Source of the DNA: a bacterium
GTDB taxonomy: Bacteria > Hinthialibacterota > Hinthialibacteria > Hinthialibacterales > Hinthialibacteraceae
DNA length: 64,000 nucleotides
NCBI GenBank assembly: GCA_963662285.2
Contig: CAXXMV010000006.1
Location: 800,001 to 864,000, forward strand
Direction: 5' to 3'
Part shown: one piece after another, positions 1 to 64,000 of the stretch
Numbering within the stretch: position 1 is the first letter of the stretch
Layout of the letters: the number at the start of each line of letters is the position of its first letter
The notes under the pieces: generated by a model
Told to the model about the DNA's origin: nothing
Databases searched by the model: none
Seen by the model: the letters and a program-made list of their open reading frames with translations, nothing else
Translations under genes and position numbers: made by a program

Positions 1-2209
1 GAAACTAACATTTAATGGTCTCGCTACAGGTGACGAAACAACTTATTTATATCTATCTGATTCGGTTGCTTATGAGAATGATGAAGAATCATACCGCAAA
101 CTTTTACAACCCACCGTTAAAGGGCGAACCTTCGATGCTGATACAACCAATTATATTGAAGAAGTTAATATCAATCTTCTGCGGCCCGCTGACTCTTGGG
201 ATCCTCCATCTAATTTCTTTATGCCAACCCGATCAGCAGATTTCGGGTGGTACACCCTGAAACCAACCCAAATTGGTCAACATAAAATGGTTGCTACCAA
301 ACAAGGTTATGCGCCGCATTATTTTACGTTGGATATTCCATCTCCCATAATTGACAAAGACAATTCTCTGGTTTTCCCGGGCTTGGACGAGCAGGCCCAA
401 CTCTTTCTAAAAAAAGCAGATACGTCTATTCGCGCCAGGTTAACTTTCAACGGAAAAGCATATAACAGCGATACTGTTCGCTTCGGCTTTTTCCGGGATG
501 GGAATTATTATGATATACCTTACCAGAAACTTGAGAATGAAGACGGACTTTACATTATAACTGGCGTAACTCCGGGCGACGCCAGAATCTCTAGCAGAGA
601 CTATACCGATATCGGCAGCATACGGCGCTCGCCCAAAGAGGTTAGCATTAAACCGGGTCATCAGAATGAAATGTCCTTTGATTTAACTTTACGCGTCGGT
701 TACGAAATTAATTTCATTCCCAAAAGATTTGCAGATTTCGAAGAGTTTGAAATCGAAGCGCCAGGCATCCCTGAATCGGATACAGGGTCGCTCTGTTTCA
801 GAAGATGGAGTAAAGACCGTTTTTCTATGGAACTGCCCAAAGAGCATTATAAAATCCGATTGAAGGCGCCTGGATATAAGGTGATCGAATTTGATCCGCT
901 CGATGAAACCCAAGAAATAAAACTCAATAATCAACTTCTTATGGGTCAATTCTCGCTTGTTCTCGAAAAAGAGACGGCCAATGAATCATCCTCAATCAAT
1001 GGCCATATCGTAGGCAAGTTATATGATGGCGACTTTATGAATCGTGGCTCGCATTTTGAAAGAGCGTTGCCAATTACCGGATTGAAACAGACTTATCATA
1101 TCCGTTCCCGCTTTAAGGAAATCCGGTACGTTTCAGTCTTAAACCGCTATGAAGATAATAATCAGTCGCAAAACAGTGTTAGCGATCGTTGGCAATCTCT
1201 TACCAAAGATGACTGGGTATATGAACCAGAAACGCATCGCATAACTATAAAAAAACCGATTGAAACCGATGTGAAAATATATATTCAAGGTAAAATTGAA
1301 AAACCCTGGGTCTGGAAAACCATAGCCCCCATCATACCCGGTTCGCTGCAAATGCTTACTACCGCCCCCATATCGCTTGAAGAAGCCCGGAAGATGTTTA
1401 ATAAGGTTGAAATTGATCAGAGTAAGAATAACTGGATGAAAGGTTTGAATAAGGAATCAATTCCATCCAAAACCGAAATCGATTCTCCAACCAAATGGCT
1501 GGTAGTCACCGATCGGCTAGGCATTCAAGGCAGGGATTATGAGTTCGACGAGGAGGAAGGCCTCATCAAATTTATTGATGAATCCAACTGCTATGAAGGA
1601 TTCCGTTATCACATATCCTATAAATACTTGAAAGATCCTAAAAAGCCGGAAGAAATAACCGAGGATAGTTTTGGATACTATCCCAATCTGAATCAAGCCA
1701 AAGCCAAAATCTTTGGCATAACCCAGACAAATGTAAGGCAGCCAAAAGAGATAATTTACCCCAAAGTTATCCAGATCAATGCCGAACCAACCCACGATCC
1801 CAATGTGTATGCTCTTTCCTATGTTATCAAGAAAGAAGAAATGCGGGTTTGTGTATTTACCAGGAACTATTACGAAGAAAAGAAAGTATTGAATTACGGC
1901 ATAGACTATAAATATGATGCCGATAAATCGCTTATCATCCTTCTAAAGGATGACTTAATAGACCGCAACAAAGAACAACTGGTAATTAACGCTGAACCGA
2001 CTTACAACGCCTTCGTCTTCCACCGGCTTCAGTCGGGAGACCCTCTATCTATTAAGGTTGAAGGCCAAACCTTAACCCTTGGTGAAGACTATCAAGTGGA
2101 TTATTCCACTGGAAGAATAACCATTAAACCAAGTGATTTAATCAAACCAGGGGTGCGCTTCCGCATCGACGCTGGTTCGACGACCTTAATGTCGCAAAAG
2201 ATATATTGA
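1..2209 (+). CDS. Large extracytoplasmic protein, 5'-truncated by the window edge; carboxypeptidase-regulatory-like beta domains followed by repeated G-x-D-Y-x-x-D-x-x-x-G-x-I modules
   Basis: The frame of ORF 221..2209 is open back to position 2. Repeats seen: GRDYEFDEEEGLIKF, GIDYKYDADKSLIIL, GEDYQVDYSTGRITI. Confidence 0.6.
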   Translation, partial: KLTFNGLATGDETTYLYLSDSVAYENDEESYRKLLQPTVKGRTFDADTTNYIEEVNINLLRPADSWDPPSNFFMPTRSADFGWYTLKPTQIGQHKMVATKQGYAPHYFTLDIPSPIIDKDNSLVFPGLDEQAQLFLKKADTSIRARLTFNGKAYNSDTVRFGFFRDGNYYDIPYQKLENEDGLYIITGVTPGDARISSRDYTDIGSIRRSPKEVSIKPGHQNEMSFDLTLRVGYEINFIPKRFADFEEFEIEAPGIPESDTGSLCFRRWSKDRFSMELPKEHYKIRLKAPGYKVIEFDPLDETQEIKLNNQLLMGQFSLVLEKETANESSSINGHIVGKLYDGDFMNRGSHFERALPITGLKQTYHIRSRFKEIRYVSVLNRYEDNNQSQNSVSDRWQSLTKDDWVYEPETHRITIKKPIETDVKIYIQGKIEKPWVWKTIAPIIPGSLQMLTTAPISLEEARKMFNKVEIDQSKNNWMKGLNKESIPSKTEIDSPTKWLVVTDRLGIQGRDYEFDEEEGLIKFIDESNCYEGFRYHISYKYLKDPKKPEEITEDSFGYYPNLNQAKAKIFGITQTNVRQPKEIIYPKVIQINAEPTHDPNVYALSYVIKKEEMRVCVFTRNYYEEKKVLNYGIDYKYDADKSLIILLKDDLIDRNKEQLVINAEPTYNAFVFHRLQSGDPLSIKVEGQTLTLGEDYQVDYSTGRITIKPSDLIKPGVRFRIDAGSTTLMSQKIY

Positions 2210-2241
2210 GTTATCTGTTTTTAGTGAGCAGGTGGTTCTTT

Positions 2242-2271
2242 GGTGAGTCGATAAGGCCGACGCCATCCTAC
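2242..2271 (-). repeat. Degenerate GTAG-type REP half-element
   Basis: ggtgagtcgataaggccgacgccatcctac resembles the REP arms at 30057-30144 and 51202-51275, and is followed by the same gcgaag as the 30144 copy. Confidence 0.5.
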
Positions 2272-2292
2272 GCGAAGGTGGATGCAACACCT

Positions 2293-3813
2293 CTAACCCA
2301 ACCACTTTATCAAAAAAGAGATAATCTTCTTTTTGGCCGGGGTTAAGCGGGTGCGGTTATAGGCGTCGGCGGTTTTGCGGATGGCTTCCGCCTGAGTGGG
2401 GTAGGGGTGAATCACCCCGCTCAGTTTGCCCAGACCGATTTTATGGGTCATGGCTATGGTTATTTCGTTGATCATATCTCCTGCGTGACGGGCTACGATA
2501 GCAGCGCCCACGATTTTATCCGTCGCCTTTTTAACATGGATTTTAACGAAGCCGTCTTCCTCTCCATCAAGAACCGCACGGTCCACCTCACTGAAATCAC
2601 ACTGGTATGTATCTATCTCAATCTGCTGTTCTTGCGCTTGCATGGCAGTCATGCCGACATGCGCAATTTCGGGATCAGTGTAAGTACACCAGGGGATGAT
2701 CAGCCCATCGGCTCGGCTCTTGCCGGGGAAAAGGGCGTTACGCGCCACAATCCGCGCCACGGCATCAGCGGCATGGGTGAATTTGTACGCCATGCAAACG
2801 TCTCCCACTGCATATATTCGGGAGTTGTTGGTCTGCATATATTGATTGACATGCACTCCCTGACGCTGGTCAAAATCAACTCCAGCAGTTTCCAGCCCCA
2901 GTCCTTCAACATTAGGCGAACGTCCGGTTGATACCAGTATCGCATCTGCGCTGATCGTTTCTACACCGGATTTTGTATTGATTTCAACTTGTTTCTGGTC
3001 TCCATCAGTGGTGACTCTGGTAACAGTGGAATCTACCCGGATATCTATGTTCTCCTGTATGAATTGACGCTGTACCAGTTCCGCGGCTTCCTCATCATCA
3101 CGCGGCAGGATGCGCGAAACGTTTTGAACTATGGTTACCTGTGAACCAAGCCGTCTAAAAGCCTGAGCCATCTCACAGCCGATGGGGCCGCCGCCTAGAA
3201 CCAGCAGATGACCGGGGCGTTCAGTTAGTTGAAAGATAGTCTCGTTGGTAAGATACCCCGCTTGCTCCAGCCCTGGAATATCGGGAATATGCGCTCTGGC
3301 GCCGGTTGCGATAACTGCTTTCTTGAAGCGCAGGATTGAGCCATCAACCTCAATAGCGTCCGGCGCAGTAAATCGGGCTTCGCCCAGAAATACATCCACC
3401 CCTAGTCCAGTAAACCGCGCAGCAGAATCATTTTGGCTGATACCAGAACGCAGTCTGCGCATACGCTCCATAACAGCGGGGAAATCCACCTCAATATCTG
3501 GCGGAGCGCTCAAGCCATAATGTTCTGCTTGTTGGATATCAGCCCAAACCCGCGATGATCGAATGATGGCTTTGGATGGCGCGCATCCCCAATTCAGGCA
3601 GTCGCCGCCCAGCAGATGACGTTCAACCAAGGCCACACGCGCGCCCAGAGCGGCGCCGATTGAAGCCGTAACCAGTCCACCTACTCCGGCGCCGATGACC
3701 ACCATGTTATAGATATCAGCTGGTTTTGGATTTACCCAATCCGATGGATGAACATGATCCAACAGTTCTTGGTTATATTTATCATGGGGTTGGATGTCGG
3801 GAGTAGTATGCAT
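2293..3813 (-). CDS. FAD-dependent pyridine nucleotide-disulfide oxidoreductase (mercuric reductase/dihydrolipoamide dehydrogenase-like)
   Basis: GAGxGG FAD motif, redox CLNWGC, GGGPIG NAD motif and HPYPT near the C-terminus. No C-terminal Cys-Cys pair. Confidence 0.85.
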   Translation of the reverse strand: MHTTPDIQPHDKYNQELLDHVHPSDWVNPKPADIYNMVVIGAGVGGLVTASIGAALGARVALVERHLLGGDCLNWGCAPSKAIIRSSRVWADIQQAEHYGLSAPPDIEVDFPAVMERMRRLRSGISQNDSAARFTGLGVDVFLGEARFTAPDAIEVDGSILRFKKAVIATGARAHIPDIPGLEQAGYLTNETIFQLTERPGHLLVLGGGPIGCEMAQAFRRLGSQVTIVQNVSRILPRDDEEAAELVQRQFIQENIDIRVDSTVTRVTTDGDQKQVEINTKSGVETISADAILVSTGRSPNVEGLGLETAGVDFDQRQGVHVNQYMQTNNSRIYAVGDVCMAYKFTHAADAVARIVARNALFPGKSRADGLIIPWCTYTDPEIAHVGMTAMQAQEQQIEIDTYQCDFSEVDRAVLDGEEDGFVKIHVKKATDKIVGAAIVARHAGDMINEITIAMTHKIGLGKLSGVIHPYPTQAEAIRKTADAYNRTRLTPAKKKIISFLIKWLG

Positions 3814-3841
3814 GGTTTAATTCCATATATAAGTTATTGTC

Positions 3842-3882
3842 GGGTGGCAAGGGCAAGACCGCATTGCGGTCAGCCCCTGATT
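3842..3882 (+). repeat. REP-like palindrome, family GGGTGGCAAGGGCA
   Basis: gggtggcaagggcaagaccgcattgcggtcagcccctgatt; a near-identical reverse-complement copy lies at 11744-11784. Confidence 0.8.
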
Positions 3883-3928
3883 AAACCACCTACGATAGGG
3901 TGAAATTCCTTAACTTAATGACATTGGG

Positions 3929-4633
3929 TTAGGAGGGGGTTGATTCAACCCCGCTCTTCAGTTTGTTTTTAGCGAAACGGACAATCAGAGTTAAGACAAC
4001 CAGAATAACTACAAAAGCGCCGATTAAAGTCCAGGGGATGCGGCCTTGGGTCAGCCCCTGGGCTAAGGCGTCTGAACCGACCACGTAAAGAATGGTTCCC
4101 GGAATCATGCATAACCATGACCACAACACATAAGCGCTGAATGAGACGCTGGTAAGTCCGAAGCCGTAGTTCAACAGGTTGAAAGGGAATAGGGGAACCA
4201 GGCGGGTGATAGCTACAATGATGGCGCCGTTTTCTCGCGTCATGCGATCCAGTTTGCGGAAACTCTCTTTTGATTCCAACCAATCAGCGGCGGCGTCGCG
4301 CGCAAAATAGCGCGCGATGAGAAAGCAGAGCGCGGCGCCGCAGGTCGAGGCGAGGCTGACGACGATTACGCCCAGGATAGAACCGAAAAGCGCCCCGGCG
4401 ATAAGCGTCAAAGCCGAACCGGGTAAAGCGGCCACCGTAGCCGCGACATAGATAGCAGCAAAAACCACCGGACCTAAAACTCCTAAGCCTTCGATATAAT
4501 CCTTAAGACCATTAAATAAGTCAGCCAGCCCGAAATACCTGGCCGCTCCCAGCATGATAATGACGAAAGCGAGCAAGGCGATAGGTTTCCATAATCCCTT
4601 GCGATGCGGGGCTGACTTGTCTTCCAGGTTCAT
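3929..4633 (-). CDS. TVP38/TMEM64 (DedA/SNARE-associated) family membrane protein
   Basis: Motif RLVPLFPFNLLNYGFG and multiple TM segments; this family is commonly paired with the adjacent oxidoreductase. Confidence 0.9.
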   Translation of the reverse strand: MNLEDKSAPHRKGLWKPIALLAFVIIMLGAARYFGLADLFNGLKDYIEGLGVLGPVVFAAIYVAATVAALPGSALTLIAGALFGSILGVIVVSLASTCGAALCFLIARYFARDAAADWLESKESFRKLDRMTRENGAIIVAITRLVPLFPFNLLNYGFGLTSVSFSAYVLWSWLCMIPGTILYVVGSDALAQGLTQGRIPWTLIGAFVVILVVLTLIVRFAKNKLKSGVESTPS

Positions 4634-4842
4634 ATTCGTTCCATTCAGGTTAAGCGTCCGGTCAATGTTTGAAGAAGGTAGTCAATACTCTTCCCAAGTA
4701 GTATAACCAACAGTCCATAAAATCAATGGAGTATTTTTTTTTCAAATAAAGTAAACAAAACAATACTTCACTTCGGTATTGTATTTAGGAAGCGGATATG
4801 AAATCCTATGGCAGCGAAGACGGTTGATAATCGAGGTCTAGA

Positions 4843-5394
4843 GTGACTAAAGGTTTAGTGTGGTATCAGCGTTGGATTGAACCATTGGAGGATCAAATGA
4901 TCCGCTCCATCTACCGCATCATAAAGAATCCCCATGATGCGGAAGACGTTTTGCAGAACGCTCTAACCACCATCTATCACAAGTCGAAACTGGTGGAATC
5001 GCATCTCAATCCCCAAGCCTTGATTTTACGCATCGCCATTGATGCAGCCTATGACTGGCTCAGAAAAACCATAAGACGGCAATCGAAGCATATATCAGTA
5101 ACAGACAGAATGAATTCAATTCATGACAGGGATCCCAATGTCAGTCAGTTGATGCAGCAGGATGAGTTGGAGAGTGAAATTATCACGGCTATAGGAAGGT
5201 TGCCCAGAAAGCAATCGGCGGCGGTTTTGATGAGAATAGTAGATGATTGTTCATACAAAGATATTGCTCAATCAATGAATTGCACAGAATCCACCGTCCG
5301 CATCCATGTCATGCGCGGTAGAGAGACCTTGAGCCGCTGGTTATCTCATCTCAACCCGCAACTGGCGGAAAGCGTTAACCAAAATGAAGAATGA
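4843..5394 (+). CDS. ECF RNA polymerase sigma-70 factor
   Basis: Region 2 DAEDVLQ; region 4 LPRKQ..SYKDIAQSMNCTESTVRIHVMRGR; GAGGT precedes the GTG start. Confidence 0.9.
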   Translation: MTKGLVWYQRWIEPLEDQMIRSIYRIIKNPHDAEDVLQNALTTIYHKSKLVESHLNPQALILRIAIDAAYDWLRKTIRRQSKHISVTDRMNSIHDRDPNVSQLMQQDELESEIITAIGRLPRKQSAAVLMRIVDDCSYKDIAQSMNCTESTVRIHVMRGRETLSRWLSHLNPQLAESVNQNEE

Positions 5395-6253
5395 CAACCA
5401 TAGAGATATAAATATTGATAAATTAGTACGCAGCGCATTTGAAGAACCGACGCCGCAAGAGGTTCAATCTGATTTGCGAAAACAGATGCGTATATTTGCT
5501 GAGGAGTTGGAAGAAGAATCTAATACTGCTAGTAGTTTCTCATGGTTTGGATCATTGGAGTGGTGGAATTCAACTCAGGGAAAGATTGCCTTCGCCGTTT
5601 TATCGGCCTGTATCCTGGTCGCTTTATATACTGTGCAAGTAACCATGCCCGGCTACGCCTTCGCTTCATCTTTGGATACCATTCGAGTTGCTAAAGAGAC
5701 GCGGGATAGCATCAATTCAGTTCAAAGTATGCGTTGCGATTTCGTATATGATTTTTTAGGCAAAGAGAAGAAGCCATCTTTTGTATTATTCTGGAACAAA
5801 CAACGCCATATTTTATTATTAGCCCGTCATCCAGAAAAATTCACCTATAAATCTATCTTTGAAATGCGCGACAAAGATGTAATAAATAACTCAATCGAAG
5901 AGTTCGGCGGATTGTTTGAAAATTCATCCCTTTTTGTTGAACAGGCCTCAACTATTCTGGCGGATTTCTCCGCTCCAGACCGCATCATCGAGCAATTACT
6001 GGGCGCCTGGAAAAATGCGTCTAATCATAATGAATATAATAATGAGTCACTGAAATTCAAATACGTCAATCCCGAAAAATTAGGCATCTATAAGATACAC
6101 ATCAATAAAGACACTTTCCTGCCTGTCGAATTAAATAATTATTACGACCGCGCCCAGGAGCAAGATGTTATGGATATCGCATATTGGCAAATCCACTTTA
6201 AATGGAATACGCCATTAAATCTAGAATTATCAAATATGGAGGTTATACAATGA
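5384..6253 (+). CDS. Putative membrane-anchored anti-sigma factor
   Basis: Overlaps the sigma gene stop; short N-terminal domain, one TM helix (IAFAVLSACILVALY) and an extracytoplasmic domain. Confidence 0.7.
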   Translation: MKNDNHRDINIDKLVRSAFEEPTPQEVQSDLRKQMRIFAEELEEESNTASSFSWFGSLEWWNSTQGKIAFAVLSACILVALYTVQVTMPGYAFASSLDTIRVAKETRDSINSVQSMRCDFVYDFLGKEKKPSFVLFWNKQRHILLLARHPEKFTYKSIFEMRDKDVINNSIEEFGGLFENSSLFVEQASTILADFSAPDRIIEQLLGAWKNASNHNEYNNESLKFKYVNPEKLGIYKIHINKDTFLPVELNNYYDRAQEQDVMDIAYWQIHFKWNTPLNLELSNMEVIQ

Positions 6254-6696
6254 AAACTTTTTTTATTATCGGAGAACTGCTTTTTATCGGATTGATTGCA
6301 GCGGGAATAACTTTAGGTGGTAATATGCTGAATTTTTATGATATACCAAGCATCATTATCATGGTCGGCGGATCATTCAGCATGGCTTTAATGAGCTTCT
6401 CATGGAGTGAAATCAAAACGGCCCATAGCCATGCATTTGGCGGAGAAGGGAATCGTGAGGTATTGGAGAAATCGGCCTATTTTTGGGAATGCATGATTCG
6501 CAATTTGTTTCTGTTAGGCATTCTCGTATCTATTATCGGAATTGTTCAAATGCTGGATAGTTTGGAAAATCCTGACAACATTGGCGCTTGTTTGGCTGTA
6601 GCTTTATTAACAGTTTTTTATGGATTTCTATTCAGCGCCATATTGCCGATACCCGCATACTTCAGATTGAGAAAACGTTTATTAGAGAATGAATAA
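6250..6696 (+). CDS. Short MotA/TolQ/ExbB-like membrane protein lacking the large cytoplasmic domain
   Basis: ATGA overlap with the anti-sigma gene; DIPSIIIMVGGS and GIVQML..LENPDNIGACLAVALLTVFYG match MotA/PomA TM motifs. Confidence 0.75.
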   Translation: MKTFFIIGELLFIGLIAAGITLGGNMLNFYDIPSIIIMVGGSFSMALMSFSWSEIKTAHSHAFGGEGNREVLEKSAYFWECMIRNLFLLGILVSIIGIVQMLDSLENPDNIGACLAVALLTVFYGFLFSAILPIPAYFRLRKRLLENE

Positions 6697-6778
6697 TCAT
6701 AAATCAAAGTTTTGAATACACCTAAACCTTTGTTAATAAAGAGTACTCATACCAATCCGAAAATGTCGCGTAACAATG

Positions 6779-6815
6779 TCCCCTCTCCCCACGGGAGAGG
6801 GCTAGGGTGAGGGGT
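6779..6815 (+). repeat. CCCTCTCCC/GGGAGAGGG-type REP-like palindrome
   Basis: ccctctccccacgggagagggctagggtgagggg; related to the sequence at 49416-49442. Confidence 0.6.
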
Positions 6816-6829
6816 CATTTCAAATCACT

Positions 6830-6878
6830 TGTGTTACCCATTCCCGCATATTTTCGATTGAGGAAACGTTTGCTGAAG
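6830..6878 (+). pseudogene. Orphan duplicate of the 3' end of the upstream mini-MotA gene
   Basis: Encodes LPIPAYFRLRKRLL, identical in protein to the end of 6250..6696 but with many synonymous codon changes. Confidence 0.7.
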
Positions 6879-6988
6879 ACCCAAGGATGGTTCAGCGCTT
6901 CACCGACCCATCAAAGAACCACCCACGATTTTACATCCCCTCTTACCACGGGTGATGAGGGAATTAAAAGAAATCAGGAGAAAAAATA

Positions 6989-7504
6989 ATGAATAAAGCA
7001 AAAATATTCGGTTACAGTCTTTTCATATTCCTAATATCATTCGCAATTTATTTAGGTGGTAATTCTTTGGCCTTTGTTGATGTTTCAACCTTAATCATTG
7101 TCATCGGCGGCAGTTTTGCCATTTCGGTGGCATGCGGCGGAGTCTTCACGCGAACATCGACATTGAAAGAACGTCAATTCAGGTGGCAAACTGTTACTCT
7201 ATCAGTTGTAATAATGACTTTGATCGGCGTCTCAATCGGAATTGTTATGCTGCTTAGTAATTTAACTTCACCTGATAGCGTCGGTCCTGCAATGGCTATA
7301 TCGATTCTAACCTGCTTTACTGGTTTGATAATCCTGATTATGGTGGTTATCCCGAATTTGGATAAATGCACTAAAGAACTGGGTAACTACTGTGAAATAT
7401 CAATCGCCCGTATTGTATTGATTGGATTTCCGGTTATGTGCGTCTTTTTTACTTATTTAACGCTTACTATATTCATTGCTTCTTTAGGTTATTTGAAACA
7501 ATGA
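6989..7504 (+). CDS. Second short MotA-like membrane protein (paralog with an extra C-terminal TM helix)
   Basis: FVDVSTLIIVIGGS and GIVMLLSNLTSPDSVGPAMAISILT; AGGAG ribosome binding site. Confidence 0.7.
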   Translation: MNKAKIFGYSLFIFLISFAIYLGGNSLAFVDVSTLIIVIGGSFAISVACGGVFTRTSTLKERQFRWQTVTLSVVIMTLIGVSIGIVMLLSNLTSPDSVGPAMAISILTCFTGLIILIMVVIPNLDKCTKELGNYCEISIARIVLIGFPVMCVFFTYLTLTIFIASLGYLKQ

Positions 7505-7591
7505 TGTGATGAAACAAAATAGTGATAGTTCTTCGATATTGCCATCTTGCGCAATTCGGCAATATCGAAGATATCCATGTAATCGGTCAGG

Positions 7592-7756
7592 CTATTCAAC
7601 TAACCTTATGATTTTAGTCATAAGTCTTTCCAAACGTGGGCGGGCTATTGACAGAGCATCCAGCGCAGGGATGAAAGATGCCTACTCCTCTTTATCAATG
7701 ACAAAAACCTATTGATCAGTTAGAACTGAAACCGCTTCCCGGCAAGCTGTTTCCAA
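7592..7756 (-). pseudogene. Decayed partial copy of the DUF1778 (TacA-like) antitoxin
   Basis: Translates LETACREAVSVLTDQ*VFVIDKEE*ASFIPALDALSIARPRLERLM, versus LETACREAESVLTDQRVFVLDKEEWGAFLAALDAPPKARPRLEKLM in 11028..11327. Confidence 0.85.
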
Positions 7757-7946
7757 CTGTGAGGAGGTTTAAGAATTATCTTTCTTCATTTATTTCGTCA
7801 GTGGGTTTGTAATTCAAAAAAAATAGAAGTAATATTCGTTAATTATTTTAGTCAACTGTCATCCTAGACAAAAATTGATAAGTCAGAATCAATTCCACAA
7901 AATTATCGAATCCACTCCAGAATATGCTAGGAAATATGCAAAGGAC

Positions 7947-8510
7947 ATGAACGCGATGGATAAAATTGTTCCTCAAAAAATGTTTTTCACTAAAGGGCTA
8001 GGCAATCACCGAAACAAACTTCAAAGTTTCGAGATGGCTCTACGCGATTGCGGAATAGAGACCTGTAATTTGGTAAACGTATCAAGCATTTTCCCGCCTG
8101 AATGTAAGATAATATCCAAAAAGGAAGGTTTGGCATTGCTTTCCCCTGGCCAAATTGCGTTTGTTGTAATGGCGCGTGAATGCACCAATGAGCCAAACAG
8201 AACGATGGCCGCCGCCATAGGCTTGGCTCAACCTCATAACAAGAAGCAATATGGATATATCAGCGAACACCATGGATTTGGAGAAACCTTAAAAAAAGCG
8301 TCTGATTTCGCGGAGGACCTGGCGGCAACCATGTTAGCGTCCACATTGGGCATTGAAATGGATCCTGATAAAGCTTGGAACGAACGCAAACAACTTTACA
8401 TCACCAGCGAGAATAGACAATTCACAAGCCGAAGTATTGCGCAATCGGCCAAAGGACATAAAGATGGTTTATGGACCACCGTTGTTGCTTGCGCTGTTTT
8501 CTTACTTTAA
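7947..8510 (+). CDS. pdaD: Pyruvoyl-dependent arginine decarboxylase
   Basis: SFEMALRDCGI..NLVNVSSIFP (Ser-Ser self-cleavage site) and YGYISEHH. Start at 7947 or 7956. Confidence 0.9.
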   Translation: MNAMDKIVPQKMFFTKGLGNHRNKLQSFEMALRDCGIETCNLVNVSSIFPPECKIISKKEGLALLSPGQIAFVVMARECTNEPNRTMAAAIGLAQPHNKKQYGYISEHHGFGETLKKASDFAEDLAATMLASTLGIEMDPDKAWNERKQLYITSENRQFTSRSIAQSAKGHKDGLWTTVVACAVFLL

Positions 8511-8527
8511 AACTAGAGATTTCTCTT

Positions 8528-9595
8528 ATGAATCACGATTCGCTGTATAAAGATGCTCCTGATATCATTCCAAGTAAATTGCCGAAAGTAACATCAGTCT
8601 CTAACTTGGTAGATTTTATGGGGCATTTATCATTCGAGGCTCGCCGGGTTGAACAAGGCGCCAAGTTATTTAAAAAAATGGTGGATGAAAACGATACCAT
8701 TTGGCTGGGTATTGCAGGCGCTGGAATAGCTGGAGGAATGGGCGGCCTGGTCATTTCTCTGATGGAAAACGGATTTATTGATGTCATTTGTTCGACTGGC
8801 GCCCAGGTTTATCATGATCTGCATTTTGCGTTTGGCCTGCCGGTTAAAGCAATTCATCCTACATGCGACGATGATCTCCTTCGGCGCCATGGTGATACCC
8901 GGATCTATGATATAGGCATCAGAGAAAAAGAAACCCTGGAAGCGCAAGACGAAATCATACGGGATTTCGTCAAACAACGATACCAACAACTAGGCGACCA
9001 ACCCCTGTCAAGTTGGGAATTCAGTTATGAATTGGGGCAATGGGTGAATGATACGGCGCCCTATCCCGAACTCAGTTTTGTAGCGCAGGCAGCATCATTG
9101 GGCATACCCATTTTTTGGGATTCACATAGCAACCATTCTATTGCGATGAACCTGGTTCGAACCGACCAGGAAGGCTTCCCTATTCATCTCCACGCGCAAA
9201 AGGATATTTTTGATTCGGCGGCGGTCACTTTCTGTTCTGAAGGAACGGGATTTTTCGAATTGGGCGGCGGCGGTCCAAAAAATTTCATCCAACAGACCGG
9301 GCCTACGCTTAGCCAGATTCTCTCCGCTGATTACAAAGGAGCGGAAAGAGGATTGCAAATCGGAACCGCGGTTGAACGCGACGGCGGGTTATCGGGCTGC
9401 ACTTTTGGCGAGGCTGTCACATGGGGTAAATATAAATCGGATGATCCGGCTAAATTAATACAAATATGGGCGGAATACAGCCTTGTATTCCCGCTTATTA
9501 CCGCTTATGTTCTTGAACAAACTTCATCCAAAGAACCTAAAAACATTGTCCATCATATTCCCGAATTCATCGAAAAACTCAGAAGCGCTCTATGA
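8528..9595 (+). CDS. Deoxyhypusine synthase-like protein (probable homospermidine synthase)
   Basis: STGAQVYHD, GGGGPKNF and DGGLSGCTFGEAVTWGK with the conserved catalytic Lys. Confidence 0.85.
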   Translation: MNHDSLYKDAPDIIPSKLPKVTSVSNLVDFMGHLSFEARRVEQGAKLFKKMVDENDTIWLGIAGAGIAGGMGGLVISLMENGFIDVICSTGAQVYHDLHFAFGLPVKAIHPTCDDDLLRRHGDTRIYDIGIREKETLEAQDEIIRDFVKQRYQQLGDQPLSSWEFSYELGQWVNDTAPYPELSFVAQAASLGIPIFWDSHSNHSIAMNLVRTDQEGFPIHLHAQKDIFDSAAVTFCSEGTGFFELGGGGPKNFIQQTGPTLSQILSADYKGAERGLQIGTAVERDGGLSGCTFGEAVTWGKYKSDDPAKLIQIWAEYSLVFPLITAYVLEQTSSKEPKNIVHHIPEFIEKLRSAL

Positions 9596-10455
9596 AAGAT
9601 TACTATAAAAAATTTCTTGGCGACGATATTGAACTTTCGTCATATGATCAATCGAAAGTTGTCGTGCTGCCTTTTGGATACGAGGGTGGGGTTTCTTATG
9701 GCAAAGGAACTGCTGAAGGACCGGACGCCATCCTTGATGCTTCAAGCCAATTGGAACTGTATGATGAAGTTATCAAAGCAGAGCCGTATAAAATCGGAAT
9801 TTACACTGTAGAGCCGCCCGCCATTCCCGATACTCCAGAAGAGATGGTAGAGACGCTTTATCAATTCGTCCAACCTATTCTTTCCAAGGACAAACTGGTC
9901 GCGCTGGTGGGGGGCGACCACTCGATAACGCTTGGTTACTACAAGGCCTTACTCAAAAAACATGGCCGATTATCTGTAATACAACTGGATGCTCATGCTG
10001 ATTTGCGCCATGAATACTTAGGCTCACCGTTAAGTCATGCCTGCATTATGTCGCGCATTCGCGAGTTTACCTCTGATACTCTGCAAATCGGCATCCGCAG
10101 TCTCTCTTATGAAGAGTCAAAGCGAATCCAGCCAGAACGCATTAACCTTTGTACAATGCATGATTACCGCACAAAGCACTTCGATATCGATGCGGCGATC
10201 AAACAACTGCCCGATCCTGTTTTTATTACATTTGACGTTGATGTGATGGATTGGAGCGTTATCCGAAGCACCGGTACGCCGGAACCTGGCGGTTTCACTT
10301 GGGATGAATGCTTGAGTCTGTTAAACAAGATTTTCACCCGAAAAAATGTCGTCGGTTTTGACTTGGTTGAATACGCCTATGATCCAGCCGATGTGAACTC
10401 GGCGTTTGCGGCGGCGAAATTGCTTTACAAAATGATAACCTATAAGTTTTTCTGA
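9592..10455 (+). CDS. speB: Agmatinase
   Basis: Ureohydrolase motifs GGDHS, DAHADL, DVD and TGTPEPGG; ATGA overlap with the upstream gene. Confidence 0.9.
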   Translation: MKDYYKKFLGDDIELSSYDQSKVVVLPFGYEGGVSYGKGTAEGPDAILDASSQLELYDEVIKAEPYKIGIYTVEPPAIPDTPEEMVETLYQFVQPILSKDKLVALVGGDHSITLGYYKALLKKHGRLSVIQLDAHADLRHEYLGSPLSHACIMSRIREFTSDTLQIGIRSLSYEESKRIQPERINLCTMHDYRTKHFDIDAAIKQLPDPVFITFDVDVMDWSVIRSTGTPEPGGFTWDECLSLLNKIFTRKNVVGFDLVEYAYDPADVNSAFAAAKLLYKMITYKFF

Positions 10456-10515
10456 CATCCCGGTGGGCGCCAAGAGTAAACCATAGCCAAATTCAGACCA
10501 AAAACACTGGTCAGG

Positions 10516-11010
10516 CTATGTAACCAGACGTTTTATTTCTTTCATAATCAGAAACAGAAGATAGGGATTTGTCGGGCTGGCGTCAAAGTTGAAATATTGG
10601 TAAAAATCTTTTGCTTCCTTGTCCTTGGCGTGAACCAGCAAGGCTCTGATGCCCGCAATATCCGCCGCTTGCGCTGTGCGTTGCAGTGCGTTTTTAAGTA
10701 ACGCTTTCCCTAATCCCTGACCATGAAACTGGCTATCTACAGCTAAACGGGCCAGAATCATGACTGGAACGGGATATTTGGGCAATCCTTTTTTTATCCG
10801 TTCAGGGACATCCGGATGCAGGATGCTGCCAACTGTAAGGGAATAATAAGCCACGACTTGTTTTGCCTGGCAAGCGACATAGGTTTGAGAACTCTCTGCC
10901 TGTTGATTGATAAGGGCGAACTGTTTCAAAAAACGGTTGAGTTCTTCTTTTCCACAATCGAAAGTATCAACCTCATGTCTGGAGCATAATTTTTCTATTG
11001 GAGAGAACAT
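10516..11010 (-). CDS. GNAT acetyltransferase toxin (TacT/AtaT-like)
   Basis: FDCGKEELNRFL, ILARLAVD..FHGQGLG and LVHAKD; lies downstream of the DUF1778 antitoxin. Confidence 0.9.
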   Translation of the reverse strand: MFSPIEKLCSRHEVDTFDCGKEELNRFLKQFALINQQAESSQTYVACQAKQVVAYYSLTVGSILHPDVPERIKKGLPKYPVPVMILARLAVDSQFHGQGLGKALLKNALQRTAQAADIAGIRALLVHAKDKEAKDFYQYFNFDASPTNPYLLFLIMKEIKRLVT

Positions 11011-11027
11011 ATTGTTTATTTTATAGA

Positions 11028-11327
11028 TTATTGTTCCAATATAGTCTGTTCTTTCATAAGTTTTTCTAAACGCGGGCGTGCTTTTGGGGGAGCATCCAGC
11101 GCTGCCAGGAAAGCGCCCCACTCTTCTTTATCAAGGACAAATACCCGTTGATCAGTTAGAACTGATTCGGCTTCCCGGCAAGCTGTTTCCAGCATGAAAT
11201 CTGAGCGGGTTTTTCCTAGATATTCCGCTGCGCAATCTATCAAATCCCTTTGTTTTTCATGGGCGCGGATACTGATTTTGATATCGCGGGTATTTTTTGG
11301 ATAGGTTGTGGAATCTGATCGAGACAT
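11028..11327 (-). CDS. DUF1778 ribbon-helix-helix antitoxin (TacA/AtaR-like)
   Basis: ISIRA..RDLIDCAAEYLGKTRSDFMLETACREAE..F.LD.EEW..F..ALDAPP pattern. Confidence 0.9.
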   Translation of the reverse strand: MSRSDSTTYPKNTRDIKISIRAHEKQRDLIDCAAEYLGKTRSDFMLETACREAESVLTDQRVFVLDKEEWGAFLAALDAPPKARPRLEKLMKEQTILEQ

Positions 11328-11365
11328 AGTTTAAATTCCTTTCTCTATGATGTAGGATACTATTT

Positions 11366-11388
11366 ATGTCCTGACATTGTCAATACAT
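11366..11388. promoter_or_regulatory. Probable toxin-antitoxin autorepression operator
   Basis: Palindrome atgt-cc-tgaca-t-tgtca-at-acat about 40 bp upstream of the antitoxin start. Confidence 0.55.
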
Positions 11389-11496
11389 TTATTGCCCGGC
11401 TAAAAGATCGTTCCCCAAAAACGTGATTTACAAAAGATCGAAATCCCCTACAATATAGTACAGTCATTCATTCACGCAAAATTGGAGAACGAAAAA

Positions 11497-11730
11497 GTGA
11501 AAACTGGCGCTCAATTCATAACGGAATTTGAAAAACTTGCTCCAGAGGAAAAACAGATTGTGGTTGATTATGTTGTTTCCAGCGGGGATGGGATATTTAA
11601 GGAAACTGATTATTCTCCTGAAATAATGGCCGAAATTGAACACGATTTAGAAGAAGCCCGTCAGGGAATTAATGTGAGTCCAGAACTGGAAGGCGAAGAA
11701 GCGGTAAACTATCTGAGAAGATTACTGTAA
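11497..11730 (+). CDS. Small acidic hypothetical protein, antitoxin-like, with no toxin partner
   Basis: GGAG before the GTG start; EIEHDLEEARQG..S..LEGEEAVNYL resembles RelB/ParD-type antitoxin C-termini. Confidence 0.5.
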   Translation: MKTGAQFITEFEKLAPEEKQIVVDYVVSSGDGIFKETDYSPEIMAEIEHDLEEARQGINVSPELEGEEAVNYLRRLL

Positions 11731-11743
11731 ATCTGAGTGACTC

Positions 11744-11810
11744 AATCAAGGGCTGACCGCAATGCGGTCTTGCCCTTGCCACCCATCCTGCATATCCTGA
11801 TTCAGACAAA
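11744..11810 (-). repeat. REP-like palindrome (GGGTGGCAAGGGCA family) abutting a half copy of the TGTCTGAATCAGGAT family
   Basis: aatcaagggctgaccgcaatgcggtcttgcccttgccaccc followed by atcctgcatatcctgattcagaca. Confidence 0.75.
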
Positions 11811-11823
11811 AATTCAAAAAGAC

Positions 11824-11855
11824 AAAAAAAGGCCGCTGAAAAATCAGCGGCCTTT
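11824..11855 (-). terminator. Rho-independent terminator of fba
   Basis: aaaaaaaggccgctga-aaaa-tcagcggccttt hairpin with a U-tract on the minus strand. Confidence 0.85.
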
Positions 11856-11889
11856 GGTTTGTATGTTATGATAATCTAATGGCTTAGGC

Positions 11890-12924
11890 TCAGTATTTGG
11901 CGGCCATGTCGATCAGGGTTACGATCTTGATTTTGTCAGCGTTGCCAGCCTGTCCAAAAGCGATCATGCGGGCTTTGCAAACTTCCTTCATGGCGGCGCG
12001 GGCTGGAACCAGGTATGAACGTGGGTCGAATTCGGCTGGTTTTTCGGCGAATAGTTTGCGGATGGCGCCAGTGATGGCTAAGCGGTTGTCGGTATCGACG
12101 TTGATTTTGCGAACGCCGCTCTTGATTCCACGCTGGATTTCTTCAACCGGAACGCCATAGGCTTTCTTCATGTTGCCGCCATGACTGTTGATGATGTCAA
12201 CCAATTCTTCGGGAACAGATGAAGAACCGTGCATAACCAGGTGAGTGTTAGGCAGTACGGCGTGAATTTTCTCAATCTGAGTCATGGCCAGAACTTCACC
12301 GGTTGGTTTAGTGGTGAATTTGTATGCTCCGTGGCTGGTTCCGATGGCAACAGCTAATGCGTCTACGCCAGTCATTTCAACGAATTTTTTGGCTTCTTCA
12401 GGATCAGTCAACAACTGTGATTTGTCCAGAGCGCCTTCAAATCCATGTCCATCTTCTTTGTCGCCCATGCCGGTTTCGAGACTTCCCAGGCAGCCCAGTT
12501 CTCCTTCAACGCTAACGCCTTTGGCGTGAGCTTTGTTAACAACCTGCTTGGTGGTGTCGGCGTTGTATTCGAATGATGCAGGCGTCTTGCCATCTTCCAT
12601 CAATGAGCCGTCCATCATAACGCTGGTGAATCCCTGGTCGATAGCTGACGAACAGGTTTCAACGCTGTTGCCATGATCCAGGTGCATGCAGATAGGAAGG
12701 TTAGGATAAAGTTCGGCAGCTGCCAGCATCAGGTGACGCAGGTAGTTGTCGTTGGCATATTTGCGGGCGCCGCGGCTGGCTTGAATGATAACGGGTGAAT
12801 TGGTTTCATCAGCCGCTTCCATGATAGCCTGAATCTGCTCCATGTTGTTAACGTTAAGAGCCGCAATTCCATAATTGTTTTCAGCGGCGTGATCCAGCAT
12901 AATTCTCATCGGTACCAAAGGCAT
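11890..12924 (-). CDS. fba: Class II fructose-bisphosphate aldolase
   Basis: [37 protein letters not shown] and KINVDTD. Confidence 0.95.
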
Positions 12925-13185
12925 CGTGTTAATCTCCTTTTTGTGTTTAAATAAAATAATTTAAGGACTTTTGTATATATTGAATTCGGTAAAGCGGATA
13001 TCCGAATTATTTACGTGGCTTATAGTATATAATAGTTTATCGCAGGATAAAGAAAAGCGGAATACCCTCATAAGAACCGCATAATAAAGTTTACTAATTT
13101 CTCACAATATTTTGCATAAATGTTATGAAAATGATAAAAAAGGTTGAAAAAGGATAAAAAATTTGACTTATTCCTTAATAAAATC

Positions 13186-13214
13186 TTGCTTTAGGTTCAG
13201 GAATATTGTATAAC
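13186..13214 (+). promoter_or_regulatory. Putative sigma-70 promoter for the 13368-16261 operon
   Basis: TTGCTT-17 nt-TATAAC. Confidence 0.5.
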
Positions 13215-13367
13215 AAATCATATAGTTAAAATATATTATTGGATCAACCATCTCAAAACTGCTCTTTTTGCTGAGATGCAGATGATAAATTGAAGGATAT
13301 ATCGCGAAATATTATTATTGGACAGAACAGAATTGTATCAAAAATAGATTGAGTTGAATATTGGGTT

Positions 13368-14621
13368 ATGGACCAGAACATCTGTGCAGAAATAGTATCA
13401 AAACACGGGAAAGAGTCTTATTCCTTCTTTAATGAGCCAGTTCCGGTCAGTCAAGACGGATACAAAGCTCTCATGGAAGATATGATCCGTGAAGCTAAAC
13501 GGCTTGCCGGACTTCTGTCTGTATATATGGATGAGATTTCATTCGGACATTCAATTTCACAGATTAAGTTTATTGTTATATATGACTCGGAAACCTGCGA
13601 CGAGCATAACCTGAAATTTGATCAGGTTTTGCGTACTATCGGAACGCGAAATATTGTTGATACCGATTTTGTCTCGGTTGATCAGAAACTACTCGAAAAT
13701 TTCCCCAAATTTGATTGCTTGCTCAATCCCCAGTGGGTTATGGGGAAAAAATTAGAGATTCAACAACCTTCGTCAAACGAGATCCGCTTTTTTAATATTT
13801 CGATAGTGCTTGACCTTCTATGTAGTGGATTTCTGCGCGACTTCTTCCTGTGGGAAGTGGAACGTAAGATTAATACCCGCGAAGCTTTATGGAAATTAAA
13901 GCGGGTGCGGCGATTGGTAGATTTGGCGAAAACTATCCTCAAAAAAGAACCTGCCCGTTGGGCGAAATATATGGATACCGTACATTCCATGTGCGACAGT
14001 TGGTTCGAAATGGGGATTGAGCGTTACCGTATGCTGATGTGGACCGTGCGCGAGGGTATATGTATTCTGTTTGAAATCATTGCTGATATTAAAGAATATT
14101 TTGAACGGGCGCGCGTCGTCAATTTGAAACTGGATTCCAATGTTAACGCCCAGCATGCTTTGATCGTAACCGATAGAGTAGCAACTTATTTTATTGACGA
14201 TTGGAAAGCGGAAGAAGCTTTTGAAAAGATGATCTGGTGTCGGGAAAAACTGGGTCAGTTTATTACGGTGCTGCCAACATCATTCGCATTGCAACTATAT
14301 GAGTACACCAAAGGACATAACTCTTTCAGCAGGTATGTTAAATCATGCTTTGCAGTGGAAGGCATCAGCGGAAATATGGAGCGCTCCTATATCTCTCTGG
14401 AACGTTCAAAAATCCTCAATCATTATCTTAATTTTAAGATGAAACTTGGCTTATCCCTCGATGACGATACAATCTTCCATTGTAACCTGCGTGATGGATC
14501 AGCGCTGGCCAAAGCTACCAACATGATGAATGTTCAGAAGAACAAAGTCAGGTTGAAACGGGTGCAGCGCATCCTGCGTGGGGAAGAAGAACCATCAGTT
14601 GAACTAGTCGAGGAAGGTTAG
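13368..14621 (+). CDS. Hypothetical protein, possibly a degenerate nucleotidyltransferase fold
   Basis: 417 aa ORF co-oriented with lysA, 8 bp gap; N-terminal SVY..EISFGHSISQIKFIVI. Confidence 0.6.
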   Translation: MDQNICAEIVSKHGKESYSFFNEPVPVSQDGYKALMEDMIREAKRLAGLLSVYMDEISFGHSISQIKFIVIYDSETCDEHNLKFDQVLRTIGTRNIVDTDFVSVDQKLLENFPKFDCLLNPQWVMGKKLEIQQPSSNEIRFFNISIVLDLLCSGFLRDFFLWEVERKINTREALWKLKRVRRLVDLAKTILKKEPARWAKYMDTVHSMCDSWFEMGIERYRMLMWTVREGICILFEIIADIKEYFERARVVNLKLDSNVNAQHALIVTDRVATYFIDDWKAEEAFEKMIWCREKLGQFITVLPTSFALQLYEYTKGHNSFSRYVKSCFAVEGISGNMERSYISLERSKILNHYLNFKMKLGLSLDDDTIFHCNLRDGSALAKATNMMNVQKNKVRLKRVQRILRGEEEPSVELVEEG

Positions 14622-14629
14622 AGTAATCC

Positions 14630-15898
14630 ATGAATCATAATTACGATGCTAAATCCCGCTGCTTCCAGTACCGGGAAGGTCGCCTATTTGTTGAAAATGT
14701 AAGCGTGCAGGCGTTGGCCGCCGAATATGGCTCTCCAACTTATGTCTATTCGCAGCAAGACATTCTTGATGCGTTTAATGGATATAAAAATGGTTTGGAT
14801 GGCATCCCCCATTTGATCGCTTTCGCTGTTAAGGCTAATGGCAATCTCGCTATTCTCAAACGCCTGGCACAGGAAGGCGCTGGCGCCGACCTGACGTCGG
14901 GCGGCGAATTAATGCTGTCGCTCAAAGCGGGCATCCCTGCCGGACGCATGATCTATTCGGGCGTAGGCAAGACCGACGACGAAATTAAGCTCGCTCTCGA
15001 CGCTGGCATATTAATGTTCAACGTTGAATCAGAACCGGAATTGCAACGGTTGGCGTATTTAGCCGATCAATCCGGCAAGGTTGCGCCTATCGCTATCCGG
15101 GTAAACCCCAATATCGACGCTAATACTCATCCCAAAATCAGTACTGGCCTGAATAAACATAAGTTCGGCGTACCGGTTGAACCAGCCTATGATTTATATC
15201 AAAAAGCAGCTGGTATGAAATCGCTCAAAGCTGTTGGCATCGCCGCTCATATAGGTTCGTCTTTGATGGATACCAAGCCTTTGCTTGATTCACTGAACCT
15301 GCTGATGGATTTCCGTAGCAACTTGCAGGATAAAGGCATTGAAATTCCCTATCTCGACATGGGCGGCGGATTAGGCATCCAGTATGAAACTGATGCTCCC
15401 GAAACTCCTTTTTCCTATGCGCTTAAACTTAAAGAACGCATCAAAGATGCTGAAATTAGCTTGATTATCGAGCCTGGCCGCTCCATGGTCGGCAACGCAG
15501 GATTGTTGCTCTGCCGCGTTACCTACGTTAAAAAGAATGCTGAGAGAACTTTCGTGATAGTTGATGCGGGGATGAACTCACTCGCCCGGCCTGCCATATA
15601 CGGCGCTTTCCATGATATCGTTCCAGAAAACATTAAAAATGGCGAATCCCATAAGGTCGATGTTGTCGGTCCTATTTGTGAATCCAGCGATGTGTTTGGC
15701 CGTGAAATGCCTTTGCCTGATTGTGAAACCGGAGATATCCTGGCCATCTGTTCCGCTGGCGCCTATGGCTTTTCTATGTCCTCTAATTACAACGGTCAGT
15801 TGAAGCCCGCTGAAGTACTGGTTGATGGAGATAATCATCGTCTGGTGCGGCAGCGCGAGACCTATGATGATTTATTCCGTGGACAGCTAATTGATTAA
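14630..15898 (+). CDS. lysA: Diaminopimelate decarboxylase
   Basis: FAVKAN (PLP Lys), HIGS, GGGLG, EPGR, GPICESSD and GAYG..MSSNYN. Confidence 0.95.
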   Translation: MNHNYDAKSRCFQYREGRLFVENVSVQALAAEYGSPTYVYSQQDILDAFNGYKNGLDGIPHLIAFAVKANGNLAILKRLAQEGAGADLTSGGELMLSLKAGIPAGRMIYSGVGKTDDEIKLALDAGILMFNVESEPELQRLAYLADQSGKVAPIAIRVNPNIDANTHPKISTGLNKHKFGVPVEPAYDLYQKAAGMKSLKAVGIAAHIGSSLMDTKPLLDSLNLLMDFRSNLQDKGIEIPYLDMGGGLGIQYETDAPETPFSYALKLKERIKDAEISLIIEPGRSMVGNAGLLLCRVTYVKKNAERTFVIVDAGMNSLARPAIYGAFHDIVPENIKNGESHKVDVVGPICESSDVFGREMPLPDCETGDILAICSAGAYGFSMSSNYNGQLKPAEVLVDGDNHRLVRQRETYDDLFRGQLID

Positions 15899-15916
15899 CT
15901 AATAAAGAGGAAGACA

Positions 15917-16261
15917 ATGCAGAAGATTAATTCTAACGATATTGAGTGGTCCTGGGGTGATTCCGGCGTTAAATACGTCATGCAAGGCCCTAATGTTGAA
16001 TGGGGCGTCTTGAAGATGAAACCGGGGCAATCATCCAAAGATTACGGCAAGCATGTTCATCATCAAGTTGAAGAGACTTTCTATTTCCTAGAGGGAACTC
16101 CCACTTTCGTGGTTAACGGGGAAGAGCACCGGATTAAACCGGGCGATGCATTCCGCATTGAGGCGCATGATTCCCATGATCTTATCAACGATTCTGATCA
16201 AGACCTGGTCGCTATCTTCATCAAATTTCCCTATAATCCAGAAGACAGGCATGAAGATTAA
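15917..16261 (+). CDS. Cupin domain protein
   Basis: HVH..VEETFYFLEG and H..IN cupin motifs. Confidence 0.85.
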   Translation: MQKINSNDIEWSWGDSGVKYVMQGPNVEWGVLKMKPGQSSKDYGKHVHHQVEETFYFLEGTPTFVVNGEEHRIKPGDAFRIEAHDSHDLINDSDQDLVAIFIKFPYNPEDRHED

Positions 16262-16283
16262 GATTTGATATTAGTGATATTGC

Positions 16284-16319
16284 AATCCCCTTTCGCTTAG
16301 ACATTGGTGAAAGGGGATT
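16284..16319. terminator. Hairpin between convergent genes
   Basis: aatcccctttcgc...gtgaaaggggatt. Confidence 0.6.
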
Positions 16320-16338
16320 AATTATAGTAGTTGGTCGT

Positions 16339-16698
16339 TCAACCTAATGGATGCTCTGCAATAACATATTCCTCAACTGGATTGCCCCCTATCAGATGTT
16401 GCTGAATAATCATCTCCAGCACCTCCGAAGTGCAACTGCGATACCAAATTCCCTCTGGATACACTACAGCGATTGGACCGTCGCAGCATATTCTCAGGCA
16501 ATTGGCTTTAGTCCGGAAAACGCCTCCATCTCTGGTGAGTTCCAGTTCGTCGAGCCGTCGCTTCAAATAATTCCATGATTCCAGACCAGCTGCTTTACTG
16601 GAGCAGTTGGTTTTGGTCTGATCGCAGCATAGAAAAATATGTCGCTGGATTTTATTGATTGCAAGAGATTCGATGATTGGCGGCAGTCTTGAATCCAT
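16339..16698 (-). CDS. Thioredoxin-like [2Fe-2S] ferredoxin
   Basis: [28 protein letters not shown]. Confidence 0.9.
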
Positions 16699-16787
16699 GA
16701 GGCATCCTTCCTTATTTAAGATTGTTTCGCGTCATCTAAAAAGTGAATATTATCTAGCGGGTTATTTCTTTGAGAGAGTGGTTAATA

Positions 16788-16936
16788 TCAACCCTCTCCT
16801 AACCTCTCCCAGTCTTGGGAGAGGAATGTTTGACTACAGTATTTTGTATAAATAAGTCAAAAGAATATAACTGGTTATATCTCCAAAACCCCTCTCCACC
16901 AAGCTTGGGGGAGAATTCAAGAGGGGGTTGTTTTCT
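16788..16936. repeat. About 150 bp MITE/REP-doublet, copy 1
   Basis: Imperfect inverted termini caaccctctcctaacctctccc...ggggagaattcaagagggggttg; direct copy at 18002-18149. Confidence 0.85.
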
Positions 16937-17027
16937 CAAACTGAAGATATTTCATTCGGCGTTATTATCATCATATAACTGTTGTTTTTATGATTAATCG
17001 AATCTTTATAGTACAAAACTATTTGGA

Positions 17028-17803
17028 TTATTTCGAGGGCATCTCCTTATCGCTGAAATTTATTCCGCAATATAGTTTGGTCTCTTTACCGGGATTGGCG
17101 TCACGTATATGGCGCCAGCGCCCCATACGTTCATCTTCTCCTATTTTTATAGGAGTTGTGCATGTAGCGCAGCTATGCTGGGATAGCCCATATAATGCAG
17201 CGGATGTACCAATACCTTGTTGTCTTTTATATATTCTTCCACTCTATCACGATTCCAATTGGCCAGGGGATGAATTTTATATACTCCGATACGTTTATCT
17301 TCAGAAACAATGCCTATATTCTTCCGCGTCCCTCCTTCTGACCTCATTAAACCAGAAAGCATGGCATGAAATGGTTTCGCCGCCCGCAAATAAGGCTCTT
17401 CTTTACGCAATTTGCAGCAAAGCTGATAGTCGCCATCTTTCTTGAATAACTTACGACCGTATTCCTGTTCTTGAACTTTGGGAGTCTTTTCGGGCAGATA
17501 AGTTATGATATTCACTCCATATTCAGCATTCATCTGGTCGCGTAACTGGAGCGTCTCAGGGAAATGATATCCGGTATCGATGAATATTATCTCGGTCTCT
17601 TTTAATCCGGCCATATAGAGCAGATGAGTTAAAACAGACGCCGTCTTCTGCATACTTGACAACATGGCCAGTTTAGAAGCAAATGTTTCAAAGCCCCAGC
17701 GGATAATTTCTTGAGGACTCTTATTTTCAAGTTCCTCATTTACCGCTTCAAGATCAATGATCTGTTTTTCCTGCTGGATATGATGTGGAGAATGTGTATT
17801 CAT
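17028..17803 (-). pseudogene. cysH: APS/PAPS reductase (CysH family) with a 1-nt frameshift near 17173 (real, or an assembly error)
   Basis: FIDTGYHF, CCKLRK and HPL..GYPSI. Restoring one G gives IGCATCTTP..EDERMGRW..YCGI and a stop at 17028-17030. Confidence 0.85.
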
Positions 17804-18001
17804 GATCTTTATCCCTTAAAATTAGATATTTCTTGAGCAGATTATCCTTGCTATATACATGAGTAAGTTTATCTATCTAGTAATGTATATATGTATTGTA
17901 GATATTAGGAATTAATTATCAAATAAAATTTGATAATTAACTTGGGGATTTATAGTGGAGTTAGGACTATTCTGTTTATTTCTTTGTGGGAGTTGTTAAA
18001 T

Positions 18002-18149
18002 TCAACCCTCTCCTAACCTCTCCCAGTCTTGGGAGAGGAATGTATGACTATAGTATTTGATATTACTAAGTCAAATTAATATAACTGTTTATATATCAAA
18101 ATCCCTCTCCCCCAAGTTTGGGGGAGAATTCAAGAGGGGGTTGTTTTCT
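18002..18149. repeat. About 150 bp MITE/REP-doublet, copy 2
   Basis: Colinear with 16788-16936; the arms are nearly identical and the spacer has diverged. Confidence 0.85.
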
Positions 18150-18227
18150 ATAAACTAGAGATTTTCCAATTGACTTTAGAATGATAATCTAACTGCTGTT
18201 ATTAGAGTAACATCAATCAACTTATTG

Positions 18228-19916
18228 TTACTTGTTATCTATTAGCATATTCCTGAAATACAGATGTTCGTCGCCAGTCGACCAGCTTTTGGTGCAGATG
18301 TCGATATCTCCGTCACCGTCGACATCGGCGCCCACTGCTTCATGACAAGGCTTTTCGGTAATGAAGTGTTCGATCCATTGCTGGCTGGTGGGGCATTTAC
18401 CCGCTCCGGCAGTGTTTTCCCAGATATAGCAGTTCTTCTTGTCTGATGTGGATAGTGGACCTCCCCCGGAAAAGACATCCATGTCGCCGTCGTTGTCGAA
18501 ATCGGCCACTACCAGTGAATGGAAATCCTGCCCATCGCCTTTGTCTTTGATGATATGGCGCGTCCAGTCGCCTGAGCCGTCGTTTTCGAACCATGCCACT
18601 CGCGAGTCGGGGTTATCGGCTTCGGCCTGCACGAAATCGTTATCGCCGTCGCTGTCCATATCGAGTATCCAGGTGCGTACAGCGAGGCCGTATTTGTGAT
18701 GTTCGCCGAAATCTATGTTAATGTGCGCTTCCCACTTCAGCCCTTTACCATCGATGTTTTCATACCATGCCTGACCAGTGACAACGTCGTTGTCTCCGTC
18801 ACCATCAATATCACCCACCGCGTTGGGTGATACGCCGCCGTGGATCTTGTGCTGTTTGATAGTGGCGATGGCATGCGATTTCCAAATATGGGTGGGGTCT
18901 TCGGGAATCTCATACCAAAAAAGACCAGCCTTGTCGGAATTGGCGATAGCATCCATTTTGCCGTCGCCGTTGATATCACAGAATTCCGAATCGTGCGAAT
19001 TAATGGCGCCAATTTCGTGTACTTCAAACGGTTCGTCTTTGGGATTACCGGTGTTTAGCAGAATCTTGCTTCCGGAAAGCATGTCGATCCAGCCGTCGCC
19101 GTTTAGGTCATAGACATCACCGCCGACATCGCTGTCGCCCATACCCATATAGTGTTGCACCCACTTATCTGGACTCTGGTATTCCCACCACCAGATTTTG
19201 TAGCCTGCATGATGTGCTTGACCGGTTACCCAATCGAGATCGCCGTCTTTATCAATATCGACGAGAGAAGTCTGTCCCATCCGAATGCCTTGGTGGTCTA
19301 TGGTGTGAATATCGAATCGGGGAAAGCGTTCTTTCATCTCAGGGTAGCCCTTGAAGGTTCCACCCTTGGAGACCAGCACGATTTGTATGTGTACTTCCAT
19401 AGGGAAGCAGGCGGCGAGGATTTCCGGTGTGAGCCAATCGCCATGGTTCCAGCGGTCGTCAATCTGGCGTGATGGATAGGTAACCTTATCCCAAAGCACT
19501 ACCATGAGGCGGTTAATGGGTTGGGTGTAATTGACGTGGTGATTGTCGGGCTTCCACCATTCGTCGAGCGGTTGGTTCCATTGGTAGGTTTTGGCGGTGG
19601 TAAGATCGAAATGGTCGGAGAAATGTTCTCCGAAGGGGTGTTCGCCCTGTTGGAAGCCGAAATTGTATTTGACCAGGTCAGTGGTTGGTTTGTTCTTGAT
19701 GCGTAGGCGGAAATAAGCCGTTCCGTGGGCGTAATCGATTGGTTCGACTAGATTAGAGGGCATATCTGCATAGGGTTCGAAGATGCAGAAGCCCATCTTT
19801 TTGTCTATTCCTCCCTTGTCGGTATGAATAAAATTCTCATCCAACACGGTGATTTGTCCGGCTTGGATCGAGCTAGCGGCGCATAGGATTGTTAATAAAA
19901 GCAATAAGTTTTTCAT
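18228..19916 (-). CDS. Secreted FG-GAP/VCBS repeat beta-propeller protein
   Basis: Signal peptide and repeated DxDxDGDxD motifs. Confidence 0.85.
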   Translation of the reverse strand: MKNLLLLLTILCAASSIQAGQITVLDENFIHTDKGGIDKKMGFCIFEPYADMPSNLVEPIDYAHGTAYFRLRIKNKPTTDLVKYNFGFQQGEHPFGEHFSDHFDLTTAKTYQWNQPLDEWWKPDNHHVNYTQPINRLMVVLWDKVTYPSRQIDDRWNHGDWLTPEILAACFPMEVHIQIVLVSKGGTFKGYPEMKERFPRFDIHTIDHQGIRMGQTSLVDIDKDGDLDWVTGQAHHAGYKIWWWEYQSPDKWVQHYMGMGDSDVGGDVYDLNGDGWIDMLSGSKILLNTGNPKDEPFEVHEIGAINSHDSEFCDINGDGKMDAIANSDKAGLFWYEIPEDPTHIWKSHAIATIKQHKIHGGVSPNAVGDIDGDGDNDVVTGQAWYENIDGKGLKWEAHINIDFGEHHKYGLAVRTWILDMDSDGDNDFVQAEADNPDSRVAWFENDGSGDWTRHIIKDKGDGQDFHSLVVADFDNDGDMDVFSGGGPLSTSDKKNCYIWENTAGAGKCPTSQQWIEHFITEKPCHEAVGADVDGDGDIDICTKSWSTGDEHLYFRNMLIDNK

Positions 19917-20021
19917 GAGCTATAGTTTCCAAAAAAATGAGTTTAATAACTCATTTAGGTCAATAACGGTAAATCAGCTAATCACTACAATACTATTTTG
20001 ATAATAGCTCAAGAAAACTAA

Positions 20022-20228
20022 TTAATCGTCGTTATTTTTCCGTAATAGGGTAACGGCGATAGATAACAAAAGGGCTGAGTTGGCGAAGTTTAAGAAACTT
20101 TGTGGTTTGATAGGAAACTGTTGACTGATGCCCATGGCTGACAAGTCGACTCCAACTAGTTTAACCGCAATGCCTGCGAGTATGGCGAGTGTTGCTAATA
20201 GAATTAGTAATTTAGGACATAAATTCAT
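20022..20228 (-). CDS. Small two-TM membrane protein
   Basis: 68 aa, two hydrophobic segments, GGAGG ribosome binding site. Confidence 0.7.
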   Translation of the reverse strand: MNLCPKLLILLATLAILAGIAVKLVGVDLSAMGISQQFPIKPQSFLNFANSALLLSIAVTLLRKNNDD

Positions 20229-20334
20229 CGTTCAAACCTCCATATAAACCAAAGAAAAAGAATAAGTTGTTTTGAAAAGTCTAATAAATAACTGGCTCTA
20301 TGTAAAGAAGATGCTTGAAAAAAAGAAAAGAGAA

Positions 20335-20535
20335 CAAAAAAAATCCGCTCATACGAGCGGTTTTTGACGTATTACGACGCTTTTACCTCCCCAACTGCTA
20401 GACAAAAGTCCCCATAACTACCGTTTTCCTATTTGTTTTCAAGGACATGTTTTCCTTGAGTCTCAGATACGTTCCCTATTTCCTACCTCTTTGAACGTCG
20501 TAATAGCGCAAATTAATCAAAATAAACATCTTATT
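20335..20535 (-). ncRNA. Candidate structured small RNA with six GGA motifs and an intrinsic terminator
   Basis: A perfect 10-bp stem (20370-20379 with 20496-20505) encloses a purine-rich interior. Terminator ccgctc-gtat-gagcgg plus U-tract; extended -10 TGcTATAAC near 20540-20548. Confidence 0.5.
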
Positions 20536-20765
20536 TTTACGTTATAGCAAATATTAACTCCGATTTAAAGACCAATATCACCTTTTTGTAAGAATTATGT
20601 ATTTTTTTTAATTAGAATATCTAAGATGAAACGGGAAAAAGCCAAAAATTGTTTTCATTATTTGATTCAATGTTTCGAGCAATCGCCCTGAAGATAAAAT
20701 AAAGATATAATCAAGAAAAAATACTATAGTAAAAAAATCCTTAAAACGAATAGAAAGAATATATT

Positions 20766-22304
20766 ATGCGGCATGACAACATTCTTATCCTGGATTTCGG
20801 GTCACAATACAGCCATCTTATCGCCAGACGCATCCGTGAACTGGGGGTATATTGTGAACTGCACGCTTGCACCAGCGCCAAAGAGGCTATTGCAGAGTTG
20901 TCTCCCAAAGGGATTATCTTATCCGGCGGGCCTTATTCGGTTTATGAGAAAGACGCTCCTCATGCCAGCGACGATATTTGGACTGTCGGCTTGCCAGTGC
21001 TCGGAATCTGCTATGGTCTGCAAGAGATGGCTCTGCATCATGGCGGCAAGGTTGCTCAGGGCGAGCACCGGGAATATGGACATGCCGAATTAATCATTGA
21101 TCAATCTTCTGGGCTGTTTGACGGATTGCCTGAATCAACCAAGGTCTGGATGAGTCATGGCGATAAAGTTCATGAAATACCAGCTGGTTTTTGCGATATC
21201 GCTCATACTAATAATTCCGAACACGCCGCATTTGCGAATGTTGAACGGCAACTATACGGCATACAGTTTCATCCTGAAGTAAGCCACACGCCACTGGGAA
21301 AGACCATCCTGCAAAATTTCGTACAAGGGATTTGCCATTGTAAAGCGGATTGGTCGATGGGATCATTCGTCGACGAAGCCATCCAGCGCATCCGCCAGCA
21401 AGTAGGTGATGGCATTGTTATCGGCGCTATCAGCGGTGGAGTTGATTCATCCGTGGCCGCTGTGTTGATGCACCAGGCCATTGGCGACCGTTTCCAAGGC
21501 TTCCTGGTAGATAATGGCGTATTGCGCCACAACGAAGCCGAACAGGTGATGAATCGACTTAAAGACCATCTGGGCATTAACTTAACTCTGATTGACGCCA
21601 GCCGATTGTTCCTGGATAGACTTAAAGGCGTAACTGAACCTGAAGCCAAGCGCAAAATAATTGGAAATACCTTCATTAATATTTTTGAAGCGGAAGCCAG
21701 CAGGATCCAAGGCGCCGATTTTTTACTGCAAGGTACGCTCTATCCGGATGTTATCGAATCAGTTTCATTCAAAGGTCCATCGGCGACTATTAAAACGCAC
21801 CACAATGTCGGCGGTTTGCTGGAGAATATGAAACTGGAATTGATCGAACCCCTGCGCGAATTATTCAAAGACGAAGTCAGGGCCTTGGGTCTTGAATTGG
21901 GTTTGGATGAAGAGAGCGTTTACCGTCAGCCTTTCCCCGGTCCTGGATTGGCCATACGCATACTGGGCGATATCACCGAAGAACGTTTGGATATGCTGCG
22001 TCAGGCGGACGTTATATATATTGAGGAAATCAAGAAAGCTGGTCTCTACCGGGATATCGGGCAGGCTTTCGCGGTGCTGCTTCCCATTAAATCTGTTGGA
22101 GTTATGGGCGACAGCCGCACCTATGAGCAGGTTATCGCCCTTCGCGCCGTACAAACCACCGATTACATGACCGCCGATTGGTTCCCCATGCCGGATGAAG
22201 TTCTGCGCATTACCGCCAACCGCATTATTAACGAAGTGCATGGAATAAACCGGGTGGTCTATGATATTTCATCAAAACCGCCCAGCACTATTGAATGGGA
22301 ATAG
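20766..22304 (+). CDS. guaA: GMP synthase (glutamine-hydrolysing)
   Basis: [32 protein letters not shown] and KPPSTIEWE. Confidence 0.97.
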
Positions 22305-22307
22305 GAT

Positions 22308-22532
22308 TTAATTGCATTTGATCTCAACAGACGTAGACGCATCTGTCGAGAAGGCTATGCCGATGGCCTTTTCTATATCTTGTATGGCTGCATCATCAAT
22401 GTATTTCTCACCACAATCCCGGCATACAAACACAGGCGCGTGGTTGACATGAAGTTTTTTGCCGTCTTTTTCGATGGTTAAAGAGGCGGCTTTTAATTCA
22501 ATGTGGCCTTGTTGGCAGAAGCGGCATTTCAT
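22308..22532 (-). CDS. YgiT/MqsA-type zinc finger protein (no HTH domain, no adjacent toxin)
   Basis: MKCRFC..G ... P..VCRDCGE.Y. Confidence 0.8.
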   Translation of the reverse strand: MKCRFCQQGHIELKAASLTIEKDGKKLHVNHAPVFVCRDCGEKYIDDAAIQDIEKAIGIAFSTDASTSVEIKCN

Positions 22533-22601
22533 TTTTTATATGTTGTTCCTTGTTTAGTTTAATCAGTGGTTTATGGTTAATTGTTAATATTAAGTGATAG
22601 T

Positions 22602-22824
22602 ATCAAGGACTGACCGCATTGCGATCGGGTGGCAAGGGCAGTGTATTTTCTGCCCTTGATTGAGTTCACCTCATTTATTTCCATAGTTTTTATCAACAAT
22701 CCACGTTGAAGGTAGAATCAAATTCAATTTTTTGTGCTTGTAATTGGATTATATAGAATCAAGATTTATTTTGTTTTTCCGAGGTTACCAGTCAAGGGCA
22801 GAAAGGACACTGCCCTTGGCACCC
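22602..22824. repeat. Inverted doublet of the GGGTGGCAAGGGCA REP family plus a partial third copy
   Basis: gggtggcaagggcagtgtattttctgcccttgatt ... agtcaagggcagaaaggacactgcccttggcaccc. Confidence 0.75.
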
Positions 22825-22838
22825 ATGTTCTTCTTTAT

Positions 22839-23771
22839 TCAGTCTAATTTATCATCGATAATTGATCCATACATAGATGGTCGGCGGTTTTCGAAGCGGT
22901 CTTTGATTTTTTCGGGATCAGTGTTTACCGTATAATAAACTGTCTCGTCTTTTCCACCCATGACCTCAATCTTACCATGTCTTGTAATCAATAGGCTTTG
23001 CTGGGGGTGGCAGAATACCAGGGCGCATCGATTTTCGTATGCGCGGGTTCGCATCATGGCCGTATTCCAGCCGTCGCCCTCATCAAAACTGCCATAAGAT
23101 GGAACCAGCAGAATCTGCGCTCCTTTGAGGGCAAGTATGCGGGCATTCTCCGGCAGTTGCCTGTCATAGCAGATCATGATGCCAATCTTACCGAATGGGG
23201 TGTCAAAAACCGGATATTCATTTCCTGGTTGATAAAAAGTGGGAATCTCTTGATAGCCCTGTGCGAAATGAGTTTTGCTATAACGCCCGATGATATCCCC
23301 GTCGGGATCAATCAGAATGACTGAGTTATATAATCTATCCTCGCGCCGTTCCAGAAATCCTAATGTAAAGAAGATGTCCAGTTCATCGGCCAGACTACAT
23401 GCTTTTTTTATATATGGTCCATCGATTGGCTCGCTTAATTCAATAAATTGCTTTATTAATTCGGATTTTTTATCAGAATCCTTTTCCCGGTTCACATTAT
23501 TGATCACATATCCGTCAAGAACTCCTTCGGGAGTAACTACCAGTTGGGGCTTATTTTGACTAAGGGCTTGCCTGACCATAGTCTCAATTTTCGTCCAATT
23601 GGCTGGTTTATCCCATTTTTCAGGATAGATGGAAAGGCTGGCAATATGCATTTCCAGATGTTTTTGAGGCGAATCCTGGTATTTCCCCAATCGCATTGAT
23701 TGCGCATGAGAGGTTGACAGAACGGACATTATGAGGATGAATACTCCAGTAGTTAGTAACAATCTGCGCAT
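22839..23771 (-). CDS. Secreted carbon-nitrogen hydrolase (nitrilase superfamily)
   Basis: Signal peptide; E-K-C catalytic triad in TPEG, YSKTH and ICYD. Confidence 0.9.
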   Translation of the reverse strand: MRRLLLTTGVFILIMSVLSTSHAQSMRLGKYQDSPQKHLEMHIASLSIYPEKWDKPANWTKIETMVRQALSQNKPQLVVTPEGVLDGYVINNVNREKDSDKKSELIKQFIELSEPIDGPYIKKACSLADELDIFFTLGFLERREDRLYNSVILIDPDGDIIGRYSKTHFAQGYQEIPTFYQPGNEYPVFDTPFGKIGIMICYDRQLPENARILALKGAQILLVPSYGSFDEGDGWNTAMMRTRAYENRCALVFCHPQQSLLITRHGKIEVMGGKDETVYYTVNTDPEKIKDRFENRRPSMYGSIIDDKLD

Positions 23772-23905
23772 AATTGGCTCCCGGATTCAGCAATGGTGTT
23801 TACATTTTGCAACCCGCCTGGGATAAATAAAAGCGGGTCGTGGATTAAGAATAAAATTGATCCCAACACTCTTTACTTATTGAAGATATTGTAATTAATA
23901 CTGCT

Positions 23906-24781
23906 ATGGATGAAACCCCGGCACGGCTTCCCGTTGATATTCCCGGCTTTAGCGGCCCTCTTGAATTGCTGGTTCATTTAATCAGCAAGAAAGAGATGGA
24001 TATTTTTTCCGTTTCCCTGACGGATTTAACCGATGATTTTATTAAATCAATCGATGCTCCCGAAAACAGGGACCTTGATATTGCAGGTGAATACCTGGTT
24101 TTGGCAGCTACTTTGATTCGATTTAAGGCCAGAGCGTTGTTGCCTAAAGAAGAGATTACTCCTGATGAAGAAGAGATTGAAGATCAGGTGTTGGAAGAAC
24201 GCCGTAAGGAATATGACCGTTTCCGTGAATTGGCTGGAATGCTGCGCCATCGTGAAGAAGAAAACGCCGCCCTGTTCTCCCGGTCCGGTCCCTCTCCTGA
24301 AGGTAAAGGTCAGGTTGTAGAATATACTGAAGTCAGCGTTTATGATCTTTATAAAACTTTCCAGCAGATCATTGAAGAGATTGGCGAGCGCGAAAAACGC
24401 TTTATTACGGGAGAATCTTTCTCAGTCGATGAAAAAATGATGGAAATCGAATCGCTGCTTGAACATAACGATATTCTTGTTCTAAGCGATTATTTAAGAA
24501 CGCTGGAATCGAAATTAGAAATAATTGTGGTTTTTCTGGCTTTACTGGAGCTTATTCGCCTTTGCGAAGTACGCGCAGTTCAAAAGTTAAACCACCATGA
24601 AATCGTTCTTGAAAAAGGCGAAAAATTAGTTACTCCTCATTCTGAGGATGAAGATAATGACGATGACGATGTTGATGAGAACAACGACGAGATTGACGAC
24701 GGTTCACATCAAGTAAAACCAGAAGAAACAACATCCGAAGAAACTGAATCTTCGGATTCTATGGATAGCGATCATGGATAA
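23906..24781 (+). CDS. scpA: Segregation and condensation protein A
   Basis: FSGPLELLVHLI, EYLVLAATL..KAR.LLP and FLALLEL; acidic tail. Confidence 0.92.
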   Translation: MDETPARLPVDIPGFSGPLELLVHLISKKEMDIFSVSLTDLTDDFIKSIDAPENRDLDIAGEYLVLAATLIRFKARALLPKEEITPDEEEIEDQVLEERRKEYDRFRELAGMLRHREEENAALFSRSGPSPEGKGQVVEYTEVSVYDLYKTFQQIIEEIGEREKRFITGESFSVDEKMMEIESLLEHNDILVLSDYLRTLESKLEIIVVFLALLELIRLCEVRAVQKLNHHEIVLEKGEKLVTPHSEDEDNDDDDVDENNDEIDDGSHQVKPEETTSEETESSDSMDSDHG

Positions 24782-25574
24782 AGAACAATTAATCGGCGCC
24801 ATTGAAGCATTAATCTTCGTATCCGGCGATCCGGTACCCTTAAAACGACTGGAAGAAGTTTTAGAAGCATCCGAAGATGATATCAAGGAATCCATCGAGA
24901 CTCTTTCAGAAAGGTACCTCGATTGCGGCGCCGGAATACAACTTATGGAAGTGGCCGGAGGCTTCCAACTACGTACGCGTCCCACATATAGTTTACAGGT
25001 CAATACATTTCTGGAGCGCAAACGGAAAACCACTTTGAGCGGACCGGCTTTGGAAACATTAGCTATTATCGCTTACAAACAACCGATCACCCGTGCGGAA
25101 ATAGAAGTGGTTCGCGGCGTCATGGTCGACGGCGTTCTGAAATCCCTGCTCGACAAACGTCTAATAAAAGTCGCCGGAGTGAAAGATGTTCCAGGCCGCC
25201 CTAATCTATATCGAACGACCAAACGTTTTCTGGAATACTTTGGGATAATATCGTTGAAAGACCTTCCCCCCATACAAGATATTGAAAAAACTTTTGCGGT
25301 CAGTTCAGGTATAATAGAAGAAGAACCGTTAATCGAAACAGACTCTAACGGTGAAATAGAAGCAGCATCCCAAACAGAAGCGGTTAATGATCCCGATTTA
25401 CATGTAGAAGAAGAGAATACTCAAGAAACAAATCCAACAGAATCTGAAACAGAAACTGAAACAGAAACAGTTAACAACTCCGATTCTCAAGCAGAAGAAG
25501 AAAATACTCAAGAAACAAATCCAACAGAATCCAAACCGGCGGACGCCACTCCAGATGACGAAAAATCAGAATAA
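24774..25574 (+). CDS. scpB: Segregation and condensation protein B
   Basis: IEALIF, ALETLAIIAYKQPITRAEIE.VRGV and GRP.LY.TT..FL.YFG. Confidence 0.95.
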   Translation: MDKEQLIGAIEALIFVSGDPVPLKRLEEVLEASEDDIKESIETLSERYLDCGAGIQLMEVAGGFQLRTRPTYSLQVNTFLERKRKTTLSGPALETLAIIAYKQPITRAEIEVVRGVMVDGVLKSLLDKRLIKVAGVKDVPGRPNLYRTTKRFLEYFGIISLKDLPPIQDIEKTFAVSSGIIEEEPLIETDSNGEIEAASQTEAVNDPDLHVEEENTQETNPTESETETETETVNNSDSQAEEENTQETNPTESKPADATPDDEKSE

Positions 25575-26340
25575 CCAAGAAGATGCAACCATTCGTTTGA
25601 ATAAATTATTAGCCCGGCACGGCTTTTGTTCTCGACGAAAAGCGGATGAATGGATTAAAGCAGGCCGGGTAGCGATAGATGGGATTATTTGCCGTGAAGT
25701 CGGTATTCAAGTAGATCCATCGAATCAGGATATCGTGGTAGATGGTAACGAACTGGAAACTGCGCCGCCTTTATACTATATTTTGTTGAATAAACCTACC
25801 GGAGTAATTACCAGCCGCACCGATCCACAAAATCGAAAGACGGTATTAGACCTACTTCCAGAACAATTAGTAAAAGCGGGAGTAAATCCGGTCGGTCGTC
25901 TTGATTTCGATTCAGAAGGTCTGCTCCTCATTACCAATGATGGCGATTGGAGTCAGATTCTGCTCCATCCCCGGCATCAAATCTGGAAAGAATATATTGT
26001 AAAAACTGATCAGGAGATTTTACCTAATCACAGAAAACGACTTGAGCGGGGCGTCTTAATCGATGAAAAACTGACGCTTCCTTCGCGTATATCAGTAGAT
26101 CCTGCAGATTCATCATCCCAAAAACGGTTTTCAATTTCGATCCGCGAGGGAAGAAATCGTCAAATCCGTAGAATGTGTTCGGTTATCGGTTTGACAGTTG
26201 TTTCTTTACAACGGATCAAAATGGGACCAATCAGGCTGGGTTCACTGGAAAAAGGCAAGTGGCGGCATCTCCTGAAAACGGAGATAAATGAAGTTTTACA
26301 GATCGAAGCCAGAATCAAGAAACAAAGTGACGCCACTTGA
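25555..26340 (+). CDS. rluB: RsuA/RluB family rRNA pseudouridine synthase
   Basis: S4 domain, GRLDFDSEGL and EGRNRQIRRM; typical scpAB linkage. Confidence 0.85.
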   Translation: MTKNQNNQEDATIRLNKLLARHGFCSRRKADEWIKAGRVAIDGIICREVGIQVDPSNQDIVVDGNELETAPPLYYILLNKPTGVITSRTDPQNRKTVLDLLPEQLVKAGVNPVGRLDFDSEGLLLITNDGDWSQILLHPRHQIWKEYIVKTDQEILPNHRKRLERGVLIDEKLTLPSRISVDPADSSSQKRFSISIREGRNRQIRRMCSVIGLTVVSLQRIKMGPIRLGSLEKGKWRHLLKTEINEVLQIEARIKKQSDAT

Positions 26341-26618
26341 AAAGGTTTTAAGAAAGATATACAAACTTCCTAGATAAAAACGAAAAATAGGGGCATGAAT
26401 AAATTATATATTTATTATCATCAGACCGATTCTTATGATAATGATCATGTTGTTCTATTAAGCGTATTCAAAAAAAGGCTGCCTGTAAGACTTTTCTAAA
26501 ACGCTTAAATGAATATATTTATGATAATCACTCTTTTCAGACGAACGTGAATCCCCCTGTACAAAATATTCTTACAAGTTAGATATTAAGTGTAGAGTGA
26601 AACCGTGGAGGAATTACT

Positions 26619-29402
26619 GTGGCAAAATCTTTGGTCATTGTGGAATCACCAGCAAAAGCAAAAACAATCAGTCGCTTCTTAGGCGATCAATATACTGTTA
26701 TAGCCAGTTATGGACATATCAGAGACCTTCCCGGTTCAGCCGATGAAATCCCCGAACAATACAAATCAGAGCCATGGTCTACAATGGCGGTCGATATCGA
26801 AAATGGCTTTGCGCCAATTTATATAATTCCCAGAGACAGCAAAAAATATATAACTGCTCTCAAAAAAGAGATGAAAGGCGTTGAAGAAGTTATACTGGCG
26901 ACAGATGAAGACCGCGAGGGAGAATCCATCAGCTGGCATCTGCTTGAAACCTTACAACCCAAGGTTCCCATCAAGCGAATTGCATTTCACGAAATAACCA
27001 AAGAGGCCATTCAAGAAGCGCTGCACAATCCACGGCAGTTAAATCAGGACCTGGTGCGGGCGCAGGAATGCCGCCGGGTGTTGGATCGGCTTTTCGGTTA
27101 TTCCCTGTCTCCACTGCTTTGGAAAAAAGTTCGCCCCAAGTTAAGCGCCGGACGCGTGCAAAGCGTCGCGGTTCGTTTAGTGGTCGAAAGAGAAGAAGAA
27201 CGTAAGGCTTTCCGCATAGCAAAATACTGGAGTATTAACGCGGAACTTGAAGCCAAAGGCAATCAATTCCAGGCCAGTTTAATTACGCTTGATGGTAAAA
27301 GACCAGCCGATGGCAAGGATTTTGATTCACAAACCGGCGAGCTCAAGAAGGACGTCAAAACCAACAATGTTTTTCATATCTTAGAGGATGACGCCAAATC
27401 CCTTTCAGATACTCTTGCGCAGAATCTTCCCTGGCGCGTGGCGCGTGTAGAACAGAAAAAAACCAAGCAACGCCCGTCGCCGCCTTTCATCACTTCTACT
27501 TTGCAGCAGGCCGCCAGTTCTCTGTTGAACATGCCGCCCCGTCAAACCATGCAGGTCGCTCAGCGGCTCTACGAAGGCATCGATTTCGGCAGCGGCGAGC
27601 GCGAAGGTCTTATCACCTATATGCGTACTGACTCATTCACGCTCAGCGAAAAGGCTTTATCCGAAGCCGGGCAGGTGATTACAGATAAGTTCGGCCCGAA
27701 ATATTATACCGGCCCCCGGAGATACAAAGCCAAATCGAAAAACGCCCAGGAAGCGCATGAGGCTATTCGTCCCACTCATATCAAGCATTCTCCTGATCAA
27801 CTGAAATCGTTCCTTAGTAAAGAAGAATTCAACCTTTACCGCATTATCTGGAACCGGACTATGGCGTCGCAAATGGCGGATGCCGAATTATTGAAAACGG
27901 TTATTGATTTCGAAGCGGAAGTTAAGGGCGAAACCGCCGTTCTCAGATCGAATGGATCGGTTATTGCTTTCCCCGGTTATTTGAAGGTTGCTGATGTAGC
28001 GCAGAAAGACAACGTGCTGCCCGCTATTGAAGAGGGTGATAAAGTCGGTCCGGGTGAAAAGGTTGCTTTATTGAAAATGGATTCAAAAGAACACCAGACC
28101 CAACCTCCGGCTCGATACACTGAAGCATCGCTGATCCAGCGTCTTGAAGAAGAAGGCATTGGACGACCATCCACCTATGCGCCGACCATTACCACCATTC
28201 AACAACGCGGATATGTTAATCTGACCGGCAAAGTACTGATACCTACATTTCTGGCCATCGCTGTTACATCGTTACTACGTACGCATTTCAAAGAGTATGT
28301 AGACCTGGGCTTTACTGCCCGCATGGAAGACGCTCTTGATGAAATTTCTAATGGTGAGCAGGATTCGACCGCTTTCCTTTCCTCGTTCTATAAAGGAAAC
28401 GGTGATTTCGGTCATGGACTGGCCCCGCAAATCGAAACGGAATTGCCCAAGATAGAATTTCCCACTATTCCCATAGGCCGCGATCCGAAAAGCGGAGAAG
28501 AGATCATCATACGACTGGGTCGCACTTCTCCTTTTATCCAAAAAGGCGAGGGTGGGGCTGACAACACGGTTCCGATTCCCCATACGCTGGGTTATGAAGA
28601 ACTCACTTTAGAAAAAGCGCTGAATCTGCTTGAAAACAAAGCAAAATTCAATGAAGCCATAGGCCAGGATCCCAAGACGGGTGAAGATATATTCGCTCAG
28701 ATCGGTCCTTATGGTCCGTATGTACAACTGGGGCAGGTGACTGAAGATAAAAAGAAGAAACCCAAACGCGCCAGTCTTCCCAAGGGGATGCCCATGGAAG
28801 ACCTGACCCTGGAACTTGCTCTGAAATTGCTTTCTCTGCCGCGTGAATTGGGCTTTCATCCTGACACTGGAGTTCTTATAACAACCGCCATTGGTCGTTT
28901 TGGTCCTTATGTAAAATGTGATAGTGATTTCCGTAGTTTAGCTAAGACGGATGATCCCTATACTATAGAGTTACCGCGGGCGTTGGAGTTATTGGCTGAA
29001 CCAAAACGCAGCCGCCGCACAACCAAAACAGTTCTTAAGGCGTTGGGCAAACACCCTGAAACCAAGAATGAAATCGAATTATGCGATGGACGCTATGGTC
29101 CATTCGTTACTGATGGAGAGGTCAACGCCTCGATTCCCAAAGGTTCCGAACCTGATTCAGTAACTCTTGAACAAGCCTTGAAATTGCTTGAGGATGCTCC
29201 CAAGAAAAAAACCACCCGTAAGAAATCAACCGCCAAGAAGAAGACTACTGCTAAAAAGAAAAGTACAGCTAAGAAAAAAACGACTGCCAAGAAGAAATCA
29301 ACCTCTGAAGATAACTCTGATGAGGAAACAACCGCTAAGACTACCAGGAAGAAAGTGGTCAGAAGAAAAGACGTTTCTAAGGCTATTACCACTGAAGAAT
29401 AG
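26619..29402 (+). CDS. topA: Type IA DNA topoisomerase I with Topo C-terminal repeats and a Lys-rich tail
   Basis: IVESPAKA, ATDEDREGE, SAGRVQS and ITYMRTDS; GPYGPYV/GRFGPYV/GRYGPFV repeats. Confidence 0.97.
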   Translation: MAKSLVIVESPAKAKTISRFLGDQYTVIASYGHIRDLPGSADEIPEQYKSEPWSTMAVDIENGFAPIYIIPRDSKKYITALKKEMKGVEEVILATDEDREGESISWHLLETLQPKVPIKRIAFHEITKEAIQEALHNPRQLNQDLVRAQECRRVLDRLFGYSLSPLLWKKVRPKLSAGRVQSVAVRLVVEREEERKAFRIAKYWSINAELEAKGNQFQASLITLDGKRPADGKDFDSQTGELKKDVKTNNVFHILEDDAKSLSDTLAQNLPWRVARVEQKKTKQRPSPPFITSTLQQAASSLLNMPPRQTMQVAQRLYEGIDFGSGEREGLITYMRTDSFTLSEKALSEAGQVITDKFGPKYYTGPRRYKAKSKNAQEAHEAIRPTHIKHSPDQLKSFLSKEEFNLYRIIWNRTMASQMADAELLKTVIDFEAEVKGETAVLRSNGSVIAFPGYLKVADVAQKDNVLPAIEEGDKVGPGEKVALLKMDSKEHQTQPPARYTEASLIQRLEEEGIGRPSTYAPTITTIQQRGYVNLTGKVLIPTFLAIAVTSLLRTHFKEYVDLGFTARMEDALDEISNGEQDSTAFLSSFYKGNGDFGHGLAPQIETELPKIEFPTIPIGRDPKSGEEIIIRLGRTSPFIQKGEGGADNTVPIPHTLGYEELTLEKALNLLENKAKFNEAIGQDPKTGEDIFAQIGPYGPYVQLGQVTEDKKKKPKRASLPKGMPMEDLTLELALKLLSLPRELGFHPDTGVLITTAIGRFGPYVKCDSDFRSLAKTDDPYTIELPRALELLAEPKRSRRTTKTVLKALGKHPETKNEIELCDGRYGPFVTDGEVNASIPKGSEPDSVTLEQALKLLEDAPKKKTTRKKSTAKKKTTAKKKSTAKKKTTAKKKSTSEDNSDEETTAKTTRKKVVRRKDVSKAITTEE

Positions 29403-29408
29403 AACAGC

Positions 29409-29600
29409 ATGGATATTTGGGTTTGGCTTACATATTCATTATTCATAGGGTGCATCCTGGTTGGATGGGCGGCCTGTTGGCGCAGCGATCTTCCAACTGC
29501 GCAAAAGATATTCTGGTCGGCCATCATATTGGTTTTTCCTATAGCAGGTACGCTGATTTACTTTATCGCTGGTCAGGACAGTAGAGATTTAATATCATGA
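29409..29600 (+). CDS. PLDc N-terminal domain small membrane protein
   Basis: K.FW..IILVFPIAGTLIYF motif. Confidence 0.75.
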   Translation: MDIWVWLTYSLFIGCILVGWAACWRSDLPTAQKIFWSAIILVFPIAGTLIYFIAGQDSRDLIS

Positions 29601-30052
29601 CAAAAGAATATGTTCGAGCCAATGTCACCGCCGATATGCTTATACCCAATGAGAATGGCGAGATTCTTCTGATAAAGCGCAATAATGAGCCATTCCAGGG
29701 GCTTTATGCGATTCCCGGCGGCTTCCTCGAAGTGCATCAGGAAACGGTGGAGCAATGCGCTGTGCGTGAAGCGCAGGAAGAGACGGGTCTTAGGGTTGAA
29801 ATTGAACGGCTGATCGGAGTTTATTCCCACCCCAAGCGCGATCCACGCTGGCATAACGTAAGTGCAGTGTACCTGGCCAAGACGATTACTATGGAAGAAG
29901 CCGCTAAAGCTCTGGCTGGCGACGACGCCGGTGAGGTTTTGTGGGTTGATCCACAATCTGATGAATACCATCAACTATCCATCGCCTTTGATCACCGTGA
30001 TATCATTGATGATGCTTTGGCGTTCGGAATTAATTTAATTGCTGTTAAATAG
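29597..30052 (+). CDS. NUDIX hydrolase
   Basis: Nudix box GG....ETVEQCAVREAQEETGL, plus RDPR and AFDH. Confidence 0.92.
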   Translation: MTKEYVRANVTADMLIPNENGEILLIKRNNEPFQGLYAIPGGFLEVHQETVEQCAVREAQEETGLRVEIERLIGVYSHPKRDPRWHNVSAVYLAKTITMEEAAKALAGDDAGEVLWVDPQSDEYHQLSIAFDHRDIIDDALAFGINLIAVK

Positions 30053-30056
30053 CCCA

Positions 30057-30144
30057 CGTAGGGTGGGTCGCGCTTTTTCGACCCACTGATAATAATTGAT
30101 TAATTGCATAATCCGGTGGGTCATAAGACGCGACCCACCCTACG
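30057..30144. repeat. GTAG-family REP doublet (REPIN-like)
   Basis: cgtagggtgggtcgcg...cgcgacccaccctacg; second copy at 51202-51275. Confidence 0.85.
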
Positions 30145-30183
30145 CGAAGTTAAACCGCGCTATCATTGAAATTGATGTTTTTC

Positions 30184-31056
30184 TCACCCCAATTCAGGCC
30201 CGCTTAATCCATAGATCAATTCGGGTTGACCCGGATGGGCGTTGACTCCCTTATACATGCGTATGAAGGGACGTTGTTCTTTGAATCTCATTTTTTGCAG
30301 CATATTGCGTACGTTGATATTGGGTTCGATGATATCAATAAAAACACGTTCCGGTTTTCTATGGTTGATGACTGTATCCAACAGGGATTGAGCTGTCGAA
30401 GCGTCGTCGGCTACCCAGGGGCCGATGTGGAATGCGTTGCCGCCTTCGCGCGCCATGACGTAGCCCGTGATTTTCCCTTCGTTTCTAACGCAAAAAGCGT
30501 AGGGCGCATAGTGATGTAAGTATGTTTGCAATACAGGTTTTCTTGAGGCGCCGAACAGGGGAGCGTCGTATTGATCAAGCTCGTTTAGATCATTGGTGGA
30601 AAGGGAAGGGCATGGAATAGCGTCTCCACTAAGTTCTATGTTATCGCATTCCATACGCGCAGCGCCGTATTCATCATGAAAGCCCAGGTTATCGTAGAGC
30701 AATTTGCCGGCGGGCGTAGCATCTAGTTTTACGGTAAGTCCACGGTTTTCCAAATGCTCAATACCGGCTAAAAGTAATTTCGTGCCAATGCCTTTGCGTT
30801 GGTGGTTCTGATCTACGATGACCATCGACACCCAACCAAAACGGTCTTCATAGGGAACCGTACAAGCCGTCCCGGTGGTTGCATCCCCACAGGCGGCAAC
30901 AAAACATCCTTCGGGATTCAAGGCTAAAAACCTCTGCCAATCAGTGATGGTCTGGTTCCATCCAGTCTGCTGGCGCAGCCTGAGACATTCTGGAAAATCG
31001 CTTTCCTGCATTATGCGTATTTCGACTGTGTTATCGCTCATGATACCCATCCCCAT
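30184..31056 (-). CDS. GNAT N-acetyltransferase (YitH-like, two domains)
   Basis: GWNQT..DW, QRKGIG, LDATPAG..LY..LGF and IGPWVA. Alternative start at 31041. Confidence 0.85.
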   Translation of the reverse strand: MGMGIMSDNTVEIRIMQESDFPECLRLRQQTGWNQTITDWQRFLALNPEGCFVAACGDATTGTACTVPYEDRFGWVSMVIVDQNHQRKGIGTKLLLAGIEHLENRGLTVKLDATPAGKLLYDNLGFHDEYGAARMECDNIELSGDAIPCPSLSTNDLNELDQYDAPLFGASRKPVLQTYLHHYAPYAFCVRNEGKITGYVMAREGGNAFHIGPWVADDASTAQSLLDTVINHRKPERVFIDIIEPNINVRNMLQKMRFKEQRPFIRMYKGVNAHPGQPELIYGLSGPELG

Positions 31057-31094
31057 ATAAGAATATTCTTAACTTTGGTTCATCTCTAAAGTAA

Positions 31095-31294
31095 GTACTT
31101 ATTAATTGGAGTTAAATAAAAAATGTCTGAATCAGGATACTCAGGATTTGCGGGATACTCAGGATTTCACATCAAAAGCGCTTGATTTCCCTTTGGTTAT
31201 TCTGATTCTAGGGTGATTGATTATAGAATCACCCATCATGAGCATCCTATTATCCTGGCTATCCTGATTCAGACAAAAAATAATTATAAGTACT
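31095..31294. repeat. Inverted-repeat element of the TGTCTGAATCAGGAT family
   Basis: tgtctgaatcaggat (31124) ... atcctgattcagaca (31275), with internal short CAGGAT repeats and an outer agtacttat/ataagtact pair. Half copies at about 11790 and 46174. Confidence 0.75.
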
Positions 31295-31428
31295 CAAATC
31301 AGTATTGATACTTAACTTTATCACATATTTTCTGTTAGAGAAAGCAAGATTCTTGGAGATTTGTATAATAACGAATTCTTGAATATATAAAATACTTTCA
31401 GTCATTGAAAAAAATCAAAAAAAAAGAC

Positions 31429-31476
31429 TTGACGAATACTTGTAAGTGTACTACTGTACCACATTAGTAATACAGT
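31429..31476 (+). promoter_or_regulatory. Sigma-70 promoter with an overlapping YtrA-type operator
   Basis: TTGACG-17 nt-TACTGT; inverted repeat actgta-N12-tacagt over the -10/+1 region. Confidence 0.65.
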
Positions 31477-31516
31477 AATGCGCTATGTCTTTGCTTAAAA
31501 CGGTCAAGGAAAAAAA

Positions 31517-31909
31517 ATGTTAATATCCATTGATCCATCAAATGGCGTTCCCATTTTCCTGCAGATTGTGCAGCAGGTTAAATACAAGATCGCCGCCGGA
31601 GCGCTTCAAGAAGGCGACCAACTGCCCTCAGTGCGCGAATTGGCTGTCTCGTTGCGGGTGAATCCCAACACCGTCGCCAAATCATATACTGAGTTGGAGC
31701 GCAACGGGATCATCACCACCAAGCGGGGCATGGGGTGCTTTGTGGCTGATAAATCGGTGGTGATCAAGAAGAACGAGCGTCTCAAGATTATCGCTCAGCA
31801 TATCGAACGGGCGCTGACTGAATCTTATCACCTGGATATTCCTATCAATGAAGTTGAAGAACTATTCAAACAGGAAATTAATAAAATGCGGAAGAGGAGA
31901 CCATCATGA
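31517..31909 (+). CDS. GntR family regulator, YtrA subfamily
   Basis: PIFLQIV..GDQLPSVRELA..LRVNPNTVAKSY.ELE; short protein upstream of an ABC ATPase. Confidence 0.92.
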   Translation: MLISIDPSNGVPIFLQIVQQVKYKIAAGALQEGDQLPSVRELAVSLRVNPNTVAKSYTELERNGIITTKRGMGCFVADKSVVIKKNERLKIIAQHIERALTESYHLDIPINEVEELFKQEINKMRKRRPS

Positions 31910-32814
31910 ATCCAGCCGCCATCGAAATAAAAAATTGTACAAAATGCTTTCGTAGAACAGCGGTAGTCAAAGACCTATGTTTATCGGTTGAGCCGGGAAC
32001 GGTTTATGGACTGGCGGGTGACAATGGGGCGGGGAAAACCACTACCATAAAAATGATGCTGGGTATGTTGCGGGCTAATTCCGGTTCGATTCGGGTGTTG
32101 GGATTTGATCCTTGGGATAACGGGGTGGAACTGAAAAAAAATATCGGTTACGTCTCAGAGAACCGCGAACTATATGACTGGATGACGGTAACAGAGATTA
32201 TCTGGTTCAACTCACAATTCTATGAAACGTGGGATGAGACTTTGGCTGCGGAGACGTTGAAGAGCATGGAACTTGATCCTAAAAAGAAAATCAAGCAACT
32301 ATCGCGTGGTATGAGGGCCAAAGTCTGTTTGATGCTGGCTTTGAGCCACCGCCCCGACCTTTTGATTCTGGATGAAGCGTCTTCCGGCCTTGATCCATTG
32401 GTGCGCCGTGAAATTTTGGAGCACATTATAACTTTGATCCAAAGTGAAGGACGCACTGTCTTTTTCTCATCGCACCAGATTGATGAAGTAGAGCGCGTGT
32501 CAGACAGGGTGGGCATCTTATGCGAAGGCGACCTGCTGCGCGATGAGTCGCTGGATGATATTAAAGCAACCTCAAAAATAATCCGCGTGGCCTGGAATAG
32601 CGATATGCCTGACCATACGAAATTTGAAAATGTCACCTGCATAGAAGAGTCAGGCCGGGAAAAAGCCTATTTCACCGATTCATTCAGCGATGAGTTATTG
32701 CAACAATTCAAGCAACTTAACCCGGCAATGATTGATGTGCAGGATTTAAAACTGGAAGAGATCGTAGTCGAAACTATCCGGGCGCAGAAAAAACGAAGAA
32801 CTGCATCGGTTTAA
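31906..32814 (+). CDS. ABC transporter ATP-binding protein (YtrB-like)
   Basis: GDNGAGKT, LSRGM, LILDE and SSH. Confidence 0.93.
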   Translation: MNPAAIEIKNCTKCFRRTAVVKDLCLSVEPGTVYGLAGDNGAGKTTTIKMMLGMLRANSGSIRVLGFDPWDNGVELKKNIGYVSENRELYDWMTVTEIIWFNSQFYETWDETLAAETLKSMELDPKKKIKQLSRGMRAKVCLMLALSHRPDLLILDEASSGLDPLVRREILEHIITLIQSEGRTVFFSSHQIDEVERVSDRVGILCEGDLLRDESLDDIKATSKIIRVAWNSDMPDHTKFENVTCIEESGREKAYFTDSFSDELLQQFKQLNPAMIDVQDLKLEEIVVETIRAQKKRRTASV

Positions 32815-32860
32815 GACGCGCAATGATTTTCTCATCTTGATGATATGCAGGAGAGATAAC

Positions 32861-35092
32861 ATGGTTGACATGCTGAAACAATTCAAAGCCATATTGTGGA
32901 AACAATACCGCCAGGCGTTATCAATGATAATTGGCGCATCTGTAATTGGCGTTATCATTGCCTGGGTGTGGGCTTACAAAAATAATTATCCATTCGATGC
33001 ATTTTACGACTGGCAGGGTATACTTGGATTTATAAGTGCTTTGTTAATTATTCTTCCCATCGCCTCAGTGGAATCTGAGAAGAAGACGCTTGGTTTTCTG
33101 GCTGCAAAACCTACAAGTTCAAACAGGATATGTATATTGGAACTGATATCGGCTTACTTTTTTGCGTTTATACCACTGATCATTTCTATTCTGGTTTTTC
33201 TGTTCATGTGTAAAGTTTTACGGACTAGAGAAGAATTTATAACGCATCAATATTCTGTTATTCAACTCTTCCAGACGTATTTTTCTTACAGCGCATCTTC
33301 ATTATTCTGTTTTGGGTTGTTTTTCTTTTTTATTTCAACCTGTACTACCAACCGGATTCGCAGTTTCTCTATGGCTTTTGTCTGTTTTGTGGGAGGCGCC
33401 ATATTTCTGGAATATATGGGAAGAGCCACTCAACAATATTATTCGGGGTGGATTAAGAATCTATATACTTTAATGGTAATTTATAGTTTAAATGTAAACC
33501 CAAAAACTATTATCACTCTGTTCAGCCTATTACTTTTACCTATATCGTTTTTGGCGTTTCGTTTTCAAATGACGCGAAGTTTTTATCGGTGGAACCGATA
33601 TGCCTTGGTATTTGTTGTAATCATAATTGCCATCACTTCGGTATTCGCTATTACCATTCCCAATCGTAATATTACTTTTATAGGAGTAACTCAAAATTCT
33701 TTGGACGAACATGCTAAGCCACTGATCTACCGCATCCAGGGAAGTGAACTGGCTAAAACAGATCATATACGGCAAGACTATGCAGTGCGTCAAAACTATT
33801 ACATATCAGTTGAGGGAGATAACAGTCGAGGCGCCTACAAACCGGATGATCAACGATTTGTAAGTTTATCAATTAAAAAATTGCATGTAACTAATGAACC
33901 CGAAATAATCTTTGATAAAAGCATCATCGATTGTTTTGGCGAAGACATTATAAAAAAACATAACCTGGATATTGAAAATTCTGTTTTTAGTAACCGTGAT
34001 GATTGGCATATCCATGTTGCTGGCGACAGAGGCGCTTTATTTGGCCGAATGCGTTATCGCCCCAAAGGCTTACCATATGATGACGACGGAAACCCTATTG
34101 AACAAAAGGCGCCGCCTAACAGCGAATGGCTGTTCGCAGGTAGTTTTTCGCTGGAGGATAAACCGGTATTCACGCCTCTTAAAAAACTTACATTAAATAT
34201 ACATGGCGTTAATGGTAAAGAAACCCGTATTATCAATTGCGTTGAACCTGGTTTATTTCCTTATCAGGAGCTTAATATCACTAAAACAATATTAAGCGAA
34301 TATAAAAGACGCAATAAAAGCGCTGAAAAAGAAGTTGATAAGATATACCTGGAAGATGCTAACATGATAGTCTCTGCCTTTTCCATATACAACTTTTCGA
34401 ACTCATCAAAAGAAAAGTTTCTGGATCAATATAATGAGACGCGTTTATATCGTATCGACTATGAGAGAGACCGAACTGAATATCTCTGGCCTATTATTAC
34501 ATGTTATGATTTTTCAAAGCCGGATAATATAATCATGTCATGCGGTATTGAATATAAAGAAACTTTACCGACAATACGCCTTCGGTTGAACTATTACAGC
34601 CCATACGCCAGCCCTGATTATTTCGCTATTGATGATGATAAATTGTACTATGTATTTCCTGTTGATGATGGTGATATGCTAGTGGTTTCCGATATATCTG
34701 ATCCTACTAACATACGGGAAATTGTGCGGCGTAAAATTCACAAATCATTATTTCCAAATAACTGGAGAATGATAGACCATAATTTCAAACTCAAAATCAA
34801 CAATGGTAAACTGATCATAAGTAATATATTGGGCGTTTATATTTATGAAATACAAACCGATTATTCGCTCAAGCCATTGGCGCGCAAGACTCATTTACTG
34901 CGATACAACCGTATTGAAGATACGCAATTAAAGAATGATATACTGACGGTCTATGGCAGCGAAAACTCTATCACCCAATATACGCTAGACTCTAGCGTAT
35001 ATAAGTTTGAACCATCTAACCATAAATATTTCAAAATTGACGGCGATGGAAGATTTACTCTTCCATCTAAGAGTGAATTTTTTATCCCATAA
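32861..35092 (+). CDS. ABC-2-type permease-like protein with a large C-terminal extracytoplasmic domain
   Basis: About 7 N-terminal TM helices, E.EKKTL.FL.AKP motif and AGGAG ribosome binding site. Confidence 0.65.
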   Translation: MVDMLKQFKAILWKQYRQALSMIIGASVIGVIIAWVWAYKNNYPFDAFYDWQGILGFISALLIILPIASVESEKKTLGFLAAKPTSSNRICILELISAYFFAFIPLIISILVFLFMCKVLRTREEFITHQYSVIQLFQTYFSYSASSLFCFGLFFFFISTCTTNRIRSFSMAFVCFVGGAIFLEYMGRATQQYYSGWIKNLYTLMVIYSLNVNPKTIITLFSLLLLPISFLAFRFQMTRSFYRWNRYALVFVVIIIAITSVFAITIPNRNITFIGVTQNSLDEHAKPLIYRIQGSELAKTDHIRQDYAVRQNYYISVEGDNSRGAYKPDDQRFVSLSIKKLHVTNEPEIIFDKSIIDCFGEDIIKKHNLDIENSVFSNRDDWHIHVAGDRGALFGRMRYRPKGLPYDDDGNPIEQKAPPNSEWLFAGSFSLEDKPVFTPLKKLTLNIHGVNGKETRIINCVEPGLFPYQELNITKTILSEYKRRNKSAEKEVDKIYLEDANMIVSAFSIYNFSNSSKEKFLDQYNETRLYRIDYERDRTEYLWPIITCYDFSKPDNIIMSCGIEYKETLPTIRLRLNYYSPYASPDYFAIDDDKLYYVFPVDDGDMLVVSDISDPTNIREIVRRKIHKSLFPNNWRMIDHNFKLKINNGKLIISNILGVYIYEIQTDYSLKPLARKTHLLRYNRIEDTQLKNDILTVYGSENSITQYTLDSSVYKFEPSNHKYFKIDGDGRFTLPSKSEFFIP

Positions 35093-35204
35093 TTGAACAC
35101 AGGGGATTGGCTCTGAGTGAACTATATAACAATTAAGTGAATGTGAATTAACTTGATAACCGGATCATTCCACGGATTCTATCAAGAATGCTAGGAGAAT
35201 CATC

Positions 35205-35906
35205 ATGGAACTGACGCGCCAACTCGCCGTCGCCTGGAAAGAAATCAAACAACTTAAGTTAGTTTATATATTATTCGTACTGCTAACAATTCTGAATGTA
35301 TATGTCATATTGGAAGGATCATCAAAATCAGATATAGATAGAATCCAGAGAGCATTTTATCAAATGCTGTTTTTTTACGCCCCGATTATCGCTTTCTTAC
35401 TGGGAGCAGGCAACCGTATCAATGAAGCATCAGGTAATTTGGAGTCATTTCTGATATACCGCCCGATTCGCCGATTTTCGATTGTAACAGTTTATTATTT
35501 ACAAGGCGTATTCGGATGGTTTGCGTGGTTGACATTGTATCTTCTTATGCAAGCGGCGATGTATGGAATTGATATCATCCGGCCAGCGACATATATTTCG
35601 CAGGGCCATACAGTTTCGCTTATTCCATTAACAAGTTTTGTGAATTTTACTCTCCTATACCTATCTGTCTATACAGCAACCTTCAGCATAGGTTTGCTGG
35701 CGCCCCATTACGTCTATTGCGGCTTCACATGCGCTGGATACTATATAGCCGCAGTGTTACTCATAACCTCAGATTACTGCATGGATCAAAACATGGGCGA
35801 TCAATTATATTGGGCGGTCTATGCGGCGCTGATTGCGTCATTGCCGATCATTCTGATTCCGACCTATTCAATCTACAAGCGCATCCAAATCGGCGGTCGG
35901 TCATAA
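35205..35906 (+). CDS. ABC-2-type permease-like membrane protein
   Basis: WKEIKQ start, E..G..SFLIYRPI.R and about 6 TM helices. Confidence 0.65.
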   Translation: MELTRQLAVAWKEIKQLKLVYILFVLLTILNVYVILEGSSKSDIDRIQRAFYQMLFFYAPIIAFLLGAGNRINEASGNLESFLIYRPIRRFSIVTVYYLQGVFGWFAWLTLYLLMQAAMYGIDIIRPATYISQGHTVSLIPLTSFVNFTLLYLSVYTATFSIGLLAPHYVYCGFTCAGYYIAAVLLITSDYCMDQNMGDQLYWAVYAALIASLPIILIPTYSIYKRIQIGGRS

Positions 35907-36040
35907 TAATCAAAAATTTTTTCCCCAATCTAATTTAGAAATCCGCTGCAAACCATTGTTTCTTGTTCCTTAAAGGGATAAAATAAATAAAGATTTGCAT
36001 AGGATTGAATTTTAATATCTTATTCAAACCAATCATTTAT

Positions 36041-36117
36041 GCGCCTGTGGCTCAGCTGGATAGAGCACATGATTCCGGTTCATGGGGTCGGAGGTTCGAA
36101 TCCTCTCAGGCGTACCA
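36041..36117 (+). tRNA. tRNA-Arg (CCG)
   Basis: Cloverleaf gcgcctg...caggcgt-acca; anticodon arm catga-ttCCGgt-tcatg; T loop ggttcgaatcc. Confidence 0.95.
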
Positions 36118-36460
36118 CTTAAACCCCTTAAATAACTGGACTTAATATTAAAATATAGCCTCGATATATATGGAATCCCCGGAAAATCAGAAAATGTTTA
36201 CTTTTTTGTTTGTATGAAACTCTATAAGCAAAAGAACCGAGCGTCTGGGTGTCAGAATCTGTTATATCAAAAATAACGTTTCTGTTTGCAAGAAAAAATG
36301 CTTGACATCAAAAATCAATCATGAAATAATTTGTAACGTATTAATAAAGTGAATATTATTTCGCAGTTTATAATGGGATTTCCGATTGCAATGTTGTTTT
36401 TTTGAACTGGTTATTTCACCTTTGTTTCCACACCTCAATTCCATCTTTATAAGAAAGAAA

Positions 36461-39400
36461 ATGCAAATGAATATTTCAAAAACCATTAAATGTGCGGCGC
36501 CTAGAATTGGAATTTACGTTGTATCTAGTTTTTTGGTATTAGGTTTCTTATTTTTCTTTTCATTTTCCAATCCGTCATTTGTTTATGCGGAAATGGAAAT
36601 ACAGGAATTGAATTTGTTCATCGCCAGCGATGAGGTTTTGACTGAACCATTACCGGTTACTCAGAATAAACCTATTCTTCGATCCCGAATGGTGATGCTC
36701 AATACTGACTTGCTTAAGGAAGTATGTAAAGAAGACCAAATCCCGATCTTTTTTAACCTCTTCACTGATGTTGCGCTCGAGGGGATTGTTAATGATAAAG
36801 TGATCCGTTCAGCCAGGAATTATACGTTGTTTGGATCTATTGATGATGATCCTAATAGTTATTTTGCAATCACCATGCATGAAGGAATTGTTTCCGGAGG
36901 GATTAGAACTGGAGACAATCAACATTATGAAATCGATTACGCGGGCGGTTCTCTTTATCAGCTCTGTGAAATCGATGAAGCGGAATATTCCAAACAATTA
37001 AGCATTCAAGACGTTCAATCACACCAGAAATTAAAGCAACGAGAATTATCCCAGGCGAAAGTACTTTCTCAAGCAAATAGTGATGAAGGAAACTTAGATA
37101 TTGCCAGTGATGAAGGAAGCACCGTCGATATTATGATAATGTACACGCCTCTCGCCCGAAGCAAAGCGGGTAGCGACGAAGCTATGGGCGCCGCGATTGA
37201 CCGGGCAATTGATGAAATGAATTTGTGTTTCAAAAACAGCGCTATCTCTACCCGGTTGCGTTTGGTCCATTATATGGAAATCCCGTTTACTGAACATCGT
37301 GATATCGACGGAAATTGGGAAGATCATGATGACCGGTGGATGATGGAAAATTCAATTGAGACTATTTTATATCGTGACCAATACAAGGCTGATCTTGTCT
37401 GTTTTTTTACGCAAGGGATAGGATCGGGAGTGCGAAATTGGCCATTTTCACTTGTGGGCTGGCATTCGGCAACTAGTGGAGGTTTCTTGTTTGCGCATGA
37501 AGTCGGCCATAATTTCGGGGGGCATCACGCAGTTGGCGATTCAGGGAATGGATCATGTCCGGGACTAGACCGGACGGATGGTGGAACATGCCCCTCTTAT
37601 GGGCATGGGTGGAACATATATGTGGGCGGACAGCGCTATACCACTGTAATGGCGTATCACCAAACCATGTGTAATCAACCTGGAACAGGTATTAAAATTC
37701 CTTACTATTCTAACCCGAACGTGATGTATAAAGGCGCCCCGACAGGTAATCCTATAGGACATCCAGACGAATCATTTGTTGCGAAAGTTATTGAAGACAA
37801 TTCTTATAATATGGTGAAATGGAAGGATTCGATTCCCAATCCCGGCGCCCCGCAAAATGTTCAGGCCACCAATGGTACGGATGATAAAGTTACAATTACG
37901 TGGAATCCGGTTGCGGATGCAACTCATTATCGCGTTTATATGGTGGAGAGTTTGACTGATATTCCCGAAGCCATCAGTCCATGGCAGGAAGCATTACGGT
38001 TTGAATATCAGGATATGGAATCGAATAAACCGTTCTATTTTTATGTCAAAGCGGCCAAAAGCCCGGTGGGGACGATTCCCAGTGATTTCAGCGCCCCGCC
38101 AGTTCAAGGAAAGCGCATATTAGCCTCGCCCCAAGAATTAAATGCCACTGATGGAGATTATTCGGATTCGGTTATCATTAATTGGAAGGCCTCGCCATAC
38201 GCCACGCATTACCGGCTCTATCGCTCGACTCAACAAGATGGAATTAAAGAACCGATAACAGATTGGATCAGGAGGCTGAGTTTTATAGATTGGGATGTGG
38301 AACCACATCAGCCCTATTATTATTGGGTGCAATCAGCCCTAGATGAAGAAGGTAATTTTGCCAGCCGTTACAGCGATGAAGAAAGTGGCTGGGCGACAAT
38401 AGCGCTTTCATCAGTAAGCGCGACGGATGGAGATTATTCAGACCGGATCAAAATAACCTGGAACAAAGTTAAAGGCGCATCCTATTATCAATTATATCGC
38501 GCTGAAAGCGAAGATGGCGCCAAGAATCCCATCAGTGAATGGCAACAAGGGAATACTTTTGATGACTTATCAGCCGCGCCCGGAAAACAATATTATTATT
38601 GGGTAAGCGCATCTAATAATAGTTCCGGATTTGATGCAACCGGATATAGCACCCCTAATACCGGTTGGAGGAATTTTGCAAAGCCATCCGGAATTAAGGT
38701 CAGTGAGGGAACCTATCCCGATAAAGTTGTTATCTCATGGAATGCCGTTCCAGGTAATCCCGCATACCGGATTTATATGTCAGAAAATTCAACTGGAGCG
38801 ATGGATGTCATAGAGTCCGGATGGATGGAAGGTACTGAATATGAGTATTCTGGCTCTATGCCTGCTGGTTATACATTTTATTTCGCTGTATCCGCTGTTA
38901 CCGATAAAAATGCAACCAGTGAAAGCGAGTTAAGCAACCGGGCATCCGGGTGGAGATATGTACCTCCACCTACCAATGTACAAGCAAGCGATGGCGCTTA
39001 TACAGACCAGATTCATATAACATGGAACGCAGCGTCAAGCGGTTCGATCTATTACAAACTTTTCCGGGCTGATAAAGCCAATGGAACGAAATATGCAATT
39101 ACCTCCTGGATTAGTAACCGTTACTATTTTGACCGTGGTCTTGATCCAAGCGAAAGTTATTATTATTACGTGAAAGCGGCGATTGATTCCAGTGGAACCC
39201 GCGCCAGCGACTATAGCCGGGGCAACGGCGGATCAACAGGACTTACGCCGCCAGAAAATGTCAATGCTACAAAAGGTACGGATACAAGCAAAGTCGCAAT
39301 TTCCTGGACCAGACTTTCCGGCACGCATTATTACCGTGTTTACCGGGCGGATGATATTGATGGAGAACGTACGCCTATAAACGACTGGACAGCGCAAATC

Positions 39401-42394
39401 TTACGATATGAAGATTTAAATGTCCGGGCGGGAGATATCCATTACTATTGGGTTAAAGTGGCGGCCAATAGAAATGGTCTCAATGAGAGTGCATTTAGCG
39501 AAATGAGCGTTGGATATAGGTATCTTCCCCCTCCTGAAAATATACAGGCTTCCGTTGGAGTTTACGAAGGTCTTGTAATTATTACTTGGGATGAACTTCC
39601 CGAAGCGACTCATTATATGGTGTTTCGTACTGATGAGCCTAATGGAAGCCGTAAAAGCATATCCGGCTGGCAAACAGAAACCACATTCAGAGACAAAGAT
39701 ACCATCCCGGGCCATACGTATTATTACACCGTAAAAGCAGCTGGCAGTGAAACCGGCGCCGGATTAAGCAGCCATAGCCAAAGCAATGGTGGATTCAGCC
39801 GGATGCCTCCTCCAGACCCAATAATGGCTTCTGATGGAACTTACGCCGATAAAATTCGGATTTCCTGGCAGAGTGTGGAAAACGCGCAATATTTCCAAGT
39901 TTTCCGAACGGAAGATCCAGATAACAATGAATTGAACCCCTTAAACGAATTCGAGAGAATCACAAGGTTTGACGATATGACGGCGGAACCAGGAAAGATT
40001 TATTATTACTCCGTTGCCGGCGCCAGAAGTCAAAGTGGCTATGGTGATACAAATATCAGTCAATCAAATTCTGGTTTCATATCTCCAACCGTTCCACAAC
40101 GGCCGGTAGTCAGCAATTCGGAGTATGGAGACAAAATTGTAGTCAGCTGGCCTGCAATCGCTGAAGGCGTCTATTACCGCGTCTACCGCAAAGATTCTCC
40201 TAGTGGAGAATTGGCGGCAATTGGAAACTGGCAGTTAGAAACATTGTATGAAGATACAGAAGTATTGGCTGGACCGACATACTATTACGCAATCCAGGCG
40301 GGGAGCAATGAAAACGGAGATCGTCCCAGCGATATCGGCGTAGCTTATGGAGGTTCCCGCAAGATGCCGCCGCCCTCCAATTTATATGTCGCGCATGGCG
40401 CTGATCCCAATGAAATCCTGATTACGTGGCAGAAAGTGGAGAATGCGGTTTATTACCAACTGTTCCGGTCAGACTCGTTGGAGGCGGAAAAAATTCCGGT
40501 TACTGGATGGCAGCGAGGAACTATTTTCAGAGATCAAAATGTTGAACCATTGAAAATCTATTATTACTGGGTGAAGGCATCGCGTAGTTTTTCCGGATAT
40601 AAAGATACTGATCTGACCGCGCCAGAAGAAGGCTGGCTGCAACCACCCGCTCCAACCAATGTGGTTGTCTCCAATGGAGAACATCTTGATAAAGTTAATG
40701 TGCAGTGGGATTCCACAGTCACCAATGGCTTCTATAGCGTTTCCCGGTCAGAAGCGATTGATGGAGAGAAGATGCTGTTAGGAAATTGGAAACCAACCTT
40801 ATCGTTTGATGATAAAGAAGCAGTCCCTGGAAAAACCTATTATTATTGGGTGCAAACTTCCTTGCGTGAGGATGGAGATGGTCCCAGTGACTTCAGTGAT
40901 CCGGTTACAGGTTGGAAAAAGATGCCCGCTCCTGAAATTCCATCGCAACCCAACCCTGCGAATAATAGCCATGACATCGATGTTTCTGTAAATCTGGATT
41001 GGAATGATAGCCAATGGGCGGAACGTTATTATGTGCAGTTATGGGAAAGCACGGAAACAGAAGGCGCCCTCAGAATTTTCTCTCAATTACCTGATGATCC
41101 AACTTTCAATTATCTAACCGAAAGTATAGTGATAATGCCTTATGATCTTAAATATGACACAGAATATTCATGGCAGGTGACCGCAGAAAACCAGAGTGAA
41201 ATAATCAAAGGACCGGTTTGGTCATTTACGACGATATCCAAAATCGATCCAACTGCTACTAATACGCCGGTATCCGCTAATATGCCGACGGCGACCAATA
41301 CGCCAGTGGCGACCAACACGCCAACCGCAACCTATACGCCAAATAATCTACCGACGCTTTATCCAAAACCCACGAATACTCCAGCTGATATTCCCACGGT
41401 CTATCCCAGACCAACGGATACGCCGACGCCAACGTTAACTCCTACTATTGCTGATCCAACCAGCACTCCGGTTCTGCAGAATCCTACGCCAACGCCTATC
41501 TCCTCAGATGAGATCATCGAACTGCTGGTTAATTCACCAGAGCCTTATCTTGGCCATATTTCATCGGTGAGCGGCGCTGATGAAGATGGAGATGAAGATT
41601 GGTATCAATTCCGTCCCTATACGACCGGCATTCATATTATTGAAACGCATCCGGTTTCCGGCCAGGATTCAATGCACACGATCCTTTATCTATACGGTCC
41701 CAATGACCGGACCAGTTTGATCTCGTTTGACTATACAAGCGGTTATGGCGCGTTTTCCAGAATATCCCATGTTTTAGATGAAGGCCAAACCTATTACATC
41801 ATGGTGATCGAAGAGGGCCGGGATGCTACAGGACATTATGCAATTGACGTGATCACCAGTATAGATATCCCTACACCCGTTCCTGTGGAACCGTCTCCTA
41901 CACCGAATTTAACAGGCGATTGCGTGGAGGCCAGTGATTTTTATATTTCAGAGGCTACAGGATTGTTGCAGGTGAATTTAGGTTCTGTAGAAATAACGGG
42001 AGCAATGATGGCGGATGGAAATCAAACGCCATTGCATATAATCCCGTCCGATGAGCCGGAACGCCTGCATATCGAAATCCCGTGGTCGGAACCACCAATG
42101 GAGCCTGCCACGATTCTATTTTCTATTGATACCTGTGGAGGCAATGCGCCTCAACAGGTTCACTTGTACTTGCATTATGAAAAACCGATTCGGATTTCAA
42201 CTCTGAATGATTTAATGATTGTTGCTTCTACAGAGGAGTATTCTCCACCAGAATCTGGTCAAATACAGCCCATTATTCTCAAAGATCCCGCCGGGATTCG
42301 TTTGATAAAATTGGAAAACTCAAAAATCATTATCCAAAAAATCTGTTGGCAATGCCAAGCCGAAACCGGTGTCGAAATGTGGAGTAATTATTAA
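36461..42394 (+). CDS. Giant secreted reprolysin/M12B-like zinc metallopeptidase with about 12 fibronectin type III-like repeats, Pro/Thr linkers and a PPC-like domain
   Basis: Signal/TM N-terminus, [11 protein letters not shown] zinc motif, TVMAY Met-turn, repeated P..V.A(S/T)DG.Y.D.I.I.W units and PTATNTP linkers. Confidence 0.85.
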
Positions 42395-42781
42395 GATATA
42401 GAGGTTAACAAATCCATTGACGCTCACACACGAAGCCTCCTGTACGCAAAATCCCAGGCTGAGCGTGATGCGGTTTCTCTTAAGATTCTCGAATTAGAGG
42501 GGCAGGATTTTGATTTATTGCCGTATATAGGTCAGGATATTGTCAAGAAGGCAAAGAAAATCACAAGCGAAGAATCCAGCATGAAGGACAGGACTGAGGC
42601 CAAGGCATGGTTGCGTGAGCGGCATATCAAGCCTAAAGACGCGCTTAGATTGTACGAAGAAGCATTGAGGGCGGAATATGCCAAAAGGAATGAAGGGGAA
42701 CAGCCGTGGAAATATAAGAACGGGAATACTACGGCTTTCAAACAAAACTTATCTCGACTTAAAAAGCGACTTGGTCTTTGA
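42395..42781 (+). pseudogene. 5'-truncated gene fragment, possibly of phage or mobile origin
   Basis: The frame is open from the codon right after the protease stop to 42781, with no good start or ribosome binding site. Confidence 0.5.
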
Positions 42782-42982
42782 CCCCAGTGAACGAACTTGG
42801 TCAAAGGCCGTAAATGGAGTGCAGATTAGGCGGATGATTATGGTGTAAAAAACGCATTCCCAAAACAGCAACCGGAACCATAAAAACCCAAAATCCACCT
42901 TCTTCCCAGGTGCAGACCAAGTTAAACCCGCAACAACCATGAACGCAATTAGTATCCCCATGAATGATAAAAAGTTTTTCAT
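42749..42982 (-). CDS. Small two-TM membrane protein
   Basis: AGGAGG ribosome binding site before ATG 42982; hydrophobic. Confidence 0.55.
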   Translation of the reverse strand: MKNFLSFMGILIAFMVVAGLTWSAPGKKVDFGFLWFRLLFWECVFYTIIIRLICTPFTAFDQVRSLGSKTKSLFKSR

Positions 42983-43042
42983 AGCAACCCCTCCTAAAAA
43001 CAATATATCGAGGTGACTAATAGTCGTCAAATCTTTTTTTTA

Positions 43043-43140
43043 GGGTGACCATCGGGTGACCAAAAAGGTGACAGAAATAGCCGTAAATAGCCGTATTTTC
43101 GTGTCACCCAAAAAAATAACCCCTTGGATTCCAAGGGGTT
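43043..43140 (-). mobile_element. Probable attachment-site remnant (integrase arm-type repeats) plus tRNA terminator
   Basis: Three GGTGAC repeats 11-12 bp apart, one inverted copy (43102-43110), tandem aaatagccgt x2 and hairpin aaccccttgga-t-tccaaggggtt at the tRNA 3' end. Confidence 0.6.
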
Positions 43141-43151
43141 AGGATTTTCGT

Positions 43152-43224
43152 TGGAGCTGAGGAGGATCGAACTCCTGACCTCCTGACTGCCAGTCAGGCG
43201 CTCTCCCAGCTGAGCTACAGCCCC
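43152..43224 (-). tRNA. tRNA-Ala (GGC), CCA not encoded
   Basis: ggggctg...cagctcc-a acceptor stem with G3:U70; anticodon arm cctga-ctGGCag-tcagg. Confidence 0.95.
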
Positions 43225-43483
43225 GAAAACTGTTAGAATATTATCCTTTATAATCATAAAATCAAGACTTCTAGGCGTCCTAAATGGCTTTTATGTAATT
43301 TTTGGGTGAATTTGATTATTTTCTTAACGATTCGCCCCAATCAGATTTTTTTTAAGATAAATTAATATGTTGCTATTTTATAAACTTTTTATATGTTTAC
43401 TCTATTATAAAATTAGGTTATATTAGTTACGTTAACGATATCTATAACGCAGAATTTTATATTCTAACCAAGTGAGAAGACCT

Positions 43484-44017
43484 ATGAAAAAGCAAGCCTT
43501 TACTCTTATTGAATTGCTCATCGTCGTGGCCATCATTGGAATCCTGGCTGCCATTGCCGTCCCTAATTTTTTGAATGCCCAGATTAGAGCCAAGATCGGG
43601 CGGGTTGAATCGGAATTCTCAACTATACGGACCGCATTTGAAATGTACCGCATGGATCAAGGCGGCAAATTACCCGATGCATGGGCGGTTGGATGGTATG
43701 GCGCATGGAAATCTTTTACTACTCCGATCTCTTATCTGCCAACCGTGCCTATCGATATATTTCAACCTAAACAAAAAGATCAATTTGTTAATGAGCATAA
43801 TTTTTATGAATTCGTTGAAGCCTATAAAGCTAAGACGGGTACCAACAAGGATTGGGCGCTGGCCAGTTTGGGGCCGGATCATCAAGATGATACCCTATCA
43901 TTCGGCGCTTATCCTAACTCCAATAAATGGGTCTCATATTCAACCTCAAACGGCCTGATCAGCGATGGCGACCTGCTTTTTGAAACCCATCCGGGCTTGA
44001 ATCCCGTCACATGGTAA
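43484..44017 (+). CDS. Prepilin-type N-terminal cleavage/methylation domain protein (pseudopilin/GspG-like)
   Basis: KKQA-FTLIELLIVVAIIGILAAIAVPNF, S.GPD and GD motifs. Confidence 0.88.
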   Translation: MKKQAFTLIELLIVVAIIGILAAIAVPNFLNAQIRAKIGRVESEFSTIRTAFEMYRMDQGGKLPDAWAVGWYGAWKSFTTPISYLPTVPIDIFQPKQKDQFVNEHNFYEFVEAYKAKTGTNKDWALASLGPDHQDDTLSFGAYPNSNKWVSYSTSNGLISDGDLLFETHPGLNPVTW

Positions 44018-44179
44018 ACCAGTGAAAATGAAAAATGTAGAATCTTCTTATTGGATTCTTCATTTTTCTTGTTATAATTATTTATAAGGGATTACGCTTT
44101 CTGATCTACCAATACGAATGTCGAACTGATGACTGTTTAATTACAGCGTTATTTTGACATCAGTGTTTTCTGCTTTGGG

Positions 44180-44290
44180 CAAAAAAAATGCGGAGTCATA
44201 AGCTGGGCAGCCAGACTCCGCTTGAGCAGAATAATGGGAGGTAGGTATAGGGAGGGTAGTCCCTATTGTATTTTATGTTCTTTCTTATCT
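44180..44290 (-). ncRNA. Candidate small RNA with C-rich anti-Shine-Dalgarno-like seeds and an intrinsic terminator
   Basis: Minus strand reads atagggactaccctccctatacctacctcccattattc, then a gcggagtc...gactccgc hairpin and U8, in a gene-free interval of about 770 bp. Confidence 0.5.
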
Positions 44291-44503
44291 ATACTATGCG
44301 TTCATCACAGGAAAAGTTATCTGGTACTAATATCATGTGGTCGTACTAAATAAACGAATTAAATCCTTATTGTGTAACGTACGCATTTTATAGTTTTTAC
44401 TTTTTGATTTATCCCTCGCTTTAATACAGGTTCTCTTATTTCATTCAAGTTATCTATCGTAAAAAAATAAATCTAAACTAATTTATATTATCATTCTACT
44501 ATA

Positions 44504-44532
44504 TATACGAATGCTAGAGCCAATTTGTTTCA
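44504..44532 (-). promoter_or_regulatory. SigW/ECF-type promoter-like site
   Basis: TGAAAC-17 nt-CGTATA on the minus strand. Confidence 0.45.
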
Positions 44533-44668
44533 TTTTTTGTTAATTATTTTATCCCTCATTGGATGTTCTGAATAATTAGCAACAAGCACCAAATTTTAGA
44601 TTCATTATATAAGACGATTAGAAGAAGGATTTTGTTCAAAAAAATTCAACAATTCATAAAAATTTTTT

Positions 44669-44780
44669 TTCTATCAACTGTTAAAAACTCAAAAAGTAAA
44701 TTCTATCAAATGTTAACAACTCAAAAAGTAAATTCTATCAACTGTTAACAACTCAAAATATAAATTCTATCAACTGTTAA
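44669..44780. repeat. 32-bp tandem repeat, 3.5 copies, no spacers
   Basis: Unit ttctatcaactgttaacaactcaaaaagtaaa at 44669, 44701 and 44733, with a partial copy at 44765. Confidence 0.9.
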
Positions 44781-44791
44781 GATGATCATGA

Positions 44792-46042
44792 TTAAACGCG
44801 CTCAAGTTGTGTATTATCAGTAGTTTTGTTGCGTCGCAAAATGGAGAATCGGCTGAGGGGATTATCGCCTTCAATAGTAATATGGACGCTGGTTCCCGGA
44901 TGCGCTTTTTTGACGTAATGGTTCTGTTTATCCAGGATCGAACCGATGGTAACAAAACCGCCCTTGGATTGCGGTCCGATCCATTCCAGTTTTTCTCCCA
45001 CATCAAACGGATGCTTGACTTGCACTAAAGTCGAATCGTCATTGATCGATTCAATAATACCTACGTAATCCTTAGTACCAATATCTACATAAGAGGCTTG
45101 TAATGCTGCAGGATTCTCGGTGGGATACCCGAACGCGAAACCGGTGGCGTAGGGGTGGTGGCGCACAGAATTTACGTCATCAAGCCAATCCTGCTTCAGC
45201 GTGTAGTTGTCAGGGTCTGCGGCGTAGGCGTCCAGAGCGGCGCGGTAGGATCGTGTTATGGAGGCGATGTAATATTCGCTTTTCATCCGTCCTTCGACTT
45301 TGAGCGAAGCTACCCCGCTTTGCACCAGGGCGGGGATATGTTCCAACAAACACAGGTCGGTTGAACTGAAAATGATGGTCTTGTTATCCGCTTCAACTAC
45401 CGGATACGATTCGCCGGGACGTTTCGCCTCTTTAACTTCCCATTGCCAATGACATGAGTGTTTACACTGGCCTTTTGAAGCGTTAAAGCCAGTCATATAA
45501 GCCGACAGCAGGCAACGGCCTGATACTGCCACGCACATGGCGCCATGCACGAAAATCTCCACCGGTAATGTATCCTGTTCCGTTATCTGTCTGGTCTCAG
45601 CCAAAGAGCATTCACGGGCCAGGATAATCCGTTGAGCGCCTGCATCTTTCCAGAACTGCGCTGCCAGCGCGTTGGCCGTGCTCATCTGGGTTGAGATATG
45701 GATTTCCACATCAGGGCGCAGCTGCCTGGTCAGCATAAATGTAGCCGGATCAGCCACGATCAAAGCGTCGAATGCAATATCCCTGGTCTCCTCCAGCCAT
45801 TGCTTTAGCGCAGGCAGTTCGCTTTGCATTATCAGCGAGTTAACTCCAACATACAGCCGCTTGCCATATTGATGGGTAAGCGCAACGCTACTGCGCAGTT
45901 GATCTATAGAGAACGAAGCGCCATCAGGACGCATCGAAAAACCCGCCGCTCCGACATAGACCGCATCCGCCCCGTATTCCAAAGCCACATGCAGTTTTTG
46001 TTCAGTTCCGGCGGGAATTAAAAGTTCCGGGATAATCATCAA
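44792..46042 (-). CDS. U32 family peptidase (TrhP-like tRNA hydroxylation protein)
   Basis: GADAVYVG, HISTQ, EIFVHGAMC.AVSGRC..S, C.HSC and SLKVEGR.KS. Confidence 0.9.
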   Translation of the reverse strand: MMIIPELLIPAGTEQKLHVALEYGADAVYVGAAGFSMRPDGASFSIDQLRSSVALTHQYGKRLYVGVNSLIMQSELPALKQWLEETRDIAFDALIVADPATFMLTRQLRPDVEIHISTQMSTANALAAQFWKDAGAQRIILARECSLAETRQITEQDTLPVEIFVHGAMCVAVSGRCLLSAYMTGFNASKGQCKHSCHWQWEVKEAKRPGESYPVVEADNKTIIFSSTDLCLLEHIPALVQSGVASLKVEGRMKSEYYIASITRSYRAALDAYAADPDNYTLKQDWLDDVNSVRHHPYATGFAFGYPTENPAALQASYVDIGTKDYVGIIESINDDSTLVQVKHPFDVGEKLEWIGPQSKGGFVTIGSILDKQNHYVKKAHPGTSVHITIEGDNPLSRFSILRRNKTTDNTQLERV

Positions 46043-46210
46043 AATTCTTCTTTATTATGAATTTACATACATTAAAGAGTTAATCTTATATCAAACAAAA
46101 AGCAAGTATTCCGAACCATGTAGGGGCGCACCTTCGCGGTCGCCCGGTTATACAATAATCCCCAATCAAAAAAATCCAGATTCAGACAAAAAATGCTCAA
46201 ATGTTCATCT

Positions 46211-46226
46211 TGGCACAAAACTTGCA
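46211..46226 (+). promoter_or_regulatory. Sigma-54 (-24/-12) promoter
   Basis: TGGCAC-aaaac-TTGCA ending 36 bp upstream of the AGGAGG-preceded ATG at 46263. Confidence 0.75.
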
Positions 46227-46262
46227 CAAAGACGTTCCAAACCAATTTTTAGGAGGAAAATC

Positions 46263-46640
46263 ATGAACGTCGCCGTTGCCAATCAATTTGAACAAGAGGT
46301 TTCATCGGTGTTTGAACATTGCATAAGCAGGATCGCTGCTGAACTTAAGAAAAACTTTGATCCCAACAAAAAGAACTTGATCGCTCTGTTCCGTTTATTC
46401 TGTTCTTCAGTGAAGACCAGGAACTCATGGATCAGCAGCATCAACAAATCCAAGCATAATAATTACCAAAGCCAACCGCCAATCAATAAAACCAATGGGA
46501 AAACCAAGAGCGTACAACAAGAAAATCCCACGCCTCTCGATAAAATTCTCTCTTTTGCAATACCCAAAAAGAAAGGCGCCGAATATCAGCATCCCATAAA
46601 ACCAGAGCACATGAAGAGCGGATTGCTTATGAAAAGATAA
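46263..46640 (+). CDS. Basic hypothetical protein
   Basis: Strong ribosome binding site and a sigma-54 promoter; no recognised domain. Confidence 0.6.
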   Translation: MNVAVANQFEQEVSSVFEHCISRIAAELKKNFDPNKKNLIALFRLFCSSVKTRNSWISSINKSKHNNYQSQPPINKTNGKTKSVQQENPTPLDKILSFAIPKKKGAEYQHPIKPEHMKSGLLMKR

Positions 46641-46804
46641 AATCCGGTTTTAAACTCATCATTACGCTGTTCAGTTCGCAATAATATTTCTGCGTCTATT
46701 GCGAATACGGAAATTATTTATTCATTTTTAAGTACTCTTTTTCTACGATATAATATTGGTGTAGCAATGTGTCTCTTCATACTTCTATAATTAGGAGGAG
46801 AAAA

Positions 46805-47434
46805 ATGAATGCCGCTGGTAGTGTCTCTGGTAATATTGTGAAACCGCAAGTAAAAGTTGATCCTGAGTTGGAGAAGAAAGAAATTCGCAAGGCGCTATGT
46901 ATCGCCGGAGTGATATTAATCCCCATTTTGGGTACGCAATTAGGCATTTGGAGCGAACGGCTTAGTGGAAAGATGAATTTCGGATGGCTGTCTCTGATCG
47001 ATGAATTCTTCTCTCTTCTGGCGCTCTATCTGGTTCAGTACATTTACTATGGATTGTCAACCTTGATTTCCTATGGTCAAATTTTCATTCTACCCACTCT
47101 GCTGCTGGGATTGTTTTTTTATCTGATTCTATTTGGAAAATGGAAATGGCTGGCGCCCATACTTATCAGTATGCTGTTGATCAGTCTGCTTATCACGCCA
47201 TTTTTGAAAAACAATCGCGACAGATTTATCGCCAGTTACCAGAAAGTTGAAGCCTATATCGGGCAATCAGTTTCCAAAGATCAATTCCTGCTCGAATGCG
47301 GAGAACCGGCCTTTTACAAACCGGTAGGACAAGCCAGTCATTGGGCTTACACCAACGGCCAATTCATAATCCCCGTCCGATTCGATGGTGACGTCGCCAT
47401 CATCTCGGATAATGTATACCATTTGTTTGATTGA
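46805..47434 (+). CDS. Hypothetical membrane protein
   Basis: AGGAGG ribosome binding site, about 4 TM helices and a small C-terminal domain. Confidence 0.65.
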   Translation: MNAAGSVSGNIVKPQVKVDPELEKKEIRKALCIAGVILIPILGTQLGIWSERLSGKMNFGWLSLIDEFFSLLALYLVQYIYYGLSTLISYGQIFILPTLLLGLFFYLILFGKWKWLAPILISMLLISLLITPFLKNNRDRFIASYQKVEAYIGQSVSKDQFLLECGEPAFYKPVGQASHWAYTNGQFIIPVRFDGDVAIISDNVYHLFD

Positions 47435-47749
47435 AAAACTTATTGAAATTACTCTCATTCACCTAATGATCTATGTAAATTATTAGTAGAGCGATTATCA
47501 AAATTATATTCGTTAATAATCACGTTTAGTCTTCGTAGAAGCCAATCTTTTCTGGCTTCTACGAATCGACAATCAGAACGTTATTATGAAATCTACTCTA
47601 GAAGCATGGTCATTTCAAAATATCTCGTTGACAAGAGCAAGCCATTATGAGAAACTCGGTTAATCAAATATAGACTCTAATTTTACCTTGGATCATCCAG
47701 GATAAAGATTCATAGATCAATTTCCACATCACATCATGAGGAGGGAATT

Positions 47750-48871
47750 ATGCGTAATCTTTATATCATTGCATTAACCACACTGTTTGTGCTTCCACTT
47801 TTCGCGCAGCAGGAAACCGGTGAAATAGTTCAAGAAATTATTTTTGATGACTATGAACCGGCTGGTTTTTCTATTCAGGGCAACATTACAGTCGATATGG
47901 ATATTTGGGATGAGCTCGGTTATGATGGTACGCCCGGTTGGGAATTATATATCGAAGGCGGCTCAACCAGTCCATTTGATTCGCAAATTTTCCGTAATTT
48001 AACTTATGACAGCACCGGGCAAACAATCTGGCGCTTGCAATACAGGATTTGGGCGAATTCTTCTCCCTTTCAGATTACTTCTTCATTGCGTTCTGTGGAC
48101 AGCCCCTATTTAGGCATTTATCACCATTTCCTCATTCCTGAAGGATTCGAGCAGCAATGGATACTGGTGGACTATGCTTTCGGACCCGCGAGTTTCTATG
48201 AAGCCTCACGCGTCAGTCTGCAATTCAGACTGGGTAACCAGCAGGAACAGACGCTGCATTTTGATGATATCCGTTTATTCAACAGCAACGTTTTGGCCAG
48301 TTCTTCCGGCTTCAATATTACACAGGATAAAGAACAGAACTTCTTTGATGGATATATCGATCCTGGAAACGATGAAATTCCCTACAACAATTCTTTTGAA
48401 TTGCCCGTAAGCAATGTAATCACCAAGGGCGTTTCAACTGAGCGTATTAAGGAAACAGAGGCGCCGGATGGAGTCCAGTTCCTACGAGCATCAATTACAA
48501 ATGCAGGTAGCACTCTTTCTGATTCTTCGATTGGATTGATTTGTCAGAATGACAGCAGCTACACCGGCGCCTATCGCCTCAATGTCAGCCTGCGCAGCAA
48601 TGCAGCGCCGCTGGAAATCAAAGGCGGGCTGGCTGGCGCCGTCGATTTATCCACTTCCAAACGTTCTGCGCCTGAGACTGTTGTTCTCAATGATCAAGAT
48701 TCCTGGCAGCGCGTCTCTTTTCTGATTCCCGCTGGTGATTTCACTGGCGAACACATCTATCCTTTCCTCGAATTTGGAGGCCAGGGTGAGGCTATAGTTG
48801 ATGTTGACCGGGTATTCATTATGAGAACGGATGAAGAAGTTACATCAGTACCAGGATGGGAAATGTTTTAG
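47750..48871 (+). CDS. Secreted protein with two galactose-binding/CBM-like beta-sandwich domains and the C-terminal W-motif
   Basis: Signal peptide; LHFDDIRL and VDVDRVFI strands; ends TSVPGWEMF. Confidence 0.7.
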   Translation: MRNLYIIALTTLFVLPLFAQQETGEIVQEIIFDDYEPAGFSIQGNITVDMDIWDELGYDGTPGWELYIEGGSTSPFDSQIFRNLTYDSTGQTIWRLQYRIWANSSPFQITSSLRSVDSPYLGIYHHFLIPEGFEQQWILVDYAFGPASFYEASRVSLQFRLGNQQEQTLHFDDIRLFNSNVLASSSGFNITQDKEQNFFDGYIDPGNDEIPYNNSFELPVSNVITKGVSTERIKETEAPDGVQFLRASITNAGSTLSDSSIGLICQNDSSYTGAYRLNVSLRSNAAPLEIKGGLAGAVDLSTSKRSAPETVVLNDQDSWQRVSFLIPAGDFTGEHIYPFLEFGGQGEAIVDVDRVFIMRTDEEVTSVPGWEMF

Positions 48872-48954
48872 ACATGATCAGTTGCCCAAAAAACTGTAAT
48901 ATATAAATTGAAACCAATCACCCGTGATAAAGATAATGTCATTAAGTTAACCGT

Positions 48955-49447
48955 GTCGTCCCCTTTCCCTCCGGTCTACTCTCCGTACACAAATCAAAAG
49001 AGGATAATGAAACGGGGAGCATCATAGAATGGGGAGTATTATAGAATGGGGAGCATCGGCTTCTAGCCGGTATGCCAAATAGAATATAAAGAGCCACATT
49101 ACGCATAATCATTTCCATAGAGATAGGGGGATGAAAAAGGAATAACTGATTTGTGTTGTGATGCCGGATCACTTGCACATACTTCTTACGCTATTCGAAA
49201 TTCCAAACCTTGGATATCATTCGATCACAACAATACTTCATATTTGTATGAAGAGAACCGACGGGATTGGTGTACCGGCTAGAAGCCGATGCTCCCCTGT
49301 TTTATGCTCCCCTTTTTGATGCTCTCTGGTTATTGATAGAGTGTTTTTTTCAGTTTATCAGAGGTAGGTGTATTGCCACTACTTCCATTTCACAACAATG
49401 TGTACGGAGAGTAGCCCCACGGGAGAGGGTTAGGTTGAGCGGGATGA
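48955..49447. mobile_element. Nested inverted-repeat element (REP doublet inside a second REP/MITE doublet)
   Basis: Outer pair ctactctccgtacaca (48976-48991) / tgtgtacggagagtag (49399-49414); inner pair ggggagcatcggcttctagccggta / taccggctagaagccgatgctcccc (49048-49297). Confidence 0.75.
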
Positions 49448-49518
49448 CAAACAACTAAATAGTCCAAAGTCTCTTTTCATGGAAACTTTGGACTATTAAT
49501 TGTTGATCAAAACAATGC

Positions 49519-51114
49519 TTACGCTTCGGTTACGTTATCCCATTCTATGCCCAGTTTTCGAGCGGCGAAGCCGAACTCTTTGAGATAATCGCCATAGCAC
49601 ATCATCCAATGCGAGTCGCGTACTTCATGCAGCAACTTCTGCCACTTGCCTTCGATCTTGACATCCTGCTGTGAGCGGCAGATTTCATAGAACGGATTAT
49701 CTTCTACTGCGCCTCTGAATCCCAGCCAACGACCACGGGTGTATTCGGGATCGATGAAGGTCAACTGCTGTCCGACGGGAATCTCTACCTTAGGCGCTGA
49801 ACCGTAGTCGGATTCTTCATGAGTCATTACGATGGTCGGTTCGTAGCGGTCGCCATTCATCCTGCGGGGAGCGGAGCAGTGAGCGCAGGTCACGATACCT
49901 TTATGGGGGAAGGTGGAGTTATGCATAAAGATCGGCGTACCGGTGATGTGCCGCATCAACACTCCCGCTGGCATAACCACGAAATCCGACTCGCAAAAGG
50001 CAATCAAACCTTCGTCATTGAGTAGACCAAGCGTCAGGCAGGCGGTGGTTTTGGACATGGGAATAACCACATCCATACAGCTTTTGATAGTCATAGCTGG
50101 CGCGCCGTTTTCGATCATCAGCTCTTTGAATAGTTCGTAGAGCATAAAGCCGTTTACCACAAAAGATTCATCAGTCTGCAAAGTGGTTTGGGGCAGGGAG
50201 AGATAGCGCTTGGTCCACTTACGGGCGCGGTCCATACGTTTTACATCGTTCAATGCACTGGTGATCCGTGGTTCGAGTTGATCGTAGGTAACCTCGACCA
50301 GATCCATTTTGAATTTATCGCGTGCGATTTGAGGAGCGTCGCCAGCGTATTTTCCCCAGACGCCGCCTATGGCCATCATCTTTGAACCAACCAGATTATG
50401 GACGCCATATAGCGCCCGCAAACGCCATTTCAGTTCATCCATATCGTCAACTACTACATCATCGACGTGCATGTTTTTCAATCTTGGCGGATCGCCCTGA
50501 CGGAATTCTTCGCGGTCGGTTTTGAGGTAGGCGACGCTCAATGATTCATACCAGTAATAAACCGGGCCGGATTTATGTCGCACGAAGATCAGAGTATTTT
50601 TATCTTCTGAAACGCAGGCTTGCAGAGTGCTGCCTGAACCTGACGCCGGATAGACGATGAATATATCAGCGTCTGCTTTATGAGCGCGTTGGGCGTCTTC
50701 AACTGTTTTAACTTTAACAGGCTTCAAACATTCGATGGGGAACTCGGTTTGCTTGGCCAAATCTTGCAACTCATTATCAATGCGCTGCACTTCCTCATTA
50801 GCGGACTGGTCAGTCAAGACGCCGCCCCATGAGCGCCAGGAGCGTTGCTTTCTGGGAGTGGCGACGGTATACATCAGTATAGGTTGAATGCGCAGCGGCT
50901 TGCCCCATTGCACAAAATCTTGATTCGGATCCCACCCATCCAAAGCCCATGCAGGTCTTTCGGTTTTCAATCTTGATTGACTCCAGGCCTTACCTGAAGC
51001 CAGTGTCAAGGCGGCTACAGCCGAGCCGCTTTTAAGGAATGATCTCCTGCTATGCATGCAGCAGCTTCCACTGCACATATCGTCCATGTCATCATGATGT
51101 GAATGATCGCTCAT
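49519..51114 (-). CDS. Tat-exported L-fucose/L-arabinose isomerase-fold protein, paralog 1
   Basis: SRRSFLK signal; TIKSCM, ACL.LG.LND.G..AFCESD, CAHC, THEES and CRSQ. Confidence 0.7.
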   Translation of the reverse strand: MSDHSHHDDMDDMCSGSCCMHSRRSFLKSGSAVAALTLASGKAWSQSRLKTERPAWALDGWDPNQDFVQWGKPLRIQPILMYTVATPRKQRSWRSWGGVLTDQSANEEVQRIDNELQDLAKQTEFPIECLKPVKVKTVEDAQRAHKADADIFIVYPASGSGSTLQACVSEDKNTLIFVRHKSGPVYYWYESLSVAYLKTDREEFRQGDPPRLKNMHVDDVVVDDMDELKWRLRALYGVHNLVGSKMMAIGGVWGKYAGDAPQIARDKFKMDLVEVTYDQLEPRITSALNDVKRMDRARKWTKRYLSLPQTTLQTDESFVVNGFMLYELFKELMIENGAPAMTIKSCMDVVIPMSKTTACLTLGLLNDEGLIAFCESDFVVMPAGVLMRHITGTPIFMHNSTFPHKGIVTCAHCSAPRRMNGDRYEPTIVMTHEESDYGSAPKVEIPVGQQLTFIDPEYTRGRWLGFRGAVEDNPFYEICRSQQDVKIEGKWQKLLHEVRDSHWMMCYGDYLKEFGFAARKLGIEWDNVTEA

Positions 51115-51201
51115 ACTAATTGTCTCTCCCATATATATAAGGCTGAAAGTTTATCTATGATTGTTCCGAATTATTATGAAACCAATTGACATATTAGTTA
51201 T

Positions 51202-51275
51202 GTAGGGTGGGTCACGCCTTACCGACCCACCGATAATAATTGATTCAGTGGGTCAAAAAACGCGATCCACCGTAC
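51202..51275. repeat. GTAG-family REP doublet, copy 2
   Basis: gtagggtgggtcacg...gataataattgatt...gtgggtcaaaaaacgcgatccaccgtac; same spacer core as 30057-30144. Confidence 0.8.
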
Positions 51276-51294
51276 GGGAACTTAACAGGGTAAA

Positions 51295-51323
51295 GATGAG
51301 GGGAATTTAATATTCCCCTCATC
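51295..51323. terminator. Hairpin downstream of 51332..52897
   Basis: gatgaggggaat-ttaat-attcccctcatc. Confidence 0.6.
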
Positions 51324-51331
51324 AGTTTTGA

Positions 51332-52897
51332 TCAGGTCTCTTTGACTATCTTCCATCCCATGCGGTCGGCTAAATCAAAAATGGGTTCTTTAAGGTCGCC
51401 GTAGGTTGTGACGCGGTGCCAGCCCCATTGATCCCACTGGGAGAAGAGTTTTTCGATATCTCCGACAGGTTCGACAGCTAGTTTGGTGCGGCATGCCCGG
51501 TCATCAGGATCATTGGCAACGGTCTTGCCTTGATGGAAGATAATTTCTTTACGCTGTTGGTTAACTTTTATAGATGTGGTCATATAACCCAATGGAAGCA
51601 TCGAACGCACTGAAGCGCCCTGGCGGTCTTCTGAATGAGTCATAATTGAGAACGGATTGGTTTCGCCATCTGGTCCAAAAACTTTATTTGAAGCCACGCA
51701 ATGGGCGTAGATAATCTGACGTTTGGATGTATCGATAACCGGATCGGAGATGTAACCTGGGCGTCCCTGAGTCAACGCGGTTACTGCTACCATTGATGCG
51801 GTAGAAGATGTATCGCATTCACAGGCGCCGATCAGGCCTTCGTTATTCAGTTCGTGGAATCCCAGGCAGGGATAGGCGTGGATGTGTCCACCGTAGAATC
51901 CTCCCAGGCAGTTGATGGTGATGGCGTTGGCGTTATGTTTTTTGAGAACTTCTTTCATGCCCAGATACATGGCGGCGGAGGTCAGGAGCGTCTCTTTGGA
52001 TACATCAATGACGTCTGTGGCGTTTCTGAACCATTCTTCTGCAACCTCATGGCTTTTATCTTTATCGGCTTTCTCCCAGGCTTCATTTACTTCGGCGAAA
52101 GTAATAAATTCCATGGGGATGCCGAAGATATCTTCAGCGGGTTTAGCATTCTGATCGAGAACCGCCAGAATCCTTGATTCTTTCAAGCGCTTTACGCATT
52201 GTTCTGTAGAAAGAAGCGACAGGGGGTCATCTATACAACTGAGGTCGCCGCATTTGGGGGTATGAGCCATCCGCACTTGCTTGGTGGCTGCCGCGAAATC
52301 AGCGGGTGATCCGCCTCGTTTAACTACTTCAAAGCATTTAACCGCGTTGACCAAGTCCTCAAATTTGGATGAGGCCACGAAACCCAGGTTGGGCGTCTTG
52401 TCACGCAGGAAACGCGCGGTGTAAACCAGGAATCCGCCGCTGCCGCCATATTGGAAGTCGGCGTAGAGAGTCGGTTTGTTAGAGGTTGCGATGGTTTGAA
52501 CTACCCGGTTCCAGCAGTTCAATTGGTAGACCAGGTAACCGTCAATGTTCTCTGAACTATCTTTGGCCAGGATCGCTTTGGCTTCTTCTTCGCCTTTGGC
52601 CATAGAGGTGACAAACTCGAAACCGGGGAATTGTTCGGCTAGTTGTTTATTTGTTTTTTCCATGAAAGGCTTAAAATCGAAACCAACGTTAGGCCAGTCC
52701 GGTCCGGGTTGAACCTCAGCATGTAGTGAATAGATGATGCGGATTTTAACTTTGGATTTGTTCTGTTCCGCATTTAGCTGGCTGGGATTTGCCAGGATTC
52801 CTGCTGCTCCAGCTCCGGCGATGCATCCGGTTCTAAGAAAATTACGGCGGTTCATTGGGCATTTAGCGCAATTCAATTGCGTCTTCTGAAAGTTCAT
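51332..52897 (-). CDS. Tat-exported L-fucose/L-arabinose isomerase-fold protein, paralog 2
   Basis: NRRNFLR signal; TINCL, YPCLGF.ELN.EG..GACECD, YAHC, THSED, CRTK and GWHRV..YGD. Confidence 0.7.
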   Translation of the reverse strand: MNFQKTQLNCAKCPMNRRNFLRTGCIAGAGAAGILANPSQLNAEQNKSKVKIRIIYSLHAEVQPGPDWPNVGFDFKPFMEKTNKQLAEQFPGFEFVTSMAKGEEEAKAILAKDSSENIDGYLVYQLNCWNRVVQTIATSNKPTLYADFQYGGSGGFLVYTARFLRDKTPNLGFVASSKFEDLVNAVKCFEVVKRGGSPADFAAATKQVRMAHTPKCGDLSCIDDPLSLLSTEQCVKRLKESRILAVLDQNAKPAEDIFGIPMEFITFAEVNEAWEKADKDKSHEVAEEWFRNATDVIDVSKETLLTSAAMYLGMKEVLKKHNANAITINCLGGFYGGHIHAYPCLGFHELNNEGLIGACECDTSSTASMVAVTALTQGRPGYISDPVIDTSKRQIIYAHCVASNKVFGPDGETNPFSIMTHSEDRQGASVRSMLPLGYMTTSIKVNQQRKEIIFHQGKTVANDPDDRACRTKLAVEPVGDIEKLFSQWDQWGWHRVTTYGDLKEPIFDLADRMGWKIVKET

Positions 52898-53061
52898 TTT
52901 TTTTCTCCCGCATTAATAAAATCCATCTATTGATATCATGCGACTCAATATATCTATTAGGTCATATATATCGCATGTTGTCAATCGGATAAAGAGATAA
53001 TTTTATATCAGGATGGCTACAGGAGAAAATGGCTTCTTTGAGTAAACAAACGGAGCATTTG

Positions 53062-53385
53062 TCAGGATTTGCGGGAAAGTAAACGATCCCGGATGCCATG
53101 AGGGTCAAAACGCGATTCATTTTGTCGTCGAATTTCTTTAGACTTTTGACGCCTGTCGTTAAGGTAAGCGTTAATCTCATCTGTTTTTTGTAGGTAATAG
53201 CTAATTACATGGTATACATCCGCCAAATTCAGTGATGGATATTGTTGCACTATCTCCTCTGCTGTAGAGCCATTTCTAAAAGTATCGATAACTGTATCCA
53301 GCGTAACCCGTGTTTCTCCGACGCGGAGTACGCCATCAGCATCATAGGCTAGTGGTACGGGCAGAACCGGTATGGTTAGAGTCAT
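53062..53385 (-). CDS. DUF433 family antitoxin
   Basis: RVGETRVTLDTVI..F.NG.TAEEIVQQYPSL.LADVY.VISYY; GAGGTG ribosome binding site. Confidence 0.88.
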   Translation of the reverse strand: MTLTIPVLPVPLAYDADGVLRVGETRVTLDTVIDTFRNGSTAEEIVQQYPSLNLADVYHVISYYLQKTDEINAYLNDRRQKSKEIRRQNESRFDPHGIRDRLLSRKS

Positions 53386-53537
53386 AATCAATCACCTCAA
53401 CTATATCTATTCTAATAGAACTTTTAATAATGGACAATACATTAATTGAGAGAGGAGAATAGAATCTCTTTGGATTGTTTTCAGGTCAAATCAATAATAA
53501 AATATGTTTTATACTGAAAGTGAGTATTTATTCATTT

Positions 53538-53837
53538 ATGAAGCCTAAACAAGAAGATTGCGTAATATTTCCCGGCCGGTTGCCCAAGAAGGATATTGGA
53601 TTCGTCAATGCACTGCTTGATGACCATGAAGGCATGGTGGTGGTTCGTACTGTAGAAGCTGAAGAAGGCCGGATGGAGTATTGGGTATCGCCGGATATGG
53701 TTGAAGAATTCAAAATCTTTGCTGCTTATATCCGCGACGAAATCCATATCAATATGACGCTTGACGACCCTATACCGATAACGGATGAGATGGTTGATTT
53801 TTTAGAGAAGACGGGTGGAATAATTGCAGACGCATAA
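53538..53837 (+). CDS. DUF4911-like small protein
   Basis: KKDIGFVNALLDDHEGMVVVRTV pattern. Confidence 0.65.
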   Translation: MKPKQEDCVIFPGRLPKKDIGFVNALLDDHEGMVVVRTVEAEEGRMEYWVSPDMVEEFKIFAAYIRDEIHINMTLDDPIPITDEMVDFLEKTGGIIADA

Positions 53838-53840
53838 ACC

Positions 53841-53868
53841 AAGGGGCGTCCGATGGGACGCCCCTTTT
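53841..53868. terminator. Bidirectional terminator
   Basis: aaggggcgtcc-gatg-ggacgcccctttt between convergent genes. Confidence 0.8.
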
Positions 53869-53894
53869 AGTCAATGTGAATGTAATTACGCAGT

Positions 53895-56108
53895 TTATTG
53901 TAATTCCCAACCAGAGACGCTAGTAGATTTCATATCCAACGCTTTTTGGACGGCGGCGGCCATATCGAGGCGGCCATAGCCATATTGCTCATTGAAGCCA
54001 TCGGCATTATAAGGCAGATCGCCGATCTTTATGGAAGTTTCCTTCAATACATCCAATAATTCATCAACCGATAAATCGGGATTAGCGGTAAGCGCCAAGG
54101 CAACAACGCCACTGGCCAACGGGCAAGCCGATGAGGTTCCGCCAAAGGTTGAATCGTAAGCTGAAACGGGATCATATCCCAAACCCGGAGCAGATGCATC
54201 CGTAGTCGTAATCGACTGATTGTATGATCCACCATCACTGGGAGCGAGAAACATAATTTCCGGTCCCCATTGGCTGTATGAAGAACGAACATCCTGATCG
54301 TTGCTGGCGCCAATATTGATAACTTTTGGATGTAGATTTTCTCCTATCAGTGGAGATATATTCTCAGGCATATCTCCACTGAATGGTTGTTCTAAAAGAA
54401 TCTCTTCATCCTGTTCATCATATCCAAGAAACACATATCCGTCTGCTTCTTGACCATCAATGAGAATACGGAAAAAGTCCTTATCTGCTTCTGAACTTAT
54501 TCTAAAATTAACATACAGATAAGATTCTGCATCAAAATCAGTTTCCCAAACCAATACGCTGGACTGATTATCATCTATATCACCGCTTTGAAATACATAA
54601 CCATCTTCGGTTAAATCTGTTGGTATGATCTGGAACGGGGCATCTCCCTTGCTGCTTAATTCATCAAGAAAATCAGTTGAATCAGCGTAAATTATTACGT
54701 AATTACTCTCATCTTCAATATCATCCAAATAGGCAGATCCAATCATAACCATATCTTCGCCGGATGATCCAGAAGCATCTTTTTCATAGACGAATTCGAT
54801 GGTGTGTTGACCCGGTTCCAGAGAGTAATCTGCTTCAAAGGTATAGAATGAACTGGCGTCGTTGCCTGAGGCGAATAAAACGGGGACGCCTTTATCTCCA
54901 CGTTTCCCCTGATCAGATGTCGCGAAATCCAGTGCTGAAAAAACCAGATCGGCCTGATCTATGCTTCCCCACGAATTGTTAATTACATCAGCGTATTTCG
55001 CTGCATAGCGAAGCGCGTCGGCAATGGATGACTCTACTGCCAGATCATCTTCTTCAGTAGGTTCTTCTTCACTACCAAAATATATTTTAGCGGGAAGAAT
55101 AGCGCTGCCAAAAGAAGCGCCTACAACGCCGATAGCATTATTTCCAATAGCTGCCGCTACTCCAGCTACTGATGTTCCATGCGCTTGTTCTGCATTATCA
55201 GGACTGGGGTCATTATCATTATTGCCGAAATCCCAGCCATGGATATCATCGATCAGGCCGTTGTTATCATCGTCAACGCCTTCCGTTCCAGCGGCTTCGA
55301 TGGGATTGGTATAGATATTTAAGTCAGGATGGTTAATGTCAACCGAGTCGTCGACTATCGCAATAACCGTATTGGCGCTTGGCATCTGCAAATCCCAGGC
55401 GGCTTCGGCGGAGACATGGGCGCCGGGCTTACCGCCGTTTTGACCAGTGTTATTAAGATGCCATTGCTTAGGATACATGTAATCATTGGGCTTAAAACGT
55501 TTCTTAATCTGTTTGGCGAAGTTTGGATTAGACCAGACCACGTCAGCATCATTCCATAAACTATCAGATACCGTAAAAGGATCGCGGGATGCATCAAAAC
55601 CTAGTATGAATTGATCATCAGTGAATAGAAGCGGCCGGATAATCGTCATATCATAGCGGTTGGCGATTGATTCGATATTGGCGCCCGGAGCTACGCATAC
55701 GATAACTTCTGGTCGTGGATAGACTAAGAGTTTGCTTCCAGGCCGATGGTATACCGGATAGATGAATTGCGTTTGATCGATTGATTGCAGAGAGTTTTGC
55801 TTTGGTTGAGGCGCGCTTGAATCATTGGTAGTGACTACTGTAAGTCCTCCGCCGATATAGCGCGAACTGGTTATGTTCTGCATTTGCGATTCGAGGCTTT
55901 TGATTGATTGCAGCGCTCTGCGTTTCGTACTTGCGCTATCTTTTTCAATAGAAACTCCAACGACATACTTGTTGGGAACCTGAATCAAGCGGTGAGTTTT
56001 TCCACTACTCTGATAGGTAGTTGTTTGAGCATACGAAAGAGAACTTGCGAACATGAAAATCATACAGGTAGAAGTCAATAAGAGAGTGGATTGAAAAAAA
56101 CGCTTCAT
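53895..56108 (-). CDS. Secreted S8 subtilase with an inserted beta-sandwich domain and the C-terminal W-motif
   Basis: Signal peptide; IVDDSV, HGTSVAG, ASGN and GTSSACP; ends TSVSGWELQ. Confidence 0.9.
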   Translation of the reverse strand: MKRFFQSTLLLTSTCMIFMFASSLSYAQTTTYQSSGKTHRLIQVPNKYVVGVSIEKDSASTKRRALQSIKSLESQMQNITSSRYIGGGLTVVTTNDSSAPQPKQNSLQSIDQTQFIYPVYHRPGSKLLVYPRPEVIVCVAPGANIESIANRYDMTIIRPLLFTDDQFILGFDASRDPFTVSDSLWNDADVVWSNPNFAKQIKKRFKPNDYMYPKQWHLNNTGQNGGKPGAHVSAEAAWDLQMPSANTVIAIVDDSVDINHPDLNIYTNPIEAAGTEGVDDDNNGLIDDIHGWDFGNNDNDPSPDNAEQAHGTSVAGVAAAIGNNAIGVVGASFGSAILPAKIYFGSEEEPTEEDDLAVESSIADALRYAAKYADVINNSWGSIDQADLVFSALDFATSDQGKRGDKGVPVLFASGNDASSFYTFEADYSLEPGQHTIEFVYEKDASGSSGEDMVMIGSAYLDDIEDESNYVIIYADSTDFLDELSSKGDAPFQIIPTDLTEDGYVFQSGDIDDNQSSVLVWETDFDAESYLYVNFRISSEADKDFFRILIDGQEADGYVFLGYDEQDEEILLEQPFSGDMPENISPLIGENLHPKVINIGASNDQDVRSSYSQWGPEIMFLAPSDGGSYNQSITTTDASAPGLGYDPVSAYDSTFGGTSSACPLASGVVALALTANPDLSVDELLDVLKETSIKIGDLPYNADGFNEQYGYGRLDMAAAVQKALDMKSTSVSGWELQ

Positions 56109-56298
56109 AAAAATCTCCTTTGGAATATAAATATGGTACAAAGTACGCATAATGCTTAATATTAACAACTGTTAATAGTATCGGCAATTTTATGATTCTA
56201 CTTGAAATTTCAGGTAATGAGAATATTTATTCAAGCGGAGTCGTGAATTAAACTGATTCCATGCTAATATGTATCAAAAATAACGGTGGAGGAAACCG

Positions 56299-56670
56299 AT
56301 GAGTTTAATATGGGAAATGTATCAACAAGGCCGGATTGCCAAAGCGGAGTCAACCGCGCACCATAGTGCGGAAAAAGCTGTTGATGCAGCCGCAATGGTG
56401 CAACAGTTCCAGGATAAAATCGACAAACTGGTTTTGATTAATATGGCTATATGGGAACTATTAAAAGAATCCTCCGATGTTACTGAGGATGATTTAATGA
56501 AAAAGATGACAGAGATCGATCTTTCTGACGGTAAACTTGACGGTAAATTCCGCCATACGGCTATCACCTGCACCCAATGCGGGCGAACCATGTCCAATAA
56601 GCACCGCCGCTGTCTGTATTGCGGACATGAACCAGAAAGCCAGGGCGCTTTTGATTCTGTTACAGGTTAA
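56299..56670 (+). CDS. Hypothetical protein with a C-terminal zinc ribbon
   Basis: GGAGG ribosome binding site; CTQC...CLYC. Confidence 0.75.
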   Translation: MSLIWEMYQQGRIAKAESTAHHSAEKAVDAAAMVQQFQDKIDKLVLINMAIWELLKESSDVTEDDLMKKMTEIDLSDGKLDGKFRHTAITCTQCGRTMSNKHRRCLYCGHEPESQGAFDSVTG

Positions 56671-56695
56671 GCAAGTATTGGTTTTGCAGGCTTTT

Positions 56696-57280
56696 TTATT
56701 CAGATAATTCATTCCACTGACGGTCAGGGAAATCAAATGATATTTCCTGGCCGTTTCTTGTTGCAGTCAGCGTGAACGGTGGATTGGGGGGATTGTCAAT
56801 TTCCCATTCGAAGCCGGTAACATCCGCTTGGAGAGAAATTTGTTCTTTAGTCAGGGTGATCGATGCATCTGGAGTGACATTGCCGTTTAATTTCGTATCT
56901 TTTCCTCCCGTGATGGATGCAGCATTGTTCACGATCAGGAATATTTTATCGTCTCTCAAGGCTTGATGATAAGCGAACATGGCATTGATTTCATGATCCG
57001 ATGAAGCAACCAGTTTGGCTGGTCCTTGCATCATGTTACGAATTTTCGCAACTAGATTGGCGTCTTTAATTTCTTTGAAACTTTCTTCGAAATCAGAACC
57101 GTTCTCTCCATGACATTCAGCGCAGGAATCTGCAAAAGATTCAATGGGACCAACGTATAAGTTGACTAACTTTCCCTGGTTTGTTTCAGCTGAATCAAGG
57201 CTTTGCCGGTTGCAGCCGTATATCAAAATCAAGGCAATAAACAGGCTGGTTAATGTCACGAGTCGCATAAAAGGTTTCAT
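56696..57280 (-). CDS. Monoheme c-type cytochrome lipoprotein
   Basis: Lipobox IYG-C; CAECH heme motif; candidate distal Met. Confidence 0.8.
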   Translation of the reverse strand: MKPFMRLVTLTSLFIALILIYGCNRQSLDSAETNQGKLVNLYVGPIESFADSCAECHGENGSDFEESFKEIKDANLVAKIRNMMQGPAKLVASSDHEINAMFAYHQALRDDKIFLIVNNAASITGGKDTKLNGNVTPDASITLTKEQISLQADVTGFEWEIDNPPNPPFTLTATRNGQEISFDFPDRQWNELSE

Positions 57281-57515
57281 TATTATTTTTCTTTGATTAT
57301 TTACCGTTGCATCATTTATATTTGCATCGAATGACTGGCGGTACATGAGTTCTATTGCACCATAAATAGAGTGTTGGCGTACAATGGCAAGAGCCGGACG
57401 ATTAGGGATTTTACCGTTTTATCCAATATCCATCAATAGCGATGCATAACGGCGTCAGGCAGTATAGTAATGAGTTACTATACAATTTATCCATTCTATT
57501 TTCCTTATGTTTGTA

Positions 57516-57905
57516 TTACTTGTTTGTTTCAGTTGGAGGCATGGATTTCAGGCGCGCCGCCGGGAGGCGTTTGAGGCTTTGGCTGCGTGGGTCGACTTCA
57601 ATGCCTAAGGATTCCAGGGCGGTTACACCCAGGATTGGTTCGGCGTCGTCGGCGCCGAAAATTATGGTTGAGCCTACCAAGTCACCCATGAACTCGATTT
57701 CCGCTGTTGTGATATCCAGTTTCACTTCGCTGCCGTCGGCAAGTTCATAAATCCGCTTGCCGCGTGGTTCCAGCCCGATTGCCCGTAAATGCTTCGCCGG
57801 AACCAGGCAATCGACCGCCCCCGTATCAACCAGAAACAATCCATCCCATGACTTGTCTAATTGAGCTGGATTGTGGACTGTTACTGTGACGTGCGGCATT
57901 GACAT
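57516..57905 (-). CDS. Clan AA (retropepsin-like) aspartic protease
   Basis: LVDTGA, LADG and ILGVTALE. Confidence 0.85.
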   Translation of the reverse strand: MSMPHVTVTVHNPAQLDKSWDGLFLVDTGAVDCLVPAKHLRAIGLEPRGKRIYELADGSEVKLDITTAEIEFMGDLVGSTIIFGADDAEPILGVTALESLGIEVDPRSQSLKRLPAARLKSMPPTETNK

Positions 57906-58060
57906 TTTTCTTTCTCCAATTGAGACTTTGCGGAACTCCAATTATAGAATTTTTACTCCATAAAGCCAAATTATCATAAGTATTCTTGTCTCAAAAAATC
58001 ATTATACAGCAGTATTACGAAGAAAAAGCAACTATTTTATTGATTGCGATAAACTTATTG

Positions 58061-58687
58061 CTAAATGTTTTGCTTATTTATGATCAAGTCGAGTGTTTGT
58101 GGAATTCTCTTTATTATAATCTCACCTGATTTTGTAATGGTTAGTTTTACTTTCTTTCCAATGTAGAAAGCATCAAAAATGAACATTCTATCTTCATACT
58201 TTATCCCGTTTCTGGTAAACGAATATTTAACAGCCATAGAAGTGTGAAATCTATATTTCTTTTCAACAGTTTTATTGGGCGAGACATCACCGAATTTATA
58301 TGATTGTTTTGGGGATGATAAACATATATCCTTGATAACAATATCTGACTGATTCTCAAAAACAGCTGTGCTTGTGTAGACTAAAGAACTAAATAAGATT
58401 GAGATGCCTATTGAAATTGGAATATTAATGATCAAAACGAATAAAGCCTGTAGAGTCTTTTTTGGAAGATTTTCAATATTTCTTTTTCTGGCTTTTTTGT
58501 AAGATATTGTCAGGCATATTCCGCCAATGAAACATAAAGGTAGGCCAAAATATAAATGTGGTAAACATGTTAAAATTAAAATTAGCAACAAACTGTTTTT
58601 AACAAGCAAGCATGCAAGGATCAGGCTGATACTGATGCATAATGGTATCAGTCCACACACTAAAGCGGTTCGATATAATTTATTCAT
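58061..58687 (-). CDS. Hypothetical membrane protein (3 TM helices plus a small soluble domain)
   Basis: Overlaps the HNH gene stop by 8 bp; AT-rich. Confidence 0.6.
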   Translation of the reverse strand: MNKLYRTALVCGLIPLCISISLILACLLVKNSLLLILILTCLPHLYFGLPLCFIGGICLTISYKKARKRNIENLPKKTLQALFVLIINIPISIGISILFSSLVYTSTAVFENQSDIVIKDICLSSPKQSYKFGDVSPNKTVEKKYRFHTSMAVKYSFTRNGIKYEDRMFIFDAFYIGKKVKLTITKSGEIIIKRIPQTLDLIINKQNI

Positions 58688-59270
58688 TATCTAAGATTTC
58701 TCTGGTTTGCTTGGGAAACTTTTTTATCAACCACTTAAGGGTTTCAACCTGGTCGCTGCTTTTTGCCCTTCTAATCTGTATCAAAAGTTTTTGCAAAGAA
58801 GGTCGTTCTAAGGTTAGATTAGAGGCGCCTTCATTGCAGATTGAACATAGGGCGCGAAGGTTTGAAGGATCATCTGTTCCACCCAGGGACTTGTCAACGA
58901 TATGACCTATATGGAGCCGGGTCTTTCGTGATGGATCATAAGGGTGAGGTTCGCTGGCTACAGCGCCGCACATCTGGCAAGTGAAACCGTTTCTATCCAG
59001 CACAAAAGCGCGTGTTTCTTTTGAGATACTGCGTTCAAATGCTGGCTGAGGATTTGGGTTTTCAAGAATATATTGGCCGGGTATCAGGTCACTACGGTCA
59101 TTGTGAGTTTGGATTTGATATCCTTCTTCAGTGCGCAGTTCTCTTACCCTTCGCGCCCATTCAGTTATTCCACCAGCCACTTCACGTAATTCATTAGAAT
59201 CCATGATTCTGCCAATATTGTCAAGAAAATATTCTCTTAGTTTTGTTCTTGCGCCTTTCTTTTTTGACAT
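58680..59270 (-). CDS. HNH endonuclease with an N-terminal winged-helix-like domain
   Basis: EWARRVRELR.EEG; CQMC...HIGHI.DKS.GG....NLRALCSICN. Confidence 0.85.
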   Translation of the reverse strand: MSKKKGARTKLREYFLDNIGRIMDSNELREVAGGITEWARRVRELRTEEGYQIQTHNDRSDLIPGQYILENPNPQPAFERSISKETRAFVLDRNGFTCQMCGAVASEPHPYDPSRKTRLHIGHIVDKSLGGTDDPSNLRALCSICNEGASNLTLERPSLQKLLIQIRRAKSSDQVETLKWLIKKFPKQTREILDNE

Positions 59271-59282
59271 AACGTGATTCCT

Positions 59283-60242
59283 TTATCCTGCTAAAGTGAA
59301 TATTTTCCTCTGCGATAAGCACTTGTGTATTTGTCTAGAAACCGCATGTGCAACAGGTGGAGGGAAAGCATTACCAATTTGACGATAAGCTGGAGTCTTT
59401 TTACCAGTGAAATGCCAGTCATCAGGAAATCCTTGAATTCTTGCTACCATTTCAACGGTCAATTTTGGCATACCTACAAAGTTTTTTTCAGGTGGTTCAT
59501 TGGCGATGCCCATTCCATCAACGCCAAGCGTCGCCCATGCTCGTTTGGCGCGTGTGGGACCCAAATCAGGTCCACCGTGTTTTCGGGATCCACCCACAAT
59601 GGTAGGCCCAATATCATCGGCTTGTTTCATCCATTTCTTGGCGCCTTTCCAATTACATGACGCCATTAGGTCATAAAGTAATTCACCAATGCTTGGAGGG
59701 TTATTGTCATGAATTTTTGGCCAGGAAAAAAGTTCAGAAATATCTTTGCGGATAGCAACAATAACAAAACGGGGTCTTAACTGTGATACGCCAAAGTCAG
59801 AAGAGTTAAGCAATCTCCAATCGACAACATAATTCATTTTTTCAAATTGCCGTTTCAACTTAGAGCGATAGTTCTCAAAGACCGCATCTAAAAATCCACG
59901 TACATTTTCTAACATCACTGCACGGGGTCGACATTCATCAACAAGACGCAATGCTTCGGGAAATAAGTCACGTTCATCCTTTTTGCCTAATTGCTTACCA
60001 GCTTTTGAAAAAGGGGGACAGGGTACGCCACCTGAAAGAAGATCGATATTTTTATAGTTAGTTGCGTCAAATTCTCTGATATCAGCTTCGATTACATTCC
60101 AATTAGGTCTGTTATATCTAAGGGTATTACAACAATGCTTGTCAATTTCAATCAATGCCTCTGGTTCAAAACCAGAACGCTCAAGGCCTAAAGCCTGCCC
60201 ACCAGCCCCGGCGCAGATTTCTATACAGTTTAGTTTTTCCAT
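59283..60242 (-). CDS. DNA (cytosine-5)-methyltransferase, NgoMIV/NaeI-like
   Basis: EICAGAGG, PCPPFS, ENV, Q.RPR and RQIGNA. The TRD segment VGGS.KHGGPDLGPTR is recalled as typical of GCCGGC-specific enzymes. Confidence 0.9.
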   Translation of the reverse strand: MEKLNCIEICAGAGGQALGLERSGFEPEALIEIDKHCCNTLRYNRPNWNVIEADIREFDATNYKNIDLLSGGVPCPPFSKAGKQLGKKDERDLFPEALRLVDECRPRAVMLENVRGFLDAVFENYRSKLKRQFEKMNYVVDWRLLNSSDFGVSQLRPRFVIVAIRKDISELFSWPKIHDNNPPSIGELLYDLMASCNWKGAKKWMKQADDIGPTIVGGSRKHGGPDLGPTRAKRAWATLGVDGMGIANEPPEKNFVGMPKLTVEMVARIQGFPDDWHFTGKKTPAYRQIGNAFPPPVAHAVSRQIHKCLSQRKIFTLAG

Positions 60243-60437
60243 TATATTCCGTCTTGAATTCCCCTTTGATTCTGTTCGGCAACAAAGAAATCCGCTTTGA
60301 GCAGTTCACCATATCAAGTCTCCGGCTCTGTCAAAGGTAGATGACTTCTCCAATCGAAAATCTTATCCTTGCATCACTACGATTTTAGCATTAACGCTGC
60401 ATAAAAGTCAATTAAAGTTGTTATGCTGCTAAATGCT

Positions 60438-60473
60438 AAAAAAATCCCGGCGGATAATCACCGCCGGGATTTT
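60438..60473 (-). terminator. Rho-independent terminator
   Basis: aaaatcccggcgg-ataatca-ccgccgggatttt. Confidence 0.85.
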
Positions 60474-60495
60474 CATAATTACATGGTAGGTGTTA

Positions 60496-62313
60496 TTAGA
60501 ATAGTTGCCATTCAGCAACAGGTACGGGCTGTTCAAGGGCTGATAGGTCCCAGTGGGCGTCGCGGCTGCTGAAGCTGGAGCGGCTTGGGAAGGCGAAGTT
60601 TAATCCTGGGTCTTTGACTTGCATTCCGATGTGTCCATAGGAATCGTAGCCGGTAAACATGTGTTCGATATCAGCGATATCTACTGAGAACTCGGCGGCC
60701 CAGGTGTTGGCGTCGATGATGTAGGCGTTGTATTGGAATGAAGGAGCGTTCCAATCCGTTCCGCCTGCTGTGTCGGGAGAGATGTCATCCCAGTATCCAG
60801 CTGAATCGCCGGCGAATTTTACATATTCCTGACCGTCCACCGTTCCGGGATTGGGTGCAAAGACGATTTCCCAGGAGTCGGTCTGCCATTTGAGCAGAGT
60901 ATCGTTTTCGGAGTCGGTTACCAGTGAACTGGTGTCGGGATCGACCAGAACAAAGGCGCAATATAGTTTGACGCCATCGGTCAGGATGTATGAGCGGGTC
61001 ATGTTGTAAGGCTCTCCAACGGGTAGGTAGGAGTCGTCTTCCCATTGGGAAATCTCGTTAGCCGATTCGGCGTATACTGCGTCAAGCGCGTCGTCGGTTA
61101 CGTCGGGAGCATCTGCAGGATCAATGCGGTTAACGGTGTAGTTAGGATCAACCGGTTCACTAGGAATGGTTATGATTTCGAGTTGGTCGATATAAATAGC
61201 CGCTTCAAAAGCGTCTACAGGTTCGCCGCCCACGCCTTGGATGGAAATTTCCCAACCAATCAGGCTGCCCCGGTTGGCTTCTATATCCGGATGAGCGTCC
61301 CAGGGATTTTCTTCAAAGGCGCTGAAGGATGCTGTGATGGTAGTCCATTCAGCCGATTTGGGGCCGACCGCGTCAAGATAACGGATCACTTCGCCAGTGT
61401 CGTCGCGCAGCTGGAAGACGATCAATACCGCATCGTCGACCAGGTTGTCGGGGTCGCCTTTGACTTGATAGCGTATCGCTTGATCAGCGTTAAAAGCGAA
61501 TGGCGCTTGATTCATCGAACGTACGCCAGCGTATCCCCAGATGCCGCCGTCAAAGCTCATAGCCAGTTTCATGGAGTTGGCGCCTTCAACGCTATCGGTT
61601 GATAATTGGGCTGAGCCTAGCCCTGAAGTTCCCGTTCCGGCGTAAGCGTTGGTGAGGGCGGTTTGATTCTCATATTCATAATCATCCAGCACCTGGTCGC
61701 CGCTGGCGGCGGGCGCTTCGTCGTTGATCTTTATGTTGTCGAGATAGATGGTGGCTTCATAGGGATCAATAACTTCTCCCCCAACGCCCTGAACCAAAAT
61801 TTCCCAGTTAACAATGTCTTCCAGATTGGCTGATACATCAGGATTGGCGTCCCAGGGGCTGTCTGCGAAAGCCCGGAAAGGAACTCTGATTGTTGTCCAA
61901 GCCGATGATTTGGGGCCGGTGTAATCCAGGAAGCGGGAAATTTCACCAGCGGAGTCGCGAAATTGGAAAACCAGTACTACGCCATCATTAGTAAAGTTTT
62001 CTGGATCGCCTTTGATGTCATAGGTTAAGACCTGACCATCCTGGAAAGAAAACGGTTCTGTTTCAAATGCTTGAACTCCGCAACTGCCCCATATCGCGCC
62101 GTCATAGAATAGATATAGTTCCATGGCATGAGAATCGGCGTCGAGATCGGCGAGATAGGCCTCGCCTGCACCAAGCCAGTTGTAGTTGTCAAAAATCATT
62201 CCGGGGTCTTCATACTCGAAGTCATCCAGGATGACTTCTTGAGCCTGCGCATCAGGTAAAAACGCCAGGCATAACAATAAGGTTGCGCCATACAAATAAC
62301 TTTTTGCTATCAT
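60496..62313 (-). CDS. Secreted protein with two tandem CBM11/CIA30-like domains, a CBM9-like domain and the C-terminal W-motif
   Basis: Signal peptide; internal duplication LDD(F/Y)EYE..KGDP.N...FQ.RD..GE..R.LD..GPKS..WTTI; ends VPVAEWQLF. Confidence 0.75.
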   Translation of the reverse strand: MIAKSYLYGATLLLCLAFLPDAQAQEVILDDFEYEDPGMIFDNYNWLGAGEAYLADLDADSHAMELYLFYDGAIWGSCGVQAFETEPFSFQDGQVLTYDIKGDPENFTNDGVVLVFQFRDSAGEISRFLDYTGPKSSAWTTIRVPFRAFADSPWDANPDVSANLEDIVNWEILVQGVGGEVIDPYEATIYLDNIKINDEAPAASGDQVLDDYEYENQTALTNAYAGTGTSGLGSAQLSTDSVEGANSMKLAMSFDGGIWGYAGVRSMNQAPFAFNADQAIRYQVKGDPDNLVDDAVLIVFQLRDDTGEVIRYLDAVGPKSAEWTTITASFSAFEENPWDAHPDIEANRGSLIGWEISIQGVGGEPVDAFEAAIYIDQLEIITIPSEPVDPNYTVNRIDPADAPDVTDDALDAVYAESANEISQWEDDSYLPVGEPYNMTRSYILTDGVKLYCAFVLVDPDTSSLVTDSENDTLLKWQTDSWEIVFAPNPGTVDGQEYVKFAGDSAGYWDDISPDTAGGTDWNAPSFQYNAYIIDANTWAAEFSVDIADIEHMFTGYDSYGHIGMQVKDPGLNFAFPSRSSFSSRDAHWDLSALEQPVPVAEWQLF

Positions 62314-62400
62314 TGTTTCTCCTTTTCCATATTTGAATAAAGTGTTTGGTTCCTTCCCTATAATTGGGTAAGGTTCGGATAGGGTTGGATATGTTGAAGA

Positions 62401-62440
62401 ACAACCCCCCTCTAACTCCCCCCCAACTTGGGGGGAGAAT
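62401..62440. repeat. CAACCCCCTCT...GGGGGAGA REP-like arm
   Basis: acaacccccctctaactcccccccaacttgggggggagaat; same family as the 16788, 18002 and 63806 elements. Confidence 0.7.
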
Positions 62441-62509
62441 GTGAGGTCTAATATTATTTTAATGGAAGTTGGTGATAAAACAATTATTGCGGAAAGGGAT
62501 TGTTTCTTA

Positions 62510-63748
62510 TCATGAAGCGAATGATTCGAAATTGTTTCCAAAGAGACGCTTAACGTCGCGCTGGATTTCTTCTTCGGTAACAGTCCAACCGGAAATAAGT
62601 ATATCTGAATACTTATCGGTCAGGACATCGGCGATGATGCGTCGTGAGTGAGGCCATTTATAGAGCAGCTGATCCAGCACCCGCGCATCGGAATGCTGCG
62701 GTACGAAACTCCATCCCAATAGTTCCAGGCGTTCGCGGGTGATCTCTTCGATGATGCTGGGATTATTCATATACCACCAGCAGCCGAAGGGCAGCAGGTT
62801 GCCGAATTTCCGTGCGATGATGCATAGTTCATGCTGGTTCTCGCGGCTCAACATGGTTACCAGGAACCGGTTGTCAGGATGTTTCAGGCATAAATTTTCG
62901 ACGCAGGATAGATCGGTGCGTCCCACGCTGTCGCCCGCCAGTTGCAATTCGGGATTAAGCAGTTTCTTGACGCCGATCATGGCGGCGAAGGGCAGGTTGC
63001 GTTCACGGGCGAAAGGCAGAATGCAGGTTTTGAGAATACGGGTGCGGATGCTGTCATCGGGATATTTGAAACTGGGCGGCAGTGAAACCGCCAGATAACG
63101 CGGATTGATGCGGTCCGACCAATCACTCAGGAAGCGGCGCACCTCTTTAGCCGAAGCATCGGTGAAATCGGTTCCAACCTCATAACCCGTTTGGCGCAAC
63201 GTCGAAGAGGCGACATCCCAATCCATTAATAATGGATCAATGCGCAGAGCAGCCTGAAAGCGGGGATGATTGGAACCGACATTATCCCATACTTCGCGCT
63301 CTACCGGATCGAAGGGATCATTGGTCATCACGGCGTAGGTTACATTGGCTTTTTGGAAAACCGTCTCTATATATTGATCAACTGTTTGTTCACGGAAATA
63401 AGCGCGGATTGATTCGAGGTCGCGTTCAGCTGGATCGAATCCCAGTGACTGAATGCAGGTGACGACGCCCCGGCATGCTTCAGAAATGGGAGCGCGTTCG
63501 ATGAACAGATGCTTCCAGATATGATCGGCCTGTTCAGTTTTTGACATTGACCAGTATTGCGCATAAGGTATGGGATCAACGCGCATTACTTCCGCTACCA
63601 GGTAATGGTATGTCAGAAGTTCGTCGATGCCCCATAGCAGGATAGAACCGAAAGACGGGGGGAATAAATGGGTGTGCATATCCACCACTAGCGTCTCGTG
63701 GACAATATCATTTACGGTCTGTTCTATATTAGTTATGGAAATAGTCAT
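62510..63748 (-). CDS. Glucuronate (uronate) isomerase-like amidohydrolase
   Basis: DMHTH, LLTYHY, GCWWY.N and QHSDARVLDQL.YKW.H. Confidence 0.85.
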   Translation of the reverse strand: MTISITNIEQTVNDIVHETLVVDMHTHLFPPSFGSILLWGIDELLTYHYLVAEVMRVDPIPYAQYWSMSKTEQADHIWKHLFIERAPISEACRGVVTCIQSLGFDPAERDLESIRAYFREQTVDQYIETVFQKANVTYAVMTNDPFDPVEREVWDNVGSNHPRFQAALRIDPLLMDWDVASSTLRQTGYEVGTDFTDASAKEVRRFLSDWSDRINPRYLAVSLPPSFKYPDDSIRTRILKTCILPFARERNLPFAAMIGVKKLLNPELQLAGDSVGRTDLSCVENLCLKHPDNRFLVTMLSRENQHELCIIARKFGNLLPFGCWWYMNNPSIIEEITRERLELLGWSFVPQHSDARVLDQLLYKWPHSRRIIADVLTDKYSDILISGWTVTEEEIQRDVKRLFGNNFESFAS

Positions 63749-63805
63749 TTAATGCTCTCCAGTTTTCTCTGATGCAATCATGGTAAGTACTTAGTAATAT
63801 CATAA

Positions 63806-63895
63806 TTCCTCAACAAGTTTGGGGGAGGTTAGGAGGGGGTTGTTTGGTCGAAACGCAACCCCCCTCTAACTCCCCCCAGGCTTGGAGGGAGAATT
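63806..63895. repeat. Back-to-back REP arms of the same family
   Basis: caagtttgggggaggttaggagggggttg ... caaccccctctaactccccccaggcttggagggagaatt. Confidence 0.7.
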
Positions 63896-64000
63896 CTATC
63901 ATCAATGCTTTGTATCAAGCATAGTTTATATCTTATCACTTTATTCGGATATCACGTAAAGTTCCGAATATGATATGCATATCATACTGCTTGACAAGGT

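Follow-up and report, generated by a model that had tools for sequence, protein, structure and literature searches.

What does it mean that four exported proteins of unrelated build end in nearly the same nine residues? The question arises in a window of 64,000 nucleotides of bacterial DNA (the whole stretch analysed), for which a preliminary description had proposed a shared C-terminal tail. All four open reading frames (ORFs) and their tails are present at the positions it had given, and each of the four proteins scores at least 10 bits with a nine-position tail matrix. On the plus strand, an exported M12B-type metallopeptidase with fn3 repeats (Pfam; ORF 36386..42394, likely start at 36461, MQMNISK...) ends in TGVEMWSNY and a stop codon (42365-42394), and an exported protein of 373 amino acids (47750..48871) ends in TSVPGWEMF and stop (48842-48871), one of 66 matches to the DNA-level pattern in this genome. 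Encoded on the minus strand are an exported S8 subtilase (Pfam; ORF 53895..56168, likely start at 56108), closing with TSVSGWELQ and stop (53895-53924), and an exported CBM_11-containing protein (Pfam; ORF 60496..62541, likely start at 62313), closing with VPVAEWQLF and stop (60496-60525). The four bodies are indeed unrelated, Pfam giving different families, or none in the case of the 373-residue protein. The label ‘CBM-like’, previously attached to two of them, holds for 60496..62541 and is unverified for 47750..48871, which has no Pfam match. A pilin-like gene with a prepilin N-terminal methylation motif lies on the plus strand at 43472..44017, 1.1 kb downstream of the metallopeptidase gene. 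It is one of a family of 118 genes whose members adjoin tail genes more often than expected; its membership in a tail system is uncertain.

We scored the tail with the nine-position matrix, at a cut-off of ≥10 bits, across the whole 7.29 Mb genome of this bacterium (92.5% complete) whose genes were called by a crude longest-ORF rule. This returned tails on 174 of 5,367 ORF ends, as compared to 0.07 expected by chance at ends and a single match among 6,480 shadow-ORF ends, a resemblance far in excess of chance. The tail marks ~3% of the proteome, about one protein in thirty. Its consensus is T-x-V-x-[DNE]-W-x-[LI]-[YFH], with T conserved at −9, V at −7, D/N/E at −5, W at −4 and L/I at −2, and with mostly Y at −1; upstream of it, P, G, E and D abound at linker positions −10 to −13. 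Tryptophan occupies position −4 in 249 of the 5,367 ORFs (4.6%), against an overall tryptophan frequency of 1.5% and 1.7% in shadow ORFs (n = 6,480). The tail is strictly terminal: 147 copies are flush with the C-terminus, 26 carry one trailing residue and one carries two (the one or two residues behind the aromatic end in these 27 tails being mostly polar), and internal matches to the matrix number 27 in 2,015,348 positions. No transmembrane helix, hydrophobic stretch or basic cluster was found at or after the tail, which constitutes the last nine residues (plus zero to two). At the DNA level, the 66 matches in this genome stand against one for a reversed-pattern control, and codons vary among the copies retrieved by the DNA pattern.

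Nearly all tail proteins are exported, and the tail is confined to such proteins. By a home-made, crude heuristic for signal peptides, 154 of the 174 tail ORFs were signal-peptide-like, versus 1,717 of the 5,193 other ORFs (33%; Fisher p = 1e-50), an enrichment that the preliminary description had predicted; among the 20 tail ORFs missed by this test, most visibly have signal peptides. Roughly one in ten exported proteins carries the tail. The reported absence of the tail from Tat and lipoprotein ORFs is not strict, as seven lipoprotein-like and three Tat-like tail ORFs were found genome-wide with a crude test. The tail is also portable between unrelated bodies. BLAST clustering of the 174 tail ORFs split their bodies into 87 components (66 singletons) and the 120 amino acids preceding the tail into 112 components (83 singletons), and it revealed no shared domain upstream of the tail; the earlier statement that the tail comes with neither a transmembrane helix nor a domain of ~70 amino acids is borne out. 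Pfam annotation of 47 tail proteins yielded CBM9, WD40, Peripla_BP_6, LRR, LamG and CotH+LTD, among others, as well as beta-helix/TIG giants and an MtrC-like multihaem cytochrome, with no Pfam family for 22 of the 47. In an AlphaFold2 model of the window subtilase (mean pLDDT 83), the last seven residues have a mean pLDDT of 52, suggesting that the tail of this protein is exposed at the chain end.

Comparison of orthologues showed the tail to be kept by selection. Among the 30 closest relatives of the window subtilase (37-100% identity), 27 keep the tail, and in a second family all eight members keep T/V/W/[LI]/[YFH] or a tail-like end. In both families, the remaining tail positions vary while T/V/W/[LI]/[YFH] stays. 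In three orthologues that gained a C-terminal extension, the tail was lost and not retained at an internal position. More distant S8 homologues end either in a transmembrane helix plus an Arg-rich tail or in a type IX secretion system (T9SS) C-terminal domain (CTD), and the ‘choice-of-anchor Q’ domain of one tail protein (model NF041518, at 37.7 bits) stops 11 residues before the C-terminus; the term ‘choice-of-anchor’ is defined in 10.1101/2023.03.06.531300. The tail occupies the site at which homologues, or proteins with a choice-of-anchor domain, carry known sorting signals.

The tail is restricted to two phyla (NCBI labels), both of them uncultivated and polymer-degrading. In its own phylum, probably Hinthialibacterota, the DNA pattern is present in all 35 genomes, with 1-66 matches each (reversed control, 0-5). 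In the second phylum (NCBI label Sumerlaeota), 47 of 75 genomes contain the pattern, 12 of them with 6-18 matches, and the tails sit mostly on bodies without a homologue in the present genome. What had been called a lineage-specific signal on exported proteins is hence a lineage-restricted, portable C-terminal element on unrelated bodies, although one that spans two phyla, patchily in the second, rather than a single lineage. Tail and exosortase are complementary in distribution. Within the own phylum, eight of 35 genomes encode an exosortase (families f5 and f6) and have 2-18 tail matches (median 5.5); the 27 genomes without exosortase have 1-66 (median 28). All nine exosortase-encoding Sumerlaeota genomes have no or one tail match, and none of the 12 tail-rich genomes encodes an exosortase. 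Four genomes of one genus of the own phylum (g27) combine an exosortase with 6-18 tail matches. This complementarity comes from one or two clades per phylum, and relatedness can explain much of it.

Which machine might read the tail? Profiling of candidates identified no reader. Across the 75 Sumerlaeota genomes, GspK of the type II secretion system (T2SS) was present in 62 and pilin-like motifs in all 75 (10-131 each), 74 had an S41 protease and 73 had TPR-secretin homologues; each of these (for pilin-like motifs, by number) occurs with and without the tail, and none tracks it. The present genome encodes eight secretin genes, at least three T2SS-like clusters and a pilin-like family of 118 genes, and secretin/type-4-filament (T2SS-like) systems are the only outer-membrane protein-export machines that we found in it. 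A pilin-like gene immediately adjoins 23 of the 174 tail genes, versus 71 of 1,136 other signal-peptide ORFs (6.25%; odds ratio 2.3, p = 0.002), and 3 of 23 tail genes in Sumerlaeota (binomial p about 0.01-0.03). With linkage only about two-fold and no adjacent pilin-like gene for 87% of tail genes, this association is a lead, and the sole one, to a reader. The patchy spread of the tail over 110 genomes offers a ready contrast for finding it.

In our view, the nine-residue tail probably serves as a portable tag at the C-terminus, for addressing or recognition. Tail proteins would cross the inner membrane by Sec via their N-terminal signal peptides, leaving the tail to hang on a short Pro/Gly-rich linker at a free chain end, where a putative envelope receptor could read it and decide the post-Sec fate of the protein, namely passage over the outer membrane or retention there. 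We infer that the tail sorts proteins. The preliminary description had cast it as an export, cleavage or anchoring signal with machinery encoded elsewhere; of this, the portable terminal element is real, while no profiled machine tracks it. The likeliest route, a minority possibility drawn by analogy, would be a secretin/type-4-filament (T2SS-like) machine with a pilin-like docking partner in the manner of TcpF, because no other outer-membrane protein-export machines were found and pilin-like linkage recurs in both phyla. Extra, mostly polar residues on 27 tails are hard to square with a reader that would clamp the carboxylate at the chain end.

A more far-reaching reading, which we regard as possible if rather doubtful, is an undescribed sorting pathway: the free-end peptide would be read in the periplasm and its folded cargo brought to a secretin/type-4-filament machine, perhaps via pilin-like docking, or fixed at the surface, replacing exosortase/PEP-CTERM in Hinthialibacterota and part of Sumerlaeota. 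If true, secretin-dependent export would thereby gain its first linear signal that serves a whole proteome. The selection of substrates by secretin-type systems has long been an open question, which a linear tag read by such a system would make testable. As an address label, the tail would define a new cargo set and imply an unknown envelope machine. In practice, it is a simple predictor of surface or extracellular proteins in these genomes.

Instead of sorting its carriers, the tail could be bound in the periplasm by a protease or chaperone with a PDZ domain, either an S41 enzyme of the CtpA/Prc type or one of the HtrA/DegP type, and so mark exported proteins for C-terminal processing, activation, chaperoning or turnover. 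Its terminal position and hydrophobic or aromatic end are those of PDZ ligands, and the genome has genes for three PDZ proteases of the HtrA type, for one CtpA-like S41 protease with a PDZ domain, for RseP and for a secreted beta-helix protein that carries a PDZ domain at its C-terminus. However, PDZ usually reads four to six residues, and T at −9 and V at −7, both conserved, lie beyond this reach; of the 174 tails, 147 end flush and 27 run on past the aromatic residue, and it is not obvious why 3% of the proteome should bear a conserved degron. S41 protease, moreover, is near-universal in Sumerlaeota (74/75 genomes) regardless of tails and therefore cannot explain their patchy distribution. 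We judge this account unlikely, and slightly more so a receptor-free anchor, whereby the Trp/Leu/Tyr end would adhere to lipids of the outer membrane, to lipopolysaccharide or to a surface glycan and keep secreted proteins attached to the cell. An invariant tryptophan and an aromatic end residue, as in the tail, are typical of membrane-interface binders; the cargo resembles surface proteins (binding modules, adhesin-like giants, a multihaem cytochrome), and the AlphaFold2 model suggests an exposed tail. Yet so short a stretch, with no more than three or four hydrophobic side chains among its nine residues, would bind weakly, and the strict polar T at −9 and D/N/E at −5 point to a specific protein reader.

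Mimicry of the outer-membrane-protein beta-signal, read by BamA, is very improbable, in line with the earlier dismissal of a BAM signal. The likely outer-membrane proteins of this organism end in the canonical hydrophobic-x-Y-x-F (...GKLTYRF, ...VMYKF, for example), whereas the tail is built in another register (W at −4, L/I at −2, mostly Y at −1); tail bodies belong to soluble domain families, not barrels, and no extra Omp85 paralogue was found in the genome beside its one Omp85/BamA. An aromatic last residue, the terminal position and the presence of that Omp85/BamA are what this idea has in its favour. For a functionless tail, be it a product of chance or composition, an artefact of annotation or one recombining DNA cassette that spreads, nothing speaks other than the crude gene calling. 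The observed-versus-expected (174 vs 0.07), shadow-ORF (1/6,480) and reversed-pattern (1 vs 66) counts refute it; codons differ between copies, orthologues of 37-80% identity retain the tail and the same tail stands on different bodies in a second phylum, leaving this explanation a next-to-nil probability. We retain the recognition tag as the preferred reading and compare it with known systems below.

The tail is covered by none of the NCBIfam sorting-signal models, which hit none of the four whole window proteins and none of 97 C-terminal 70-amino-acid pieces at E ≤ 1. The known panel comprises LPXTG/sortase, PEP-CTERM/exosortase, GlyGly-CTERM/rhombosortase and MYXO-CTERM/myxosortase, according to 10.1101/2023.06.07.544157. 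Searches for exosortase (PF09721) and sortase (PF04203) returned no match in this genome (92.5% complete). In tripartite sorting signals, a signature motif is followed by a hydrophobic stretch that spans the membrane and by basic residues clustered at the C-terminus. Like them, the tail forms the very end of numerous unrelated proteins that a single lineage exports by Sec, is portable, follows a choice-of-anchor domain, takes the place at which homologues carry such signals and is abundant where exosortase is absent. Unlike them, it is nine residues long, without transmembrane helix, basic cluster or NCBIfam match; as the inner membrane cannot hold it, any reader must recognise it in soluble form.

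The T9SS CTD is a C-terminal export and attachment signal, and its type A (TIGR04183/PF18962) shares with the tail the C-terminal position, the diversity of secreted carriers, the diderm setting and the lack of a membrane helix. The CTD, however, is a folded domain of ~70-100 residues; the tail has no shared upstream domain, and T9SS machinery was not found in this genome. Specifically, no Por_Secre_tail match exceeded the cut-off in this genome (one sub-threshold match genome-wide), SprA (TIGR04189) exceeded it in none of the 35 own-phylum genomes, and PorV (NF033710) was found in none of these 35 nor in any of the 75 Sumerlaeota genomes. The beta-signal of outer-membrane proteins and DegS-activating Y-x-F tails are terminal, have an aromatic end and present a free end for recognition in the periplasm. 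The tail resembles them in position and aromatic last residue, but differs in register and residues from the organism's own outer-membrane-protein ends, and its cargo is not a beta-barrel.

The eukaryotic address peptides PTS1 and KDEL are likewise soluble, very short and C-terminal; they depend on a free end, and the receptor that recognises them sorts folded proteins. The plant ctVSD is read by the PA domain of its receptor, according to PMC12796998. The likeness of the tail to these peptides is one of logic only, given another domain of life, other compartments and no sequence likeness. The WxL domain, which binds Gram-positive cell walls, spans ~150-190 residues with two WxL motifs; no WxL family occurred in the Pfam matches of 51 tail proteins, and the W-x-[LI] triplet is the sole likeness. 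To our knowledge, bacterial C-terminal sorting signals rely either on a membrane helix and a sortase-like enzyme or on a folded domain and T9SS. Another parallel is the type IVb pilus signal of TcpF and CofJ, a flexible terminal peptide hooked onto a minor-pilin trimer (PMC9565799, PMC10120004 and PMC6048534). Like the tail, this signal is linear, short and flexible and lies at one end of a soluble protein exported by Sec, and the tail could be readable by a secretin/type-4-filament machine in the same way; the TcpF/CofJ signal is N-terminal, belongs to one protein per pilus operon and is backed by crystal structures, whereas the tail, a putative signal, is C-terminal and proteome-wide (174 proteins). 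Set beside these systems, the tail looks like an undescribed address label for the cell envelope that has neither a transmembrane helix nor a folded domain.

The preliminary description had pointed to four secreted proteins of the window that share a nine-residue tail at their C-termini, and all four ORFs, together with their tail sequences, were recovered exactly at the positions reported there. Pfam analysis identified an M12B-type metallopeptidase with fn3 repeats (36386..42394, plus strand; ending in TGVEMWSNY), an S8 subtilase (53895..56168, minus strand; TSVSGWELQ) and a CBM_11-containing protein (60496..62541, minus strand; VPVAEWQLF), and assigned no family to the fourth, a 373-aa protein (47750..48871, plus strand; TSVPGWEMF). 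The four bodies are thus unrelated, as claimed; for the 373-aa protein, the label CBM-like is unconfirmed.

Two further loci in this region are worth recording. Neighbouring minus-strand ORFs of 537 and 521 aa (49519-51132 and 51332-52897) carry twin-arginine-type leaders (RRSFLKSG and RRNFLRTG), and the 537-aa ORF has a His/Asp/Cys-rich N-terminal stretch. Another minus-strand ORF (59283..60242), from its GGVPCPPFS and ENV motifs, resembles by eye a C-5 cytosine DNA methyltransferase, and two ORFs of ~200 aa lie directly downstream on the same strand; the three (58061-60242) may constitute a restriction-modification unit.

From the whole genome (7.29 Mb, 44% G+C, 8 contigs) we collected 11,847 ORFs of at least 80 aa and kept the longest non-overlapping 5,367, covering 88% of the DNA; the other 6,480—‘shadow’ ORFs overlapping longer kept ones—served as chance controls. 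Counting back from the protein end, tryptophan occupies position -4 in 249 of the 5,367 kept ORFs (4.6%), compared with 1.5% W overall and 1.7% in shadow ORFs. A simple regular expression matched 130 of 5,367 ORF ends versus two of 6,480 shadow ends, and its 186 internal matches over 2,133,422 positions translate into 0.47 expected at ends. Scoring with a nine-position matrix (at least 10 bits) returned 174 of the 5,367 ORF ends (147 flush, 26 with a single residue beyond the motif—usually E, D, N, K, R or Q—and one with two), as compared to one shadow end (n = 6,480) and 27 internal sites among 2,015,348 positions, or 0.07 expected at ends. The resulting consensus reads T-[SPAD]-V-x-[DNE]-W-[SEM]-[LI]-[YFH], and P, G, E and D are abundant at -10 to -13 ahead of it. 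The sole strong internal copy (VPVNDWSIH, 22.7 bits) sits at residue 656 of a protein encoded on contig C2 (537179-539590), is followed by 139 residues and may stem from a fusion, read-through or frameshift.

Signal peptides, called by a home-made heuristic, were present in 154 of the 174 tail ORFs versus 1,717 of the 5,193 others (odds ratio 15.6, p = 1e-50), revealing the enrichment among exported proteins that the preliminary description had proposed to look for; most of the 20 heuristic-negative tail ORFs plainly have a signal peptide, too. Among signal-peptide-like ORFs without a further hydrophobic segment, 144 of 1,385 are tailed. With their tails removed, the 174 bodies fall into 87 BLAST components (66 singletons), and their last 120 residues into 112 (83 singletons; largest, n = 12); there is therefore no common C-terminal domain. 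The tail is attached straight after CBM9-like, LTD, CotH and many other domain ends. Pfam found no family in 22 of 47 tail proteins outside the window, and in this set identified CBM9 (6), WD40 propellers, Peripla_BP_6 with Ig/cadherin domains (3), giant beta-helix/TIG/PD40 proteins, MtrC-like multihaem cytochrome, LRR, LamG, DUF3160, CotH plus LTD, S9 peptidase and tyrosine phosphatase bodies, among others. Sulfatase ORFs, a presumed periplasmic control, bore the tail in 0 of 47 cases, but just 11 of these were signal-peptide-like, too few to give the comparison any power (p = 0.30).

The closest relatives of the window subtilase (P0003-P0032; 37-100% identity) end in the tail in 27 of 30 cases, with T/V, V/I, W, [LIV] and [YFH] conserved and the remaining tail positions variable. 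The three tail-less relatives have a Pro/Thr linker and ~300 extra residues, and the motif is not retained within the chain. When the subtilase was modeled with AlphaFold2 from a 32-row alignment (mean pLDDT 83), its last seven residues (mean pLDDT 52) packed on nothing. Distant S8 homologues from other lineages (P0061, P0074, P0080, P0083, P0092, P0107 and P0035-P0054) have different recurrent ends, namely ...[FY][FY][RK][VL]x[VL]xP and ...NNGSTQHFIIDVTGYFQ, which may represent further C-terminal modules. For a second tail protein, belonging to no family, all eight relatives (itself included) carry the tail, or a decayed version of it, at their ends. We conclude that the tail is genuine and under selection, that it is strictly terminal and portable, and that it is limited to exported proteins.

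To count the tail across genomes we used a DNA-level pattern, T.V..W.[LIVMF][YFHL]-stop, with the reversed pattern as control. The genome under study yielded 66 matches versus one for the control, and matches occurred in 35 of 35 genomes of its own phylum (controls 0-5), at 13-66 per genome in family f1, 4-31 in f2 and f3, and 1-18 in f4-f6. This phylum is probably Hinthialibacterota (OLB16). A subtilase orthologue with 52% identity comes under the NCBI name Candidatus Hinthialibacter antarcticus, and the NCBI label Omnitrophota on two MAGs within the phylum agrees with the former placement of OLB16 in Omnitrophota, as mentioned in PMC9324843. These two MAGs (loci L030 and L034 of the pattern scan below) apparently correspond to G026 and G024 of the phylum, with identical genome sizes and pattern counts.

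When 185,579 species genomes were scanned with a strict pattern, 37 loci emerged, and the genomes with multiple matches were in-phylum MAGs and MAGs labeled Candidatus Sumerlaeota. The tail is patchily distributed among the 75 genomes of this second phylum: 12 have 6-18 matches (controls 0-2), and there are almost none in a block of 18 genomes (G046-G063). Twenty loci from three tail-rich second-phylum genomes gave the same consensus, TT.V.DW.L[YF], on bodies mostly without a BLAST homologue in the genome under study. No substitute recurrent tail was seen in a 400-kb sample (304 ORFs, 62 signal-peptide-like) of a tail-free second-phylum genome. The signal had been described as lineage-specific, which holds insofar as its distribution is restricted, yet it is common to two phyla and patchy in the second.

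With respect to a reader—an envelope receptor or machine recognizing the tail—the genome encodes eight secretin genes, at least three T2SS-like clusters and a TPR-secretin cluster. In one T2SS-like cluster (contig C1, 564048-566764), the secretin is split over two adjacent ORFs, one with N0 and Secretin_N (485 aa), the other with the secretin domain (414 aa). There are also 118 pilin-like genes, recognized by a prepilin N-terminal methylation motif; most encode 180-250 aa and share a conserved SNG.xS.GDI near the end, and one lies in the window (43472..44017, plus strand). Within three genes on either side of tail genes, pilin-like genes are the sole clearly enriched family. They immediately adjoin 23 of 174 tail genes versus 6.25% of other exported ORFs (p = 0.002); the rate across all genes is 3.7%, and 22 of 25 adjacent pairs share a strand. 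The arrangement is reminiscent of the TcpF/CofJ signal, in which a flexible peptide at the chain terminus hooks onto a minor pilin, as outlined in PMC9565799. A secretin/type-4-filament machine would be a candidate route for tail proteins, and is our leading but weakly supported guess. In the second phylum, three of 23 tail genes have a pilin-like neighbor. A complex prediction for tail protein A1 (residues 27-441) and the soluble domain of pilin-like A2 (34-198), whose gene lies 24 bp downstream, scored 0.01 versus a mark of 0.32; as the partner's own fold was uncertain, this speaks neither for nor against the pairing. Phylogenetic profiling in the second phylum revealed no candidate reader following the tail, as GspK (PF21687; 62 of 75 genomes), the prepilin motif (75 of 75, in comparably expanded numbers of 10-131 matches each), S41 (PF03572; 74 of 75) and homologues of the TPR-secretin at C8:420422-423595 (73 of 75) occur in tail-free genomes, too. 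A GspC-type PDZ protein was not seen in four Pfam-annotated secretin clusters; the genome's PDZ proteins include three HtrA, one CtpA-like, RseP and one beta-helix-PDZ protein.

The other enriched neighbors, HSP20 (5/5, at two loci) and an FGE-sulfatase plus HZS_alpha family (11/24), have no obvious link to the tail, and no further recurrent family emerged among 36 tightly coupled neighbors (gap of at most 60 bp). HSP20 triplets (C6:1386610-1387493 and C8:307686-309246) directly adjoin two giant tail proteins of 1,862 and 1,149 aa, the former with a lamin-tail-like domain at its end; each of the five members of one HSP20 subfamily has a tail gene no more than three genes away. The second family comprises ~24 large exported or lipoprotein-like proteins with an HZS_alpha middle and a C-terminal FGE-sulfatase (e.g., C4:95316-99296 and C8:471880-475086).

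Could a known system account for the tail? Sortase and exosortase were not found in the genome under study, nor was Por_Secre_tail above its cut-off; SprA above cut-off was absent from all 35 own-phylum genomes and PorV from these and the 75 of the second phylum, arguing against T9SS. NCBIfam sorting-signal models, with which the preliminary description had suggested a comparison, matched none of 97 C-terminal 70-residue pieces, and none was placed on the four window proteins. A BAM beta-signal, already deemed unlikely there, is rejected: likely outer-membrane proteins of this genome, which has one Omp85 copy, bear the canonical ...Y-x-F end, in another register than the tail. Pfam analysis of the tail proteins likewise led us to reject a WxL domain. 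No description of the tail was found in the literature searched, including passages of PMC9324843.

Exosortase occurs in all eight own-phylum genomes of f5 and f6 and in none of the 27 of f1-f4, the genome under study included; tail-pattern matches number 2-18 (median 5.5) in its presence versus 1-66 (median 28) in its absence. In the second phylum, the nine exosortase genomes have 0-1 tail matches, and exosortase is missing from all 12 tail-rich genomes. Such a pattern would be expected of a functional alternative, although in each phylum it depends on one or two clades, and genus g27 has both exosortase and tail. Where the subtilase has its tail, distant homologues have a hydrophobic helix and an Arg-rich tail, or a T9SS CTD. 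In a tail protein of contig C6 (430175-434026), a choice-of-anchor Q domain stops 11 residues short of the C-terminus; such domains owe their name to preceding alternative anchors, as explained in a preprint (10.1101/2023.03.06.531300). Both results put the tail at the ‘anchor position’. It is best read as a putative soluble C-terminal address or recognition tag, common to two phyla and unlike every catalogued bacterial sorting signal.
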